Positions 1 through 64,000 of a stretch of 64,000 nucleotides of DNA are shown here, piece after piece; within the stretch, counting starts at the first letter, position 1, and the number at the start of each line of letters is the position of its first letter. Under the pieces are notes generated by a model that was given only the letters and a program-made list of their open reading frames with translations, did not search any database and was not told the origin of the DNA. A program made the translations under genes and the position numbers. Source of the DNA: Mytilus californianus (lineage: Eukaryota); assembly GCF_021869535.1 (NCBI RefSeq), contig NW_026262734.1, positions 103,912,001 through 103,976,000 on the forward strand, written 5' to 3'.

Positions 1-28
1 AAATGCATATATTTCTGAATTGTAATTC
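1..28 (-). CDS. MRPL44: mL44 coding exon 3 (partial, runs off window)
   Basis: Acceptor ttacttttaag|G at 28; TG|G AAT TAC AAT TCA GAA ATA TAT GCA TTT = WNYNSEIYAF. Confidence 0.85.
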
Positions 29-478
29 CTTAAAAGTAATATATTGCAAAAAGTCATTAATGATTAATTTAAAAGTTGTAATTGTTTTTTCTTCTTATTC
101 TATAAAATATGACATTGGCAAATTTATGGTCCATTATCTGTAAATATTACATGGCCTTTTTACCAGCAAAAAAAAATGGCCCACTCCTATTTTAGGACCT
201 ACAAGAACACTGTAAAATTTATAAATCAATTTAGCAGGTTTCCTATCACTTGTTTAAAATACCTCTGCAATTTTTCTTCTGAAAACATGATTATTTTGGA
301 AATGAAGGAAATTTCATAAATGTATTAAATATGCAATATTGATTTTGAAAGGCCTAACTTCAAACTCTTCCTTGCATAACATTATTTCCTGTTGGTCACA
401 GTTTCATGAGCATAAGCAGTCATGTCTGCAATAGCGACTCCTAGAGCTAGATCAATTAAGCTGGGTAAAGTTGTGTAA

Positions 479-745
479 ATAGATATAAGAAGATGTGGTA
501 TGAGTGCCAATGAAACAACTCTCTATCCAAGTCAAAATTTATAAAAGTAAACAGTTATAGGTCAAAGTACGGCCTTCAACACGGACCCTTGGCTCACACC
601 AAACAGCAAACTATAAAGGGCCCCAAAAATTACTAGTGTAAAACTATTCAAACGGGAAAACCAACGGTCTAATCTATATAAAAAACAAGAAACGAGAAAC
701 ATTATGAACCACATCAACAAACGACAACTACTGAACATCAAATGC
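479..745 (+). repeat. Abundant interspersed repeat (agatataagaagatgtggtatgagtgccaatgagacaactctcc family)
   Basis: Near-identical copies at 9858-10036 (+) and 28790-29085 (-); diverged copies near 20730, 50185 and 56360. Confidence 0.8.
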
Positions 746-1052
746 CTTTTACAGATGATGTTCATTAAGTAATATACAATTATGACACTGTACTGGTACA
801 TATAATACCATGAAAACTTAAGCCTTATTATTTCGTGTTGCTCAGTCTTAAGTTTTCTATATGGGGTTTTGTTGACCTGATTTTCTTTTTTTCTTTTTGT
901 GTTTTTTTGCCATGACATTATCAGTTTCTCTTTGACTTATGAATTTTAAATTTCCTCTTTGTGTCTTCTGCCCCTCACCAAATTGAATACTTTTGTATGC
1001 TTATTAGAGATTGGCATGAGACGAAAATTAAAATCTACAGTAAAAATATTAC

Positions 1053-1176
1053 CAGCATCCTGATTCTGATGGATGGAGCTCAGGTTCTGGTCCAGCTTTG
1101 ATTCGTCTTTTATATAACTCTCTGAGCAAAGGTTGATATTTTCTGGAATTATTTAAACCTCTTCTTACCATGCATC
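1053..1176 (-). CDS. MRPL44: mL44 coding exon 2
   Basis: Acceptor tttgtattcaag, donor TG|gtaata; encodes (G)CMVRRGLNNSRKYQPLLRELYKRRIKAGPEPELHPSESGC(W). Phases fit both neighbours. Confidence 0.8.
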
Positions 1177-1714
1177 CTTGAATACAAATCATCATTACAA
1201 TTAAAAATCAAAATAATGTATTTTTTAATATAATAACTTTTTTACAAATTTGAGTTAATTCCCCTAATTTTCGAAATCTGTTGCTATACACTTACCATGT
1301 TTACAAGTAGAAACAATCTTTCATATTTTGGCCATGCTTGTCTGTCCTTCATGAAGTTAAACTTAAAAGTCAGAGGACTCGAATTTGTCCCTTGCAATCA
1401 TCTTTTTTTCAAACAATGTGAGCAGAGGGGTTTCAAAAATTAGCCAAATTAAAATGGATTACTATTTATCATGTTTATCAGTGTTTACCTGTTGAAAGCA
1501 TGTATGGTATACAGACATTCCTGTTCTAAAGCATAAAGACAATCATGACGATTGGGGTTTTGAAACTGTAGCGAGGTACTCAAAAAAACAAGGTTGCTCA
1601 TTTATCATGTTTAATAATAGCAATATTTCATATCTCAATAGAAAATGATAAAATAAATCCAGTTTGTAAAATTATGATTACTAAATTTGGTCTTTTAAAT
1701 AACAATGAAATAAT

Positions 1715-3546
1715 CAGTCAGGGGAATTACTGAAATAAGTGATTTATAAACTCACTTATTTAAGTACACAAATGCAGCAAATTTGAAATTCTGTGATTTT
1801 GTAGTTTTACCAAAATTTTAAACATACAGGTTTAGATTATATCTTATTATTAGTAAAATTGAAACTAGAGGCTCTCAAGAGCCTGTGTCGCTCACCTGTA
1901 TTTACTGATGCTTTGGAATTCATGTAAAATAAGGTTGAAATCATAATAAATAGTATTAGATATTAGATATTATAATGATATCTAAGATAATCACAAAAAA
2001 CTGCAAAACTTTTGTAAAATTACTAACTCAGGGGCAGCAACCCAACAACGGGTTGTCGGATTCAGGGCAGATAAATCTTAATCTGATGAACATTTTTGCC
2101 ACCTGTCAGATTTGCTCTAAATGCTATAGTTTCAGAGATATAAACCAAAAACTGCATTTTACCCCTATGTTCTATTTTTAACCAAGTCGGCCATGATGGT
2201 TGGAAGGCGGGGTCATGGGACAAATTTTTGAAACTAAATGCCCTAATAATGATTATGGCCAAGTATGGTTAAATTTGTCTCAGTAGTTTCAGAGAAGAAG
2301 ATTTTTGTAAAAGACTACAAAAATTTACAAAAAATTGTTAAAAATTGACAATTAAGGGCAATAACTCCTAAAGGGGTCGACTGACAATTTTGGTCATGAC
2401 AACTTATTTGTAGATCTTACTTTGCTGAACATTATTGCTGTTTACAGTTTATCTCTATCTATAATAATAATCAAGATAATTACCAAAAACTGCAAAATTT
2501 CCTTAAAATTACCAATTCAGGGGCAGCAACCCAACAACAGGTTGTCAGATTTGTCTGAAAATTTCAGGGCAGATAGATCTTGACCTGACAATCAGTTTTA
2601 CCCTATGTCAGATTTACTCTAAATGCTTTGGTTTCAGAGATATAAGCCAAAATCTACATTTTACCCCTATGTTCTATTTTTAGCCATGGCGGCCATCTTG
2701 GTTGGTTGGTGGGATCATCGGACACATTTTTTAAACTAGATACCCTAATGATGATTATGGCCAAGTTTGGTTAAATTTGGCAAAGTGGTTTCAGAGGAGA
2801 AGATTTTTGTAAAAAGCTAATGACGACGACGATGGACGACGGACGCCAAGTGATGAGAAAAGCTCACTTGGCCCTCTGGGCCAGGTGAGCTAATAAAAAA
2901 TGAACCTTTTGCTTCTTTTAAGTAGCAAGGTTTATGCCTATGATGCAATCATTCTGCTGTAAATTCTATATTTATTGAAAAATGCTATAATGAAGGCTTT
3001 ACACAATGAACTAATACTTTCTTAACAGATTTTTCCCAGCAGTGGGCGTATTTTTCCTATAAAATTCAAGGTTTCATCTTACCGATTATGTAATAAAATT
3101 TTACTGTTCGCGATCAAAATTTTACTATTTCAGGGGTGTTGAAATAAGTGGGGATATTAGAATAATAACATGAATAATACTAAAAGAAGTGATTTTTTGA
3201 AAGAAAAGAGAGGTATGATACTTAAACAAGTGATTTTCATGTCATTATCCCAGATTCAGAATTTGAACAGGGTCATCACCTGACATGACCAGTCATCCTA
3301 TAAACACAGACATGACAGATGTTGGTTTTGATAATTATAACAACATAATTTGTCCCTGGATCATTAGTATTGTTATTTAAAGCTACAATAAAATTAAATC
3401 ACTTAGTCTAGTGATTTATTTGTACTACTTAAATAGGTGATTATTAAAGAAAGACAACTCTTATTTCCAACATTTTCTGTTTTGTCTTTTTCTGTTACTT
3501 GAATCAGTGATTTAGAAATAATTCATTTAAGTAATTCCCTTGACTG
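1715..3546. mobile_element. Non-autonomous TIR element (CAGTCA[AG]GGG family) carrying a nested HINE
   Basis: TIRs cagtcaggggaattact / agtaattcccttgactg; flanking direct repeat ATAAT at 1710-1714 and 3547-3551. Confidence 0.75.
1864..2893 (+). mobile_element. Helentron-like non-autonomous element (HINE family A), copy 1
   Basis: 5' actagaggctct..gtcgctcacc, internal tandem units, (gac)n microsatellite, 3' hairpin gctcacttggccc..gggccaggtgagc. The same structure occurs at 17398 and 36823. Confidence 0.75.
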
Positions 3547-4120
3547 ATAATTCTCATTTAATCAGCTAATTAAAAATGCCAAAACAGCTGCAAAATTCTG
3601 TAACATTGAAAAATTCTAATTTCATTAAACTTTCTTTCAAAATGACTGGAATGGGCAATTTCCAAGATTTAGACTTGCTGCCCATTTTTCTGCCCATTTT
3701 GCTGCCCAAGAAGAGAAAAACATGTTGCTATGTGCTGATATCTGGTAGAATTTGGAGACTATTCTACAATTCATAGGTTGGTTGCTGAATGTTAATCAGA
3801 AAAGCAGAAAATTATAATGCCACCTACTACTACTATGGTAGTCTGGGCATAAACAAAAAATCATTTAAGGAAAAATCTTTAATTGGGAATCCATTGACAA
3901 TTCTCATCTTTTGATTCACTGGTAGACCTTGTTGTGAATCACAGTGATAATCATTTCTGGTTTTTACAATGTTGCTCTTTCAAATGTCCTTCTGTCATAT
4001 AGTTTTCAAGAAACTGAGAAATACAAAAAAAATGGGTAAAATTCATCATCTAAACTAAAGAGAAGTTACTCCTCTCAGGAGTTGATATCCAATGTTTATA
4101 TTGCAGATCATGTCTAGAGA

Positions 4121-4262
4121 CACGTGGAGCAGGATCTGCCTCCCCTTCCTGAGCACCTGAGATCACCCCTGGATTTTGGTGAGGTTCGTGTTGCTTAGTC
4201 TTTATTTTCTTATGTTATTATTTTGCATGTTTTGTCTTTTTCTTGTATGTGCATTTTTGCTG
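4121..4262 (+). repeat. Interspersed repeat (gagcaggatctgc..cacctgagatcaccccc family)
   Basis: Related copies at about 25978-26185, 51616-51790 and 63385-63520. Confidence 0.75.
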
Positions 4263-4270
4263 TGGCGTTG

Positions 4271-5222
4271 CAGTCTTCACACTTAACTTTTCAACCTACA
4301 AGTCAGTAGGACTTGTGGTTCATAAATGTTTACAAGTCCCCAGAAAATTCTACAAGACCACACAAATTATTATCACCGCTGAGCAGCATGAAGCGCTGCG
4401 AACCAGCTAGGAGGGTCTGGGGGCATGCCCCCCCAGAAAATTTTTGAAAAATTAGATGCAAAATCCTGCATTCTGAGAGCTTTGAGTGTCATGTTTTGAA
4501 GATAAATTTAATAGGAATAACATTGACAATTGGAGAAAAAAGTAAAAAGTAGCTGTTATAATAATTTTATTCTCTTAAAAATTTAGAAAGAAGGTGCCTT
4601 CTCTAGAATGCTGTAACATTTTTTAGCCTCTGATGGTTCAGCTGCAGGCTTCTCATATTTAGAGCAATAAATTTGTGACTCTTATTCTTCTCGTGAATTT
4701 TAATAGTATCCAGTTTAAAGTTGTCACTACCTGGGGTCACAAACTGTGAATCCATTTTATGTTCTGTGCACCATGAACAGAACATTTTGTTTTTCAACTC
4801 ATACATCAACCACGGACTTCCTTCTAACCAACTGGAAAGGAACTGACGCAACCATGTAGCGTTGTACTTTCTCTTCCTTACATTTTCATCGGCGGGGGAC
4901 TAAAACGGCTTCCCCGGACGAGCTCCACCAGTACATTGCCGAAGAAACATTTTGGGAATATAAGTTAGGGGGAAGGAAACCAATGATCTGTCATTTCATA
5001 CAATGTCTCTATCCAGTATTAATCGCAATACGTTTAATTCATGTGAAAAAGCGCAAAATAGAAACCGATTTATTGGTATCACTAATTACCAAAGACGCAA
5101 AGAGCGTATCAACTACCGAAAAATCTACAAGCCCAGTCGGACTTTTGAACAACAAATTTGACAAGTCCGCGGCCGATTTTACTGGCCAGGACCGTCGGAC
5201 TTGTGGCTAAATTCGAAGACTG
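4271..5222 (-). mobile_element. Internally deleted hAT-like DNA transposon in MRPL44 intron 1
   Basis: TIR CAGTCTTC..GAAGACTG, flanking duplication GCGTTG (4265-4270 / 5223-5228). The internal ORF 4603-4851 has a TTF-type zinc finger pattern (F..SW....PWL.Y....MFC..C...F..GS.NF......HE....H). Confidence 0.75.
4603..4851 (-). pseudogene. hAT transposase N-terminal TTF-type zinc-finger fragment
   Basis: MRQFLSSWLEGSPWLMYELKNKMFCSWCTEHKMDSQFVTPGSDNFKLDTIKIHEKNKSH; no catalytic domain follows. Confidence 0.7.
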
Positions 5223-5909
5223 GCGTTGACAGTTCTTTTTTTATGTCCCATCTCTCTTTAAAATTTTACCTGACTGTAAAATTCAGTTTTATTGCTCAAT
5301 AGAGCTTATGTTTTCTGTGTACTTATATTTTATCTTAACCATGTTAACATAAACATGATAAAGCTAGCAAACATTTGAACTTTTTTTAAACAGAATTCAT
5401 TATTTGGGTATTTTGATGGGTTATTCAATTCATTGTTCAGTGCTAAAAATGTAGGGTTTTAATTTGTGTTACAGCTACTGACTATTTTTAAATAATAAAT
5501 GAATTTGTGTACATGTATTACTGTTGCAAAAATGAAAATATATTGATAAGTAGAACATGTAGTACCGGTGCTATTTTAAATAATTTTTAATAGAGAATAA
5601 CCCTCTTTCACAGCTAATATCTGTCTCATATGATAAATTGAGACATTTACCTCATTGTCTTTGGCAAATACAATACAATACAATACAATGCAATATTTTT
5701 ATTGTCAATCAAGGACGTTCTAAGAGAGCAGTATAATTACAAATAATTTATTACAATGATTATTATTAATTCTTAATGATATATAATGTGGTTTGACCCG
5801 ACCCTCCCCCTTTTATCTTATGAATCACCAAACAGACATTACATGTTTAAATTCTCTATTACGTTACATGCAAAATGATATATTATTAAAACATAATTAT
5901 ATGTTACAC

Positions 5910-6003
5910 CTTGTAAACATGTTAGATGGGGAGAAATGCCACTATTATTACAAAATCGTGATAAAATTCTGCAGTGGCTGATCAATCGACAGGAGGCTGC
6001 CAT
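5910..6003 (-). CDS. MRPL44: mL44 coding exon 1 (mitochondrial presequence)
   Basis: aaaaATGGCAGCC start, donor CAAG|gtgtaa, phase 1 matches the exon at 1176; MAASCRLISHCRILSRF looks like a targeting peptide. Confidence 0.78.
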
Positions 6004-6125
6004 TTTTATTTAAACTGGTACCTATTTCTTATTTTAAAATGAAGAGCCAAGTTAAAGAATAATTTCAGTTTAGGGTATCAGTAGAAAAAGTAGAGGTCGA
6101 AGCAAGTATGAAATGAAAGAATAAA
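6004..6125. promoter_or_regulatory. Putative shared bidirectional promoter / 5' UTRs of MRPL44 and MRPL57
   Basis: Only 122 bp separate the two divergent ATGs; AAAATGGC (YY1-like) overlaps the MRPL44 start. Confidence 0.55.
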
Positions 6126-6196
6126 ATGAGGCTTACTCGAGTTGTATTTGGATTTTATAAGAGATACAAGAAAGTTCCTGGTTTACTCTATGCAGG
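6126..6196 (+). CDS. MRPL57: mL63 coding exon 1
   Basis: ATG AGG CTT ACT CGA... MRLTRVVFGFYKRYKKVPGLLYA(G); donor GG|gtaata, phase 2. Confidence 0.82.
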
Positions 6197-7060
6197 GTAA
6201 TAGAATATTTTAGATAAGAGACCGATACTTGTGCCTTTTATATAAATATGCATCATTATAAAACATTGAAAAATGAGACATTCCCAAAAAAGTGAAAATT
6301 AAAAGTACCTGCACAAAAAGGTTTAAAATCGAAACAGAATGCAGAGGCGCATGTTCTAGGACTAAGATTGCATTTTATATTAAATATAGACATTCCTACC
6401 ATGTATGCTTTTTCAATTCATTTCCTATAGTTACATTTTTATGCTAAGACCATGAAATTTTTTTTTATAAAGTTTTTCTTTTATATACCATGTTTACTTG
6501 TGCACTTCTTTGTGGAAGCATGTGTCATTACGAATGTAACATTTCATTTTTATATGAAGGTTAATTTCTTGAATGGTCATGCGTATCAGTGTCTGTAGGC
6601 TTAAAATTGGTATATTTGTGTTAATAATAATAAAATATTGTTTATACTAGTGTGTTATTTTATTAATATGAATCTGTTTTATAGTCACTTAATTAACATG
6701 ATTAACACAATGATCATGTTTCACAGCAAAAGTTGTTTACTTGTCGCACTCTACTGTGACATTATATAGTTTGTGAGTGAGTCTGCAAGCATGTGAGCAT
6801 GCTTCACCATGTTCACTGTGTGATGCCTTTTCACATTCATATCTCATAATTTTTTTTAACAGAAAACATGAACTTCTAGTGGTGTATATCATAATGTTTT
6901 TTTCTATCTGTAAACAATGGTAAACGTCACTTGTTCTTCATTGTTATAACGTACAGTAATGAGACTTTTTTCTCTGGAACATTTTTTTCCAAATATAGTT
7001 TTGATCACTTACATGACTTAACAATGCTTAACATGCTTAAATTTTTTCATATTTTTTTAG

Positions 7061-7172
7061 TAAAAACAAAATAATACCAAAGATTTACCCTCAACACAAG
7101 GAGAGAGCTCTAAAATGGTTCTTGATCAATGAAGAAAATGAAAGGATTTTGTCTGAACCATACCTGACAGAA
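7061..7172 (+). CDS. MRPL57: mL63 coding exon 2
   Basis: Acceptor catatttttttag, donor GAA|gtaagt; KNKIIPKIYPQHKERALKWFLINEENERILSEPYLTE. Confidence 0.87.
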
Positions 7173-7978
7173 GTAAGTAGCAGTTTTCTTAAACATTTTA
7201 TTTAATATAAAGGGGGAAATTGTATAATAGCTGTCAAATTCATGTTCATTAATTTGACTCAAAGTCTAATATTTGATTTATTATAACATATCAAAACGTA
7301 CATCCAAATTACAAAAAGTAAAAAAAATAAAAACCAATTAACAATGCATGAACTCGATGATATACTAATTATCTAACGAGATGACCTCTGAATACTGCTG
7401 ACAGTCATATAACTCGATATAAACATAAATATAAATAGATAGCTACCACTTGCAATTGGATTTTTCTAGGTCTGTTTGATTTCCTGTATAGGTTAAAAAA
7501 TAAGTTAATCATTGTTTTTACCTGTATGAGAATGCTTTTTTGTAGATTGAATCAGTCAACGTAATATGGTTCACCCTTGTTTCATTTTCAATGTTTACAT
7601 TACTTTCCTTTTAATAGCTGAACATGTCTAGTACCATGAGTACATGCATAATCCATCTCCAGCTATATATATAGGGGTTATATTAAAGATCACATGAACA
7701 TGATGAATACAGATTCACATGAGGTGGAATTATTCATTTGCAAGTCAATAATATATCAGCAATATGTTTGAGCTTATTTTGACAAATTTTGGCCAAACTA
7801 ACTGCTTATAATGAAGTATTATTTCAAAATTCCACTTTTATTAATACTTGAAACAAACAAATTCATATTTTAGATTTTTCTCTAGATCATAGCTTATGCC
7901 CCTTTATTCATGTTAATGTAAATTCAAATATTTTTGCTAATTTCTGCATTTGCATTTTTCAAACTCAAAGGTAACTGT

Positions 7979-8645
7979 CAGTCAGGGGTACTACTTATAC
8001 AAATTATTTTTATTTACTTGAAGAAGTAAATAATAATATACTTATATAAGTAAATTTGTTATATTCATATTTTCTTATTAGGTTTGAATAATCTCCCCTT
8101 AATTTTCTCAAAAAATTTACTTGTATAAGTAATTTTTTTTACTATCCCTAAAATTCTCAAGTTTTGGGATGTAAAAACATGCCTTAAACAATTTTTCTCT
8201 GGTTAGCTCATAATTTTTTATTAGAGTTCAATGTTTCATCTCATTAATTCATCAAAGAAACTAATTGCGCAAAGATCTTGAGTAATTGCGCAAGGCCTTC
8301 AAAAATTGCCCCTTCGAGGCTTGTAAATGAGCAGTGTTTTGAATTAAACAGACAAATGAGATTTTCATTGTCCATGAAATTACACTTAAATGATAAGTAA
8401 AGACATCAGTGCAAAGGACAGACAATTAAAAATTCTATTAGAGCAAAGAAGTGTTGAGAAATTCAAGAAAAGAAGGTAGTATGATTTTTTACTTGTATAA
8501 GTAAAAAAATCTGAATGTCTAAGGGACAAAACTAAGCCATTAGAATAATCAACCGATACAAGTAAATAAAATACACTTGTATAAGTATATTAATATATTC
8601 TTCAAGTAAACAAAAAATAACTTGAACAAGTAGTACCACTGACTG
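7979..8645. mobile_element. Non-autonomous TIR element (CAGTCA[AG]GGG family) in MRPL57 intron 2
   Basis: Long imperfect TIRs cagtcaggggtactactt / aagtagtaccactgactg; direct repeat ACTGT at 7974-7978 and 8646-8650. Confidence 0.8.
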
Positions 8646-9857
8646 ACTGTATTGTATTTTAGCTTGGACTATTATAAACATAGGTTTTACTCTTGAGTGT
8701 GACAAATTAGTTTATCAAGTGATGCAGAATGTTGTAAACAGAATTTGTAACAGTAGAAATAAAGGTTTATTTAGGCCAAGCCCAAAATACAAAACAGTCA
8801 TCTGTATTCTACATTGTAATATAAAATAAACATGATAAGCAAATCATACAATTTTAGTTGTACATGCATTAATTATCAGTAATATAAACTAGATAAGTAC
8901 TTTGACCATAAATGATAAGCAGATGCATGAAATGTAATGTATAGCCACCACAAAAATGTAAGTTAGTCAGAATGGGGGACCTAGATCAGTGGATATGAGA
9001 CATTAGATCTAGACCTATTGTGAAGAAAAAAGGAAACACTGAAAAAGCATGGCAGTCAATTTGCCATCATTTACAATATGCTTGTGAAAATGATTACCTG
9101 GGTATACAGTTGACTCTTGTTATCTACAAACCGACGGAGCAGTGATACAATTTCAAGTCAACTGAAAATAATGTTTGGAAGATAGTTTCTTCGTCTCTTT
9201 CTGGAATCATTCCTCATCAGGTCATCAATATAATATTAGTTCATTTGTTGATCTCTTCCTGAATAATCGGTCAATGCATACTGTATATACTGTGTATTCA
9301 GAAATTATTGTGAGGTTTTTATTATTGCGAATAATGGGACTGTGTGAGTGACACAATAATAAGAACTCACATTCTTATATCTGATACATATATATATATA
9401 TATATATGTATATCGGTATGCAAATTTTCCAGAAATCACAATAATTGATCTTGCATTTTTGTCCTTTTTTCAAAAATCCCAATAATAGATGGACACAATA
9501 ATTTCTGATTTTTCAGTTAAACATGTTGTAGATGCATTATTAAGCGTGGTGTACTATTTAATGTGGATTTTGTGGGTATACTTGAACCTCAAATTAAAAT
9601 GCTTAATGAAATATAAATTTCCTATAGGCTTGTATGCAGAATTTTCAAAAATCAAGAAATCAAGTATCCACAAAAAATCGGTATTCACACAAAAATAAAT
9701 GAATCCACCGTATACTGATAAGGAACAATGCATCAGAATTTTGGGGACTGTACTGTAAATAGGATATAACAACTCCAACATACGTCCTCGTGTTATATCC
9801 TATATGTAGGTTGATTATGTAAGCATTTTGTCATAAATATCAGTGATGCACTAATAT

Positions 9858-10036
9858 ATAGATATAAGAAGATGTGGTATGAGTGCCAATGAGACAACTC
9901 TCCATTCAAGTCACAATTTGTAAAAGTAAACCATTATAGGTCAAAGTACGGCCTTCAACACGGAGCCTTGGCTCACACTGAACAGCAAGCTATAAAGGGC
10001 CCCAAAAATGACTAGTGTAAAACCATTCAAACAGGA
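9858..10036 (+). repeat. Truncated copy of the agatataagaagatgtgg interspersed repeat
   Basis: Matches 479-660 at high identity. Confidence 0.75.
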
Positions 10037-10152
10037 TTATTATGACTATATTTAAAACTTTTTTTCTAAATTTTGAGCATAATAATAAGGCAGTATACTC
10101 ATTTATAAAGTATTGATATCTTAAAACTCATATCTTAAATTTATACTTTCAG

Positions 10153-10320
10153 AAAGAGGATGAGGGCCACATGGAAGCATTAGGATTTACAAATGAGGCA
10201 AGAATTCTTGAAGCAGTGGAGAAAGATGCAATAGAAAGATGGAATAAACCAAAAGACAGAAGAATTCATTATCTCGAAGAACATTATAAACATTTAAATA
10301 CCAGAAAATCGTGGGAATGA
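10153..10320 (+). CDS. MRPL57: mL63 coding exon 3 (terminal)
   Basis: Acceptor ttatactttcag; KEDEGHMEALGFTNEARILEAVEKDAIERWNKPKDRRIHYLEEHYKHLNTRKSWE then TGA. Confidence 0.87.
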   Translation, partial: KEDEGHMEALGFTNEARILEAVEKDAIERWNKPKDRRIHYLEEHYKHLNTRKSWE

Positions 10321-10343
10321 AGCTAGTTTGATTAATACAAATG

Positions 10344-10349
10344 AATAAA
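10344..10349 (+). terminator. Polyadenylation signal AATAAA of MRPL57
   Basis: AATAAA 23 nt after the stop codon, followed by T-rich sequence. Confidence 0.55.
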
Positions 10350-11571
10350 AATATGACGTAAATAATTTTTGGTTCACTTTAATATTTGTCAACCAACAAT
10401 TTTTTTTAGATATATACATGTGTATAATTTGTTTAAGTTTTTCCACAAAAGGTTTTTATCCAAACCAGCCTATACAAATAAAAGCAAGTTATTGGTAATG
10501 TATACATAATTAATGATAAATGTCATGTATGTAGCATTGATACTACCAGAGACACAAAACATTAGTACACTAAAAATTTGTGAAACAGATCTATAAATGT
10601 ATAGAATGGACTACGAAAGCAGTAAAAATGTCCACTGAAGAATTTAAGAATAACAGCATGTTTTTGGGTAAAGATTGCATGAAATGCAATCAAAACTCTA
10701 TGGGACTGACTTGATATCTATATCTTCCAAGGTTGGTCACTACCTTTGATAGTTCAATCAAAATAGTGCAGTGAAATGATCATTATTTAGATCCTGTCCT
10801 GTTAATGTCATGCAATTTATTGATATGTTATACTTTGATATTTAAGTTACAATATGATGTGTATTTAAATTACCATACTTGTCAAGAAGACATTTTGTTT
10901 TAAATTAAGAATTACACAAGTAATGCATGGTGTATGAATCTGTTATAGAAATAGGTTAAATTACAAATGTGCAATCATGAACAAAAGAAGATGACTCCAA
11001 CTCAAATTTTTAACTTGCCTAGCAAAATACAATTCAATATTTTATTTAAAAATTCACAAAGTTTTTACCCTTTCAGTGCTCACAAGCACTTTTGATTGTT
11101 AAGTGGTATGAGACCTTGGGGTCACCATATAAAATTTATTCAGTACACTTAAATAAGTGTCAAGTAGAGTGTAGACAAAATAAACGTAATATTGGGATTG
11201 CATCTCAATACTTGATCTTCTTTTTTCAGGCTTTTACCTACTTCACTGAAACTTAATTGATTCAGATATCAAACAATCTGGCTAATGTTTTTGTAACTTT
11301 AATATGGAAATGTTTATAGCAATAAATAATATTTTCATACAAAGTTATATGGGCAGAAAAACTATCATACTATTTAAAGAGAACTATTTAAATGATTAAG
11401 TACTGTTTCTCAAAAGAATGAGAGTTTATTGGATTAACAGAATGAATATATGAATGTTTTATGTCCAGGGGCAAGTATTGCACACATATCATGCATATTC
11501 AGGAAGAGAACATAATTTGGATTGGGTAGGACCCCTGCTTTGTATCAGACTGATACATGAAGGTGGATTTA

Positions 11572-11839
11572 TTTTTATGCCCCACCTAGGGGCATTATGT
11601 TTTTCGGTCTTTGCGACCGTTGGTCTGTCAGTCCGTCCGTCCGTCTGTCCTGCTTCAGGTTAAAGTTTTTGGTCAAGGTAGTTTTTGATGAAGTTGAAGT
11701 CCACTCAACTTGAAACTTAGTACACCTGTTCCCTTTGATATGATCTTTCTAAAGTTTTGACCCCAATTTCACGGTCCACTGAACATAGAAAATGATAGTG
11801 CGAGTGGGGCATCCGTGTACTATGGACACATTCTTGTTT
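11572..11839 (+). mobile_element. HINE family B, copy 1
   Basis: tttttatgcccca .. (cgtc)n microsatellite .. tggggcatccgtgtactatggacacattcttgtt; second copy at 55763-56060. Confidence 0.75.
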
Positions 11840-12521
11840 ACATGCTAATTCACAAGGTACTGGTGTGTAGGAGATAGGCCAACCAATCTCATTAAAATAA
11901 GACTTTGTTTACTGTACACTACACTATCTTTCGGCTTCCGATTAGGGGTCATATTTTAATGATAACATGAATATTCTTTTACAAATTCATACAAAAAAAT
12001 AATAATGTTTAAATGATATTCAGAAAATTACAATAATAACAATTGGATAGTCAAGTTGAATTATTTGTTTCCCTTTTAAAAAAATGTATTTTAAAAAACT
12101 GGAAGAGGGAATATTGTAGCTTTGAATTACAAGTTGTAGAGTCTTCATGCCAGGAGCAAATGGAACAGCAAACTAAGATGCTTATTTAAGAAAATTGTAT
12201 GCCAACTTATATAAATGTATAATGATGACTGGGTCATTCAGTCCTTGCTCTTACTCGAAACTGCATTGTCTTTAGCAGATGGAAAGCCGAGTCTTATTTA
12301 AGTGTCTAATTCGCATGGGATATTCAATCCCATTTCAGTAAATTGTTCTTGCTCCAAACCAATCTCTTTTATTACTACAAATCACCCTGTCTTTATCAAT
12401 TACAGTGTTCATTCTTCAGGAAATTTGCCCTTCCATATGAGCACATTTTTCTGACTCCAAACCAAAACCAGTGCTCTACTACAAACTGTCATGTCTTTAG
12501 CAAATTCCAATTTTAAAGCCT

Positions 12522-12650
12522 GCAGCTGGTTGTACAAATGTGGCATTAGCCTAATGGGTCATTAAGTCTTCATTAAGCCTTTATGATGCATTAGGCTAAT
12601 GAAGACTAAATGATTCATTAGACTAATGGCACGTTCGTACAACCAGCTGC
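12522..12650. mobile_element. 129-bp fold-back MITE
   Basis: gcagctggttgtacaaatgtggcattag... is the reverse complement of ...ctaatggcacgttcgtacaaccagctgc over about 60 bp. Confidence 0.7.
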
Positions 12651-12750
12651 TGGTATTTTTTTCTTAACAACAAAGTATTCAGTCTTACCTTACCATGGAT
12701 AAAACCCACAATATCATGGACTATAGGCAAGCATGCTACCACGAGATCCC

Positions 12751-13398
12751 CTGTGTTGGTTAGAAGTTTGTCCAAGAGGTTGTTTTAGTGCTGTGTTGGT
12801 TAGAAGTTTGTCCAAGAGGTTGTTTTAGTACTGTGTTGGTTAGAAGTTTGTCCAAGAGGTTGTTTCAGTGCTGTGTTGGTTAGAAGTTTGTTGAAGAGGT
12901 TGTTTTAGTGCTGTGTTGGTTAGAAGTGTGTCCAAGAGGTTGTTTTCGTGCTGTGTTGCTTAGAAGTGTGTCCAAGAGGTTGTTTTAGTGCTTTGTTGGT
13001 TAGAAGTTTGTCCAAGAGGTTATTTTAGTGCTATGTTGGTAAGATGTTTGTCCAAGAGGCTGTATTAGTGCTGTGTTGGTTAGAAGTTTGTCCAAGAGGT
13101 TGTTTTAGTGCTGTGTTGATTAGAAGTGTGTCCAAGAGGTTGTTTTGGTGCTGTGTTGCTTAGAAGTGTGTCAAAGAGGTTGTTTTAGTGCTTTGTTGGT
13201 TAAAAGTGTGTCCAAGAGGTTGTTTTAGTGCTGTGTTGGTTAGAAGTTTGTCCAAGAGGTTGTTTTAGTGCTGTGTTGGTTAGAAGTGTGTCCAAGAGGT
13301 TGTTTTAGTGCTGTGTTGGTTAGAAGTGTGTCCAAGAGGTTTTTTTAGTGCTGTGTTGGTTAGAAGTTTGTCCAAGAGGTTGTTTTAGTGCTGTGTTG
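12751..13398. repeat. 40-bp minisatellite, 16 copies
   Basis: Unit ctgtgttggttagaagtttgtccaagaggttgttttagtg in exact 40-bp register from 12751 to 13390, plus a partial unit. Confidence 0.95.
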
Positions 13399-14156
13399 CA
13401 TACTTTCACACATTTTTAAAGACACCCACCATACTTCCCATTGAAAAATAAATTTTGTTTTTAATTCTTGGTTGAATTCGTGTACTTAGCAAGTTTTCCA
13501 ACAAACCGTGAGTACTTGCTTCGGAGCTATTTCTATACATCTTGTCGAACTGATTGTATTAATTTAAATGAGTTCATACAAGACTTAAAAAGTCAGGGAA
13601 AAATATCATTACTGGTAACTGGATGCACTCCTATAGATGTGTCATAAATAACTGAAGACATTTTTCTATAATTCTTCCCATTCTATTATCCAATTTAAGT
13701 CCACTGGGCTTTGAGTACAGGGCATGATGGTTTTCCATGCTCAGTAGGCTATAATCAACCTTTCAGCACAACTGAAATCAATCCCAGTTTTATGGAATTC
13801 CTATTGCAAAGCTTTTGTTATCGGTTCTGTTGCTATTTGTTGTATATTTAGTATATCAATTGTATTAAGCATTGAATGTTCTTGGGTCTGTTTTTCTTTG
13901 TCAAATACTGGCTTAATTTGTGTAACAGGAAAAATCTGATAAAAATAGTGCACACACCAACATGTTTTGCCTTTTTTACTGATCATGATTGAAATGTATG
14001 TTGAAAGTCTTAAAGATATAATAAACTTATTGATCAAGATCTATGAAAATATGTTCATGGTCATATGAACCATTCCAGAATACATGCACACCTTACATTC
14101 ATTCATTTCACCAAATATAGTTGAACGACAGAGGTCAATGTATTTTTGCAGCTACT

Positions 14157-14913
14157 TGTTTTCGTCCCCTGCGTAACACATTGCGGGGGACATAGAAATA
14201 CCAGGCGTCTGTCCGTCCGGTCTTGTTAGCACTCTCACATGTACAATTCTTGCTAGATTTTTATAAAACTCATATCATAGGTTTATATCAACTGTGTCTC
14301 GGACGAGTTCTAAAATCTGTGCCGATCAATAATTTTTAAAAAAGTTATGGCCCTTGGAATATTAATAATATGGAAAATTGCATAGTTAGCACTCTCATGT
14401 GTACAGTTCTTGCCAGATTTTTATGAAACTTATATTGTAGGTTTATATCAGTGATGTTAGGATGAGTTAGAAAAATTGGTGCCGATCTATTATTCTTAAA
14501 AGAGTTCTGCCCCCTAGAAATATTAATTATATGGAAAATTGCATTGTTAGCGCTCTCATGTGTACAATCCTTGCCAGATTTTTATGAAACTTATATCATA
14601 GGTTTATATCAGCAATGTCTCAGACAAGTTTGAAAATCAGTGCTGATCAGTTATTTTTTAAAGAGTTACGCCCCTTAGAAATATTAATTATATGATTTCG
14701 AAAATAATTGCCAATAAAATTTTTTTAAACAGTTATGCCCCTTGGAAATATTATTTATATCAGAAATTGCTCTCAAGTCTCCAACTCTCCAAGATAATTT
14801 TAAAAAGTTTTAAAAAACAAAAAACTAATTTTTTGTTTACCGGTAGTTATTGACTTTTGGCAGATAAAATATGTGCAATGCAAGGGACATTGGAACTCTC
14901 TCCTTTTATTTGT
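14157..14913 (+). mobile_element. HINE family C with about 160-bp internal tandem units
   Basis: Subterminal gtcccct / agggac, gtccgtcc microsatellite, and gttagc[a/g]ctctc anchor at about 14226, 14386 and 14546. Confidence 0.65.
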
Positions 14914-17234
14914 TCTGAGAATTCATAAACGACAAAAATGTCCATTTTTGATATCTTGACATCAAAATCATATTCTTTAATTGCCTTTCTCATGATTGAA
15001 CCATGTTATCCAGTGGTTGTCATTGATTGTTGTCTGCCATAATTGTTTTCATTTAATTTCTATTTTGCATACATCAGGCCATTGGTTTTCTCTTTGGAAT
15101 TGTTTCACATTTTTGCCATGTCAGAGCCTTTTATAGCTATCTATATGGTATGTGTTCTGCTCATACATATGTATGTATATATATATATATATATATGAAG
15201 GCCATACAGGGACATGTTGTTGTTTACCTCCTTATTATTTGGTATATGTCGGATAGTTGACTGGTTAACAATCATACCACAACTACTTATTTTCATATAT
15301 TCAGGGTGAAACGTCTGTCTGCAGACTGTTATCTTGTGAGTTTGTTCATCTTGCAAATACATTGCAGAGTTCAAGTATTGGACATGGTTGAAAGATTGCT
15401 ACCTTGATGTTATATATCCACCCCTCCAGCCTTCCACCAAAATTTTAATGTTTCAACGACTTATTATAATCAATGGAGTACACATCCACTCGAATTCTGA
15501 TGTAGATGTAACCATAAAAAAATTAATAAGTTTAGTAATTTGTTTATTCATGTGTAACAAGTATAAATTAACATCTATAAATATGTTATGTCAAATCACG
15601 TGTACAGAAATGATACAGATGCAGTTTTACAAGAGGTATGTGTATTTTGTTCAGAGTATCAATGAAACATAAATAGGTCTAAGCTACAACATTTATACCG
15701 ACCAGAAAGTGGATAGACATACTTAAATAGGAGGTATTTGTGGATTTCAGACAGGGGATCCGTATGTAAAAAGAGCTACTGTGGATTCACTTGTTTCCGT
15801 CATGTTCTTTGACTGAGGAAAAGTTTGGTATGCAGGTTGGACTAATTATATCTAATAATATTTAAAATGAAGATAAAGAACAGAGAATAATATAAATAAT
15901 AGAGAATAATGAGCAAAATAAATAAAGAAAAGAGAAAAATGGCCAAAACATTTACAGAAATCTAGCCTCTCATAAATGAAAAAGATACTCATTTAGAAAT
16001 TTGTAGTGAATCTGACGGAAACCACAACAAAGTGACAATGGAACATCATAAATTAGATTACAAAAGAAAAAAGTCAATGAACTTTATACTATTATTCAAA
16101 TGTTTAAAAATGTGAAACATTCAATGTTCAATGTTTGGCAGTAATAAAATGATTAAATTTGATGTGAAAATTAGTTAATTGTTATTGTACATATTTGACT
16201 ATATGTGTTTACAATAATGTCTAACAGTGAGTGCTAATTCCCCTTTTAATACCAAATATACTTCAAAATAATTCTACAACTCTACTCTAGGTTGTTATAC
16301 CAAACTTTAGAAATACATTGGGAGATAGGTATCTCCCTTTAGCACAGGAAAATCAATAGTAAACCTAAAGACATCTAATGCTGTGTAATTTTTTTTTAAA
16401 ACATGGCGACACAGCTCCAGGATTTGAGGTTAGGGGGAGGCAACTCTAATAATTTTGATTATTTTTAGGTGCTTTGGTCTCATTCCTAAAGCAATACATC
16501 AATTCTAATATACATTTATGCTTAATGATTTATTGCATGTCAAGTTTGTTGGCAGCTATATGAAAAAAATATGTGTTAATGTTGGATAAGAAAATGTACT
16601 TTAAAATAAATACCTACAAAACACTTCAACACCTAATGGGAGATTTTCATTACCAGGAATAGTTGGCTCTAGCAAAAAATAATACCTTTGAAATATGGCA
16701 CTGCTATATAATCAATACAAAATATAATGCTAATTTGTTACCATTACTTAATACAGTAATAAATATGAAATAACATATCATAAAAAAAAATCTTAAATTA
16801 AAAAAAAAAAGGATTTCCTTTTAAAATTAGGATCGGTAAGTTGGCCAGATTGAAGAATGCAAAACAAGAAGTACAATCTGAATAATATAATCATTCACTT
16901 GTACATTTCACAAAAAAAAAGTGACACTTTCATTTAGATGTTATAAAACTCTTTGAATAGAGATGTCTATAGACACCAAACTGAAGGATTTGTTTAAAAT
17001 TTGTTCAACTTCTTTGGCATTGTTTAATATTTAGTACACATGAAGTATAGTTTTTGAGAATACATACATATATATATAGCTAATATGAAGTAATACCCAT
17101 GAAATCAGATACAATAAATATAATATGTTAACAACATATTTCAGCCAGAAACTAATGAAATCAAATATGGCAAAGAGCGAACATATTGTAATTTCACTTT
17201 AACAAATAGTGAACCAACAAATAACTAACAAAAA

Positions 17235-17330
17235 TTAAATAGAAGTCTTTAACACATTGTATCTCTTCAGTGACATTCTGATGGATCCTAGTTCTCTTTC
17301 CACCTGATCCAACTTTTCATCTACTCTCTC
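17235..17330 (-). CDS. MPHOSPH9: MPHOSPH9 terminal coding exon
   Basis: tttttttcag|GAG; ERVDEKLDQVERELGSIRMSLKRYNVLKTSI then TAA. Confidence 0.9.
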   Translation of the reverse strand, partial: ERVDEKLDQVERELGSIRMSLKRYNVLKTSI

Positions 17331-17397
17331 CTGAAAAAAATATTGAAATAAATAATTAACAAGTGGATTGACATTTTGGCCACTATGTCTCATATAG

Positions 17398-18485
17398 CTA
17401 GAGGCTCTGTGTCGCTCACCTTAGTCTATGTGCATATTCAACAAAGGACACTCTCCAACATTGTAGACGTGAATAGAATTCATGACAAAAAATCTCTGTT
17501 TTATTGATTTTGTATTGCTGATCATTTAGTCTGTTTAGTTTCTCTCTATCTTCTTTAGTTTTTGCTCAAAACACAAAAGAGGGTAAAAAAAAATCCTCAT
17601 TTAAGGGCAATCACTCCTATAAAGAGTGACAGTCTAACTATATAGGCAAAATTTGACTTGTTAGTAGATCTTGACTTGCTGGTCATTTTTGTGATTTAAA
17701 GTGTCTATTTATCTATTATAATTTTTTACATATAAGGCAAAACAGAAAAAAAATGTTGAAAATTGTCATTAAAGGGCAATAACTCCAATAAGGAGTCGTT
17801 GGATTATTTCCTCTATATTGTCTTAATTGTAGATCTTGTCTTGCTGATCATTTTTGCTTATTTAAGTTTCTATCTTTCTATTAAAATTTTTTAAGATATA
17901 AGGCAAAAACACAAAAAAATGGTAAAAATCATCATCTAAGGGCAATAACTCTGATAAGGAGTCAACTGACGATTTTGACAATGTCGACTTTTTGGTAGGA
18001 CTTGTCTTGCTGATCATTTTTGCAATTTGAAGTTTCTCTCTATCTATTATAGTTTTCAAGATAATAGGCAAAAATGAAAAAAAAAAAAAGGTAAAATTTG
18101 TCATTTAAGGGCAATAACTCCTATAAGAAGTTGTATGCCAGTTCTGACGTATATGGACAATTGGTAGAGCTCAACATTTTGAACATTTCTACTCCTCTCT
18201 TTCTCTATTTATCTCAGACTTTCTCTATTTATAACGGTTTTCAAAATAATAGACAAAACTTGCATTTTACTCCTTCATTTTATTTTTAGCCATGTAGGCC
18301 ATCTTGGTTGGCAGGCGTGGTCATCGGACAAATTCTTTTAACTAGTTACTCCAATGATGATTGTGGCCAAGTTTGGTTAAATTTGGCCCAGTAGTTTCAG
18401 AGGAGAAGAATTTTGTAAAAGTTAACAGACGACGGATGCCAAGTGATGAGAAAAGCTCACTTTGTCCTTTAGGCCAGGTGAGCTA
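17398..18485 (+). mobile_element. HINE family A, copy 2, in the last MPHOSPH9 intron
   Basis: Same termini as 1864-2893; aagggcaat[a/c]actc anchor recurs at about 168-bp spacing (about 17603, 17772, 17939, 18108). Confidence 0.75.
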
Positions 18486-19203
18486 AAAAGTGGCAAATCC
18501 TTAATGTTATACTTTTACCCTATATGGTCTAAATACTTTGTGTCTATTTGTTAATGTTAAATGTAGTTATTTTGGTTTAACATATTTGAAATGTTTCAGA
18601 TTTTATCATATCGGTCCCTGTTATAGCTGCATAAACGGTATGAGTATTGATCATTGTTAAAGGCCATTTGCTGACCTATAGATGCTTACATTCACATCAC
18701 TTAGACTATGGCGGATAATTTTCTAATTGGCAATCATACCACGTCTTTTCTTTATATGTAGTATGGGTTTTGCTCATTGTTGAAGAAGATACAGTGACCT
18801 GTAATTATTCCATCTTTGTTCTTTAGTATATGGGTTGTTGTCACTGGTAATCATATCTTTTTATTTTTACATCTTAGGGGGAAAAAAAGGATAATGCTTG
18901 TTAAAAATTTGTAACTCTTTCTTGAAGACCTTACAGGACAAATGAAGATGAAAAAATCCAGTAAAATTAGCTTTGGCTTGAAAGGACATGGAGTCATTGC
19001 AAATGCTAACAGATACCTAAAAACTGCAGTTGTTGCAGTGTATCAATACTTATATTAGGCATTGTTAGTCTTTCTCTGTGTGTGTACTCTTTGTAAATTC
19101 TCATTTTTAACTTAATATGTAGTGCCTTGAGCTCATTCCTTGCATTTACTCACCATGAAAAAACTTCATATAGTGACTCATACTAATACTTTGTATTTTA
19201 CAA

Positions 19204-19415
19204 TACTGTAAATTCAGAAATTATTGCTAGGTTTTAAGTAACGCGAATAATGCAATAAATGCAAGTATCGCAATAATAAGGACTCACATTTTGATATCTG
19301 ATACATATATATGTATGCAAATTTTTCAGAAATCTCAATAATTTACTTCACATTCTTGTCTATTCTTGAAAAATAGCAATAATAAATGAACGCAATACTT
19401 TCTGAATTTACAGTA
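19204..19415. mobile_element. MITE with TACTGTAAATTCAGAAATTATTGC TIRs
   Basis: Terminal inverted repeats; family copies at 44489-44703, 47001-47242, 60568-60761, 62596-62805 and a degenerate copy near 9288. Confidence 0.75.
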
Positions 19416-19460
19416 TTTATCTGCAGAAAACCTGATCATTAATTCATATTTTACAATTAC

Positions 19461-19514
19461 CTTTTCCTGTCTGCCTTTACCATGTAGAGGTATTCTGCTT
19501 AATGTCGACTCCAA
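19461..19514 (-). CDS. MPHOSPH9: MPHOSPH9 coding exon 15
   Basis: tttacttcag|TTG...AAG|gtaatt; LESTLSRIPLHGKGRQEK. Confidence 0.85.
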
Positions 19515-20224
19515 CTGAAGTAAAAACAAATCAACATTTATGATCAGGTCATAATTCCTAAGTTTGTTGTTCCTTAGTATCTTTTTTAAGATGATACACA
19601 AATTTCAAGAGCATTTCTTTTTAACATTATAAGAATGGAATTTTTAATTTGCCACATTAACAATTAACTACATGACTTATACTGTGAATTCATTATTATT
19701 CCTTGGGTACTAATTTTTGTGGATTAAGAGTGCAACAAAAGGCTTGTGTGCAGAATTTGTGAAACCATGAAATCCAAGTATTCATGAAAATATATTTTTT
19801 TTCTCAGTCCATGAAATTCAGTATTTTCCTGGAACTGGTAAATTCTGTCTTAACTTTATGGAGTTATTCAAAAATATATTAGGTGTTAAAAGAAAACTTA
19901 CTCAAATGGAACTGGAGTAAACAAAGCTGTTTCACTTGAGCAATATTGATTAGGTATAACTAAATTGAACTGACCAATTGCACAAAAAAATTGGTTAAAT
20001 AAAATGTTTAAATTTGGTGTAAAATAATTGTACCAAGATTTTCAAATATTTTTACTTTTATATAAAAATTTCTAACAAACGTGATGAAAAAAGGTAACAA
20101 GGAACTTGTAATAAATATCCAAAAGACTATAAGAAAAAAAAAATTGAATCAACCATAGTTTGGACACTTGTGAATTTTTGTGCATTTATTCTCATATTTT
20201 GTCCAAATTATACTAAAATCTTAC

Positions 20225-20311
20225 TGTTCTCTTTTCTGCACTGAGATCATCATATCTGTGTTCCAACTCTGTAATATTACTTAATCTGTCTCTAATCTTT
20301 TCCTCTCTTGG
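20225..20311 (-). CDS. MPHOSPH9: MPHOSPH9 coding exon 14
   Basis: tcactgtag|CCA...ACA|gtaaga; PREEKIRDRLSNITELEHRYDDLSAEKRT. Confidence 0.85.
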
Positions 20312-21281
20312 CTACAGTGATATAAAACAAGTAATTATTCATGAAGAGATCTCCCTTTATTGGTATAAATAGATTTAAAACTGGTCAACTTAAATCAATT
20401 CTTTTTTTAATCTTGTACTTTATGTCTATGGTGCTGTCAAGTTGTATATTTTCTTAGTGTTCAAATTTTGTTATTTCTAACAAGGACCAATCCTGTTTGT
20501 TTTTTTTTTGTGTGTTTTTTTGCCCCAAATTCTGATTTATCTTAAAGATCAAATTATGCAAGGGAATATTTTCGTGGTGCTATCTCCTGAATTGAAACAT
20601 TTACGAAAAAAAAAAACCATCTTTAAAGTTTCCCACTTTACGGTAACTCACTGAATGCATAAAATTCATGTATTAGTTACATTGTAATTGGTTTGGTTAC
20701 TTCTTCCTGTCAAAAGTCTGATTACAAAAATAAGAAGATGTGGTATGATGGCAATGAGATAACTCTCAACCAGAGACCAAATGAAGCAGAAGCTAACAAC
20801 TATAGGTCACCATACGACTTTCAACAATGAGCAAAACTAATACCACATAGTAAGCTATTTAAGGCCCAAAAATGATGACCTGTACGTGATTTTTGAGTTG
20901 CCACTTGCATGATGCATATAACACATCTCTCTTTGTTTTGCCATTATGACCTCATAAATAGTGTAGAAATGAAATGGAAAGGATATGGTGTATTGATGAG
21001 ACAGCGAGTACTGTGGACATTGTTTTTTAGCTCATGCAGCATTAAATATGTATATTGTTAAATACATGAAATAAAATGTATAGAAAATATAACCGGAAAA
21101 ATTAGCTCAATATTGAGTTTGTTTTGTGGTAATTTGGGGTTGACTTTTGTCCATGTATTCATTTCCTTCCTTTTGGGCATTGTGTAGTCTTTCTTTCTAA
21201 AGCTTATGTTTTTCATCCTTTGATTTCTCCTCCCCCTTTTGTTATTTAACATGAGAATTATATAAAGTTCAAAGTTCATAC

Positions 21282-21409
21282 CACAGTCTGGACTTGTTTG
21301 TTGTCTAATGGTTTTGCCATGGAGGTATACATATCCTCCCACTCTGGACGTGTCACATATTCACCCGATCGCATTCTATTCAAGGTATCTTCAACCTCAT
21401 TTCTAGAAT
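21282..21409 (-). CDS. MPHOSPH9: MPHOSPH9 coding exon 13
   Basis: ttttccttcag|AT...GTG|gtatga; (D)SRNEVEDTLNRMRSGEYVTRPEWEDMYTSMAKPLDNKQVQTV. Confidence 0.8.
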
Positions 21410-22196
21410 CTGAAGGAAAAATATGTAAATATACCGGGGTACATTAAACAATCCATAAATAAACATGTCTTACATAATTCTCATTTCATTACATTACAAC
21501 TGCACTTAACATTATGGATTAGACTCTTCACAAAAATTCTTGTCATGAATGTTTCAGTGCAACTTTCAATTACTTTTAAACATCAAATATTCATGTCTTT
21601 AGTCTAATTTAGAAAAATTTCAAAACTCTCTATCAGATTCAGATCTGTGAATGTGTTATTGCATATATTACTGCTGCACCAAGAGCTAATCCATAAAGAA
21701 ACATATACATGAGACCAAAGAAACCACTTTGAAATCTCCACTATTTGTGGTTGTCATGTACAATGAAAATGTAAGTGAAATTCTAAAGGAATATTTGCAG
21801 TAAGGGCCTTTTTCAACCCCCAATATAAAGTCCAACATTTCAAGATGAAAAGTGACACCTGTACTATATGTTTAAGCATCTGATGACCAATGGACATGAT
21901 GGAAATTGGCATATTTTCCTTGAATTTGTTTGGAAAATGACATTGATGCTAAATGTGACGTCATCACAAGAGCGATGATACATAAATTTACAAAAATAGA
22001 TATATTTTCAATCTTGTCATTATTTCATGTATTATTCAACCTGATTATAGCCATGAAATACTAATTTGAAATTTTAGCGAAAAAAAACAACCATATTGGG
22101 GCCTTGTCTTACTGAACCTTTTTTGCCTCTTCTTTACCTATTTTTAAACTTGACGTTTATGACCCAATATCTGCTGTCTATCTTTATACAACTTAC

Positions 22197-22810
22197 CATG
22201 ACTACCATTTAAAATCTTTTTGGATTTCTTGACTTTTGAACTCTGTGCACTTTTTGCTTGTAAACTTTTGTTTGATGGCTTGTTTTCATCTCTCTGTGGC
22301 TCACCGTCCCCAGGATGTCGTCTTGGAATAACACCATTTGATTTATTTTTGTCCGTACTTATATCAAACCTAGTTGGACTTGAATATTCATCTGGATTCA
22401 CTGATAACTTTGAAGGTGGCCTTTGACCCCTTGCAGAAGAGTTATTCAAAATACCATTACTATTATCCTGAGAACGTCTTGAATGTGTTGATTTTGTTTT
22501 CGGTGAACTTGATGGTGATTTTTTTCTCTGAATTTTGGGACTACTTCCAGGAGAAAAATCGCCATTTCTAGTTTGAGTCTGAATATCACTTCCGTAGAAT
22601 TTCTTCTTCAATTTAAATTTTGGAGGTTCGCTTGGACTTTGTCCAATTTGTCGCATCATGTCTCTGAGTCTGTATAGGTCCTGTTCCGCCCTCATGACAG
22701 GTGATACTTTGGAAGTGTCAATTTGATCAACACTACTCTCTAACACACTATCACCTAATTGTTCATATCCATTTGCACTGTTTCTTAATGGTGATTTTGA
22801 CCTGGAAGAG
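22197..22810 (-). CDS. MPHOSPH9: MPHOSPH9 coding exon 12 (Ser/Lys-rich)
   Basis: cttttgacag|C...CAT G|gtaagt; contains ORF 22144-22746 with SPVMRAEQDL and SSPTRFDI. Confidence 0.88.
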
Positions 22811-24706
22811 CTGTCAAAAGATATTCAACAGATTATCAAATATTGTCATTACTAACTTAACAGAATATCAAGATTTATAGATGATAAATTGTACTGTTTA
22901 TGTTGGAATCATTGAAGTCTGTCTTTAAGTTTTCTGAAATCCCTTCTTATTTTGAATTTTTTTTTTTTTAAGGCCCTACAACTGTGCTACATCAGGGCCT
23001 AATCTAGGATTTTGAAGAGGAAGAAGTGACTTCTCCTTCCATGAGAGAGAAGGGAGAAGTGGTCAACTTCTTGGAGAAGTGAGATTCCATTACCGTTTCA
23101 GTTGCATCGTGTTTTCAAGCTTATCACTAAGGAAATTGTTTTATATTCAATAAAAGATGTACTTGCAGTTTTTTCATATGTTATTGTACACAATGTATAT
23201 ATAGAAAGTTCTAAATAAAAAGGTTTAGACAATATATAGTTGTTATTTATTTATTGATACAATAATGTGTTCTAAATAAAATTTGTTGATTGGGACATGA
23301 GGGAGTAGCCTAGTAATATTATCAAGATTATGATGCATTAAGTTCATATATGCATCTGCCTCAATTTATTTTTAAAACTTTAGAAAAATATGATGAATTT
23401 CACATGACTGAGAATTTAATTTATATCACCACTTGTCATTGTTTTGTAAAACATTATTGAATGTCCAGGACATTTATGTTAGTTGTAGTAAATTGAGATT
23501 ATTGTTAAAGATTGTAAGTCTATAAATGAAAATATCTTTCAATCTCAAGTTAGTTATCCGATAAAGAGCTAATTTCTATCATTTTTTAAAAATATCATTC
23601 ATATCAACGAAGTGGTCATGAGAAAAAATCCACTGCTGATCACAATCTGGTCGAGTGTCGTACGTTTGCAATCACATTATCCATCAGCTGTCTTTCTACC
23701 TTTTATATTTCAATTTTTATTCAATGAATATAATAAATCTACCTTTAATTCCCAGCCTTTACCTACCGAATAGTAAAATTGATCGACTCGTGTAGGTAAT
23801 AAAAATAAAACAAATCAGCTGAGTGAAAATCATCGTAAAACGATAACTTAAACAGACGGTCAGTTTTCCGTTTGAACAGTTTTGAAAGTTATATCTGAGG
23901 ATGTTCAAAGTCGCCGTTGTATTTATTTAATTTGATCTTTTACAGTATTAGTCCTGGGTCGTTTCTAAAATCTCGATTTTCCTTGTCAGCCGCCATTTAT
24001 TTTTACCTGTGGGATTGTCAATCACAAGTTGTCTCCCATTTACCGATTTTGATAGCGATTTGACTTCGCTATGAAGTCAGTCGGCCGGCGAGATTTAGCG
24101 ATTTTCAAAATTCTTTGGTGACTTAAATTGTCATTTCGCCGGCAAGATTATGGCCTGGCTATATTCTACTGGAAGTTATCTCCCTTATGTGTAAATTTTT
24201 AAAAGGATTTGATAGCTTGACAGCAAAATTATACAATATAAAGTCAATATCTAAATAAATGGAGAATGTGTCCATGGGATACAAATGATGCTCTTGCTTG
24301 CATATAACATTATAAAGGGATGTATGTGCAGACAGACGTATGGACATATGGATTGACAATGGTAACACTCATAAAAGTCTTGGCTTCAACGTTAATATTC
24401 CTATTCAATTTTTTTTCTGTTGGTTTTGTGCCTTACCGTAATACTTTTTTCAGGTGTTTCACACAAATTTTGGGGCACAAAATAGTGAAGGATTCAAATT
24501 ATTGATGTTTTTCCCCATTTAAGTTTGTAGGAGAGCCTGAAATGTGTTTATAAACTGTTCATTGTAGGTGACGTCTATAAATGTAATATTCATACCTAAT
24601 AATTTTCTGTTTGCTGTAAATTCATACTTAGAACTATTTTGTGCTCTTTCATACAATCACATACTCTTTTATAACATTAAATACATGCAAATCTTATTAT
24701 AATTAC

Positions 24707-24928
24707 CTTTGAACAGACAAATCTCCTAGAGAACCATTCATTCTCTCCCTTTCTGACAAAGAGTTATCTCTCCTAGTATTTGACCTTGATCCTGCTTCAC
24801 TTCTTGGAGATTTAACTCCCCTTGGAGATTTGACACTGACTGTAGGTGTCTCTCTTTTTGGGGATGGCACATAATCTGATGATGGGGATTCAAAAGAATC
24901 ATGGAAACTCCCATGGAGAATAGAAGTG
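24707..24928 (-). CDS. MPHOSPH9: MPHOSPH9 coding exon 11
   Basis: ttgccttacag|C...AG|gtaatt; in frame with ORF 24703-24975. Confidence 0.82.
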
Positions 24929-25728
24929 CTGTAAGGCAAAATTTGTATCAGTAAGTTGAAATAATCAAATCTCAAATTTTCATTTTTGTCTCACTAGCGA
25001 CAATAATCAAAGAAGAGACATAAGTGTGATGCCTCAAGGAATGTTGTAAACAATTGTAAGTTTGTGATTAGCCTTGATAAGGTTTCACAAGCAAGATATA
25101 TCACTGTGTTAACAGTTTATGCGTAATATGAATAATTTTTTGCTTTGATAATGTAATAGTTATTCCAGTTAAATACATCTGGGGAAGTGAATGTTTCTCT
25201 AAGGTGTTCCCCACTAAAACATTATCATAAATACTTATAACAGAAAATGTTCATATATCATCATCAACATACTGATAATGAATTGTGTGTCCCTGCTTAA
25301 AACATATTCCCTTGGGGTAAACTTGAATATTTCTAACAACATTGTGCTTTATCTAAAAAGTTGGTGTTAATGTTCATATTAAGACATTACAGAGTAGTAA
25401 TTTGATCTGATTTTTTAATTCATTACATTCACTGGTTTCAGATTCACAAAATAGACTGCTAAATAAAATATAAATTCAAAGCGTTACCTGGCTTTGATTT
25501 TAATCTTGTACAAGGAACAGCTATATTTCCAACGATACTGTAATGAACTTTACTTGTCTTGTTACCTCCCTTTTTTCCTCGTACTTCTTGTTATTGTGAT
25601 GGTCTAAATTTTTTTTCAGACTAGGAATTGCATTATAAAAATATATTTGTATTTCTTGATAAAAATTGAAATGAATTTTCATACATGATACCTCAAGAAG
25701 ATATGAAAGCATTTATGACAGTACTCAC

Positions 25729-25809
25729 TTGCCAGTCTGCATTCTCCTATGTAAGTTGTCATTTTCTCTACATAATCTTTTATTTTCTAATTCCAACTTT
25801 GAAACAGTT
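25729..25809 (-). CDS. MPHOSPH9: MPHOSPH9 coding exon 10
   Basis: aattttcag|A...AA|gtgagt; (R)TVSKLELENKRLCRENDNLHRRMQTG. Confidence 0.85.
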
Positions 25810-26964
25810 CTGAAAATTATAATATATGATTTCTCAATCAAAGTAATACAACAAATGTTTTTTTTTCCATATACATGTATTGATCTCCTATCATCTACTA
25901 CTATTAATATCCAATCTCTTTAATATAAGTATATAATTTTCCTTGCAACTGGTCATTTCAGATTTGATCCTACCTTAGGTGTCACATGTGGAGCAGAATA
26001 TGCTTTCTCTTCGGGGGCACCTGCGATTACCCCGGTTTTTGGTGGGGTATATGTTGCTCAGACTTCAGTTTTCTATGTTGGGATCTGTATACTTTTGCTT
26101 GTGTTTTGGTTGTTTTTGTTTTCTGCTATGGCATTATCATTTCCTTTTTTTAACTTATGAGTTTGACTATCCCTTTCCTATCTTCTGCCTCTCATTTAAT
26201 AGGCTATTTATAAACATGCTAGGCAATCAAATCAATACTGCTCAAGTTAAATACCATGCAGGTGATTTCTAATTACGTTTGCAGACAAAGTTTATTAAGT
26301 GTTTAACAAAAGTTGCAGATTGTGTATTCAAATATTGGTAAGTATAGCCTTTTCCTAAAGTGTACATATCTATATAAGCTGAGCAAGTCTAAGGCGTCTA
26401 AAATTGAGACAAAATACCTGCATGAATTTGCTGCTGAAAAAGCCATTAAAATTTTGAAATATTGTAAAAATATTCATAAAATTGTACACATGTTTTTTTA
26501 AACAAACAGACATGGCAAAGAAGTTACATTCTTTTTACCATGGAATTTTTTTCTGTGTATTATACACAGATTCTTTAATACAGTTTTATCTAGTATGATT
26601 TTAATGTTAGCTATATTTTTGTCTTCCATTTAGAAAAGTGCTTTTTCTGAGCTGATTTTTATTGTACATGTTTCTTTGAAAATTTGTTGTATCACAGACC
26701 ACAATAATAGGAATTACCAAACATCTTTATCTGGTAAGGGTTTTGAGTGTCTTTCTGTGATTTTTCTTTTTGACCCTTCCCCCCCCCCCCCCCCCCTCCT
26801 TGATATCTTCTTCCCTTTTATAGAGCTTGACAAAAATTGTATGTCCGTCCACTAGTCTGTCAATTAAGATTGTAAACTAGGTCTATTTTTTTTTTTTTTG
26901 TATTGTTGGCTTGCTGTCACATTGATTTTAACCATCCTCTCCATTTATTCATACAAATAAATAC

Positions 26965-27029
26965 CTCTTAAGTTCCACTATTTCTGTTCTTGCATCATAC
27001 AACTTGTTTTCTGTATTTGATAAAGATTC
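26965..27029 (-). CDS. MPHOSPH9: MPHOSPH9 coding exon 9
   Basis: ttctttcacag|GAA...AG|gtattt; ESLSNTENKLYDARTEIVELK(R). Confidence 0.87.
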
Positions 27030-27897
27030 CTGTGAAAGAAAAATCAAGCAACTTGTTTAAATTAGTGAACATTTATGTGTAACGAAGTTGAGGTATAAGA
27101 AGTTTCAGAAAATTTAAGTTGGTTTTGGACATGAAAATAAATGTCTCCCCACTTTCTTAGGAGAGTAACTTGGAAAGACATTACATGCTGAGCACAAATT
27201 TTAAAATCTAATACTGTGAATATTGTGAAGTATTTATGCCGTTTATCCCATCATAATGATTTTGTATACATTTTATTTTGAGATGGACAGACAAACAGAC
27301 AGAGTCAGACATATAAACTGTGTACAGGAGAACAAGAATTCACTTTATTTATACAAAATTATTTAGATATAATTGAATATATGATTATTTGAGACTATGA
27401 CACATATATAAGAGGCTTGTGTATTTATATGATTGTCCTTGTCTTATCATCAGAGCATTTAAATATTTGTTTTTTAGTCGCCCATGACCAAGATGACAAA
27501 AGGGACCATTTCTAAAATTTGATCTTAGCGCAGTCGTGAATTTGCATTGGTGGTTTATACAACTGCCTTCCTCACTAGTCAGGCAATAGGCCTTATCGCT
27601 ATTTGAGAATCTGCAATACTTGACCTAAGATTTTCAGAAACTTAAACTATAGATGTCAAACAACAATCACGTTTTTTGTATGACATCAGACATTTTCACT
27701 TGCGATGACAATTTTTTTTTTACAATGGCAGACTAATAGCGATAAAGTGTATAAAGTTAATTCATTTAAATCAAATCAATTAAAATCGATGATCACACAC
27801 TACTCGTTTAGATTATTATTTGGTTAGATATTTACAGAATACAGCTGATTGTTTTAGTTGTGTTCCCTTTCCCCTGATTATTTCCCGCAGTTATTAC

Positions 27898-27945
27898 CTT
27901 TGTCAATTGTTGTTCCCTTTCAGCAGCTTCACACTTGTCTGAAAT
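27898..27945 (-). CDS. MPHOSPH9: MPHOSPH9 coding exon 8
   Basis: ttcttcttatttaag|ATT...AAG|gtaata; ISDKCEAAEREQQLTK. Confidence 0.75.
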
Positions 27946-28789
27946 CTTAAATAAGAAGAAAATATCAAATGTTTCAAGATATATATTATTATATACAGCT
28001 TGTACCTATATCATTAACTTGATAATTTAATTGTGCTCAAAAATACTCTTTTCATAGACATGTATAATAAATATACTTGTTCTCCAATTGGTTTATATAG
28101 GAATCAAATGGTTGATAGGAAAAGATTCTCAAATTTTCAATTTTATCATTCAATCAGAAATTAACAACATTCAATTACAAAACAAATTTTGTTGTCATAA
28201 AGCTTTTTACAAATTACTTTGGTATAGAGCCAATAGATCTATATCTTTTATAAGAATGGAAATATCATTTCCTCCTGTACAAAAACAAAGTAAAAGACAT
28301 TGACCTGCAGATGTGTTTTTGCTCTTTGAGCTGTTGGGTTGCTGCCTCAATGATGTATACATAAGGTAACTTTTATTTATAAATATATCTGATATGTGTT
28401 TTCAGACTCTTATTTGTATTGATAATAATAGTTTATCGTTGGTCATCTCAACGAGATTGCTTTTCTCGCTTGAGCCGGTACGGTGAATGACCAACGATAA
28501 TCTGTTTATCGCTATTTTACCTATGACGACATTGTTAATTTCATTGACAACAGCATGTGCGCCCTTAGTTTCTAGCAATAATTTTTCAAATCACTCTACT
28601 GTGCTGAGAAAGGAAATTATCAGTAAGATAAAAGGAAAATTTCGAAAAATAGCTATAAAACTATTTTACATAGCACAAACATCAGGTTGATTATTCTTTT
28701 ATCTAGCATGCAATAATTTCAAATAAGTTGGATACTTTTGCCCAGTTTAATTATCAATAACCTCTAGAAAAATGTAATCACTACGCTGC

Positions 28790-29085
28790 TCAGACTACAT
28801 TTGTTTGCACCTGTCCTAATTCAGGAACCTGATGTTCAGTGGTTGTTGTTTGTTGATGTGGTTCATAAGTGTTTCTCGTTTTTTATATAGATTAGACCGT
28901 TGGTTTTCCTGTTTGAATGGTTTTACACTTGTCATTTTTGGGGCCCTTTATAGCTTGCTGTTCGGTGTGAGCCAAGGCTCCGTGTCGAAGGCCGTACTTT
29001 GACCTATAATGGTTTACTTTTACAAATTGTGACTTGGATGGAGAGTTGTCTCAATGGCACTCATACCACATCTTCTTATATCTAT
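28790..29085 (-). repeat. Young copy of the agatataagaagatgtgg repeat abutting a splice donor
   Basis: Reverse complement of 479-745 with few mismatches. Confidence 0.8.
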
Positions 29086-29089
29086 TTAC

Positions 29090-29143
29090 CTTGTGTAAAA
29101 CACCTCTTTCTCTCTGGATCTGGTCAGTTAGCTCCTGATTAGT
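29090..29143 (-). CDS. MPHOSPH9: MPHOSPH9 coding exon 7
   Basis: ttcacactttag|ACT...AAG|gtaaat; TNQELTDQIQRERGVLHK. Confidence 0.8.
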
Positions 29144-29712
29144 CTAAAGTGTGAAAAAAACGAAATATTGTATGAAACTGCATTATATTACAGTCCCTTC
29201 AATTTCTAATTAAAACATTCCATTTTAAATGATTTCCAGTTTACCAAGAAAATTTGTTTTTGATTTCCGGATGTATGTTTCAATGACAAATAAACGGAAA
29301 AAATAAAACTTAATAAAAAACACTGTGGAAAAACGGGAAAAACTCATGAAATATAAAAGTGATTACTTGGTAAATTGTAGAGTAAATTATTGACATTATT
29401 CCTAGGGAAAATTTGTTTCAGTTTACATTTAAAAGCTGAATCCCAATTGAATTAGAATATTATATCATAATTTCATAATCAAAATGAATGAATGCTATGT
29501 TTCTTCTTCAAGGTAAGGTATCAAATTAAAATTGAATGTAATTGGTTTCGTGTGAAAACTTTGTGTAGTGTCGGGCAACATCAGAACCATCTGATATTTT
29601 CTTTTTTTTTTCAATACTGTTCTCTTTTCTTTACATAAATCCTAGTCCTCCAGCCTTCTATATTCTGTAAAAAGTATGACAAATTAACAATTTTTAATTC
29701 TACTGTACTGAC

Positions 29713-29874
29713 CTTTTTGGCTACTCTAATTTTGTCATTTAGATGTTTAACTTGGAATTCCAGCTGCTCGGCAGATTCATCTTTCTCTCTATAATAGTAC
29801 TGTAATTCTTCCATTTTGTTTCTAAAGTTATTCAATTTAGCCTGGGATTCATTCAAATTTTCTGCATATTCTTT
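29713..29874 (-). CDS. MPHOSPH9: MPHOSPH9 coding exon 6 (coiled coil)
   Basis: ttcattgcag|AAA...AAG|gtcagt; KEYAENLNESQAKLNNFRNKMEELQYYY...IRVAKK. Confidence 0.85.
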
Positions 29875-30700
29875 CTGCAATGAAACAAAATATTACCACA
29901 TACGTAAAAGATGCAGAAAAAACTAACAACAATAAATCATAAATGAACACATGCTTTTATACAAAATCAAATCATAAACAAATTAAAAAACATTTCCTGA
30001 AGTATTTATTCTTTTTACTACGTAAAGTCAAATCAATTTGTAGAATCCATCAAACTGTCAAAGATAAAAGAAATGTGGAGCCGTAGGCCTATTAAATAAT
30101 TCTCTAGTTTCCCCTAACCCTACCAACCCTTAATCTTAGTGCCTTCCCTCAAGATTTTTTTGTCATTTTTTAATGAACAGTATTAAAATGAGACTGTTTC
30201 CCCTGTTTAAATCAGTCGAAAAACTATAAAAAATTAAACAACCAACCTTATTTTTTTCAGCATTTTATTAGTACTACAGGTATTATTATCTTATTATCTT
30301 TTAGGCCTTATAAGCAGGTACTTTTTACAAATTTCCTGTTATAAACTTTGTTCACTAAAGAAATATACTAACACTGCCCTTTGTAGACAAGGAATTTGAA
30401 TGAGGATAGTTTGACTAGATATATTTTTGACAAAGTTTGCTTCACATAAGTCCAAAGTTTTAAAGGAGGAGATGCATACAGAATTTCTTTTGGATGAAGA
30501 GTGTTTTATTAAATTCAATTTTATCCACTAGATCATGTTGATGACTGACATTTTGCAAACACTTTTACACCAATCCACTAGACTTTATTTTTATTTTCAA
30601 CTGTTAGAAAACTTGGCTGTCCTGTTAAATATATACCCTTACAGATAATGATTTATATCATAAATACATGTTCATACAAGTTTCAGATTTACATACTCAC

Positions 30701-30749
30701 CGCTCTAACTTCTAGCCCATGGTTAATTTGTTCCAGTTCTCTACACTGC
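30701..30749 (-). CDS. MPHOSPH9: MPHOSPH9 coding exon 5
   Basis: ttaattctacag|G...GCG|gtgagt; (R)QCRELEQINHGLEVRA. Confidence 0.82.
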
Positions 30750-31520
30750 CTGTAGAATTAAAAAAAAATTATAATTAAAAAAAATCATTCAAGTTGTTAT
30801 CATCTTTCTAAAGATCTTTAAAAGAAAATACAAGACAGAGTTTTTCTTTCGTCAGTATTGGTATTTAGCAGTTCACAACACATCATACATTGTAATCTTC
30901 CAAATTTATCAGACCTGGTATTAGCCCTTTAGCTTCCCTTTACACTTAGAAAGACCATGTTGTTTATACTAACTTATAATATATTTAAACACAAATTAAA
31001 ACTACTGCAATATATTCTTGCAAGATATACATGAATGGAATCTAGGGGTTCAAATGATTTTGAAGTTGAAAGAGAAAAACAATGTATTCCAGTTGTTCAA
31101 GTTCTAATCGTGTCTCTCAAAGAAAATACAATAAGAGTTTTTCTTTCGTCATAATTGGTATTCAGCAGCTCATAACACATCATAACGTATAATTTTCAAA
31201 ATCAGTCCTGGTATTAGCCCTCTTGCATCCCTTAGACATGAATATAATCGATTAGTTGTTGCTTAATACGCAGTGAACAAATGGCTACTACAATAATAAT
31301 CTAAAAGTAATATTAGTTTTGAAAACCCTTAAAGAGAGTAGATTTGGGGCTGAATAAGCGCTAAAACTAAATATTTTAAAAAATATCTTGAATTTACAAA
31401 ATTAAATGTGGAATTTTTACTTATAAAACTTTACAGTTTTGGTTTAAAATATTTCCTGCATATTTTGAAAGTTTCTAAGATAAGCTAAAACTAATTTTAC
31501 ATTTTTTAATATAATTTTAC

Positions 31521-31742
31521 CTAGTTATAACTGTGGTACCATTTTCCATGTCCTGTATTTTTTCTCTCAGGAGACGATTTTCTATGACTAGATTCTGATT
31601 CTCACTAGAAACTCTTTTGTATGGTGATTGTTCTGTCATATCTGAGAGTAAGGAACCCCTGAGGTCACGTAACTCTTTCTCATAGTATTCACGTAAGTCT
31701 GCCATATGTTTTGCATGCTTCTCCCGTAAACTTACTCTAGTG
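31521..31742 (-). CDS. MPHOSPH9: MPHOSPH9 coding exon 4
   Basis: tttgttttccag|C...AG|gtaaaa; LREKHAKHMADLREYYEKELRDLR signature. Confidence 0.9.
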
Positions 31743-32229
31743 CTGGAAAACAAAAATAAAATTACATGATCATATTTAGCCTTTTTTTGTTTGCAATAGC
31801 AAATGTTGAATCATAAAATCCTTTTAACAGATTTCTGTCCACTTTTTGTTTGGTTTATTGCTGGTGCCTCATTGATAAACATGATATTAAAACATGAAGA
31901 TTCACTAAAATTGCGAGTACTAAAATACCTTTTTTCTTGATCAATTGAAAATCAAAAGACATGCACATGTATGAGAATATTTATGGGATTTACAGCATAG
32001 ACAATAATCAGACAAGAAATAAATAATTCTGAAAAAATTGGCTGAAAAAATAAGGAATAGAGAATAACGGAGTGCTAAAATGATAAAAAGGGAGAATATT
32101 GTGCAAAATATAAAAAAAAACATTATAACATGTATAAATAATTACCTTAACATTTAAGAATACAGAAATGAAGATCCCAATCAAGACAATCATGCATGTA
32201 TGTTAACTGTTCAGAATTTTATTTTTTAC

Positions 32230-32450
32230 CTTGCAGATAAAAATACATCATCAGCATTAGTAGAATCTCCAGCCAGCTCCACATCTCTCTGTGCCTGCTG
32301 CTGTAGTCGTTCTTGGTGATGACTTTCTAACAGACGCTGCAGTGATGAACTCTGTTTCTTCTCACTCATTGAAGGGGAGGTTACTCTGTCACCACTATTA
32401 AAATTTCTGTCCTCTCTCCTTGGAGGGGTCACTGTGGGTTCTATTTCTTG
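32230..32450 (-). CDS. MPHOSPH9: MPHOSPH9 coding exon 3
   Basis: cttttataacag|CAA...AG|gtaaaa; in frame with ORF 32226-32432. Confidence 0.85.
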
Positions 32451-33399
32451 CTGTTATAAAAGACAAAAAAAAAATGAAAATTTGAAAAAAATAATACACT
32501 TTATAAAATCAAAGCACTGTAAGCGCTTCAGGCAGTTAACCAAAAACCAAGGCAAACGTAGTTATGAAAACTGTGGCAGTGTTGCTTCAATTTTTTTCCC
32601 CAAGATTTGAAAGAACAAACATTAAACATTCGTATATTGTACATTTATGTTTATCTAATGAATTTATTATTAAGGCAAATTAACTAATATTTTATCAAGG
32701 TTTTCAAAAGCAACGCATATATCAATGTATATTTTTAATGGTGAGTCTGCAGCGGTACAAGTTCGCAATGATTGCAGTTGTTCTAGTTGGTAGTTAACGT
32801 TGGTACCAGTTGACTTTCAATGGTACAAGTTGACGTAGTACGAGTTTGTAATAGAATGAATAGACTTGCTTCCCTAGAAGGAACACTGAGTTTGTGTTCT
32901 ACAGTACAAAAGTTATGAGACACAAATCAGACAAATGTTTACTACTACAGGGATCCCCACCTTCACCCCAAGTCCATGATGTCACTCCATACCAAGTTTG
33001 GAATAAAATGACAGGTGATTATAAAACAGTTGGTCAAACATTCTTGAGCTAAAATTTACACTGCTTGAAAGATTTATATGTTTTCTTTAAAATGAGCCAT
33101 AAATGAAAATTTTTATAGGCCCATAAATAATTTAAAAGTAATTTGAAGTAAATTCAATTAACCTAGACTCATTTTTTGCATCAATAAAATTTTATAATAA
33201 ACAAGAAACAATTGTAACAGGATGCTGTCATGAAGTCTCTTAAACAAAGCTCCCATAATTCGTCATTCCCATGGTCGCCTGACATTGGGCAAAGTCCAGT
33301 ACTTATTGGTTTGGTCTAGTAAAGTGATATGCATATGTAACGCCTAGGAGATTGACCCAGTATGTCAATCAAATCTTTTTGAAATGACGAACGTGAATA

Positions 33400-33995
33400 A
33401 ATATGGTTTAGGAGTGGGTATGTCAACCGTTTACAAGTTCTCAAACAGGAGGGGTGGTGTGACCCAAGGGACTCCCCCTATATTTCATTTGATTTGTTAT
33501 ATTGTCCCATACATGAATATATTGGGTTTAGGGGTGGGGATCTCGATCGTTTACAAGTTCTCAAACAGGAGGGGTGGGGTGACCCCAGGACTCCCTTTAT
33601 TTCATTTGATTTGTTATATTGTCCCATACATGAATATATATGGTTTAGGGGTGGGGATCTCGACCGTTTTCAAGTTCTCAAACAGGAGGGGGTGGGGTGA
33701 CCCCCAGGGACTCTCCCTATATTTCATTTGATTTGTGATATTGTCCCATACATAAATATATATGGTTTAGGGGTGGGGATCTCGATCGTTTACAAGTTCT
33801 CAAACAGAAGGGGGCGGGGTAACCCCGGGGACTCCCCAAATTATTTTCATTTGATTTGTTTTATTGTCCCATACAAGTATATATTTGGTTTAGGGGTGGG
33901 GATCACGACCATTCACAAGATAAAAGCACATTTTCAAATTGAAGGGGGTGAGATGACCCCCAGGGACTCACCCTATATTTTATTTGATTTGTTTT
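33400..33995. repeat. G-rich tandem repeat, about 120-bp unit, about 5 copies
   Basis: ttctcaaacag anchor at 33438, 33558, 33675 and 33797 (spacing 120, 117, 122). Confidence 0.85.
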
Positions 33996-35452
33996 ATTGT
34001 CCTGATCTCATTACTGAAGACCGCGTGTGTCTATCATTTACTGTTTTCGAGTAATAGTCATTAAAAAATAAAAAAAATAATAAAATCCCATAGGGTTCTA
34101 CAGTAAACCCCTCCCTTCTTTAGACCCCTCAAAATACCATTAAATAGTCCCCAATGCACAAACGAAAGATTGATGGCTCCGCTAGACATGTTAGTCTTAC
34201 ATTTTATGAATCCCTAAGTAAATCTGACAAGCGGTCCGAGTCGTCTTCTTAGACGGTCCAACTTGTCTCTGGGACGAGTTGTTCCGCATTTCTTAAAACA
34301 TCGACCTGATTGGTCGACGTTGATTACGTAGATTTCCGGTACTTTTTCATTCATAAATAACAACAAGTGTAAGTTAAAATTACCGCCAACTTAGACTACT
34401 ATATATAACTTTATTTCCTCTGTCATAGAGATTTGGTGTACATGAACAATATTCCTGCGCATTTTGCTATTTGGGAAATATAAAAGACTTGTAAATGCAG
34501 ATTTTCGGCGATGAAATATTTCATACAATTGTTCTTTGACATCTTAGCCAAAAGCACAGGGGATAATAAACTACGTACGGATTTCTATTGAGCACTATTT
34601 TCTATGTGCAACTTCAAATATTATGGGTCGTTCGACGATCATTTAAGGTTATTCTGGTCATATTTTTTGTATTCCAGAATTAAAAGTATGAAAAAAATGT
34701 CCAATTAGTTATAAATAACATATTAGCCTGCTAGATTATAACAATGGCACTTGTTTCAATATTCGTTGGGAAGAACACAAATCTAGGGTGCTAGCATAAG
34801 GCAGCTTAACTGCCTAAAAAAAGGAGATTATTTCATTATCCCATGTGAAAATTTGTCATATGATAAAACATTTATATTTATAGGATTAAACGATGTAGGG
34901 TATACACCAATGAGATATCAACCCAACAACATAAAAAATAAAGTCATGCCTAAATTTATCCTAATCAACAAAATGAAGTATGGGGATCTGAGGACATCTG
35001 AGAGTCACAATTCTGTGTGCCCCATTACAAACAAAAATTTTTAGATAAAAAAAAAATTCAAATATTGAAAAAGTATGCTTTAGTGTTCTGAAAAATTTAC
35101 ATTTTAAATCTTGTATCTTTAAACATGTTAAATGAAAGAACTTCAAAACTTAGTGAATATGGTATATGACTCTTTTTTACGTTATTTAGTTACTGTACAT
35201 GTAAATATAGAAACTTTTGTGTGAACAACATGACCAATGGACAAAAATGTAAATTAAATAATGCTATTTCAGGAAATGCTGAATACATACAGAGTACTAT
35301 CAAATGTTAAAATGTGAGTTACTATTTTTGCGAAACCTATCTTGTCACAATTTTCATAACAATCAAAACATTGCAAAAATTTCTGAATTTAGAGTATTTA
35401 TTACTTTATTTGTTTATAGAAGCAGCATATATCATCAGAACAAATTAAGTAC

Positions 35453-36103
35453 CTCAGTGTTGTTTACTTTTCCTCTCAAGATTGGCATAGGACTACTGTA
35501 AACACCAGCCCTTGGTGGTTCTTGATGGCTTGATCTTGTAGGTCTCTCCCTTGGTGATAAAGATTGTCTTGTCAAATTATTCTCCTTTTGGCCTTGTCCT
35601 TCGATGTTTGACCTTGACCTTTCCGGTGAATTAGAAAAATCTCTATTCAAGGACCTTCTAACAGTTTCCCTTGGTGAGTGATCTTCATCACAATCACTTG
35701 CATCAACGCCACGGATCTCCTTATAGATTTCCCGCCAAGATGGTGAACGATTTCGAAGCAAAGAATTGTGGGTTTGAAATGTTTCTTGATATGATAATGT
35801 ACCATCTCTACCTTGGGGGAGATTTTCAGCTGTCCGTGAAATTTGTGAGTCATTCATCCTTGAATAAGATTTACTATGCTCGTCATGAACTGAGTTTATA
35901 GGACTTAATGAGCGATTTAGAGAGTGAGAAAGTGCTTCTTTATGTGTAGTCAGTTTCTGACGAAAGTTTTTCTGTTGGTCAAATAGCTCATTCTCCATAT
36001 GTTGTTGTAAATTAAATAAAGATTCTTTGTGAAGTCGATTCTGCTGTTGGAGATCAAGTTGATGTTTCTCTTCTAATGTTTTGAACATCTGCATCCATGT
36101 GTT
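35453..36103 (-). CDS. MPHOSPH9: MPHOSPH9 coding exon 2
   Basis: tatttcttcag|AAC...GAG|gtactt (an alternative phase-0 donor AAA|gtaaac lies 15 nt upstream); within ORF 35435-36202. Confidence 0.85.
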
Positions 36104-36822
36104 CTGAAGAAATAGTGAAAATATAAAATGGGGTAACTTTGAGATGTGAGATATATATGTCAATGAGACACCAAACCAAGAATAGAAAGAAGCAAAAGAC
36201 ATCTAAAGGATAATTTACAGTCTTCAACAATAGACAGTTGTCTATACAGTATATAGAGCTCTAAGTGATTTTGACTTTTCTTTTGATCCTCAAATACAAT
36301 TTTCATGAATTTGCCAAATAATGTCAAATAAAAATTTCAGATACTTTTTACCAGAAGCTTTAAAAAGCCCCCTTTGGACATGTTGGAATTTTTCTTAAAT
36401 GAATTATTCATGAATAACTCTATCATTCAGAATCTGAATTTCAGACAGAGGTCAATAAATTTAAATTGTAGTACCTAAATTGACCTCTTAATTTTCAGAA
36501 TGATAGTAGAGTTCAAGGTTTTGTAATGTTTTGATAAAATGTTCCAGATAATGCTTACCGGGGATAATTCAAATAAACTGTAAAAAATTTAATGAACATT
36601 GCATTGATAAGAGGGCATATTAACATGTTTATAATTAGGGGGCTTTGATGCCAGGAATTACAGTCTTTTTTTTTAACCCCGACAAAATTAAGCTTTGAGA
36701 ATAAATTAAAAACAAGTTATGACATGTATGATGACTTACATTATTATTTTCATATATATAAAATTTATAAGTGTTCAAATCTTTACTTCTCAAAAAAGTT
36801 AAATTTTTTAAGTGATTTTTAA

Positions 36823-38000
36823 ACTAGAGGCTCTAAAGAGCCTGTGTCGCTCACCTTGGTCTATGGGCATATCAAACAAAGGACACTCTCCAACATTGTA
36901 GACGAGAATAGACTTCGTGACAAAAATCTCCATTTTGTTGATCTTGTATTACTGATCTTTTTAGTCTGTTTAGTTTCTTTGACTTATTAATAGATCTTGC
37001 CTTGCTGATCATTTTTGTGATTTAAAGTGTTTATTTATCTATTATAATTTAAATCATATAAGGCATAACAGAAAAAAATTAGTTTTTCTCTAAATATCAT
37101 AGTTTTCATGTTAATAGGCAAAAATGGAAAAAAAAAAATGGTAAAATTTGTCATTTATGGGCAATAACTCCTATAAGAATTTGTCTAACAGTTTTGACGT
37201 ATATGGACACTTGGTAGAGCTCATTATTCTGAACACTTTTGCTCCTTTCAGATTTTCTCTATTTATAACAGTTCAAAAAATAATAGACAAAACTTGCATT
37301 TTACCCCTATGTTCTATTTTTAGCCATGTCAGCCATGTTGGTTGGTAGGCGGGGTCATCTGATAATTTTTTTTTAACTACATACCCTAATGATGATTGTG
37401 GTCAAGTTTGGTTAAATTTATCTCATTAGTTTTAGAGGAGAAGATTTTTGTAAAAGATCACAAAAATTTACAAAAAAATGACCTTGAAGGGCAATAACTC
37501 CTTAAGGGGTCAATTGACCATTTGATCATGTTGACTTATTTGTAGACCTTACTTTGCTTAACAATTTTGCTGTTTACAGTTTATCTCTATCTATTATAGT
37601 ATTCAAGATAATAACCAAAAAATTACCAATTCAGGGGCAGCAACCCATCAACAGGTTGTCTGATGCATTTGAAAACTTAAGGGCAGATAGATCTTGACCT
37701 GATTAACATTTTTACCCCATGTCAGATTTGCTCTAAATGCTTTAGTTTCAGAGATAAGCCAAAAACTGCATTTTACCCCATGTTCTATTTTTAGCCATGG
37801 CAGCCATCTTGGTTGATGAACGGGGTCATCATATACATAATCTAGATACCCTAAGGATGATTTAGGCCAAGTTTGGTTAAATTTGGCCCAGTAGTTTCAG
37901 AGGAGAAGATTTTTGTAAAAGTTAAGGGACGACGAAGGACGAACGACAGACGCCAAGTGATGAGAAAAGCTCACTTGGCCCTTTTGGGCCAGGTGAGCTA
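36823..38000 (+). mobile_element. HINE family A, copy 3
   Basis: actagaggctctaaagagcctgtgtcgctcacc .. gctcacttggcccttttgggccaggtgagc. Confidence 0.78.
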
Positions 38001-38405
38001 AAAAAAAGATTCAGTGTCAAATTAAGATATCATTTTTCTATTTTTTAAATCCATAATAATACAATGTAAGTGACTCTGAAATCACTTGTTTAAGTAATAA
38101 ATCTGATGTGAATATATAAAATAAAATCTATTGAAAGACTTGTCATTAACACCAAAATCTCCAAATATCAAAATAAACTGTTGACACAGAGATATGTCTC
38201 GCATGGATTTAACTTGAATCTCCTCTTAAAATGTACAAGATCATGATGATGTATACACAAAGTTAGAAAATTGTGAATAGTCATTATGGTCATCAGCACT
38301 AAATCTGCTGAAAAGGACTAATCCCCCCCAAAAAAGTATCCATGCAAATAAGTTAGTTTACAGTATTCAAATTCTACCATGTCTACAGTCACTGTATAGT
38401 TTTAC

Positions 38406-41165
38406 CTGTTGTTCATGTAAGGTTCTATAACCAGGTACAGGGCCTGATCTTGGAGGGGTTGATATAGCATCTGTTGAAGTTGAAATCTCTCTCTCATCAC
38501 TGTCATGACTGTAAGATCCAGTCATATTCCTGCTCTGTGAGGACAAGTTTCCATATCTGGCATACAGTTGTGACAATAGAGCAGTATCTGTTTCTGACAT
38601 CCTCAATGGATTGGTAGAATGTGAATGATCCATACTAACTTCGGGTGCAGAAGCATTTGCAAAATTTTGATGTAAATTTTGTGAAAGAATGTTTCTTTGG
38701 TATCTTACCATAACACTAGGATCTGATAAATCAATTTCTCCTTGTGTATTGTATAGATTTCTTGATGGTGAATGGTCCATGTGTTGCATTCTACTCCCTG
38801 GCTGTATTCCATGCCTTAAATCACTTTCATTGTTCAGTTTTTGTAAATTATCTTCATTTCTTAATTGTCGTCTGCTTGTTTCATAATCATGATCATCATG
38901 ATGTTTGAACAAAACATGCTGGTTTGCTGGAACACTTGATGTTCCTGCATCTTCGTCTGGGTACTTTGATTGTGAAAGATTAACATGAGCATAACCAATG
39001 TTTTCTGTCACATTTGGATTACTGGCTGTTTGATCTCTTGTTATATTATTTGCCTTATACTGGTCCCTGGGAGATGTAACAGGGCTCTGCCTTAAATCGT
39101 ATGAATTTTTCATTATTCTAAATGAGCTCTCTCCATTTCTTTGTGGAGAACGATTATTTTCAATTCCAAAAATTTCCCTAGAGTTGTTCATAGTTTGTTG
39201 GGGTGTACTAGAACGTTTGCAAAAATTTTCACTTGGGTCACCTTGACCTTGAAGTATTTCTTTCTGCTCCTGACTTTTATCCTTACATGTTAATATTTCA
39301 CCAGTATCAATGATTATACATTCTTTTTCACGGGGAGATAACTTACGACAAACTTTATAATTTCCATAGTTAATTGGATAGTCTGGATAATTTGGAAGAG
39401 GATCAAGTTTTGGCATTCCTTGACTTCCACAAGCCTCTTCACTTTGTTGTCGTTCATAGATGTTTTTCTTTTGAGGTTCAACTGATGATTGGATATCTGC
39501 CTCATTTTCAGAAGACAAATGTTCATCTCCATTTTCTACGGTTCTTGAAGCATTTTGTTCTGTTTCAATTGTATCGTTTAAACTAATGTGCTCAGAAATT
39601 TCTTTAATATCTTCCTGAATCTGATCTGTTACCCGAGTTGCTTCTGCTTCTTTTCTATCAATAACCATTGAAACTGCAATTTCCATAGCAACTGGATTTG
39701 CTGTAATTTCAGGCTCTCCTCTCCTGTTCCCATTCTCATCAAATTCAACTTCCTGTCCATCTGCACTTTCCTCACCAGAGGGCAGGCATTCTTCTCTTGT
39801 CAATGAATCAACAACTGTTTGAGACCATTCTTTTCTTTCATCTATTTCAATCTCATCTTTGTCATCTGGATGTTTAATTTGACTTTCATCTACCTCTGTT
39901 GTCAACCTTTCTTTTAATACTGATTCTTCATCATTTTCAAGTCCTTCATCAGAAGAAAAGGAAGTATCATTATTAAAAGTAGACACAGCTGTATCGAGGA
40001 CATGTTTGACGATTATATTTGCCAAATTACTGGTGTCAGTAGCACTGCTTTTATCCTCATCTTCTTCTTCATTTTCCCTTTCCTCTGGTTTAAATTCAGT
40101 TTCCATGACAATTATCTCATTCTCAGGTTTTTCTAAATTCGGATCTTTTTCAGAATGCACAGTTTGATCTTCTAAGTTATCTTTTTTTATTTCTTCTGTT
40201 TTTATATTTTGCACATTTCCCGATGAGCTATCAAAGGAATCAAAATGTTCTTCCGATTTAATGCTATTTCTTTCATCGATCTGATTAGTTTCACTTCCAG
40301 AATCTACATGGTCAGAAACAGTTTTCTGCTTCACCATCAAAAGTTCTTCTGATATTTCCTGAAAATTTCCATTTTCATCATCATTAACACTGCTTTCCTC
40401 TGAACTAACTATTTCTTCCTTAGATTTAGTTTCATCTTTTACAGCACCAATGTCTGTGCTTGCTTTAGTTTCAGTTGTTGTAATCTTTTCATCTACTATA
40501 AATTCTTTTTTATCATCATCCTCATCAGTAGTGATTTCAACATTTACATACTGATGATATTCTGTGACTGCCTTAACCATGCTAACAGACTGCTGACTTG
40601 TTTCATCACCTTCCATTTCTTCTTTCTGCTTACTATCATGACTATCACTCATTTCATCCACAATTCCTATCTCATCTTTTTTAACTTCACTTGTGACAAT
40701 ATTTTGCCCATTATCAGAGCCAAATGTTTTACTGTCACAGCTTTCAGATTCAGATTGAATCTCTTCCTTTATGGATTCAGTTATTTCTGAACCTTCATCT
40801 TCAAAAGTGTCATTCTCATAATCATTTTCCTGACTCTCAGTTCTGATGTCTTCAGAATGCTCAGAGTCTCCTTGAATCTCAGTTTTAATGTCTTTGATAG
40901 GCTCAGTGTCTCCTTGAACCCCAATTCTTATGTCTTTAGAAGGATCAGTGTCTCCTTGAACCTCAGTTCTTATGTCTTTAAAAAGCCCAGTATCTCCTTG
41001 ATCCTCAGTTTTAATTTCTTTAGGGGACTCACTGTCTTGCTGAATTTCAGTCCTGTCTTTAGAGGACTCAGTGTCTTGCTCTGTTGTCTTTGTTGTTTTG
41101 GAAGTGTCTCCGATTGCACCAATATCTTCTACCTGATTAGATTCTTCCAATGGAGGAGACTCCAT
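38406..41165 (-). CDS. MPHOSPH9: MPHOSPH9 coding exon 1 (2760 nt, acidic low-complexity)
   Basis: Acceptor tatttccag at 41170, ATG 4 nt into the exon, donor CAG|gtaaaa, phase 0 into exon 2; 920 codons open. Confidence 0.82.
40835..41092 (-). repeat. Coding 42-bp (14-aa) tandem repeat, about 6 copies
   Basis: Peptide units such as KDIRTEVQGDTDPS, KDIRIGVQGDTEPI and KDIKTEIQGDSEHS. Confidence 0.85.
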
Positions 41166-41676
41166 TCTTCTGGAAATAAATAAATACTAATAACTGTAAA
41201 AGCTTGAGATTCACAAAGGTAGAAATTAATATAAATACTGGAAAATACCAAAATGGCAGTGGGTCAAGAAAATATTGACATTTGAAAATATCTACAGGCC
41301 AACAGAAGATGGTGACCCTTACTAGTGTTGGCCAATTTAAAAAAAAAAAGAATATATATATATCAGAAATAATCAGCGGTGTATATACTTCATTTGAATA
41401 TACTGTCCTTGCCAGATATTTTGAAATACAACTAAAAAATGAAATTCAAAAGTTGAGGTTTGTAATCTTTCTCAGATTATTTGTTACTATCATGGGAATC
41501 TTCTTTCAAGATACAATTTTGTAATTTTAAACTATTAAAAAATGATTGATTGATTGTTAATTTTAGCATTGTTTATCTTTCCAAATCTTCTAATCAATTA
41601 TTGTCCTGAATATGCATAAAATATTTGCCACTAGACATTAAGCAACCAACAATCAATCAATCTAATCAATTATCTT

Positions 41677-42412
41677 CAGTCAAGGGTCTAACTTAAATAA
41701 GTTATTAGAGAAAAATAACACACATTTGTTATTGAGGGCTAAAAAATCAAAAATCTGTGATAACATATGTATGTTACATGTTTCAAAGGGGCATTATACA
41801 TCCTTTATTTTGTTAAATCGTGTACTAGTTCTATTGATATTATAATTGTCTTTATGTATATTAAACTTTAGAAAGATATAACAGCCCATAGTTTGCCAAT
41901 CATGCATAACACACCCATGTTATTACAGAAAAAGTATGCCTGTAATAACTAAAGGGTGTTATTACAGCTTCTCTACATCTCTTCAAAGCCTTTTCTCCTA
42001 CATATATCACAATGTATTTTAATTTATTGTAATAAATAATGATAAGAGCATGTAATGAGGTTCTGCGCAAGCTTCCTTAAGTCATTCCCAAATGTCTCAT
42101 GTAATAAGTTAAATGCCTGTAATAACTAAGCATTGTTATTACAGCTAAGTTATTACTTAAAAGCCTTGTCTCATTGATTTACCATGGTTGATCAAAAATG
42201 TATTAATTTAATTGGAAAATTAGTTTTCAAGGTTATGTATTAAGTTACTGCGCAAGTTTCAAGAATTCCCAAGTGCCCACTGAAAATAAAAAAATTTATG
42301 GTACATTTAACTGATAAAAAACATATGTTACTACAAATTAAGAGAAAGTATCCATAATAACACATGTATGTTATTTTTCTCTAATAACTTAATCAAGTTA
42401 CACCCTTGACTG
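41677..42412. mobile_element. Non-autonomous TIR element (CAGTCA[AG]GGG family), copy 3
   Basis: TIRs cagtcaaggg / cccttgactg; direct repeat ATCTT at 41672-41676 and 42413-42417. Confidence 0.78.
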
Positions 42413-44488
42413 ATCTTAGGACATTATTTCAACAATAACCCTCTCCCCCAAAAAACAAGCAAACATGGAATGAGTACTAACAGGATTTAGGTGATTTTAC
42501 TTAAAGGCTATAGTAAACATGATTTCTATCAAAACTAGTTATTACTTTAATTTTATAGTTCAATATTTTTTGGTTATTTTTTCAGTATATTTTTGTTTTT
42601 ATTATATATTTTTAATACTATAGACCATACTTAATTGATCCCTCTAAATAATTCTCATTTTATTTATCCTACCTTATTACATGTATGGTTCCGATGGGTT
42701 TTATATATATATCAATTGTTAAAGGTCATATAGGTACTTAATAATTAACTGATTTAGGTGAGAAAAAAAAAAGTGTTTTGTCCTTTTCCCTGGATCTTTC
42801 TTCCATCCCCCCACCCCTAAATTAGTATCATGTAACCATAGTTACAACAATCACAGTGCTACAATTTAATGGATATTAAAACAGTACATTTTTTTAACCT
42901 GTGTTCACAGAGTGATCAAGAAAATTATTAGCTTTTTAAATTATAGAAAAACAAAATGAAGCATAAAGCTGTATTTTTGCTATCAAGAATATAAGTTGTT
43001 AAAATAAAGATCTATATGTGTAGGTTTTGGATCGTCATTTAAAATATTTAACATACATGACATACCTGAGAATGCTAAGCTTGTTGGGAAAACATCAACT
43101 TTAAACTTGTTTAAGACATTTTATCTAACGTTTGTCTTAACAGAACTGATGGCCATTTAAACTCTATCTTTTATCTAGATTAATAAAAGACCAAGTAATA
43201 AATCTTGTCATTTATAAAGTGATTTCTGAATTTAAATGACAATAAAGTCTACATTAAAGTTCAACTTTAGCTTGACATCTATCAACACCCATCTTGTTAT
43301 ACGTTATCATGAATATCATTACATGGGGATTAAACTTTAATTTGAACTGACAAAGAATCTAAAAACTGTCAATACAAAATATTTATTCTACTTGAATATT
43401 GGTCAGTTAAACATAAAGACTTGAAAATTAGAGAACTATACATGCTGTAGAAATTATCTGACTTCCCCATTGTTTCTGTGGCCTAGGTTACAAACTTTAC
43501 TGTTACACATTTTTTGTGTGTCTACATTTTAGTCCATCTTAGTTTCGCTTTAAAGAGTAAGAATTATCTTCTAATTTCTGATAGTCAAAGCAATGATTTC
43601 CTTATTGCCTTAAATGTATAAAAATACAAAATGATGATCGTTTTTAATGTTTTATAAAATCATCATGATCATTTTGAGTCTCAAATTTTTATTTTGACAT
43701 CAGTTATCTCCCTTAATAAACATACATGACATAATCATGATAATGTAGAGGAAAAAATTACAAACACACAAATTGGGAATCAAAATAAATTCTAAGAGCT
43801 AAGTGATATAAAATTTATTACAAACATATAATGTGTCTTTAGATCTGATTGATTAATACAGCTTAAAAAAATTTCCAGGATTTTGGCTGTCTACTCTTCT
43901 GTCAGATTAATATAATTTAAAAAGATTTTTATAGCAATACAAGCTCCTCTTACAATGAAATCCCTGCCTTCAACTCTTAAAAATCAAATGACTTCTTCAA
44001 AGTTTTAGTAAAACTCTGAAAAGACTGATAATTTGGATATATATCATTATATAGTGGTTATAATAAAGGATAGAATAGATTTTCTATTGATAAAAAATAA
44101 AAGAAATATGATGAGGAATTAAAAGTTGTATAGCTGTAAATTCCTACAGTTTCAGATAATGGTCACAATGATGGTAATTATAACATGGAAGTATTCTACT
44201 GACAGTATAATACTTCCATGTTATAACAAATTCATGGTCACATATTCCTAAGATTAGTGGGATTTTTGTAGTTTTGTCTATTTTATTTAAGGGTAAAGCA
44301 TCACTGTAAAAGATTATTTACTTAGTTCATATTTTATTTAAACGAAAGTGAACCAAGACCTGGTGAATCTGTAGTACGGTAGAGTCCCTGATTATATTTA
44401 ATGAAAAAAGTGAACACTTTGTAAATGATGATATATATATGTATTTATCTTCATGATCTTTGCTTAAAATATTAGATTGATCCATGAA

Positions 44489-44703
44489 TACTGTAAATTC
44501 AGAAATTATTGCGTGCATAAGTTTATTATTGCGATTTTGTCATTTTAGACTAAAATGCGATTTTAATTTTTGCGATATTGAGAAAAATCCTGTTTAATTC
44601 ATATAAAAAATTTCAAAATGCAAATTTAAATTATTGCGATTATAACTCCTGTTGCATTTTTCACAATAATAAAAACATCGCAATAATTTCTGAATTTACA
44701 GTA
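44489..44703. mobile_element. MITE (TACTGTAAATTCAG TIR family)
   Basis: Near-identical inverted copy of 62596-62805. Confidence 0.85.
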
Positions 44704-44833
44704 CCTTACTAGAAAATGAATGTTGGAGACATTTTCTACCGTCAACAAGTTGAATGCAAAAAATATGATAAAAGGCAAAGAATATTTTATTGTTTTATCT
44801 TGATACAGCTTGTAACATAGTGTGACATAATTA

Positions 44834-45090
44834 TTGATTGATTTATTGATTGGTGTTCAACTCCACTTTCAGCACTTCGAGCTATTTCGTGGCAGTCAAG
44901 TTTTATTGGTGGAGGAAGCAGAAACCCAGAGAGATCAACTGACCTTCGGAAGGAAAACTGACAATCCTAGATAATTAAGATTGGATTCAAACACACCTAC
45001 CACGTGTGGGATTTGAACTCACAACCTCAGTGTTGATAGACTAGTGACACAGTAGTTCGACTTCTTAGACCACTCAGCCATCAAGGCCCC
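44834..45090 (-). mobile_element. tRNA-derived SINE (V-domain-like)
   Basis: Reverse complement of the SINE at 59841-60096; ends in a (caat)n tail. Confidence 0.75.
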
Positions 45091-45106
45091 TTTGACATCA
45101 TTATAT

Positions 45107-45245
45107 AAATAACACATAGCTGAGAGGATGATAGAGCAGATTGTTACCCCGAGAAAACATTGTCAACTGAGGCGAAGCCAAGGTTGACAATGTCTTTTCG
45201 AGGGGTAACAATCTGCTCTATCACCCTCTCAGCTATGTGTTATTT
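45107..45245. mobile_element. 139-bp fold-back MITE
   Basis: aaataacacatagctgagagg..gttacccc / ggggtaac..cctctcagctatgtgttattt, nearly perfect arms of about 60 bp. Confidence 0.8.
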
Positions 45246-47000
45246 GATTTATTATCAATGATTATACTGAATGTTCTGTTATTACTGTCTATCAAATTTT
45301 AAATTCAAAGTTATAAACTATGACGTCTTGTACATAACAATCATATGTATTTATTAAAGTGACACTTGAGCAACCGTCTCCGTAAAGGGTAATAGAGTAT
45401 TTGCCATGGGATAGAGTAAATTGTTTCCCTGGTATTGACCAATCAAAATCTGGCATTTTGACATGAAGTTTAATAATACAAAATATGTAAGTTATCATGC
45501 TTTAAAGATATTTTGGTCTTAAATTAAAATGTTACAAGCATTATTCAAAATGTACATGTATCTAAACATTCCAGTGATTGTAATACACCATTTTTTCATT
45601 AAAACAGGAGATTTGTCTAGGCATAATGCAAGTTGGAGCTTGCTAATGAGTATGGGAAAATGTCTGCTCATTATAGATAGTATTTTAAAAGGTGAATTTT
45701 CATGAATGCCATGATGCAAATGTTTTACCATTAAAATTTTGATCGAATGTGATTATGGACTTTTACAGTTTGCTGAAATTTCAAACAGAATACAATTTAA
45801 ATATTATGCAAGATTGTATGGCCATTGGTCAGAGACCACACATATAGCCAGAGAGGTTTTGATGTTCGGAGGACCTCTCACCCTGAAAACAAAAATTTAC
45901 TAAGTAAAGTTGAAATTTAGATTGAAGTTGGGCTATTAAAGACAGAGTGTCATGGCCCCTAATTAACCCCCTCAGAGACATCATGGCTATGGTCTGGAGA
46001 CTAAACAGTTCATACATAAACAACAAATCCTTACTAAAATACAATGTACGAATACCCACACTTTTCTTGTGATGGTTCGGAAATGACAATAACTTGCTAG
46101 TAAACTGCCTTAATCATGTTTATCAATCAATTTCATTCCAATTCAACATGTTCAATGATCTAATTCACTTTAACCATCAATTTCTAATTAATGAATGTAA
46201 ATCATGTTGATTTCACAGTATCCAAATTCCGGTTAGGAAAGATCAATAACAAAATGTTGTCTTGCAAATGAACTTTTAGATGAAGAAAAAGTTCAAGGTC
46301 AAATCTAAAATAAACCTCAAGATACATATTTGTTATTTAGTTTTTGAACATGTTGAATGGCTACACATTCCTTGTAATAATTAAAAAGATTTATTAAATC
46401 ATTTTCTCAGTTTCATGTAATTAGAGAGATTTTTTTAATCGAGAGTACTTACACATGTCATGCATGTACATGTATGACAATATTTTAGAAAAAAAGTAAT
46501 AGTTAGTAAAATTTAATTATCTGCCAGTATTAAACTAAAAATGTAAATGTTTGTGCATTATTCATCCCATCTATATACATGATATATGTATAAAGCAATA
46601 AACCAAAAAGTGTGATAAATCAGGTTAGCAGTAAACACCGGATCTATATTCACGTAAAGGTCATGAGTTGAGGAGTGCGTCATTAAAAATGCATCTGCCT
46701 CAGGGTTTTACCTAGCACCTACATCATGTACATTTGAACATATATCGTTTGATAGTCCTAATACATTTTTACATGGAACTTCTTTAGAATTAATGAATGG
46801 TCATCGTTATTGATCATTTGAACTATTTTCAGATTTTGTTGTAATAAATTTGAAAGTGTAATTAACCTTAGTTTTGCAGTATTTACTAAAAATCATGACT
46901 GAATTTGAAGATTGAAAAATGTGTTGCTTTAACGTTTAAGGTCTGCTCTGATTTGTGATAAAAGAGAGTGACATGGTCTGAGATACATGTAGATTTTAGA

Positions 47001-47242
47001 TACTTTAAATTCAGAAATTATTGCGAGGTTTTTATTAATTTGAGTAATCATGGTAATGCAACTTGGTGATTATCGCAATATAAATAACAAATGAATAAGA
47101 ACTCGCATTCTGAAATCTGATACATATATCTGTATGCAGATTTTCCTGAAATCGCAATAATGGAACTCACATTTTGTCCATTCTACATGTTCTACAAAAA
47201 TTGCCATAATAAATGCACGCAATAATTTCTGAATTTACAGTA
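47001..47242. mobile_element. MITE (TACTGTAAATTCAG TIR family)
   Basis: TIRs at both ends; internal part resembles 19204-19415 and 60568-60761. Confidence 0.75.
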
Positions 47243-49571
47243 CATGAGAGTTGATAGTCTTATGAGATAAACAGAAAGTAGTCTCTTGGGTAAAGATCTC
47301 TTTCAGCATGTCAAGAGTGTAAAGGTGGTTTTAATCCTTAAGTGAGACTTATGTTTGGGAAATGCATGTATATATAGCCTAGAACAAATTTTAAGTGCAA
47401 ATGATACAGTAGCAAGGGCAGTTGATAATGTGTCCAAATTTCACGTGTTGTATGTGCAATCATGGCAATGTTGCTTATATTCATGATACATGTATTAGCA
47501 ACCAAAATTCACAGAAAAATCACTAATGCCATCAGTCATGTGTCAGTTACATGAATTTGAAAGTATATGCAAATGAAAACAAACATGTTGTATTTAAGCA
47601 ATTGAAATTTACTGCAAACTCAAACATTTTTATGAATAAGTAACACCGGTAAACCCAATGTCAATCAGCATAAATAGCGTCATTGAAAAATCAGTTCTTA
47701 CTGTGAAATAATAACATATAAGCATTGTGATGTAAGAAATGTACAGGAAAATGCAAGAATTTGAAAGTCATCTATACATTTATATGGGTTGGGACCTTTT
47801 TACAGGTATCAATCTGCAGTGATAAAAAACTGAAATATGTATTTCACCATAATGAATGATGTGGCGCAAACATTCATATAAAGGGGAACATTTTTCCCTC
47901 TTCAGGGCATACCATACAGTTTGATCCCACAGTGATCTTTTTTAAGAAAAATTTGCATTATATATAAGCTTTTTTACACCCTGTCAATTCAAATATATGT
48001 AATAAAATATATACCTTCATGTGTACTTTTAGAGATAAATTGGGTCGAAATTTGGAATACACATGTACCTTATTTGCACAAGTATGCCCTTAATTTGTTC
48101 TACAATTCTTTGGAAATAATTAATTTTTATTAACATCATAATTTCAAATAAAAACAGCAATTTTTGTGGTATATATTTAGTAAAATTAAAAACATTTCAA
48201 TCGCTGACTTTCTCATAAAAATTGGTATAAATAATCTTCATCTATAATCAAGTCAAATGTCATTTTAACAGCACTCATTTTCAAGCTAATGATTAAAATG
48301 AGTAGAAAAATGCATCTTTTCCCAATATGTCACAGTTTGGCGTTGTAAAACAATAACATAATATGTTGGCGACATCATTACCTCCACTGTAACTGTATCT
48401 TATGCCCTTAAGACCATACATGTAGTTTAAATGAGAACTGAATACAAAGATAAAGACTCCAAAAATCCTACTTTTTGAAGGCTTTTAACTTTCACCATGA
48501 AGATATTTCAGTCATGGTCTTTTCATTATGCTTTTGGGGTAAAATGTCGTCATTTACCTGAATGTTTGCGCCATGATAGACAGCAAACATCTTGAAATCC
48601 AAATTTTTTATCTTTATCACTGATATCTATTTTGGGGTATAATTGTAACAGGATTGATTCCCTTAGTCATGTTAGTACACGTAGTAGATACTTAGCCAAC
48701 CGTAAGCGGTTGAGCTAGGAAAATACTTCTTTAGCTCTGTGAGTCGGTTAAAGCACTGCCTTGTAACACAGAGATCCCAGAGGAGACCATGTGATTGTGT
48801 AGTGAACATCATGCTCTCTGGTTACATTTGGTGTCCAACGATTTAAAAACCCAGTGGTTAGAGGATTTCTAGCCAGGGTATGTGTTGTTTGAGTCATAAT
48901 GGTATGATGACTCTTGAGGTGGTTGAAGTGTGACAGGATTGCTTTCCTTAGTACACATAGTAGATACTTAGCCAGACGTAAGTGGTTGAGCTACATTTTG
49001 TACAATGAACTAGGGAAGTACTTCTTTATCTCTGTCGGTAAAATAAAGTGCTGCCTAATGCAACACAGAGGTCCCAGGTTCGAGTCCCAGAGGAGATCAT
49101 GTGATTCTCTAATGAAAATCATGCTCTCCGGTTACATAATACCCATAAACAGTTCTGCCAACTTTTAATAATGCAAATGCGTGAGATTTGGCCAAAATCG
49201 TAAAGATCAAAGAGGAAAATGCCGCCAAATAAGCATGAAAATGCGTGAGTCTCACGCTCAATGCGTGAGACTTGGCAGCCCTGCATAAATGAGGATAGAA
49301 TCCATTTATTAGGATCTTACCCAAACTATACAACAGATACAGTTTTTAAAGTCTGCCTAACATCTAGATATTGCACAACAATTAGAGTCCATTGAGAACA
49401 AAACTTTAGAAACAAAAGAGATTAATTTAGGAAAGCGTAACAGCAAAAAATTAAAATAGCCTTTCAAGATGTAATAATTATTAAATTGACTACATGCAAT
49501 GGACAACATGGACAAAATCCAAAATACAAAACACATGACATAACATTGAACACAACATTAAGTGCACTTAC

Positions 49572-49960
49572 CATGTAATATCGTATAATGAAACAATGTA
49601 TATAACAGGACCAAAATTAAAAAAAATTGCAGTATTTAACTGACTTAAATCACAAACATAAAAATTTAAAGTTCAGGTCAAAACTTGCGTTTGAAGAGGC
49701 GCGTTAACCGTTATTTTTCACAACAAATATTCATGAACAGCCATACCTACAGAATGGAAAAGGATTTTTGTCACGTGCAGATCAAGTGTTGTTGATAACT
49801 AATTGACAAAATAGTACAAATGATATCATTTTGTGGTTTGTAATCCGTTTTCGTTATCAAAACAAATAATAAACTCGCTTCTAATTCTACTAACAATCAA
49901 GGTTAGACAAACGCTTGTAACAGATTAGACAGGTGCTGCTCGCTGATTCCCACAAAATCT
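49572..49960. promoter_or_regulatory. Candidate bidirectional promoter / first non-coding exons of MPHOSPH9 and MTRFR
   Basis: Unique sequence with raised CpG between the divergent genes; strong minus-strand donor ATG|gtaagt at 49572/49571; TTTGAA next to GGCGCG at 49690-49703; CACGTG at about 49771. Confidence 0.35.
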
Positions 49961-50691
49961 CATGAAATATTAATTTTTCCATCTGTTACAGTTTTATCCA
50001 ATGTCTGATTTCTTTTTATTAAGACCCCATTTTCTTGAGGGTAAATTAAAGCACACATATTGATTGGTATTCAATAAATCAACCTTGGAAGACCAGAAAA
50101 AAAATATTACATTGTGACAAGGGAGATAATTATAAAAAAAATAGAGACACAACAATATAGGTATAGATTGGTGTTGATAAAATGAAAAAAAAGAAGATGT
50201 GATATGATTGCCAATGAAACAACTCTCCACCAGAAACCAAATGATGTTAAAGTTAGCAACTAGTCTAGTATAGGTCACTGTACTGTGTACAGCTCAACAT
50301 TAGACAACAAGGATCAAAACCCAGCCTAGTCCAAATAATTATGACGTCTTGAAAGGCGTCAAAGCAAAAACATAAAATAGTCTTTCAAGGTGTCATAATT
50401 ATTTGGACCAAACCTGGCCATATCCCGAAGCAAGCTGAATCAGGGTCAATTCGCCCAAAATCGTGTTCAGTGGCGGATCCAGAGGGGGGCGTAGAGGGCG
50501 TACGCCCCCCTTTGCTTGAACTTTTTTTTTTTTTTTTGTAAAATTATTAATCAGACTAGACTTAGTGAACTTTGCCATTTCCCGGCAGTGTATTTAATTT
50601 TTATGCGTCAATTCTTAACTTATAAAGATATTTTTCGCTCGTATTTACTGTAATATATTATTGATTATGTTGAAGTCATGTGATTCGCTAC

Positions 50692-52025
50692 CAGGCGCGT
50701 AGCTGCCTTTACGCCAAAAATCATTTGCTTGCACATTATTTTCACAAAAAAAATATTCTGAAATTGAATTACGAATGAGTAGTAAGACAGGTCAACCGGG
50801 CTAACTATCTAGCTGACACTCCAAGTCAGTATTGGAAGCGAGCCTTGTATTTCTCCTTTTTTGACTATTTCATTGAAGAACTCAGAGGACGTTTACTGGA
50901 TAACTCTGAACCTTTTACCTGCATGTTTGGAATCTTTGACAGCAGAGTGTATAGACAAACTATACGAAACATTTAGACACGACTTGACGGACAATCAAGG
51001 AACATACAACTCTGAGGTAAAGAGATGGCAGAGACGCTGGTCGGGTCCAGATGTTATAGAGAAGCCCAAATCTCTGATGTCGTCTCTAGCAGTGACTAAT
51101 AAGGAACTATATCCTTCAATATTTGAAATCGTGTCAATTCTATAGTTACAATGCCAGTAACTTCATCAACTACTGAATGGTCATTTAGTGCATAACGGCG
51201 ACCAAAAACTTATCTCCGTTCAACCATGGTACAGGACGGACTATCTTCGTTGGCGCTCATGCATGTTCACAGAGAAATGAATATCGACACCGAGAGAGCT
51301 CTGCAATCATTTGCCTTGGCAAAAAATAGATGTATGGACTTTGGATATTAACTATACTATAAGTCTTACATGCAGTATTAACATTTAATAATAAAGGCTC
51401 AATACATGCAATAACCTTGAACACATCTTAGATTTATATCCCTCACTTATAAGTCAAGACTTAAAAGTCGCCGTTTGATTTCGTATTTCCATTGTCCGTT
51501 CGTCTAAAAGACTATTGATTCACCTTGGGTATCTGTGTCCCAAGTGACCTTCTACCGTTGTCGTAGAAATCCCACCCTCGATTCGAAAATGACCGTAGTG
51601 AGAAACGCTACGGTCAGGTGTCTTGCAAGAAGCAGGACCTGCTCACCCTTTCGGAACACTGGAGGTCGCCACATTTTTTTTCAGGGTTCGTGTTTTTTAA
51701 CTGTATTTAGTTTTCAATATTGAATGTTTTTGTTAGTTCTTTTGTGTCTTATCTGTTCCCGGGTTGGTCATGTGTCCATTGATTGCCCTTCTATTGATAA
51801 ACGCCTCGGAGGACTTGTCGACTGATCTTGCCGTTTCATAAAATTTATTTTATTTTTGAAAACAACCATGTTATTAAGGAGTAATGTGAATTTCATGGCA
51901 TACCTGGAAAATGACAGAAAAATGAAAATTTTCTGCATAAAAAGGTCCCAAAAATTTTTCGCCTCCCTCCGATCGGCGATACAAGTCTTATGCTTGCACT
52001 TTATTTTAGGCCAGCTACGCCCCTG
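50692..52025 (+). mobile_element. Nested hAT element with 14-bp TIRs and 5-bp TSD
   Basis: CAGGCGCGTAGCTG / CAGCTACGCCCCTG (13 of 14 match); GCTAC at 50687-50691 and 52026-52030. Confidence 0.78.
50780..51351 (+). pseudogene. Degraded hAT transposase C-terminus (dimerization domain)
   Basis: RQVNRANYLADTPSQYWKRALY..SEVKRWQRRW..LYPSIFEI..MPVTSSTTEWSFSA*RRPKTYLRSTMVQDGLSSLALMHVHRE, with frameshifts and a stop. Confidence 0.85.
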
Positions 52026-53865
52026 GCTACGGTGGAGTTGATCAGTACATCGAAAAAACGACACTCAGTCATGCAATTTGAAATTCAAATTACAGTAACA
52101 CATTGCTTAGGCGGAAGATGACAAGCATGACGCCTTCAAAGCGACAAAGGATTGAGCAAGAACGTATTGACTTCTATTTCACAATTCCACTCAACAGAAA
52201 GTAATACTCTATTACACTCTCATGAAAAAAAAAGTTCCAAAGCAATATTATTCACCTACGAAAATATGTGTAACCCCACACGCCCCAGCCAATTAATAAC
52301 ATTGCTGAATAATGATCCCCAGTCAGTAAGCTCTAGATAGATTTAAAGTCTAAGGTACGGACCATTTGATTTGATAGGGCAGTCTGAGATATTTTAGAGA
52401 AAAAATTTTGACCCTGGTTTTTGCCTTAAACAAAAATTCTGGCCGTATCTGTATTGAAAACAATTATCGTGTCCCCTTTTTTGAAATAAGAAAAAAAAGA
52501 AATCCAACAAAATTATTCAGCATTAAATGAAAATGGTGAATAAAAAACAGGCGTAATTTTTTTGGGGGATTTGCATGTAAATCCCATATCTGACAGGAAT
52601 GTCTGTTTCGCCGAACTGATACACTGAATACTTTTTTCAAGGCCCAACTGCAACCTGCCTGCTGGGTGTGGCCTTTATGTCTCCATTTGTCGACCGTCAT
52701 TCACAACTTCGTTGTCATTTGATTTTCAGACTCATTCGTAGCCTTTGGTTGATTTGGAACCCCTCACTTCCCTTGTTGGGTGAAACATTTCAACCAAACA
52801 ATTGGATAAAAATTGCTTGTTTGTCTTTGTTCGTGTCGATCGTATTATAAACTTCATTGAATAGCCGTATATCATGTTTACAACAAGAAATCTGTGAGGT
52901 TATTCTTATTAACCATACAACAAACGAGAATTTTCCATATGTCCATTTTTTACTGACAAATCCCACATCAAATATATTAGTACATAACTTTGGATCCATT
53001 CAATCATTTTATAATAGACAATTAATGGGGAGAATGCGGCATCAAAAATGTCCAACCCTAGCTTACACTTTAACTATAAAATATACATGCCCCACGTCAG
53101 GAATCGTTAAAAATGTGCATTTTACACTTATTTTATGTTTTTTAGCCCAAAAAAGGTAAGAAAAAATTTTACATACTACGCCCCCCCTTTCCAAAATCCT
53201 GGATCCGCCCCTGACGTTCTCTCCAATTCATGTTCGCCCACTTTCATTTTCGCACCCTTTTTATTGGTTATATGTTGAATACTTTTTTAATCTAGTTTTA
53301 GTCAGTGACAGTGTATTGCTATAAATTAGTTTTTTTTTATTGTTTCATGACAGTAGACAGTGCAGATAACAATGTAAATTTAATTCGTTGTTTTAGAAAC
53401 ATTGATAAGAATTCGCCGTTTCAGAATTTAATGCATTCTGGGTTATATTTTCAAAAGCGTACACCAAAACGTTGTAATTGATCAAAAACGTTATAAACAA
53501 TGGAAATTCTACCAATAACGTAATGTTATTTTTATTTTGGTGTACGAACAATAATATTACCCATATAGAGTCCTTTAGATTCTGAAAAGGCGAATAAGCA
53601 TCCAAAATTCACAGAAAAAAACTCACCTCATAAAAAAGGTTACATGGATTTGAAAGACAAAGTATTTGCAAGGGAAAACCATCATGATTTAGATTTAAGA
53701 ACTCAAAATCTACTGTTGGGGCACAAACTTGGAGAAAAATGAAGACGTTTTACTTTTCTATCATCAATAAATTAGTATCTAACAGTAATTCGTACAGCGC
53801 TTTAATGTACAGTGGAATATCTGTACAACAAGTCAATGTTGCATTAAGAAAACTCTACAAGGTAA

Positions 53866-54150
53866 TGGCCTGGTCAAACAAATGACTTCAATATTTGTAT
53901 TTGCTGCTTCTCCACTTAGCATGTAGCATTTAGGCGTAAGAGTAAAGACTGGTGGGCATGGAGACCGAATAATCTGTCCCGGTAGGATGACATGTTTTAC
54001 TACAGACATGTCTTTATACCTTGTGAATAAGCTTGTTAAAAATCCTGCTCAGGGCGACTGTCTAGTACAAAGCAGGATTCATATTTACATCATATTAACA
54101 TTTTCTTGTTTTTAAAATGCATTTAATTTTCCACTGGACAATAAACAGCC
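53866..54150 (+). mobile_element. Degenerate tRNA-derived SINE (family with gtatttgctgcttctcc core)
   Basis: Shares core and tail with 57972-58305. Confidence 0.6.
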
Positions 54151-54588
54151 ACCCATCATCATAATCCTGTACATGAATATATGCTGTAAAATACATGTGG
54201 AGAGCTACCATATAACTTGAGTCCAGCCATATTGAGATTATAATATTATTTTTTCTTTTTCATTAGGATGTTGTATTGATAATATCAACAGCACTGTGAG
54301 TATTTTACACCTTTTCTACTGCATCAATTATCAGAAGAACTTTCACAAAATAACTTTTGTTATGAACTTATGACAGTGAAATTTCTGATATATCCACAAG
54401 TAAATTGAATGTTTGACAATGATTCAGAAGTTTAACACATAGAAAGTGTGACTCTCTTTACTGTACAAACTACATGAGTAAAGAAGAACTTCTGCCCGTT
54501 AAGATGGTACTGTTCACCTCTTGTAGAATATATGTATGTCTGATGATTTGCAAAAATATTGAATGCTGATGTTTCAGAATTGAAAAAA

Positions 54589-54978
54589 ATGTCATTATTA
54601 TCAGAATTTTGTGTACGATTGTTCAGAAGTGTAACCAACTATAGTCGCTTGACATATAAACTAACTTCTTCTCATACCGTAAGAAATTATAATTCGAACT
54701 TATGGATGACTAACAGAATTAAGTTTTATTCACAACTCTGTGGACCAGTTACTAAGAATCTTGAAAAAAGTTTAACAAACATTAAGTTCCTGGCTTGTGA
54801 AAGTCAATTTTATCAGACAAGAAGATTGATCTCGCGAAAACAATACAAGTTTCCAGATCTATTGGAAAGTGATTTACAAGAACAGTTTGTTAGAGGTGGA
54901 GGACCCGGGGGTCAAGCAGTGGCAAAGACAAATAACTGTTGTGTGCTGAAACATTTACCTACTGGAATTGTTGTAAGG
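54589..54978 (+). CDS. MTRFR: MTRFR coding exon 1 (presequence and GGQ domain)
   Basis: Acceptor gtttcag at 54577, aaaaATG at 54589, donor AGG|gtaagt. Confidence 0.9.
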
Positions 54979-55104
54979 GTAAGTTAGTTGTCTTTTCTTT
55001 TTTTTTTAATTGTTAGGTTACTGTCTCTTTGGTGCATCCATGAAATGTTAAGCAAACAAGGATCAATGCATCTTCATACCATGGAACATTACGCACACAA
55101 AAAT

Positions 55105-55422
55105 CAATCAATCTTAACAATCTTGCTACCATGTATAATTTATCAAGCAACAACCAATCTATCTTAACATGCTTAATACCATGTGACATTAAGCAGTCAA
55201 CAACCAATCTATCTTAACATGCTTAATACCATGTGACATAATCACATTAAGCAGTCAACAACCAATCTATCTTAACATGCTTAATACCATGTGACATTAA
55301 GCAGTCAACAACCAATCTATCTGAACATGCTTAATACCATGTGACATTAAGCAGTCAACAACCAATCTATCTGAACATGCTTTAATACCATGTGACATTA
55401 AGCAGTAAACAGTCAATCAATC
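55105..55422. repeat. 50-bp minisatellite, about 6 copies, in the MTRFR intron
   Basis: Unit cttaacatgcttaataccatgtgacattaagcagtcaacaaccaatctat at 55163, 55213, 55271 (8-bp insertion), 55321 and 55371. Confidence 0.9.
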
Positions 55423-55762
55423 TTCATACCATGAATATGTTAAACTTAAAATTAAAACTGTACAAGTACATATTTTATTCATAAAATTATTTTTATGCTA
55501 ATTTTTAGGTTTGAAAGTACAAGTACATATTTTATTCATAAAACTATTTTTATGCTAATTTTTAGATTTGAAAAGAGATGCTAATCATACTTACATGCAT
55601 TGCACTTACTCATTAGGAATTTATCACATAGAAATTGTTTAAACTGTTTTATCGGCAATTTGTACATTTTTCGTTTGATCTTACTGCCTAATATTTTTAA
55701 TATCAACAAAAAAAAACATGCAGTTTAAACAAATGACTGATAAAAAGAATAATGGCATTTTA

Positions 55763-56060
55763 TTTTTATGCCCCATTTATGGGCATTATAAATGTTTTTC
55801 GGTCTGTGCGTCCGTTCATCCGTCTGTCTGTTCGTCCGTCCGTCAGTCCGTCTGTCCTGCTTCAGGTTAAAGTTTTTGGTTAAAGTTTTTGATGAAGTTG
55901 AAGTCCAATCAACATGAAACTTAGTACACATGTTCCCTATGATATGATCTTTCTAATTTTAATGCCAAATTAGAGTTTTGACCCCAATTTCATGGTCCAC
56001 TGAACATAGAAAATGATAGTGCAAGTGGGGCATCCGTGTACATTGGACACATTCTTGTTT
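55763..56060 (+). mobile_element. HINE family B, copy 2
   Basis: Near-identical to 11572-11839. Confidence 0.8.
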
Positions 56061-56796
56061 GATACTGACTTCATCGTCTCGAATATCAGCTTGCCCTAGT
56101 GGTCTTACTTGCTCTTCTTGCTGATAAAGTCAGTATCAAAATAGAAAATGCCATTATTCTATATGTATTACTTTCAGTGCTGTCAATACTGACTTGTTTG
56201 TATTATGATATTTATAACAGTTTCTTTATAATTTTTTGCCAATTTAAATTTTCCGTTAATTGATTATTTTTTTTTTAATTAAGGTGTGGTTTACATGTTT
56301 TCAGTTCTTCGTTGGTATAAATTCTGTTGTGGCATCTTGAAAAAAGATGCATATAAAAATAAGAAGATATGGTATGATTACTAATGAGACAACTCTCCAC
56401 CAGAAATAGAAGATGTAGACAGCTCTCACACAAGCAGAAAACCCTAACTGTAAAATATAAGGGCATACACCACAGGCACAGGGACACATTCCATTCTACT
56501 GCATCCACACAGCACAAACAACATGGATGATGACATATCGAAGGCTGAACACACATTAACAGAACGTTAAAATTCTTAAAATGTCTTGTATTTCTACAAC
56601 TATCGAGTCTGATTATATATGTCGCTACTCACAACAATCAAATTCTTTTTTTAATACTCAGTATGCCTCATGTTTTAAAATTTGAAAACTGTTAAGTGGA
56701 GGAATATAGTGTCTCACTTGATGCAGTGGTACAATCTATAAATATGTCAACATTATTTTTACAATTTATTGAATTTTTTATTGAACTTTTTGGCAG

Positions 56797-57018
56797 AGCC
56801 ATGAAACCAGATCTTTGGAACAAAATAGAAAAATAGCAAGGAAGAAGATGCAGGAAGAAGTAGACCATCATATACATGGAGAAAATAGTTTTAGATCTCA
56901 GGAAGTACAGGAGGGATTAGAGAATAGACTGGCAAAAAGACAGAGGAATAGAAAAAGACTGGAAAGAAAAAAAGCTTTAAAAGAAAAACTGGATTCTTTG
57001 GATGGCCATGAAGAATAA
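56797..57018 (+). CDS. MTRFR: MTRFR coding exon 2
   Basis: Acceptor aactttttggcag; SHETRSLEQNRKIARKKMQEEVDHHIHGENS...GHEE then TAA; AATAAA at 57034. Confidence 0.92.
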   Translation, partial: SHETRSLEQNRKIARKKMQEEVDHHIHGENSFRSQEVQEGLENRLAKRQRNRKRLERKKALKEKLDSLDGHEE

Positions 57019-57971
57019 CTGAAGGGCTGTTTTAATAAAATGTTTATGACAGTTAAATCATGTGTTCATAAGTTAATATACATCAAAAAGGAATGTCTTA
57101 ACTGGGGTGTATAATGTTATTTCTTGAAATGGTTATAAAGAAGAAAGTGTTCAAATGACAGATAACTCTTGGCATAAAATATATAAAGTCATGCAAATTA
57201 AATTTATAATAACAAAAAGGTATTTTTGTTGTACCATAGAAATAAATATAAATTATTAGTGTTCTTGCATGGACACAGCAGAATAAACTTTTTGAAACTG
57301 ATGTTTATGCAATTATGTTTTATTTTGACGAAATACCTTTTAAAAATATCTGGGTAAAAAAAAGATTCTGTGCACAATTAATTATCAATAGATTTATAAA
57401 AATATTTGTCCACTTTTTTCAATTCTAAATTCTTTTCCTAAGAATGACTTATATGACAACAGTTTTGTTAAAAGCTTCTTCGTTTTATGTTTTTTCATGG
57501 GAGATAACTCATGTTTTCTTGATTTTTGTAGCATATGCCTTTTGTCATGTTAAAAAAATGTAAATAAGTTTGGATGCAGAACTAAACAAATATATAACAT
57601 TTATTTGTATGTTAGAAGATAATTATCTTTGTATGCAAACTTAATACATTTAGATTGTTAATGAATACACTACACTGGCCTTGAAAAGATTTAATATCGA
57701 AATATAAATCATTTTGATGTCTTTGTATGAAAAGGTGTTGAAAAACATTTGTTTAAGCTTGAGTAAAAAAATGTGATATTTATAAGATCAGATTAGAATA
57801 TTTCATAACCAAAAATTGTGTTTAATGGACAACAGTGTCAATCAGAGCCCACAGGATGAACAAATTAACTTAAACTAATGGGAGATAACTCAAGTTTGTA
57901 ATCATTCTCAACAGAAAATTATAAAACATGAAATTGGTTGAACTGCAGAAAATATTATTTGTATACAAAGA

Positions 57972-58305
57972 GATTAGGTTGTCTGGTGGTAGCATGTTTG
58001 CCTGGAGTGCTGAATGTTGTTGGTTCGAACTCAAGCCTGGTAAAAATAGAGACTTTAAAATTGGTATTTGTTGCTTCTCCCCTAATCATGCCGCATAAAG
58101 GAGTAAGAGCAAAGACTGGTCAGATCGGAGTCAGAATAATGTGTTCAATAGGATGACATGCCATCCTGTGGACTGTTAACTTATGACTTAGGACGTTAAA
58201 AATCTGGCTCAGCGTTTCGTTCTAGTATAAACCAGGGTACTTGCCATGGTTGTTCTAAATATGCATTTAATTTGCCACTGGACATTAAACAGCCATCCAG
58301 CAACC
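57972..58305 (+). mobile_element. tRNA-derived SINE
   Basis: B-box-like ggttcgaactc at 58022, core gtatttgttgcttctcc..ggagtaagagcaaagactgg, tail ttgccactggacattaaacagcc. Confidence 0.65.
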
Positions 58306-58690
58306 AAACAACACAAAAAGTTACACATGTTCAAACAATTACAAAATAAGAGCTGTGAATAGCTTTTATCAGAAATGTACTAAACAAATAACACAAGATA
58401 TGAGCTGCTTCGGATAGAAATCGACCTTATGCAAATGAATATCAATAGATCTGTTAACCTATTTTGGGTTGAAAAAATCACTATGGAAAGTTTGTATAAC
58501 TGTTTTAAAAATTGAATTGTTATAAAAACCTAACAACACAGGTCAAAATCCATATTTTATTTCGTATTTGAATGTTCCAAAATCAATCAAAGCCTTATAC
58601 ATGTACATGTATACCTGCACTTGCATAAGGATGATTTCTTTCCTACACATCTCATATGTCATTCACTATTTAGAAATTGAAACAACCAGT

Positions 58691-59513
58691 ACAAACAGCC
58701 ATGTAATGTATAAAGTACTGTGTGAGCTCCTGAAAACAGCTCATAAGGTACAAACAGCCATGTAATGTATAAAGTACTGTATGAGCTCCCGAAAACAGCT
58801 CATAAGGTACAAACAGCCATGTAATGTATAAAGTACTGTATGAGCTCCTGAAAACAGCTCATAAGGTACAAACAGCCATGCAATGTATAAAGTACTGTAT
58901 GAGCCCCTGAAAACAGCTCATAAGGTACAAACAGCCATGCAATGTATAAAGTACTGTAAGCTCCTGAAAACAGCTCATAAGGTACAAACAGCCATGCAAT
59001 GTATAAAGTACTGTATGAGCTCCTGAAAACAGCTCATAAGGTACAAACAGCCATGCAATGTATAAAGTACTGTATGAGCTCCTGAAAACAGCTCATAAGG
59101 TACAAACAGCCATGTAATGTATAAAGTACTGTATGAGCTCCCGAAAACAGCTCATAAGGTACAAACAGCCATGCAATGTATAAAGTACTGTATGAGCTCC
59201 TGAAAACAGCTCATAAGGTACAAGCAAACATGCAATGTATAAAGTACTGTATGAGCTCCTGAAAACAGCTCATAAGGTACAAACAGCCATGTAATGTATA
59301 AAGTACTGTATGAGCTCCCGAAAACAGCTCATAAGGTACAAACAGCCATGCAATGTATAAAGTACTGTATGAGCTCCTGAAAACAGCTCATAAGGTACAA
59401 ACAGCCATGCAATGTATAAAGTACTGTATGAGCTCCTGAAAACAGCTCATAAGGTACAAACAGCCATGCAATGTATAAAGTACTGTATGAGCTCCTGAAA
59501 ACAGCTCATAAGG
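58691..59513. repeat. 59-bp minisatellite, about 14 copies, each with an internal hairpin
   Basis: Unit acaaacagccatg[t/c]aatgtataaagtactgtatgagctcctgaaaacagctcataaggt. Confidence 0.95.
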
Positions 59514-59616
59514 AAAGAGCCTAGCTGATCATTTGTCTAGGTTTCCTCACAGATGCTCTGCACCAACTAAAAATGTTTCAGTTGAGAGGAGGCACACAAG
59601 ATAATATTCAAAACAC

Positions 59617-60482
59617 ATTTTTGTCTTGTGTTGAAAAAGAAACACGTAGGCGTGGTGTTTCTGATGGTGGCGGCAGCAACAATGTTCGAGTTTGTGATAA
59701 GGTCAATTTATGGAAAAGCACTAGTGGTAGGTCAATGATATTTGGCATGCAGATGTATTAGCATTGGCACATCTCATTTCCATATAGAGATAATTCGACC
59801 TGCCCCCTCAGTCATAGTCTATTGACTTTGAATAGTTAAGTGGGGCCTCGGTGGCCGAGTGGTCTAAGTAGTTACTACTGTAATCACTAGCCAGTCAGCA
59901 CTGAGGTTGTGAGTTCGAACCCTGCTCATGCGGGTGCACTTGATTCCAATCTTAATTGACTAGGATTGTCAGTTTTCCTATCGAAGATTGGTGGTTTTCC
60001 CCGGGCACTCTTGCTTCCTCCACCCATAAAAACTGGCCGCCACAAAATAGCCCAAAAGCGGTGCTTAAAAGTGGCGTTAAAACACCAAAAATCAAATTGA
60101 ATAGTTAAGAAATGTTATTTGGTATGTAGTTGTATTAGCATGTGCAATTCTTATTTAAATAGAGATTATATGGCCCGCCCCCTCATTATGGTTCATTTAC
60201 TCTGCAACTTTTGCATAATTTACATGTTAAAGTTTGGATTAAGATAAGTTTAAATGGAACCACTTACGATAAGTCAATGGTATTTGGTATGCAGTTTTAT
60301 AAGCATTGGCATTTCTCATTTTTCATGGAGGTTATTTGGCCCTGCACCTTCAGTCATGGTTTTTTTACTTTAAATGTTTTGCGTAGTTCAAATATTGCCA
60401 TTTTGATTTCAACATTTGCATTATACTATCCAAATTACATAAAAGTAAGGTGAGACATATCTCTGTGTCAACAGTTTATTTG
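59617..60482 (+). mobile_element. Degenerate HINE family D interrupted by a SINE
   Basis: 3' end gagacatatctctgtgtcaacagtttatt is shared with 63980-64000 and, reversed, with about 38175; internal tandem units. Confidence 0.55.
59841..60096 (+). mobile_element. Full-length tRNA-derived SINE (V-domain-like) with 13-bp TSD
   Basis: A box tggccgagtggt, B box gagttcgaaccc, core ggtggttttccccgggcactc..ttcctccacc; TSD ttgaatagttaag at 59828-59840 and 60097-60109. Confidence 0.85.
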
Positions 60483-60567
60483 ATTAAAACCTTTGATATA
60501 TAAGAGAGGAAATCTAGAGCATTTAAATAGATTCTATCAGACATGCAGCTATAAAGGTATTTAGAAA

Positions 60568-60761
60568 TACTGTAAATTCAGAAATTATTTCGTGCATGTA
60601 CTATTTTGATTTTTGAAGAATGAACAAAAATGCGAGTTTAATTATTGCAATTTCAGGAAAAGCTAGATACAGATATATGTATCAGATATCAGAATGCAAG
60701 TCCTTATTGTTGTGATCCTCACATTCATAAAAACTTTGCAATAATTTCTGAATTTACAGTA
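60568..60761. mobile_element. MITE (TACTGTAAATTCAG TIR family)
   Basis: TIRs at both ends. Confidence 0.75.
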
Positions 60762-61187
60762 GTAAGACAATAATAAAATAAATACATGTACAAGTTTTTA
60801 TCATTTGTAATATTGCAATTAACAACTGACAAGAGTGGTATTTATTAAGTGAGTAATTTTTTTAATCTACATGCAGAACAATTTTTATAAAATATTCCAG
60901 GAATGCAGAAGTTTTTTATAGTACAAGTGGTTCATGCATTATGTGGCTTTCAGTATTAATAAGGAAATGTGATGTGATTCCCATATTAGGCCCATTATTT
61001 CAAGATGAAAAGTCTTTCAAGATGATGCATAAACATCTGAGAAAGTGAAATAGATCCAAATTTGTTGAGCTTTGTTTATAATGCGTTGTCGTTTTTATCC
61101 CAAATAGGCCTAAAAAAGAGATTTTAGTTGATGTTAACAAAATCGTTTGAATTTCAACCACACATTGACCTGGGACACAGAGAGCAG

Positions 61188-61297
61188 GAGTTGGTTTCAC
61201 AAAAAAACTTACGACTAAGATTGATCGTAAGTCATGAACACTTTAGTATACTTACGACCAATCTTAGTCGTAAGTTTTTTTTTTTTGAAAATGACTC
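61188..61297. mobile_element. 110-bp palindromic MITE, possibly PIF/Harbinger-type
   Basis: aaaaaaacttacgactaagat / atcttagtcgtaagttttttt inverted arms; CAG flanks both ends (61185-61187, 61298-61300). Confidence 0.55.
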
Positions 61298-62487
61298 CAG
61301 AATTGGACAACTAAATATTTAAGTCAGATTTGTTATAACAAACTTTATATTGGAAGATCTCTTTTGTTAATCCTTGCGCTATATGTTTATAGTCCTAAAA
61401 AAAATTGAAACTAGCCCGTTGAATTGTGTGTAAAATTGAAATGTATGCTAATTTTGATGTCATAAACAAATGTTTATGTGTAAATTAAAAAGAAAATATG
61501 AATCTCCTAACATTTTTTTAACTGTGATAAATTGTGATAATGGCCATTAAATTCTTATTTGAAAGTTAAGCTAGAAATAGTGAACTGGAAGACTGTTCCA
61601 TAAAGTAGTGGCTAATTTATATAAATGTTACCATACTCTATGTTCTGTGTTATCACCTGTATAATTCCTATGATATTGTTGTACTGAAAATATTATTTAT
61701 AATTTTTGGAATAGACTAAATTTGATGACCATACAGGTGCTGAATTGTTTAATATTCAAAAGTTTCTAAAGCCATATTCCTCATTTTTGAATTTTCTCAC
61801 ACTATGTCTCCTAAATAATTCTAAGCAGGTTTCATGCCAGCAGTTCTTATCATCCTTAAACGCTCACTCTTGCACTTTTTGATTTTTATAAAAATTCAGA
61901 GACAATTGGCAAAAATTAGAATCAAATAAAACAAAAGTACAAAAGATTGCTCTTTCATTTTAAATAGTGTATTCAAATATATACATTAATATTGGCCTTC
62001 CTATATATTTTATGCCTACATGTATAAATATCAAAATTTGCATGGTAATAAATGACAATTATGGAAAGTTTAATATTATTTTTGCTCTCTGAATTTTTAT
62101 AGAAGGGTTTTTTGTCCATATTTGTTTTCCCCACAGCTAAAATTGTGAAATTTGATTTATTTAAACAATATGTGTGGTATTTTACCTGACCAATACTCAT
62201 AAAATACTGGTACTGATTTTGTTTGTTTTCTCTGATAAAGTCATGCTTGACATTTTATGGCATTAACCCTGAATGCAGACATAATTGTAAACCAAATTAT
62301 CAATGCAAAAAGCATTGGGGAATAGTCCCAGTGTACATATACATCAAGCAAGACAATGAAAATACCATTTTGGTACATTTATGATTGCTGTCAATCAAAT
62401 TATTGTGATCTGATCAGATCAATAATAAAATCATTATTTCAGATATTTATTATCCATAATGGTATAGCAGGAAAATAAAGATAAAAG

Positions 62488-62546
62488 ATGGCAGGTGTGA
62501 ACAGAAACATTTTACAGTCAGAAGGATTTTCTGTCAGAAAAGATAT
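62488..62546 (+). CDS. Possible first coding exon of an unidentified downstream gene
   Basis: Acceptor cattatttcag at 62442, aaaagATGG at 62488, strong donor AT|gtaagt; MAGVNRNILQSEGFSVRKD. No homology recognised. Confidence 0.3.
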
Positions 62547-62595
62547 GTAAGTTCTCATACATAATTAAAGCAATTTCAATTTAAATTCATATAAC

Positions 62596-62805
62596 TACTG
62601 TAAATTTAGAAATTATTGCGATGTATTTATTATTGCGAAAAATGCGACAGGGTTATAATCGCAATAATTCAAACTCGCATTTTGAAATTTTTTATATTAA
62701 TTAAACAGGATTTTTCTCAATATCGCAAAAATTAAAATCGCATTTTAGTCTAAAATGACAAAATCGCAATAATAAATGCACGCAATAATTTCTGAATTTA
62801 CAGTA
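62596..62805. mobile_element. MITE (TACTGTAAATTCAG TIR family)
   Basis: Inverted near-identical copy of 44489-44703. Confidence 0.85.
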
Positions 62806-63523
62806 TTATCAAATAAATGTGAATGATAAAGATTTCTTGTAGAATAAAGATCATTATATTTCTTAAATGTATGAATAAACTTTAAGCACAGAAATATAAT
62901 AGAGAATGGAAACAGGGATTGTGTCGAAGAGACAACAACCCTATCAAAGAGCAGGATAAGCCCTAGGCCACCAATTGGTTTTTGATGCAGCGAGAAAATG
63001 TCTGCTTTCTCACTCTATGAACAATTTTTCTTCTTCTCTAAGTTCCTAAATTGAAGAATATGTTCTAGTTATCATGGATATAAACCTTGTCATTGGTTTC
63101 CTTTGCTTGTATCTTAGTTTTTATCTTTTATTAATACTATGTACTGATGCCAGTCTGTTGTCATCTCTTTAAATTCATCACACATCCAGGTTATACTCAT
63201 TGCAATTTAAAACTTGACATATGACAAACATTTGTCTATTGTTTATGCAGTATGTTGAATTATAGATGTCCTTTTCTTATTTTTGGTTGTTCCAATTGTC
63301 GAAACCACAACCCAGTCCTCTTTTGTGACCTGCCGAATGAGATTTACCACCAGGTTTGTACTTAAATGAGCAACATGACAATTGCCACATGAGGAGCAGG
63401 ATCTGCTTACCCTTCCAGAGTACCTGAGATCAGCCCCAGTTTTTGGTGGGGTTTCTTGTTGCTCAGTCTTTAGTTTTCTATGTTGTGTTATATGTTCTGT
63501 TGTTTGTCTTTTCTTCTTTTTCA

Positions 63524-64000
63524 TTTTTGTCTCGCCTGCGACAGAAGGCAAGACATAGATATTGCTTTTCTGTTGACAACATCGTTGTCGTTGTTGGCGT
63601 CAACAATTGTTAAGTTTTCTGCATAAGTTAGTTTGATAAGAACTACTTGTGAAAGATCAATGATATTTTGCATGAAGTTGCATTCGTATCAGTACATATC
63701 AGTTTGACAACTATTTTGAGGCCCTGCCCCCTAGGTCATGGTCCAGTAACTTTGAATTAATTAGCAATTTTCTATGTTAAGTTTTCTGCTTTAGTTAGTT
63801 TGATAGAAACTAATTACAATTGACAATTATATTTTCTATAAAGTTACATTACTGTCTGTACATCTCAGTTTGTTGACCATTTCGAGACCTTGCCACTAGT
63901 TCATGGTCCAGCTACTTTGAATTAATTAACAATTTTGCTGTCCATCCAATTGTCTTTTTCTAAATTTTATGCCGACAGGCGAGACATATCACTGTGTCAA
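63524..64000 (+). mobile_element. HINE family D copy
   Basis: Subterminal inverted repeat tgtctcgcctg / caggcgagaca, (gtt/gtc)n microsatellite, about 160-bp internal repeats. Confidence 0.65.

What the first reader, a model, noticed from the sequence alone, without database searches (positions are those of the whole stretch)
5910..6196. Two mitoribosomal large-subunit genes head-to-head with start codons 122 bp apart
Seen: the MRPL44 ATG is at 6003 (-) and the MRPL57 ATG at 6126 (+), leaving 122 bp for both 5' UTRs and the promoter in an otherwise TE-bloated genome. This gap has no TE insertion although both genes' introns are full of them. Known: mL44 and mL63 are both stoichiometric mt-LSU subunits and are unlinked in human (as I recall, chr2 and chr13). 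Inferred: a minimal bidirectional promoter or overlapping 5' UTRs that enforce 1:1 co-expression.
Basis: partly seen in the sequence, partly recalled or inferred. Interest (0 to 1): 0.75.

Follow-up and report, generated by a model that had tools for sequence, protein, structure and literature searches.

The report
Head-to-head mussel mitoribosomal gene pair
Two genes for proteins of the mitochondrial ribosome (MRPL44 and MRPL57) sit back to back in the California mussel, are transcribed outward from a shared 122-base spacer, and lie the same way in a limpet; this is a tidy, old example of a well-known gene arrangement, not a new kind of thing.

Summary
The window is Mytilus californianus (100% identical over 20,320 bases to GCA_021869535.1).

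- **Plus gene.** ATG at 6126, three exons, 116 aa. The product is identical to RefSeq "ribosomal protein 63, mitochondrial-like". It matches Pfam MRP-63 at E 7.6e-15.
- **Minus gene.** ATG at 6003. The window holds exons 1 and 2 and the first 28 bases of exon 3. It is the 5' end of the public 351-aa gene call that carries the two mL44-specific Pfam domains.
- **Transcription.** Stranded RNA-seq shows divergent transcription that changes strand inside 5958-6154. It confirms both first-exon splice donors. RNA contig ends lie at 6002 and 6106. So both 5' ends probably lie in or at the edge of the 122-bp spacer, which acts as a compact, AT-rich, non-CpG-island bidirectional promoter.
- **Conservation.** The pair keeps the same orientation in M. 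galloprovincialis (122 bp), M. edulis (123 bp) and the limpet Lottia gigantea (304 bp), while the outer neighbours differ. In an unidentified compact-genome metazoan, MRPL44 instead follows a cullin gene.
- **Invariant block.** A 50-nt block (6079-6128) is identical across the Mytilus species (P about 0.005).

"Enforced 1:1 co-expression" and overlapping 5' UTRs are not shown. Verdict: real, already annotated, and a new member of a known kind (conserved divergent gene pair). Interest is modest.

The parts
1..28 (-). MRPL44 exon 3, first 28 bases only; the exon runs off the window start
   Evidence: Acceptor AG at 30-29. The reading W-NYNSEIYAF continues in L005 3902-3816. That exon hits Pfam PF22935 RM44_endonuclase at E 7.4e-9.
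29..1052 (-). MRPL44 intron 2, containing a dispersed repeat at 485-685
   Evidence: Donor GT at 1052-1051 and acceptor AG at 30-29. The 485-685 segment and 9864-10036 match the same Mytilus segment.
1053..1176 (-). MRPL44 exon 2 (124 nt)
   Evidence: The loose ends of 35 RNA reads at 5909/5910 map to 1146-1175. Acceptor AG at 1178-1177. The peptide is 52% identical over 25 aa to the matching exon of the Lottia mL44 gene.
1177..5909 (-). MRPL44 intron 1 (4733 bp), rich in repeats and TE remains
   Evidence: High-copy depth at 3200-3593 and 3988-4381. The 1971-2896 segment is multi-copy in L003. A zf-C17orf113 ORF lies at 4606-4899.
5910..6003 (-). MRPL44 exon 1, coding part (ATG at 6003, 31 codons plus 1 nt)
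   Evidence: RNA lies on the minus strand only. The NCBI coding sequence ends at this ATG. A 39-nt run at 5951-5989 is invariant among the Mytilus species.
6004..6125 (.). 122-bp spacer: shared promoter region plus both short 5' leaders. 27% GC, one CpG.
   Evidence: The strand switch of RNA lies within bin 5958-6154. Spacer length is 122-123 bp in three Mytilus species.
6014..6024 (-). Mytilus-invariant block ACTGGTACCTA. On the minus strand it reads CCAGTT, an initiator-like motif with its A at 6016. This is the putative MRPL44 start site, giving a 13-nt leader (inferred).
   Evidence: Invariant columns. An RNA contig ends at 6002 and depth falls across the bin. The start site itself was not mapped.
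6079..6128 (+). 50-nt block identical in M. californianus, M. galloprovincialis and M. edulis. It begins with CAGT (putative MRPL57 start site, A at 6080, inferred). It contains two micro-uORFs (ATG 6108 AAA TGA; ATG 6113 AAA GAA TAA).
   Evidence: It is the longest invariant run, P about 0.005 by column shuffling. An RNA contig starts at 6106/6107, so both upstream ATGs lie inside the assembled transcript.
6126..6196 (+). MRPL57 (mL63) exon 1, coding part
   Evidence: 56 spliced stranded reads join 6196 to 7061.
6197..7060 (+). MRPL57 intron 1 (GT..AG, 864 bp)
   Evidence: joints table.
7061..7172 (+). MRPL57 exon 2
   Evidence: This exon alone hits Pfam MRP-63 at E 7.5e-6.
7173..10152 (+). 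MRPL57 intron 2 (2980 bp), with repeats at 7337-7533, 7977-8588 and 9864-10036
   Evidence: 80 reads run on from 7172 into letters found at 10153-10182. Repeats.
10153..10320 (+). MRPL57 exon 3, coding part up to the TGA stop. AATAAA follows at 10344-10349.
   Evidence: The spliced product of 116 aa is identical to P0008 / XP_052075712.1.

Best explanation
This is the 5' junction of two real, expressed nuclear genes of Mytilus californianus: MRPL44 (mL44, minus strand) and MRPL57 (mL63, plus strand). They are arranged head to head.

Both are transcribed outward from the 122-bp AT-rich spacer between their start codons. The spacer is therefore a compact bidirectional promoter. It holds two closely spaced, oppositely oriented core promoters and two short leaders.

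My inferred layout is as follows:
- An initiator-like CAGT on each strand, with its A at 6016 (minus strand) and at 6080 (plus strand), 64 bp apart. Each sits in a block that does not vary among Mytilus species.
- A very short MRPL44 leader of about 13 nt, with its ATG in a TISU/YY1-like context (AAAAATGGCAGCC).
- An MRPL57 leader of about 46 nt that is invariant and carries two tiny upstream ORFs.

The adjacency and orientation date at least to the common ancestor of bivalves and gastropods. The most likely reason it was kept is that a break between the genes would separate at least one of them from regulatory sequence it needs. That gives coordinated transcription, not fixed 1:1 output.

Shown: gene identities, splice structure, divergent transcription from within 5958-6154, and conservation in Mytilus and Lottia. 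Inferred: exact start sites, sharing of elements, and selection on the linkage.
For: Identity of the window: bases 1-20320 are 100% identical, without gaps, to M. californianus JAKFGE010000008.1.

MRPL57:
- The spliced 116-aa product is identical to XP_052075712.1.
- It matches Pfam MRP-63 at E 7.6e-15 over profile positions 1-92 of 92.
- It aligns end to end with solved mL63 chains at E 3.4e-5.

MRPL44:
- The public gene call on the same DNA gives 351 aa with RM44_endonuclase and DSRM_MRPL44. Its coding sequence ends at window position 6003.
- Exon 3 hits RM44_endonuclase at E 7.4e-9.
- Exon 2 matches the corresponding Lottia mL44 exon.

Transcription:
- In run X17, first-mate-on-plus reads (minus-strand RNA) have depth 9.26 in bin 5761-5957, 5.57 in bin 5958-6154, and 0 to the right.
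- First-mate-on-minus reads (plus-strand RNA) have depth 0 to the left of 5958, then 13.6 and 12.7.
- 56 spliced reads cross MRPL57 intron 1, and 35 reads join MRPL44 exon 1 to exon 2.
- RNA contigs end at 6002 and start at 6106.

Conservation:
- Same pair and orientation in M. galloprovincialis, M. edulis and M. californianus, with gaps of 122-123 bp.
- Same pair and orientation in Lottia gigantea with a 304-bp gap, but with different outer neighbours.
- The first-intron positions and phases are the same in Lottia (one search compared).
- The 50-nt block 6079-6128 is invariant while the neighbouring exons are about 87% identical.
Against: - No start site was mapped at base resolution. The reads tool reported no pile-up of molecule ends (table 6), and contig ends are only lower bounds. 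The 197-bp bins cannot strictly exclude a small overlap of the two leaders.
- No element shared by both directions has been shown.
- No sequence words are shared between the mussel and Lottia spacers above chance.
- The Mytilus comparison is in effect two lineages: californianus against the edulis complex.
- In run X12 only MRPL57 was assembled, at depth 371.7 against none for MRPL44 exon 1. If real, this argues against tight coupling, although the tool warns that a hole in contigs proves nothing.
- In an unidentified metazoan (L006, L008, L012) MRPL44 lies downstream of a cullin gene. To my knowledge the two genes are on different chromosomes in human. So the linkage can be broken.
- The TISU match is partial: the base just before the ATG (position -1) is A in mussels, and position +4 is T in Lottia.
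Confidence: 0.75

Rival explanations
1. The two genes are real neighbours, but the adjacency is a neutral leftover. Two self-sufficient core promoters happen to lie back to back, nothing is shared, and the linkage has simply not yet been broken in Mytilus and Lottia.
For: - No motif is shared between the mussel and Lottia spacers.
- The left 75 nt of the spacer evolve about as fast as intron flanks: 75-81% identity against 78-83%.
- The linkage is absent in another metazoan and, to my knowledge, in human.
- Housekeeping genes would look co-expressed without any sharing.
Against: - Both outer neighbours differ between Lottia and Mytilus, yet this pair and its orientation survive.
- The spacing is tiny (122-304 bp), so almost any breakpoint would hit a promoter.
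- Irimia et al. 2012 (PMC3514665) found that anciently conserved pairs are enriched for exactly this 5'-5' layout with short spacers.
- The 50-nt invariant block is significant.
Confidence: 0.2
2. The 122-bp spacer is not the promoter. The true start sites lie elsewhere, in unannotated upstream non-coding exons, and the ATG-proximal exons are internal.
For: Start sites were not mapped at base resolution. Only about 6% of the raw-read run was sampled.
Against: - No spliced joint enters either first exon from outside.
- Strand-specific depth drops to zero beyond the shared bin on each side.
- Upstream of each ATG there is no AG acceptor used by any read.
- RNA contigs end at 6002 and 6106.
Confidence: 0.03
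3. The invariant 50-nt block is conserved for a reason unrelated to the promoter, for example a structured RNA or a small non-coding gene lying in the spacer.
For: The block is more conserved than the flanking coding sequence.
Against: - No Rfam family matches at E up to 1.
- The predicted fold is weak: -9.8 kcal/mol, z -1.65, and 13 of 200 shuffles fold as well.
- The block abuts the MRPL57 ATG, and its 3' part is present in the MRPL57 transcript contig.
Confidence: 0.02

Closest known systems
Mrps12 / Sarsm (Sars2) bidirectional promoter of mouse and human (PMC1802594)
   Same: Two genes of the mitochondrial translation apparatus are transcribed in opposite directions from a conserved shared region of under 200 bp.
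   Different: - The mammalian promoter works through an array of CCAAT boxes bound by NF-Y and lies in GC-rich DNA. The mussel spacer has no CCAAT box, is 27% GC and has one CpG.
- The partners differ. Here both are structural proteins of the same ribosomal subunit.
- The mammalian promoter is biased in direction, which shows that sharing does not give 1:1 output.
Conserved ancient microsyntenic pairs in 5'-5' orientation, e.g. HSPD1/HSPE1 (Irimia et al. 2012, PMC3514665)
   Same: An unrelated gene pair, functionally linked, divergent and with a very short spacer, whose orientation is kept over hundreds of millions of years while the surrounding gene order changes.
   Different: - HSPD1/HSPE1 is kept from fungi to human. 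MRPL44/MRPL57 is shown here only for Mytilus and Lottia, and it is broken in at least one other metazoan and, to my knowledge, in human.
- The pair is not mentioned in that paper's main text, and its supplements were not available.
[quoted passage not shown]
   Same: An ATG very close to the start site, in an AAnATGGC context, in a gene of mitochondrial and translation function. The human TISU set is enriched for these functions and has a median leader of 12 nt. The MRPL44 ATG context is AAAAATGGCAGCC in M. californianus and AAAAATGGCCGCC in M. galloprovincialis.
   Different: - The match to the core AAGATGG is only partial.
- The start site is unmapped.
- YY1 binding is untested.
- TISU was defined in mammals. 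This is a resemblance, not a membership.

Membership tests
mL63 / MRP-63 (Pfam PF14978) | Whole-protein match to the family profile above the curated cut-off | tested here: met
   P0008, which is identical to the window's spliced product, scores 55.6 bits against a cut-off of 27, at E 7.6e-15 over profile positions 1-92 of 92. Exon 2 alone scores 26.8 bits.
mL63 / MRP-63 (Pfam PF14978) | End-to-end similarity to mL63 chains seen in solved mitoribosomes, and about 100 aa in length | tested here: met
   116 aa. Residues 16-115 align to residues 11-101 of a 102-aa mL63 chain (9e9c_o) at E 3.4e-5. The pig and human chains 4v1a_t and 3j7y_o also match.
mL63 / MRP-63 (Pfam PF14978) | Physical presence in the mussel mitochondrial large subunit | not testable with these tools
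   Needs mitoribosome proteomics or cryo-EM from a mollusc.
mL44 (Pfam PF22935 RM44_endonuclase + PF22892 DSRM_MRPL44) | RNase III-like mL44 endonuclease domain followed by the mL44 double-stranded-RNA-binding domain | tested here: met
   The public gene call on DNA identical to the window gives a 351-aa product with both families. The same holds in M. galloprovincialis, M. edulis and Lottia. Only the first 9 codons of the first domain lie inside the window. The exon they open scores 36.2 bits against a cut-off of 27.
mL44 (Pfam PF22935 RM44_endonuclase + PF22892 DSRM_MRPL44) | The window's exons 1 and 2 belong to that gene | tested here: met
   RNA reads join exon 1 to exon 2. The coding sequence of the gene call ends at window position 6003. 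Exon 2 matches the Lottia mL44 exon. On their own, exons 1 and 2 hit nothing in Pfam or the PDB.
Bidirectional promoter (divergent gene pair) | Head-to-head genes with 5' ends less than 1 kb apart | tested here: met
   The ATGs are 122 bp apart. Both RNA 5' ends lie inside bin 5958-6154.
Bidirectional promoter (divergent gene pair) | Both directions transcribed from the spacer | tested here: met
   Strand-specific depth and spliced reads in run X17, and RNA contigs in runs X2 and X12.
Bidirectional promoter (divergent gene pair) | Cis-elements that act on both genes, and correlated expression | tested here: inconclusive
   Depth ratios (MRPL57 to MRPL44) are about 60 to 38 in X17 and 51 to 38.6 in X2. 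In X12 it is 371.7 to none. There is no tissue series and no reporter test.
Conserved ancient microsyntenic pair | Same adjacency and orientation in distant lineages while flanking gene order differs | tested here: met
   Mytilus (bivalve) and Lottia (gastropod) share the pair. The flanks differ: Glyco_hydro_2, ZNHIT3 and Metallophos genes in Lottia, against a 1833-1840-aa gene without a Pfam family in Mytilus.
Conserved ancient microsyntenic pair | Conservation across several phyla | tested here: inconclusive
   Only molluscs could be reached. One unidentified metazoan clade has a cullin gene followed by MRPL44 instead. The word-index searches found no mL63 outside molluscs, and a metagenome scan with mL63 was blank.
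TISU element | ATG 5-30 nt from the start site, inside the consensus, which has an AAGATGG core | tested here: inconclusive
   The context is AAAAATGGCAGCC, a partial match. The start site is not mapped. An RNA contig ends 1 nt short of the A of the ATG, which fits a very short leader but does not prove one.

The most novel reading that the evidence does not exclude
mL63 is a metazoan-only addition to the mitoribosome, whereas mL44 is older, dating to the opisthokonts (PMC6367999). The most novel reading not excluded by my evidence is that the MRPL44-MRPL57 linkage is ancestral to animals. On that reading, MRPL57 arose at, or was captured very early by, the divergent side of the MRPL44 promoter. 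Molluscs would then preserve the birthplace of a lineage-specific ribosomal protein gene, and other lineages would have lost the linkage later.
Probability: 0.06. Interest if true: 0.7.

Novelty: new member of a known kind. Interest (0 to 1): 0.35.

Why it matters
How cells match the supply of the roughly 80 nuclear-encoded mitoribosomal proteins is an open question. A divergent pair of two large-subunit proteins would be a small natural case of coupling hard-wired into gene order.

This case is useful for several reasons:
- It has been kept since the split of bivalves and gastropods.
- The regulatory fragment is very small (122 bp).
- The predictions are clear: two start sites, three invariant blocks and two micro-uORFs.
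- The promoter is AT-rich and not a CpG island, unlike the vertebrate bidirectional promoters on which the field is built.

The general phenomenon is nevertheless well known, and both genes are already annotated. The finding adds an example rather than a principle, unless a wider survey shows that the linkage is ancestral to animals.

Tried and rejected
- **Pfam and PDB searches with single short exons.** Mostly blank: both first exons, MRPL44 exon 2, MRPL57 exons 2 and 3 against the PDB. The weak mS26 hits for MRPL57 exon 3 are noise. The whole protein hits mL63.
- **Exhaustive phmmer with MRPL44 exon 2.** Returned two repetitive proteins and one 101-aa read-through fragment from a 1-kb metagenome contig. 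This gave no family information.
- **Word-index homologue searches for mL63.** Reached only Mytilus, one unnamed ENA cluster and Lottia. One search failed on an E-value limit.
- **Metagenome scan with mL63.** Nothing found.
- **Metagenome scan with an mL44 exon.** Gave only an unidentified compact-genome metazoan clade without the pairing. Its weak hits to my mL63 profile (E 0.5-1.6) lie antisense within a cullin gene and were rejected.
- **Shared words between the mussel and Lottia spacers.** At or below chance. A TATTTAAA near both MRPL44 ATGs is not conserved in M. galloprovincialis and was dismissed.
- **Known vertebrate motifs.** No CCAAT, NRF-1 or ETS/GABP site is conserved in the spacer. 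An ETS-like TTCCGG is present in M. galloprovincialis but not in M. californianus.
- **Bacterial promoter and terminator scan.** Irrelevant to a eukaryote and at chance level.
- **Rfam search and RNA folding of the invariant block.** Negative.
- **Earlier scan notes.** None exist for this place.
- **Irimia et al. 2012.** No mention of this pair in the main text, and no supplements were held.

Full report
**What is there**

The minus strand has an ATG whose A is at 6003. The plus strand has an ATG at 6126. Exactly 122 bases (6004-6125) lie between them, at 27% GC with a single CpG.

**Origin of the window**

Bases 1-20320 are 100% identical, without a gap, to a locus fetched from Mytilus californianus assembly GCA_021869535.1, record JAKFGE010000008.1. 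So the window is California mussel, and public gene calls can be read directly onto it.

**The plus gene is MRPL57 (mL63)**

- Stranded RNA-seq reads (run X17) cross a GT..AG intron at 6197-7060, with 56 reads starting at 39 places. They then run on from 7172 into letters that lie at 10153.
- This gives three coding exons: 6126-6196, 7061-7172 and 10153-10320. An AATAAA follows at 10344-10349.
- The spliced 116-aa product is identical to XP_052075712.1, named "ribosomal protein 63, mitochondrial-like".
- It matches Pfam MRP-63 over the whole profile at E 7.6e-15 and 55.6 bits, against a cut-off of 27.
- It aligns end to end with mL63 chains of solved mitoribosomes at E 3.4e-5.

**The minus gene is MRPL44 (mL44)**

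- Thirty-five RNA reads continue from the exon-1 donor into letters that lie at 1146-1175.
- This defines exon 2 as 1176-1053 and intron 1 as 4733 bp.
- Exon 3 begins at 28 and runs off the window start.
- On their own, exons 1 and 2 match nothing in Pfam or the PDB.
- The NCBI gene call on the identical DNA is a 351-aa product with RM44_endonuclase and DSRM_MRPL44. Its coding range ends at window position 6003.
- Exon 3 alone hits RM44_endonuclase at E 7.4e-9.
- Exon 2 is 52% identical to the matching exon of the Lottia mL44 gene.

So only about 80 of the 351 residues lie in the window, but the identity is secure.

**Transcription**

In the stranded run X17, the spliced reads of the plus-strand MRPL57 intron all have their first mate on the minus strand. 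This fixes the library's strand convention.

| Bin | Minus-strand RNA depth | Plus-strand RNA depth |
|---|---|---|
| 5761-5957 | 9.26 | 0 |
| 5958-6154 | 5.57 | 13.6 |
| 6155-6351 | 0 | 12.7 |

- Both 5' ends therefore lie inside 5958-6154.
- No joint brings an upstream exon into either gene.
- An RNA contig of MRPL44 ends at 6002. An RNA contig of MRPL57 starts at 6106/6107.
- From the depth in the shared bin I estimate 5' ends at roughly 6005-6020 and 6080-6106. This is an inference, because the tool found no pile-up of ends and my one reads call is spent.
- Overlapping leaders are thus unlikely but not strictly excluded.
- The MRPL57-to-MRPL44 depth ratio is about 60 to 38 in X17 and 51 to 38.6 in X2. 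In X12 only MRPL57 was assembled (371.7). Nothing here shows a fixed 1:1 output.

**Conservation**

| Species (locus) | Arrangement | ATG-to-ATG gap |
|---|---|---|
| M. galloprovincialis (L002) | head to head | 122 bp |
| M. edulis (L003) | head to head | 123 bp |
| M. californianus (L005) | head to head | 122 bp |
| Lottia gigantea (L004) | head to head | 304 bp |

- In Lottia, a 363-aa gene with RM44_endonuclase and DSRM_MRPL44 lies divergent to a 112-aa MRP-63 gene.
- The first-intron positions and phases of both genes are the same in Lottia as in the mussel.
- The outer neighbours differ. In Lottia they are Glyco_hydro_2 on one side and ZNHIT3 then Metallophos on the other. In Mytilus a 1833-1840-aa gene without any Pfam family lies downstream of MRPL57.
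- The pair therefore predates the bivalve-gastropod split and has outlived its surroundings.
- It is not universal. In contigs of an unidentified AT-rich, compact-genome metazoan (L006, L007, L008, L012), MRPL44 follows a cullin gene in tandem, and no mL63 lies upstream.
- To my knowledge the human genes are on chromosomes 2 and 13. PMC12141075 places vertebrate MRPL44 beside MFF and COL4A3.

**Inside the spacer**

- Between M. californianus and the edulis-complex species, the exons are about 87% identical. The left 75 nt of the spacer are 75-81% identical. The right 47 nt are 100% identical.
- With the ATG, the invariant run is 50 nt (6079-6128). It is the longest run in the alignment. A run this long arises in 0.5% of column shuffles.
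- This is in effect a comparison of two lineages.
- The run starts with CAGT, which is initiator-like. It holds two micro-uORFs (ATG 6108 AAA TGA; ATG 6113 AAA GAA TAA). Both upstream ATGs lie inside the assembled MRPL57 transcript contig.
- A second invariant block (6014-6024) reads CCAGTT on the minus strand. A start at 6016 would give MRPL44 a 13-nt leader.
- The MRPL44 ATG context, AAAAATGGCAGCC, partly resembles the TISU/YY1 element of mammalian short-leader genes. That element is enriched in mitochondrial and translation genes and goes with a median leader of 12 nt (PMC2518114).
- These start sites and the TISU resemblance are hypotheses.
- No word is shared with the Lottia spacer above chance. 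No Rfam family matches, and the fold of the block is unremarkable.

**Transposable elements**

- The introns do hold repeats. Very high contig depth is seen at 3200-3593, 3988-4381, 7337-7533 and 7928-8518.
- Intron segments match several or non-orthologous places in the Mytilus loci.
- A zf-C17orf113 ORF lies at 4606-4899.
- A 122-bp target staying clean is expected and carries no weight.

**Comparison with what is known**

- The arrangement works like a classical bidirectional promoter. The closest case is Mrps12/Sarsm in mouse and human. There, two mitochondrial-translation genes share under 200 bp, driven by CCAAT boxes and NF-Y, with a directional bias (PMC1802594).
- It also fits the 5'-5', short-spacer class of anciently conserved gene pairs described by Irimia et al. 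(PMC3514665), of which HSPD1/HSPE1 is the type example.
- It differs in being AT-rich and not a CpG island, in lacking CCAAT, NRF-1 or conserved ETS sites, and in joining two structural proteins of one ribosomal subunit.
- mL63 is a metazoan-only protein and mL44 an opisthokont one (PMC6367999). This leaves open, at low probability, that the linkage is ancestral to animals.

**Verdict**

The identities and the shared divergent promoter hold. Overlapping leaders and enforced 1:1 expression do not.
- Both genes are already annotated in RefSeq.
- What is new is the recognition of the pair and its conservation in a limpet: a new member of a known kind, of modest interest.

Noticed in passing
window 54559-54984 (+): An ORF with an RF-1/GGQ domain (Pfam E 6e-9). 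Its best solved relative is C12orf65/MTRFR, the mitochondrial rescue release factor (E 4.6e-14). This is a third mitochondrial-translation gene within the same 64 kb, probably by coincidence.
   Followed up: partly
window 38370-41165 (-), and from 17235 onward: A 932-aa ORF with no Pfam family, lying in a stretch of strong GC and AT skew. It is probably the large exon of the 1837-aa gene without any Pfam family that NCBI calls downstream of MRPL57 (L005 21110-24195). The same unnamed gene follows MRPL57 in M. galloprovincialis and M. edulis.
   Followed up: no
window 12751-13398: A tandem array with a period of about 40 bp, seen as a ladder of self-matches at 91-93% identity in the comparison with L005.
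   Followed up: no
window 4606-4899 (-): A 98-aa ORF with a zf-C17orf113 zinc finger (E 1e-15) inside MRPL44 intron 1, most likely a remnant of a mobile element.
   Followed up: partly
window 485-685 and 9864-10036: Two copies of one dispersed repeat, one in an intron of each gene of the pair. Both match a segment just downstream of MRPL57 in the Mytilus loci (L002 28961-29159, L003 16227-16425).
   Followed up: no
window 5951-5989 (-): A 39-nt run invariant among the Mytilus species, lying inside the MRPL44 presequence coding region and including synonymous sites (P about 0.04 by shuffling). It could be a downstream promoter or translation element, or chance.
   Followed up: partly
L006, L007, L008, L012 (metagenome contigs): An unidentified AT-rich metazoan with a compact genome and very short introns. 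There, MRPL44 starts about 110 bp after the stop of a cullin gene on the same strand. Its mL44 N-terminus (RRIEAGPEPERFRSSLINW) closely resembles the mollusc one.
   Followed up: partly
window 7061: RNA contigs of two runs carry A or C where the window has T, at the first base of MRPL57 exon 2. This is a synonymous third-position polymorphism in Gly24.
   Followed up: no

Follow-up and report, generated by a model that had tools for sequence, protein, structure and literature searches.

A divergent gene pair was identified in a window of 64,000 nucleotides of Mytilus californianus DNA, in which the predicted mussel orthologues of MPHOSPH9 (minus strand) and MTRFR/C12orf65 (plus strand) are neighbours, placed 5'-to-5' with no gene between them. 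That the two genes are orthologues and that their linkage is ancient can be stated with high confidence, and it is likely that the fuller reading also holds, namely that these mussel orthologues form a conserved ancestral microsyntenic pair (CAMP) for which survival through promoter-proximal constraint is the most likely explanation. The exons and the spacer are listed in Table 1.

Table 1. Features of the MPHOSPH9-MTRFR locus, in window coordinates
Feature	Position	Strand	Details
MTRFR exon 1	54463..54978	+	5' UTR from ~54463-54483; ATG at 54589; CDS 54589-54978 (130 codons); gtaagt donor directly 3' of 54978
MTRFR exon 2	56797..57018	+	SHETRS...basic K/R tail; stop 57016-57018
Spacer, MPHOSPH9 to MTRFR	41172..54462		coding starts 13.4 kb apart
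MPHOSPH9 large 5' coding exon	38406..41171	-	~920 aa, acidic; ATG at 41165
MPHOSPH9 exon, conserved block 1	35453..36106	-	WMQMFKTLEEKHQLDL...HKEAL, SWREIY, PRAGVYSSPMP; 98% identity to P0004
MPHOSPH9 exon (approximate)	32232..32453	-	tblastn match
MPHOSPH9 exon, most conserved motif of the family, LREKHAKHMADLREYYEKEL	31520..31759	-	P0004 mapping
Seven short MPHOSPH9 coiled-coil exons (approximate)	24709..30751	-	P0004 mapping; 30701-30751, 29710-29874, 29084-29143, 27898-27954, 26964-27038, ~25728-25811, 24709-24924
MPHOSPH9 exon, blocks SPVMRAEQDLYRLRD, KKKFYGS, TRFDI	22198..22791	-	P0004 mapping
Four 3' MPHOSPH9 exons (approximate)	21288-21410, 20222-20311, ~19440-19514, 17238-17333	-	P0004 mapping

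In vertebrates, MPHOSPH9 is a centriolar protein that binds CEP97-CP110 and controls both the TTBK2-dependent removal of CP110-CEP97 and ciliogenesis. The mussel gene is predicted to comprise about 17 coding exons specifying 1830 aa, with the first coding exon ending at ~41171 and the stop codon at 17235-17237. Its exons were searched one by one, and a congener protein, P0004 of Mytilus galloprovincialis (1832 aa), served as a proxy for the whole spliced product; about 17 pieces of this protein matched in collinear order between 41171 and 17238, nearly all of them with 77-98% identity. The large 5' coding exon includes 42-nt tandem repeats (40836-41076), and just before it come a polypyrimidine tract and a cag acceptor (~41172), so that at least one more 5' exon should lie upstream. 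The 'ML' start exon of M. galloprovincialis, sought by pattern between the two genes, was not found. Used as the query of a word search, the large acidic exon retrieved mytilid relatives only, and Pfam searches of the exons returned nothing but coiled-coil noise below threshold, which was discarded. MPHOSPH9 is fast-evolving and has no Pfam domain or model, and its bivalve orthologues carry RefSeq labels such as 'split ends-like', 'trichohyalin-like', and 'SRRM2-like'.

The 3' exons encode a C-terminal motif (...LESTLSRIP.HGK...ERELGSIRMSLKRYNVLKTSI) that aligns with vertebrate MPHOSPH9. A profile built from 14 molluscan proteins matched named MPHOSPH9 proteins of amphioxus, lamprey, shark, lungfish, bird, and teleosts (1e-92 to 1e-39), including amphioxus at 1.7e-92, lamprey at 3e-61, and teleosts at ~1e-49; starfish was matched at 5e-67. 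When the molluscan and deuterostome alignments were compared by hhalign, the probability was 100% (E 3.8e-74) over 587 collinear columns. In the reverse direction, amphioxus MPHOSPH9 gave a single match in the whole mussel genome, at 31550-31750 of the window. A gene tree (FastTree only, with P0004 of M. galloprovincialis in place of the window's gene) split into Spiralia and Deuterostomia and matched the branching order of the species, each of which had one copy. Together, these comparisons make a solid sequence-based case for the minus-strand gene as the single-copy mussel orthologue of MPHOSPH9.

MTRFR, a GGQ release factor that acts independently of codons, rescues stalled mitoribosomes; it is mitochondrial where its function has been described, acting together with MTRES1 in peptidyl-tRNA hydrolysis on split large subunits. 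Exon 1 of the plus-strand mussel gene encodes the GGQ motif (GGGPGGQAV) and the N-terminal half of an RF-1 domain, and was matched by Pfam PF00472 (RF-1) with an E value of 6e-09, past the family cut-off. Its best PDB matches were mouse and human C12orf65 (4.6e-14 and 5.7e-13), while RF1 matched at only ~1e-3, i.e. roughly 1e10 weaker, and ICT1 was absent from the matches at E <= 1. RNA contigs covered this exon (54463-54623, 54483-54790, and 54595-54978), ending exactly at the donor at 54978 and placing the start near 54463-54483. The two-exon model gives a protein of 203 aa that is short, lacks codon-recognition domains and has a basic C-terminal tail (RLAKRQRNRKRLERKKALKEKL). An M. coruscus protein labelled 'COXPD7' (P0023, 202 aa) showed 87% identity across exon 1. 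Caecilian MTRFR matched both exons (54826-54981 and 56794-56994) and nothing else in the 1.65-Gb mussel genome, and the plus-strand gene can thus be identified, on solid grounds, as the predicted single-copy mussel orthologue of MTRFR/C12orf65. Both gene identities had been put forward in the preliminary description of this DNA, along with a check of orthology by reciprocal searches and a gene tree; they were borne out by the profile matches, hhalign result and tree for the one gene, and by the GGQ motif, PF00472, the best PDB match and the single caecilian locus for the other, and the orthology check gave single matches in the mussel genome for both genes and, for MPHOSPH9, a tree concordant with that of the species. 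The same description placed the outer ends of the pair at 17235 and 57018, which are the limits of the two stop codons (17235-17237 and 57016-57018), and its view that no intact gene lies between the divergent genes also stands, as the interval from 41.2 to 54.5 kb held no ORF longer than 100 aa, the eight longest spacer ORFs had no significant Pfam match, and no Rfam family was found there.

The arrangement is not peculiar to the mussel. In each of Patiria (starfish; 4.7 kb apart), Ptychodera (a hemichordate acorn worm; 1.8 kb), Lottia (limpet; 1.5 kb), and Liolophura (chiton; 4.6 kb), a minus-strand MTRFR sits immediately upstream of a plus-strand MPHOSPH9, as does an unannotated MTRFR in the nemertean Tubulanus (L008:5657-6197). 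The RF-1 exons beside MPHOSPH9 in Patiria, Ptychodera, Lottia, and Tubulanus had C12orf65 as best match (1e-11 to 1e-19), not RF1 or ICT1. Pair and orientation were identical in six species of four phyla, Mollusca (three classes), Nemertea, Echinodermata, and Hemichordata. The adjacency could in principle have arisen independently in mussel and human, but the only point in its favour is that the products have unrelated functions, and two specified genes would be adjacent and correctly oriented by chance with a probability of about 1e-5 per genome, whereas one arrangement, uninterrupted by other genes and constant in order and orientation, recurs throughout these six species; such convergence is effectively refuted by the cross-phylum survey and its probability is negligible. 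The presence of the divergent pair in both Spiralia and Deuterostomia argues by parsimony that the linkage would date at least to the protostome-deuterostome ancestor, a conclusion that is well supported and that favours the earlier suggestion of linkage since the bilaterian ancestor. The survey covered spiralians and non-tetrapod deuterostomes. Scoring of adjacency in intermediate lineages, as had been recommended, was thus positive for Lottia, Liolophura, Tubulanus, Patiria, and Ptychodera and negative for amphioxus, where no linkage was present within 10 kb in Branchiostoma lanceolatum; the same was true of a pipefish. The linkage is therefore not universal, and is dispensable. No MPHOSPH9 exon was found within 10 kb upstream of MTRFR in Dreissena, a flank that would miss a mussel-like spacing of 13.4 kb.

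We take human MPHOSPH9 and C12orf65 to be adjacent and head-to-head, and the order at 12q24.31 to be PITPNM2-MPHOSPH9-MTRFR(C12orf65)-CDK2AP1-SBNO1. Compared with this presumed order, the mussel is alike in that MPHOSPH9 and MTRFR adjoin and point apart, but differs in retaining the central pair only, with a 13-kb spacer full of repeats. Published cis-neighbour lists for human and pig are consistent with the make-up of this block (SBNO and PITPNM appear in the pig list). Mussel SBNO and PITPNM are on the same scaffold as MPHOSPH9, but 27 and 100 Mb distant, and CDK2AP and a NUDT9-like gene are on other scaffolds; only the central pair stayed tight, and all other tested neighbours have dispersed. 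The gene order in the pipefish is SBNO-CDK2AP-MPHOSPH9-PITPNM, and in starfish CDK2AP is tail-to-tail with MTRFR.

This dispersal bears on whether the pair has simply survived passively, as an ancestral arrangement without selection, its short ancestral spacer offering a small breakpoint target in slowly rearranging lineages. Molluscs, nemerteans, ambulacrarians, and vertebrates do have conservative genomes, the products of MPHOSPH9 and MTRFR are functionally unrelated, amphioxus and a pipefish have lost the pair without obvious harm, and a 13-kb repeat-filled spacer is tolerated in the mussel. Yet mussel CDK2AP, SBNO, PITPNM, and the NUDT9-like gene all moved away while the pair remained adjacent, its orientation is the same in six of six species, and randomised gene orders conserve almost no pairs in at least four lineages (Irimia et al. 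2012, Genome Res 22:2356, PMC3514665). Passive survival is regarded as a credible but unlikely account.

The same study described 595 CAMPs, such as HSPE1-HSPD1, and found 5'-5' orientation to be enriched among them (Irimia et al. 2012, PMC3514665). MPHOSPH9-MTRFR resembles these in pairing unrelated genes that are neighbours in four or more of the major animal lineages, with no gene between them in Mollusca (mussel, Lottia, Liolophura), Nemertea, Echinodermata, and Hemichordata, with 5'-5' orientation fully conserved and with short spacers in compact genomes. It differs from HSPE1-HSPD1, the products of which act together while those of MPHOSPH9 and MTRFR do not, and a bidirectional promoter is putative at most in the mussel pair. 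The pair fits the CAMP class sensu Irimia et al. 2012, and is a sound but ordinary member of it.

A bidirectional promoter would call for divergent start sites separated by less than 1 kb, with which may be compared the MTRFR start at 54463-54483 and the implied MPHOSPH9 5' exon upstream of the acceptor at ~41172. MRPL44 and MRPL57 (window 5910-6196) are also head-to-head, but their starts lie within ~0.1-1 kb of each other, as against 13.4 kb between the coding starts of MPHOSPH9 and MTRFR. Within the spacer, which contains MITE-like inverted repeats, the DNA from 41.2 to 49 kb was CpG-depleted, resembling gene bodies, and probably represents MPHOSPH9 intron 1. CpG o/e values of 0.73-0.93 were found over 49-54 kb, adjoining the MTRFR start, with the signal at 50-53.6 kb confounded by high-copy repeats, and CpG o/e also peaked at 5-6 kb, the MRPL44/MRPL57 promoter. 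The segment from 50.0 to 53.6 kb consists of high-copy repeats (word depth 1e3-3e5 versus ~40 in single-copy DNA), from which the RNA reads across it derive, so these are uninformative on the MPHOSPH9-MTRFR locus. The 0.85 kb upstream of the MTRFR start (53.6-54.46 kb) is single-copy, and no RNA or divergent transcript was detected there, at low depth. One or two minus-strand-derived RNA fragments mapped to 49.6-50.0 kb, too few to place a transcript. A motif scan of the spacers of six species (NRF1, GABP, YY1, Sp1, CRE, TCTCGCGAGA, X-box) revealed no common site, and X-box-like sites in the window were at chance level (4 found versus 2.6 expected). An enhancer deletion in human islets that reduced MPHOSPH9 but left C12orf65 unchanged also speaks against shared control. 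On the RNA, spacing, and CpG data, the shared promoter raised as a possibility in the preliminary description is no more than putative in the mussel.

The explanation we favour is that the pair was inherited 5'-to-5' from at least the protostome-deuterostome ancestor and that its two 5' ends may share or interleave promoter-proximal regulatory DNA. A breakpoint between them would therefore damage at least one gene, and the pair would survive. Where genomes are small, the spacer measures just 1.5-4.7 kb; in the mussel, the insertion of repeats, probably for the most part within MPHOSPH9 intron 1, has left the coding starts 13.4 kb from each other. Such a constraint is a reasonable, if tentative, proposal, with a probability approaching but short of even. 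Alternatively, the pair could be a regulatory block with bystander linkage, the enhancers or promoter of one gene being located within the other (MTRFR-proximal elements in MPHOSPH9 intron 1, for instance) and leaving the genes inseparable though not co-regulated. The upstream 5' exon and long first intron of MPHOSPH9, reaching towards MTRFR, would suit this, as would the situation in human islets, where a PITPNM2 enhancer linked by pcHi-C to MPHOSPH9, PITPNM2, and C12orf65 controls MPHOSPH9 alone, enhancer deletion having lowered MPHOSPH9 but not C12orf65. However, such blocks are typically built around developmental regulators, which neither of these genes is, the small-genome spacers are short, and no conserved non-coding element was identified in the spacers, making this improbable. 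True co-regulation from one bidirectional control region is a more doubtful reason still for the persistence of the linkage; if it were true, centriole and cilium assembly would be coupled to the quality control of mitochondrial translation in ciliated cells, with their high energy demand, an undescribed functional tie maintained over more than 550 million years.

Whatever its cause, the retention of MPHOSPH9-MTRFR is a verified cross-phylum example of unrelated divergent genes that have remained adjacent from the bilaterian ancestor onwards, their other neighbours having moved away. Pairs of this kind are already known by the hundred, and no new biological question is opened by this one. Of practical use, adjacency to MTRFR provides a positional marker for annotating MPHOSPH9 in invertebrates, and the survey itself brought to light the unannotated MTRFR of Tubulanus and a chiton gene model in which MTRFR is fused with NUDIX.

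The preliminary description's observation of a divergent gene pair, MPHOSPH9 on the minus strand and MTRFR (C12orf65) on the plus strand, was confirmed, and the orthology of both genes is supported by sequence comparison. For MTRFR, the closest solved structures to exon 1 were the mouse (4.6e-14) and human (5.7e-13) C12orf65/MTRFR proteins; in the same search bacterial RF1 reached only about 1e-3, and ICT1 was absent from the matches at E <= 1. In the reverse direction, a caecilian MTRFR searched against the mussel genome returned the two MTRFR exons as its sole matches, in agreement with the gene call originally made. The intron after ...GIVV(K/R) occupied an identical position in the MTRFR genes tested next to MPHOSPH9 in Patiria, Ptychodera, Lottia and Tubulanus. 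The MTRFR intron in the window carries a minisatellite (55072-55423, 50 bp x 6.5). Contigs from an RNA run spanned 54463-54978, ending precisely at the exon 1 donor, and one of 786 nt had about 400 nt extra, outside the compared genomic stretch, which are presumably exon 2 and the 3' UTR. Raw stranded RNA reads were consistent with plus-strand MTRFR RNA.

MPHOSPH9 is without a Pfam model and its bivalve relatives bear inconsistent database names ('MPHOSPH9', 'split ends-like', 'trichohyalin-like', 'SRRM2-like'), so its orthology was tested directly, with the exons of the window searched separately. The C-terminal regions of 14 molluscan proteins were aligned, and a profile search with this alignment across 1.84 billion representative sequences gave 137 matches at E <= 1e-10. 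By name, 29 of the 30 checked were MPHOSPH9, '-like' or uncharacterised invertebrate proteins, the sole exception being a flatworm entry auto-named CEP162, with a match confined to the C-terminal motif. Matches included amphioxus (1.7e-92), Patiria (5e-67), lamprey (3e-61), Diadema (8e-53) and teleosts (about 1e-49), as well as shark, lungfish, coelacanth, bird and caecilian. Profile-profile comparison of the molluscan and deuterostome alignments gave a probability of 100% (E 3.8e-74) over 587 collinear columns, from the LREKHA(K/R)H..DLR.YYE block to the C-terminal ...LGS(I/V)RM(S/T)LKR(Y/F).VL motif. Amphioxus MPHOSPH9 found a single match in the 1.65-Gb mussel genome, at 31550-31750 of the window (a stricter first-pass search), and a FastTree reconstruction of 25 species, in which the mussel gene was represented by the Mytilus galloprovincialis RefSeq protein (P0004), showed a clean Spiralia/Deuterostomia split, species-tree order and a single copy in each. 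The identity first proposed for the minus-strand gene is supported.

P0004 (1832 aa) aligned to the minus strand in about 17 collinear pieces, from 41171 to 17238, nearly all at 77-98% identity. Given the positions of the two stops (see table), the end coordinates assigned to the pair by the preliminary description are therefore the two stop codons. The large coding exon is immediately preceded by a pyrimidine tract and cag acceptor, and the first two residues of P0004 are encoded outside it, so a 5' exon lies further upstream; it was sought between the two genes and not found. The acidic N-terminal exon (38406-41171, about 920 aa) includes a tandem repeat of 42-nt (14-aa) units (40836-41076) and accounts for the length of mussel MPHOSPH9, about 1830 aa versus 1000-1300 aa in deuterostomes; beyond mytilids, conservation of this region is limited to short blocks. 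An intron contains a further minisatellite (33394-33919, 122 bp x 4.4).

Features of the window and of compared sequences (L handles denote sequences of the species named)
Feature	Source	Position	Strand	Remark
MPHOSPH9 stop	window	17235-17237	-	end of last coding exon
MPHOSPH9 largest ORF	window	38367-41165	-	932 aa; forms one gene with a series of shorter ORFs
MTRFR exon 1 ORF	window	54559-54987	+	GGGPGGQAV and RF-1 domain
MTRFR exon 1 coding part	window	54589-54978	+	ATG at 54589; gtaagt donor next
MTRFR exon 2	window	56797-57018	+	continues with SHETRSLEQNRKIARK; basic tail; stop 57016-57018
Minisatellite	window	12751-13398		40 bp x 16
Minisatellite	window	58689-59513		59 bp x 14
RF-1 gene	Patiria miniata (starfish)			4.7 kb upstream of MPHOSPH9; CDK2AP gene beyond, tail-to-tail
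RF-1 gene	Ptychodera flava (hemichordate)			1.8 kb upstream of MPHOSPH9
RF-1 gene	Lottia gigantea (limpet)			1.5 kb upstream of MPHOSPH9; then NUDT9-like NUDIX gene
MTRFR exons	Liolophura sinensis (chiton)	L011:3704-5000		in fused RF-1+NUDIX model, 4.6 kb upstream
MTRFR, two exons	Tubulanus polymorphus (nemertean)	L008:5657-6197	-	unannotated, found by tblastn; annotated upstream: NUDIX only
NUDT9-like/MTRFR stretches	Lottia; Liolophura; Tubulanus; Dreissena	L009:4619-8477; L011:1-5369; L008:3424-6197; L001:10001-20799
SBNO-CDK2AP-MPHOSPH9-PITPNM	Syngnathus scovelli (pipefish)	L010:1-15167

In human, MPHOSPH9 and C12orf65 are, as we take it, adjacent and head-to-head. Contigs encoding MPHOSPH9 orthologues were surveyed with 10-kb flanks, and in every positive species MTRFR (-) lay directly upstream of MPHOSPH9 (+). 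The RF-1 exons of Patiria, Ptychodera, Lottia and Tubulanus (4/4 tested) all had C12orf65 as best match (1e-11 to 1e-19), with RF1 and ICT1 far behind. In M. coruscus, the MPHOSPH9 and MTRFR proteins each came from a contig of 210,211 bp. The adjacent, divergent pair thus occurs in four phyla, on either side of the protostome-deuterostome split, which supports the ancient linkage that had been proposed. The amphioxus comparison suggested at the same time came out otherwise: in Branchiostoma lanceolatum another gene lies upstream of MPHOSPH9, and MTRFR was not within 10 kb. The pipefish gene order is without MTRFR at that place, and Dreissena keeps MTRFR-NUDIX with no MPHOSPH9 exon within 10 kb, a flank that would miss a mussel-like spacing of 13.4 kb. 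Two annotation faults were noted, MTRFR and NUDIX merged into one 514-aa model in the chiton (L011:1-5369, -) and MTRFR missing from the Tubulanus gene set.

MPHOSPH9-MTRFR falls within the class of conserved ancestral microsyntenic pairs as defined by Irimia et al. 2012 (PMC3514665). Human and pig papers name the two genes as cis neighbours, and full-text literature searches found no paper on conservation of the pair. It is a newly and well documented case of a known class, unless already present in published supplementary tables.

In the mussel, CDK2AP (scaffold C143, ~66.81 Mb) and the NUDT9-like gene (C79, around 9.2 Mb) are on different scaffolds from the pair, while SBNO (~76.70 Mb) and PITPNM (~3.92 Mb) share its scaffold, C154, at distances of 27 Mb and 100 Mb. 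Chromosome-level linkage of the 12q24.31 type is partly visible, local order being lost and MPHOSPH9-MTRFR alone still together. In Lottia, the chiton, the nemertean and Dreissena, MTRFR is followed immediately, on its own strand, by a NUDT9-like gene (Nudix_hydro + NUDIX), which makes NUDT9-like/MTRFR/MPHOSPH9 a three-gene block in spiralians. In the starfish, a THAP+CDK2AP gene is tail-to-tail with MTRFR (L005:1-5316), a layout matching the presumed human order CDK2AP1-MTRFR-MPHOSPH9.

No other intact gene had been seen between the pair, and this holds: the spacer (41172-54462) has no ORF > 100 aa, its eight longest ORFs gave nothing significant in Pfam, and an Rfam scan found no family. It carries MITE-like inverted repeats, and at 50.0-53.6 kb word depth in a DNA run was 1e3-3e5, versus about 40 in the flanks, so this block is a high-copy repeat. 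The block is transcribed from many copies, and a 94-aa ORF within it (50861-51145) has a tail like a hAT-type transposase C-terminus and no Pfam match.

A shared promoter is a natural idea for a 5'-5' pair with spacers of 1.5-4.7 kb, and for the mussel this mechanism remains a proposal. MTRFR RNA contigs begin at 54463-54483; none was placed in single-copy sequence at 53.6-54.46 kb, where read depth was low. In this low-GC window (~31%), CpG o/e is low at 41-49 kb (0.13-0.6), like gene bodies, and high at 49-54 kb (0.73-0.93), comparable values elsewhere being solely in isolated 1-kb windows at 5-6 kb (0.86), 23-24 kb (0.84) and 34-35 kb (0.92). This change suggests that 41-49 kb is MPHOSPH9 intron 1 and that MPHOSPH9 starts 1-5 kb from the MTRFR start, the CpG signal being confounded by repeats. 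No motif was common to the spacers of six species. Full co-regulation is unlikely, because deletion of an enhancer in human islets reduced MPHOSPH9 and left C12orf65 unaffected.

The Tubulanus spacer has a perfect RFX X-box (GTCACCATGGCAAC, L008:6364-6377) at its end nearest MTRFR; such a site is suggestive beside a ciliogenesis gene, but this is a single match not repeated in the other spacers. The CpG-rich windows at 23001-24000 and 34001-35000 lie in MPHOSPH9 introns, in an otherwise CpG-depleted gene body, and may represent recent insertions, or else regulatory elements or promoters internal to the gene. Elsewhere in the window, an 82-aa ORF (4603-4851, -) matches the C17orf113-type zinc finger (PF25431, E 6.8e-16); it probably belongs to a transposon-derived or domesticated gene.
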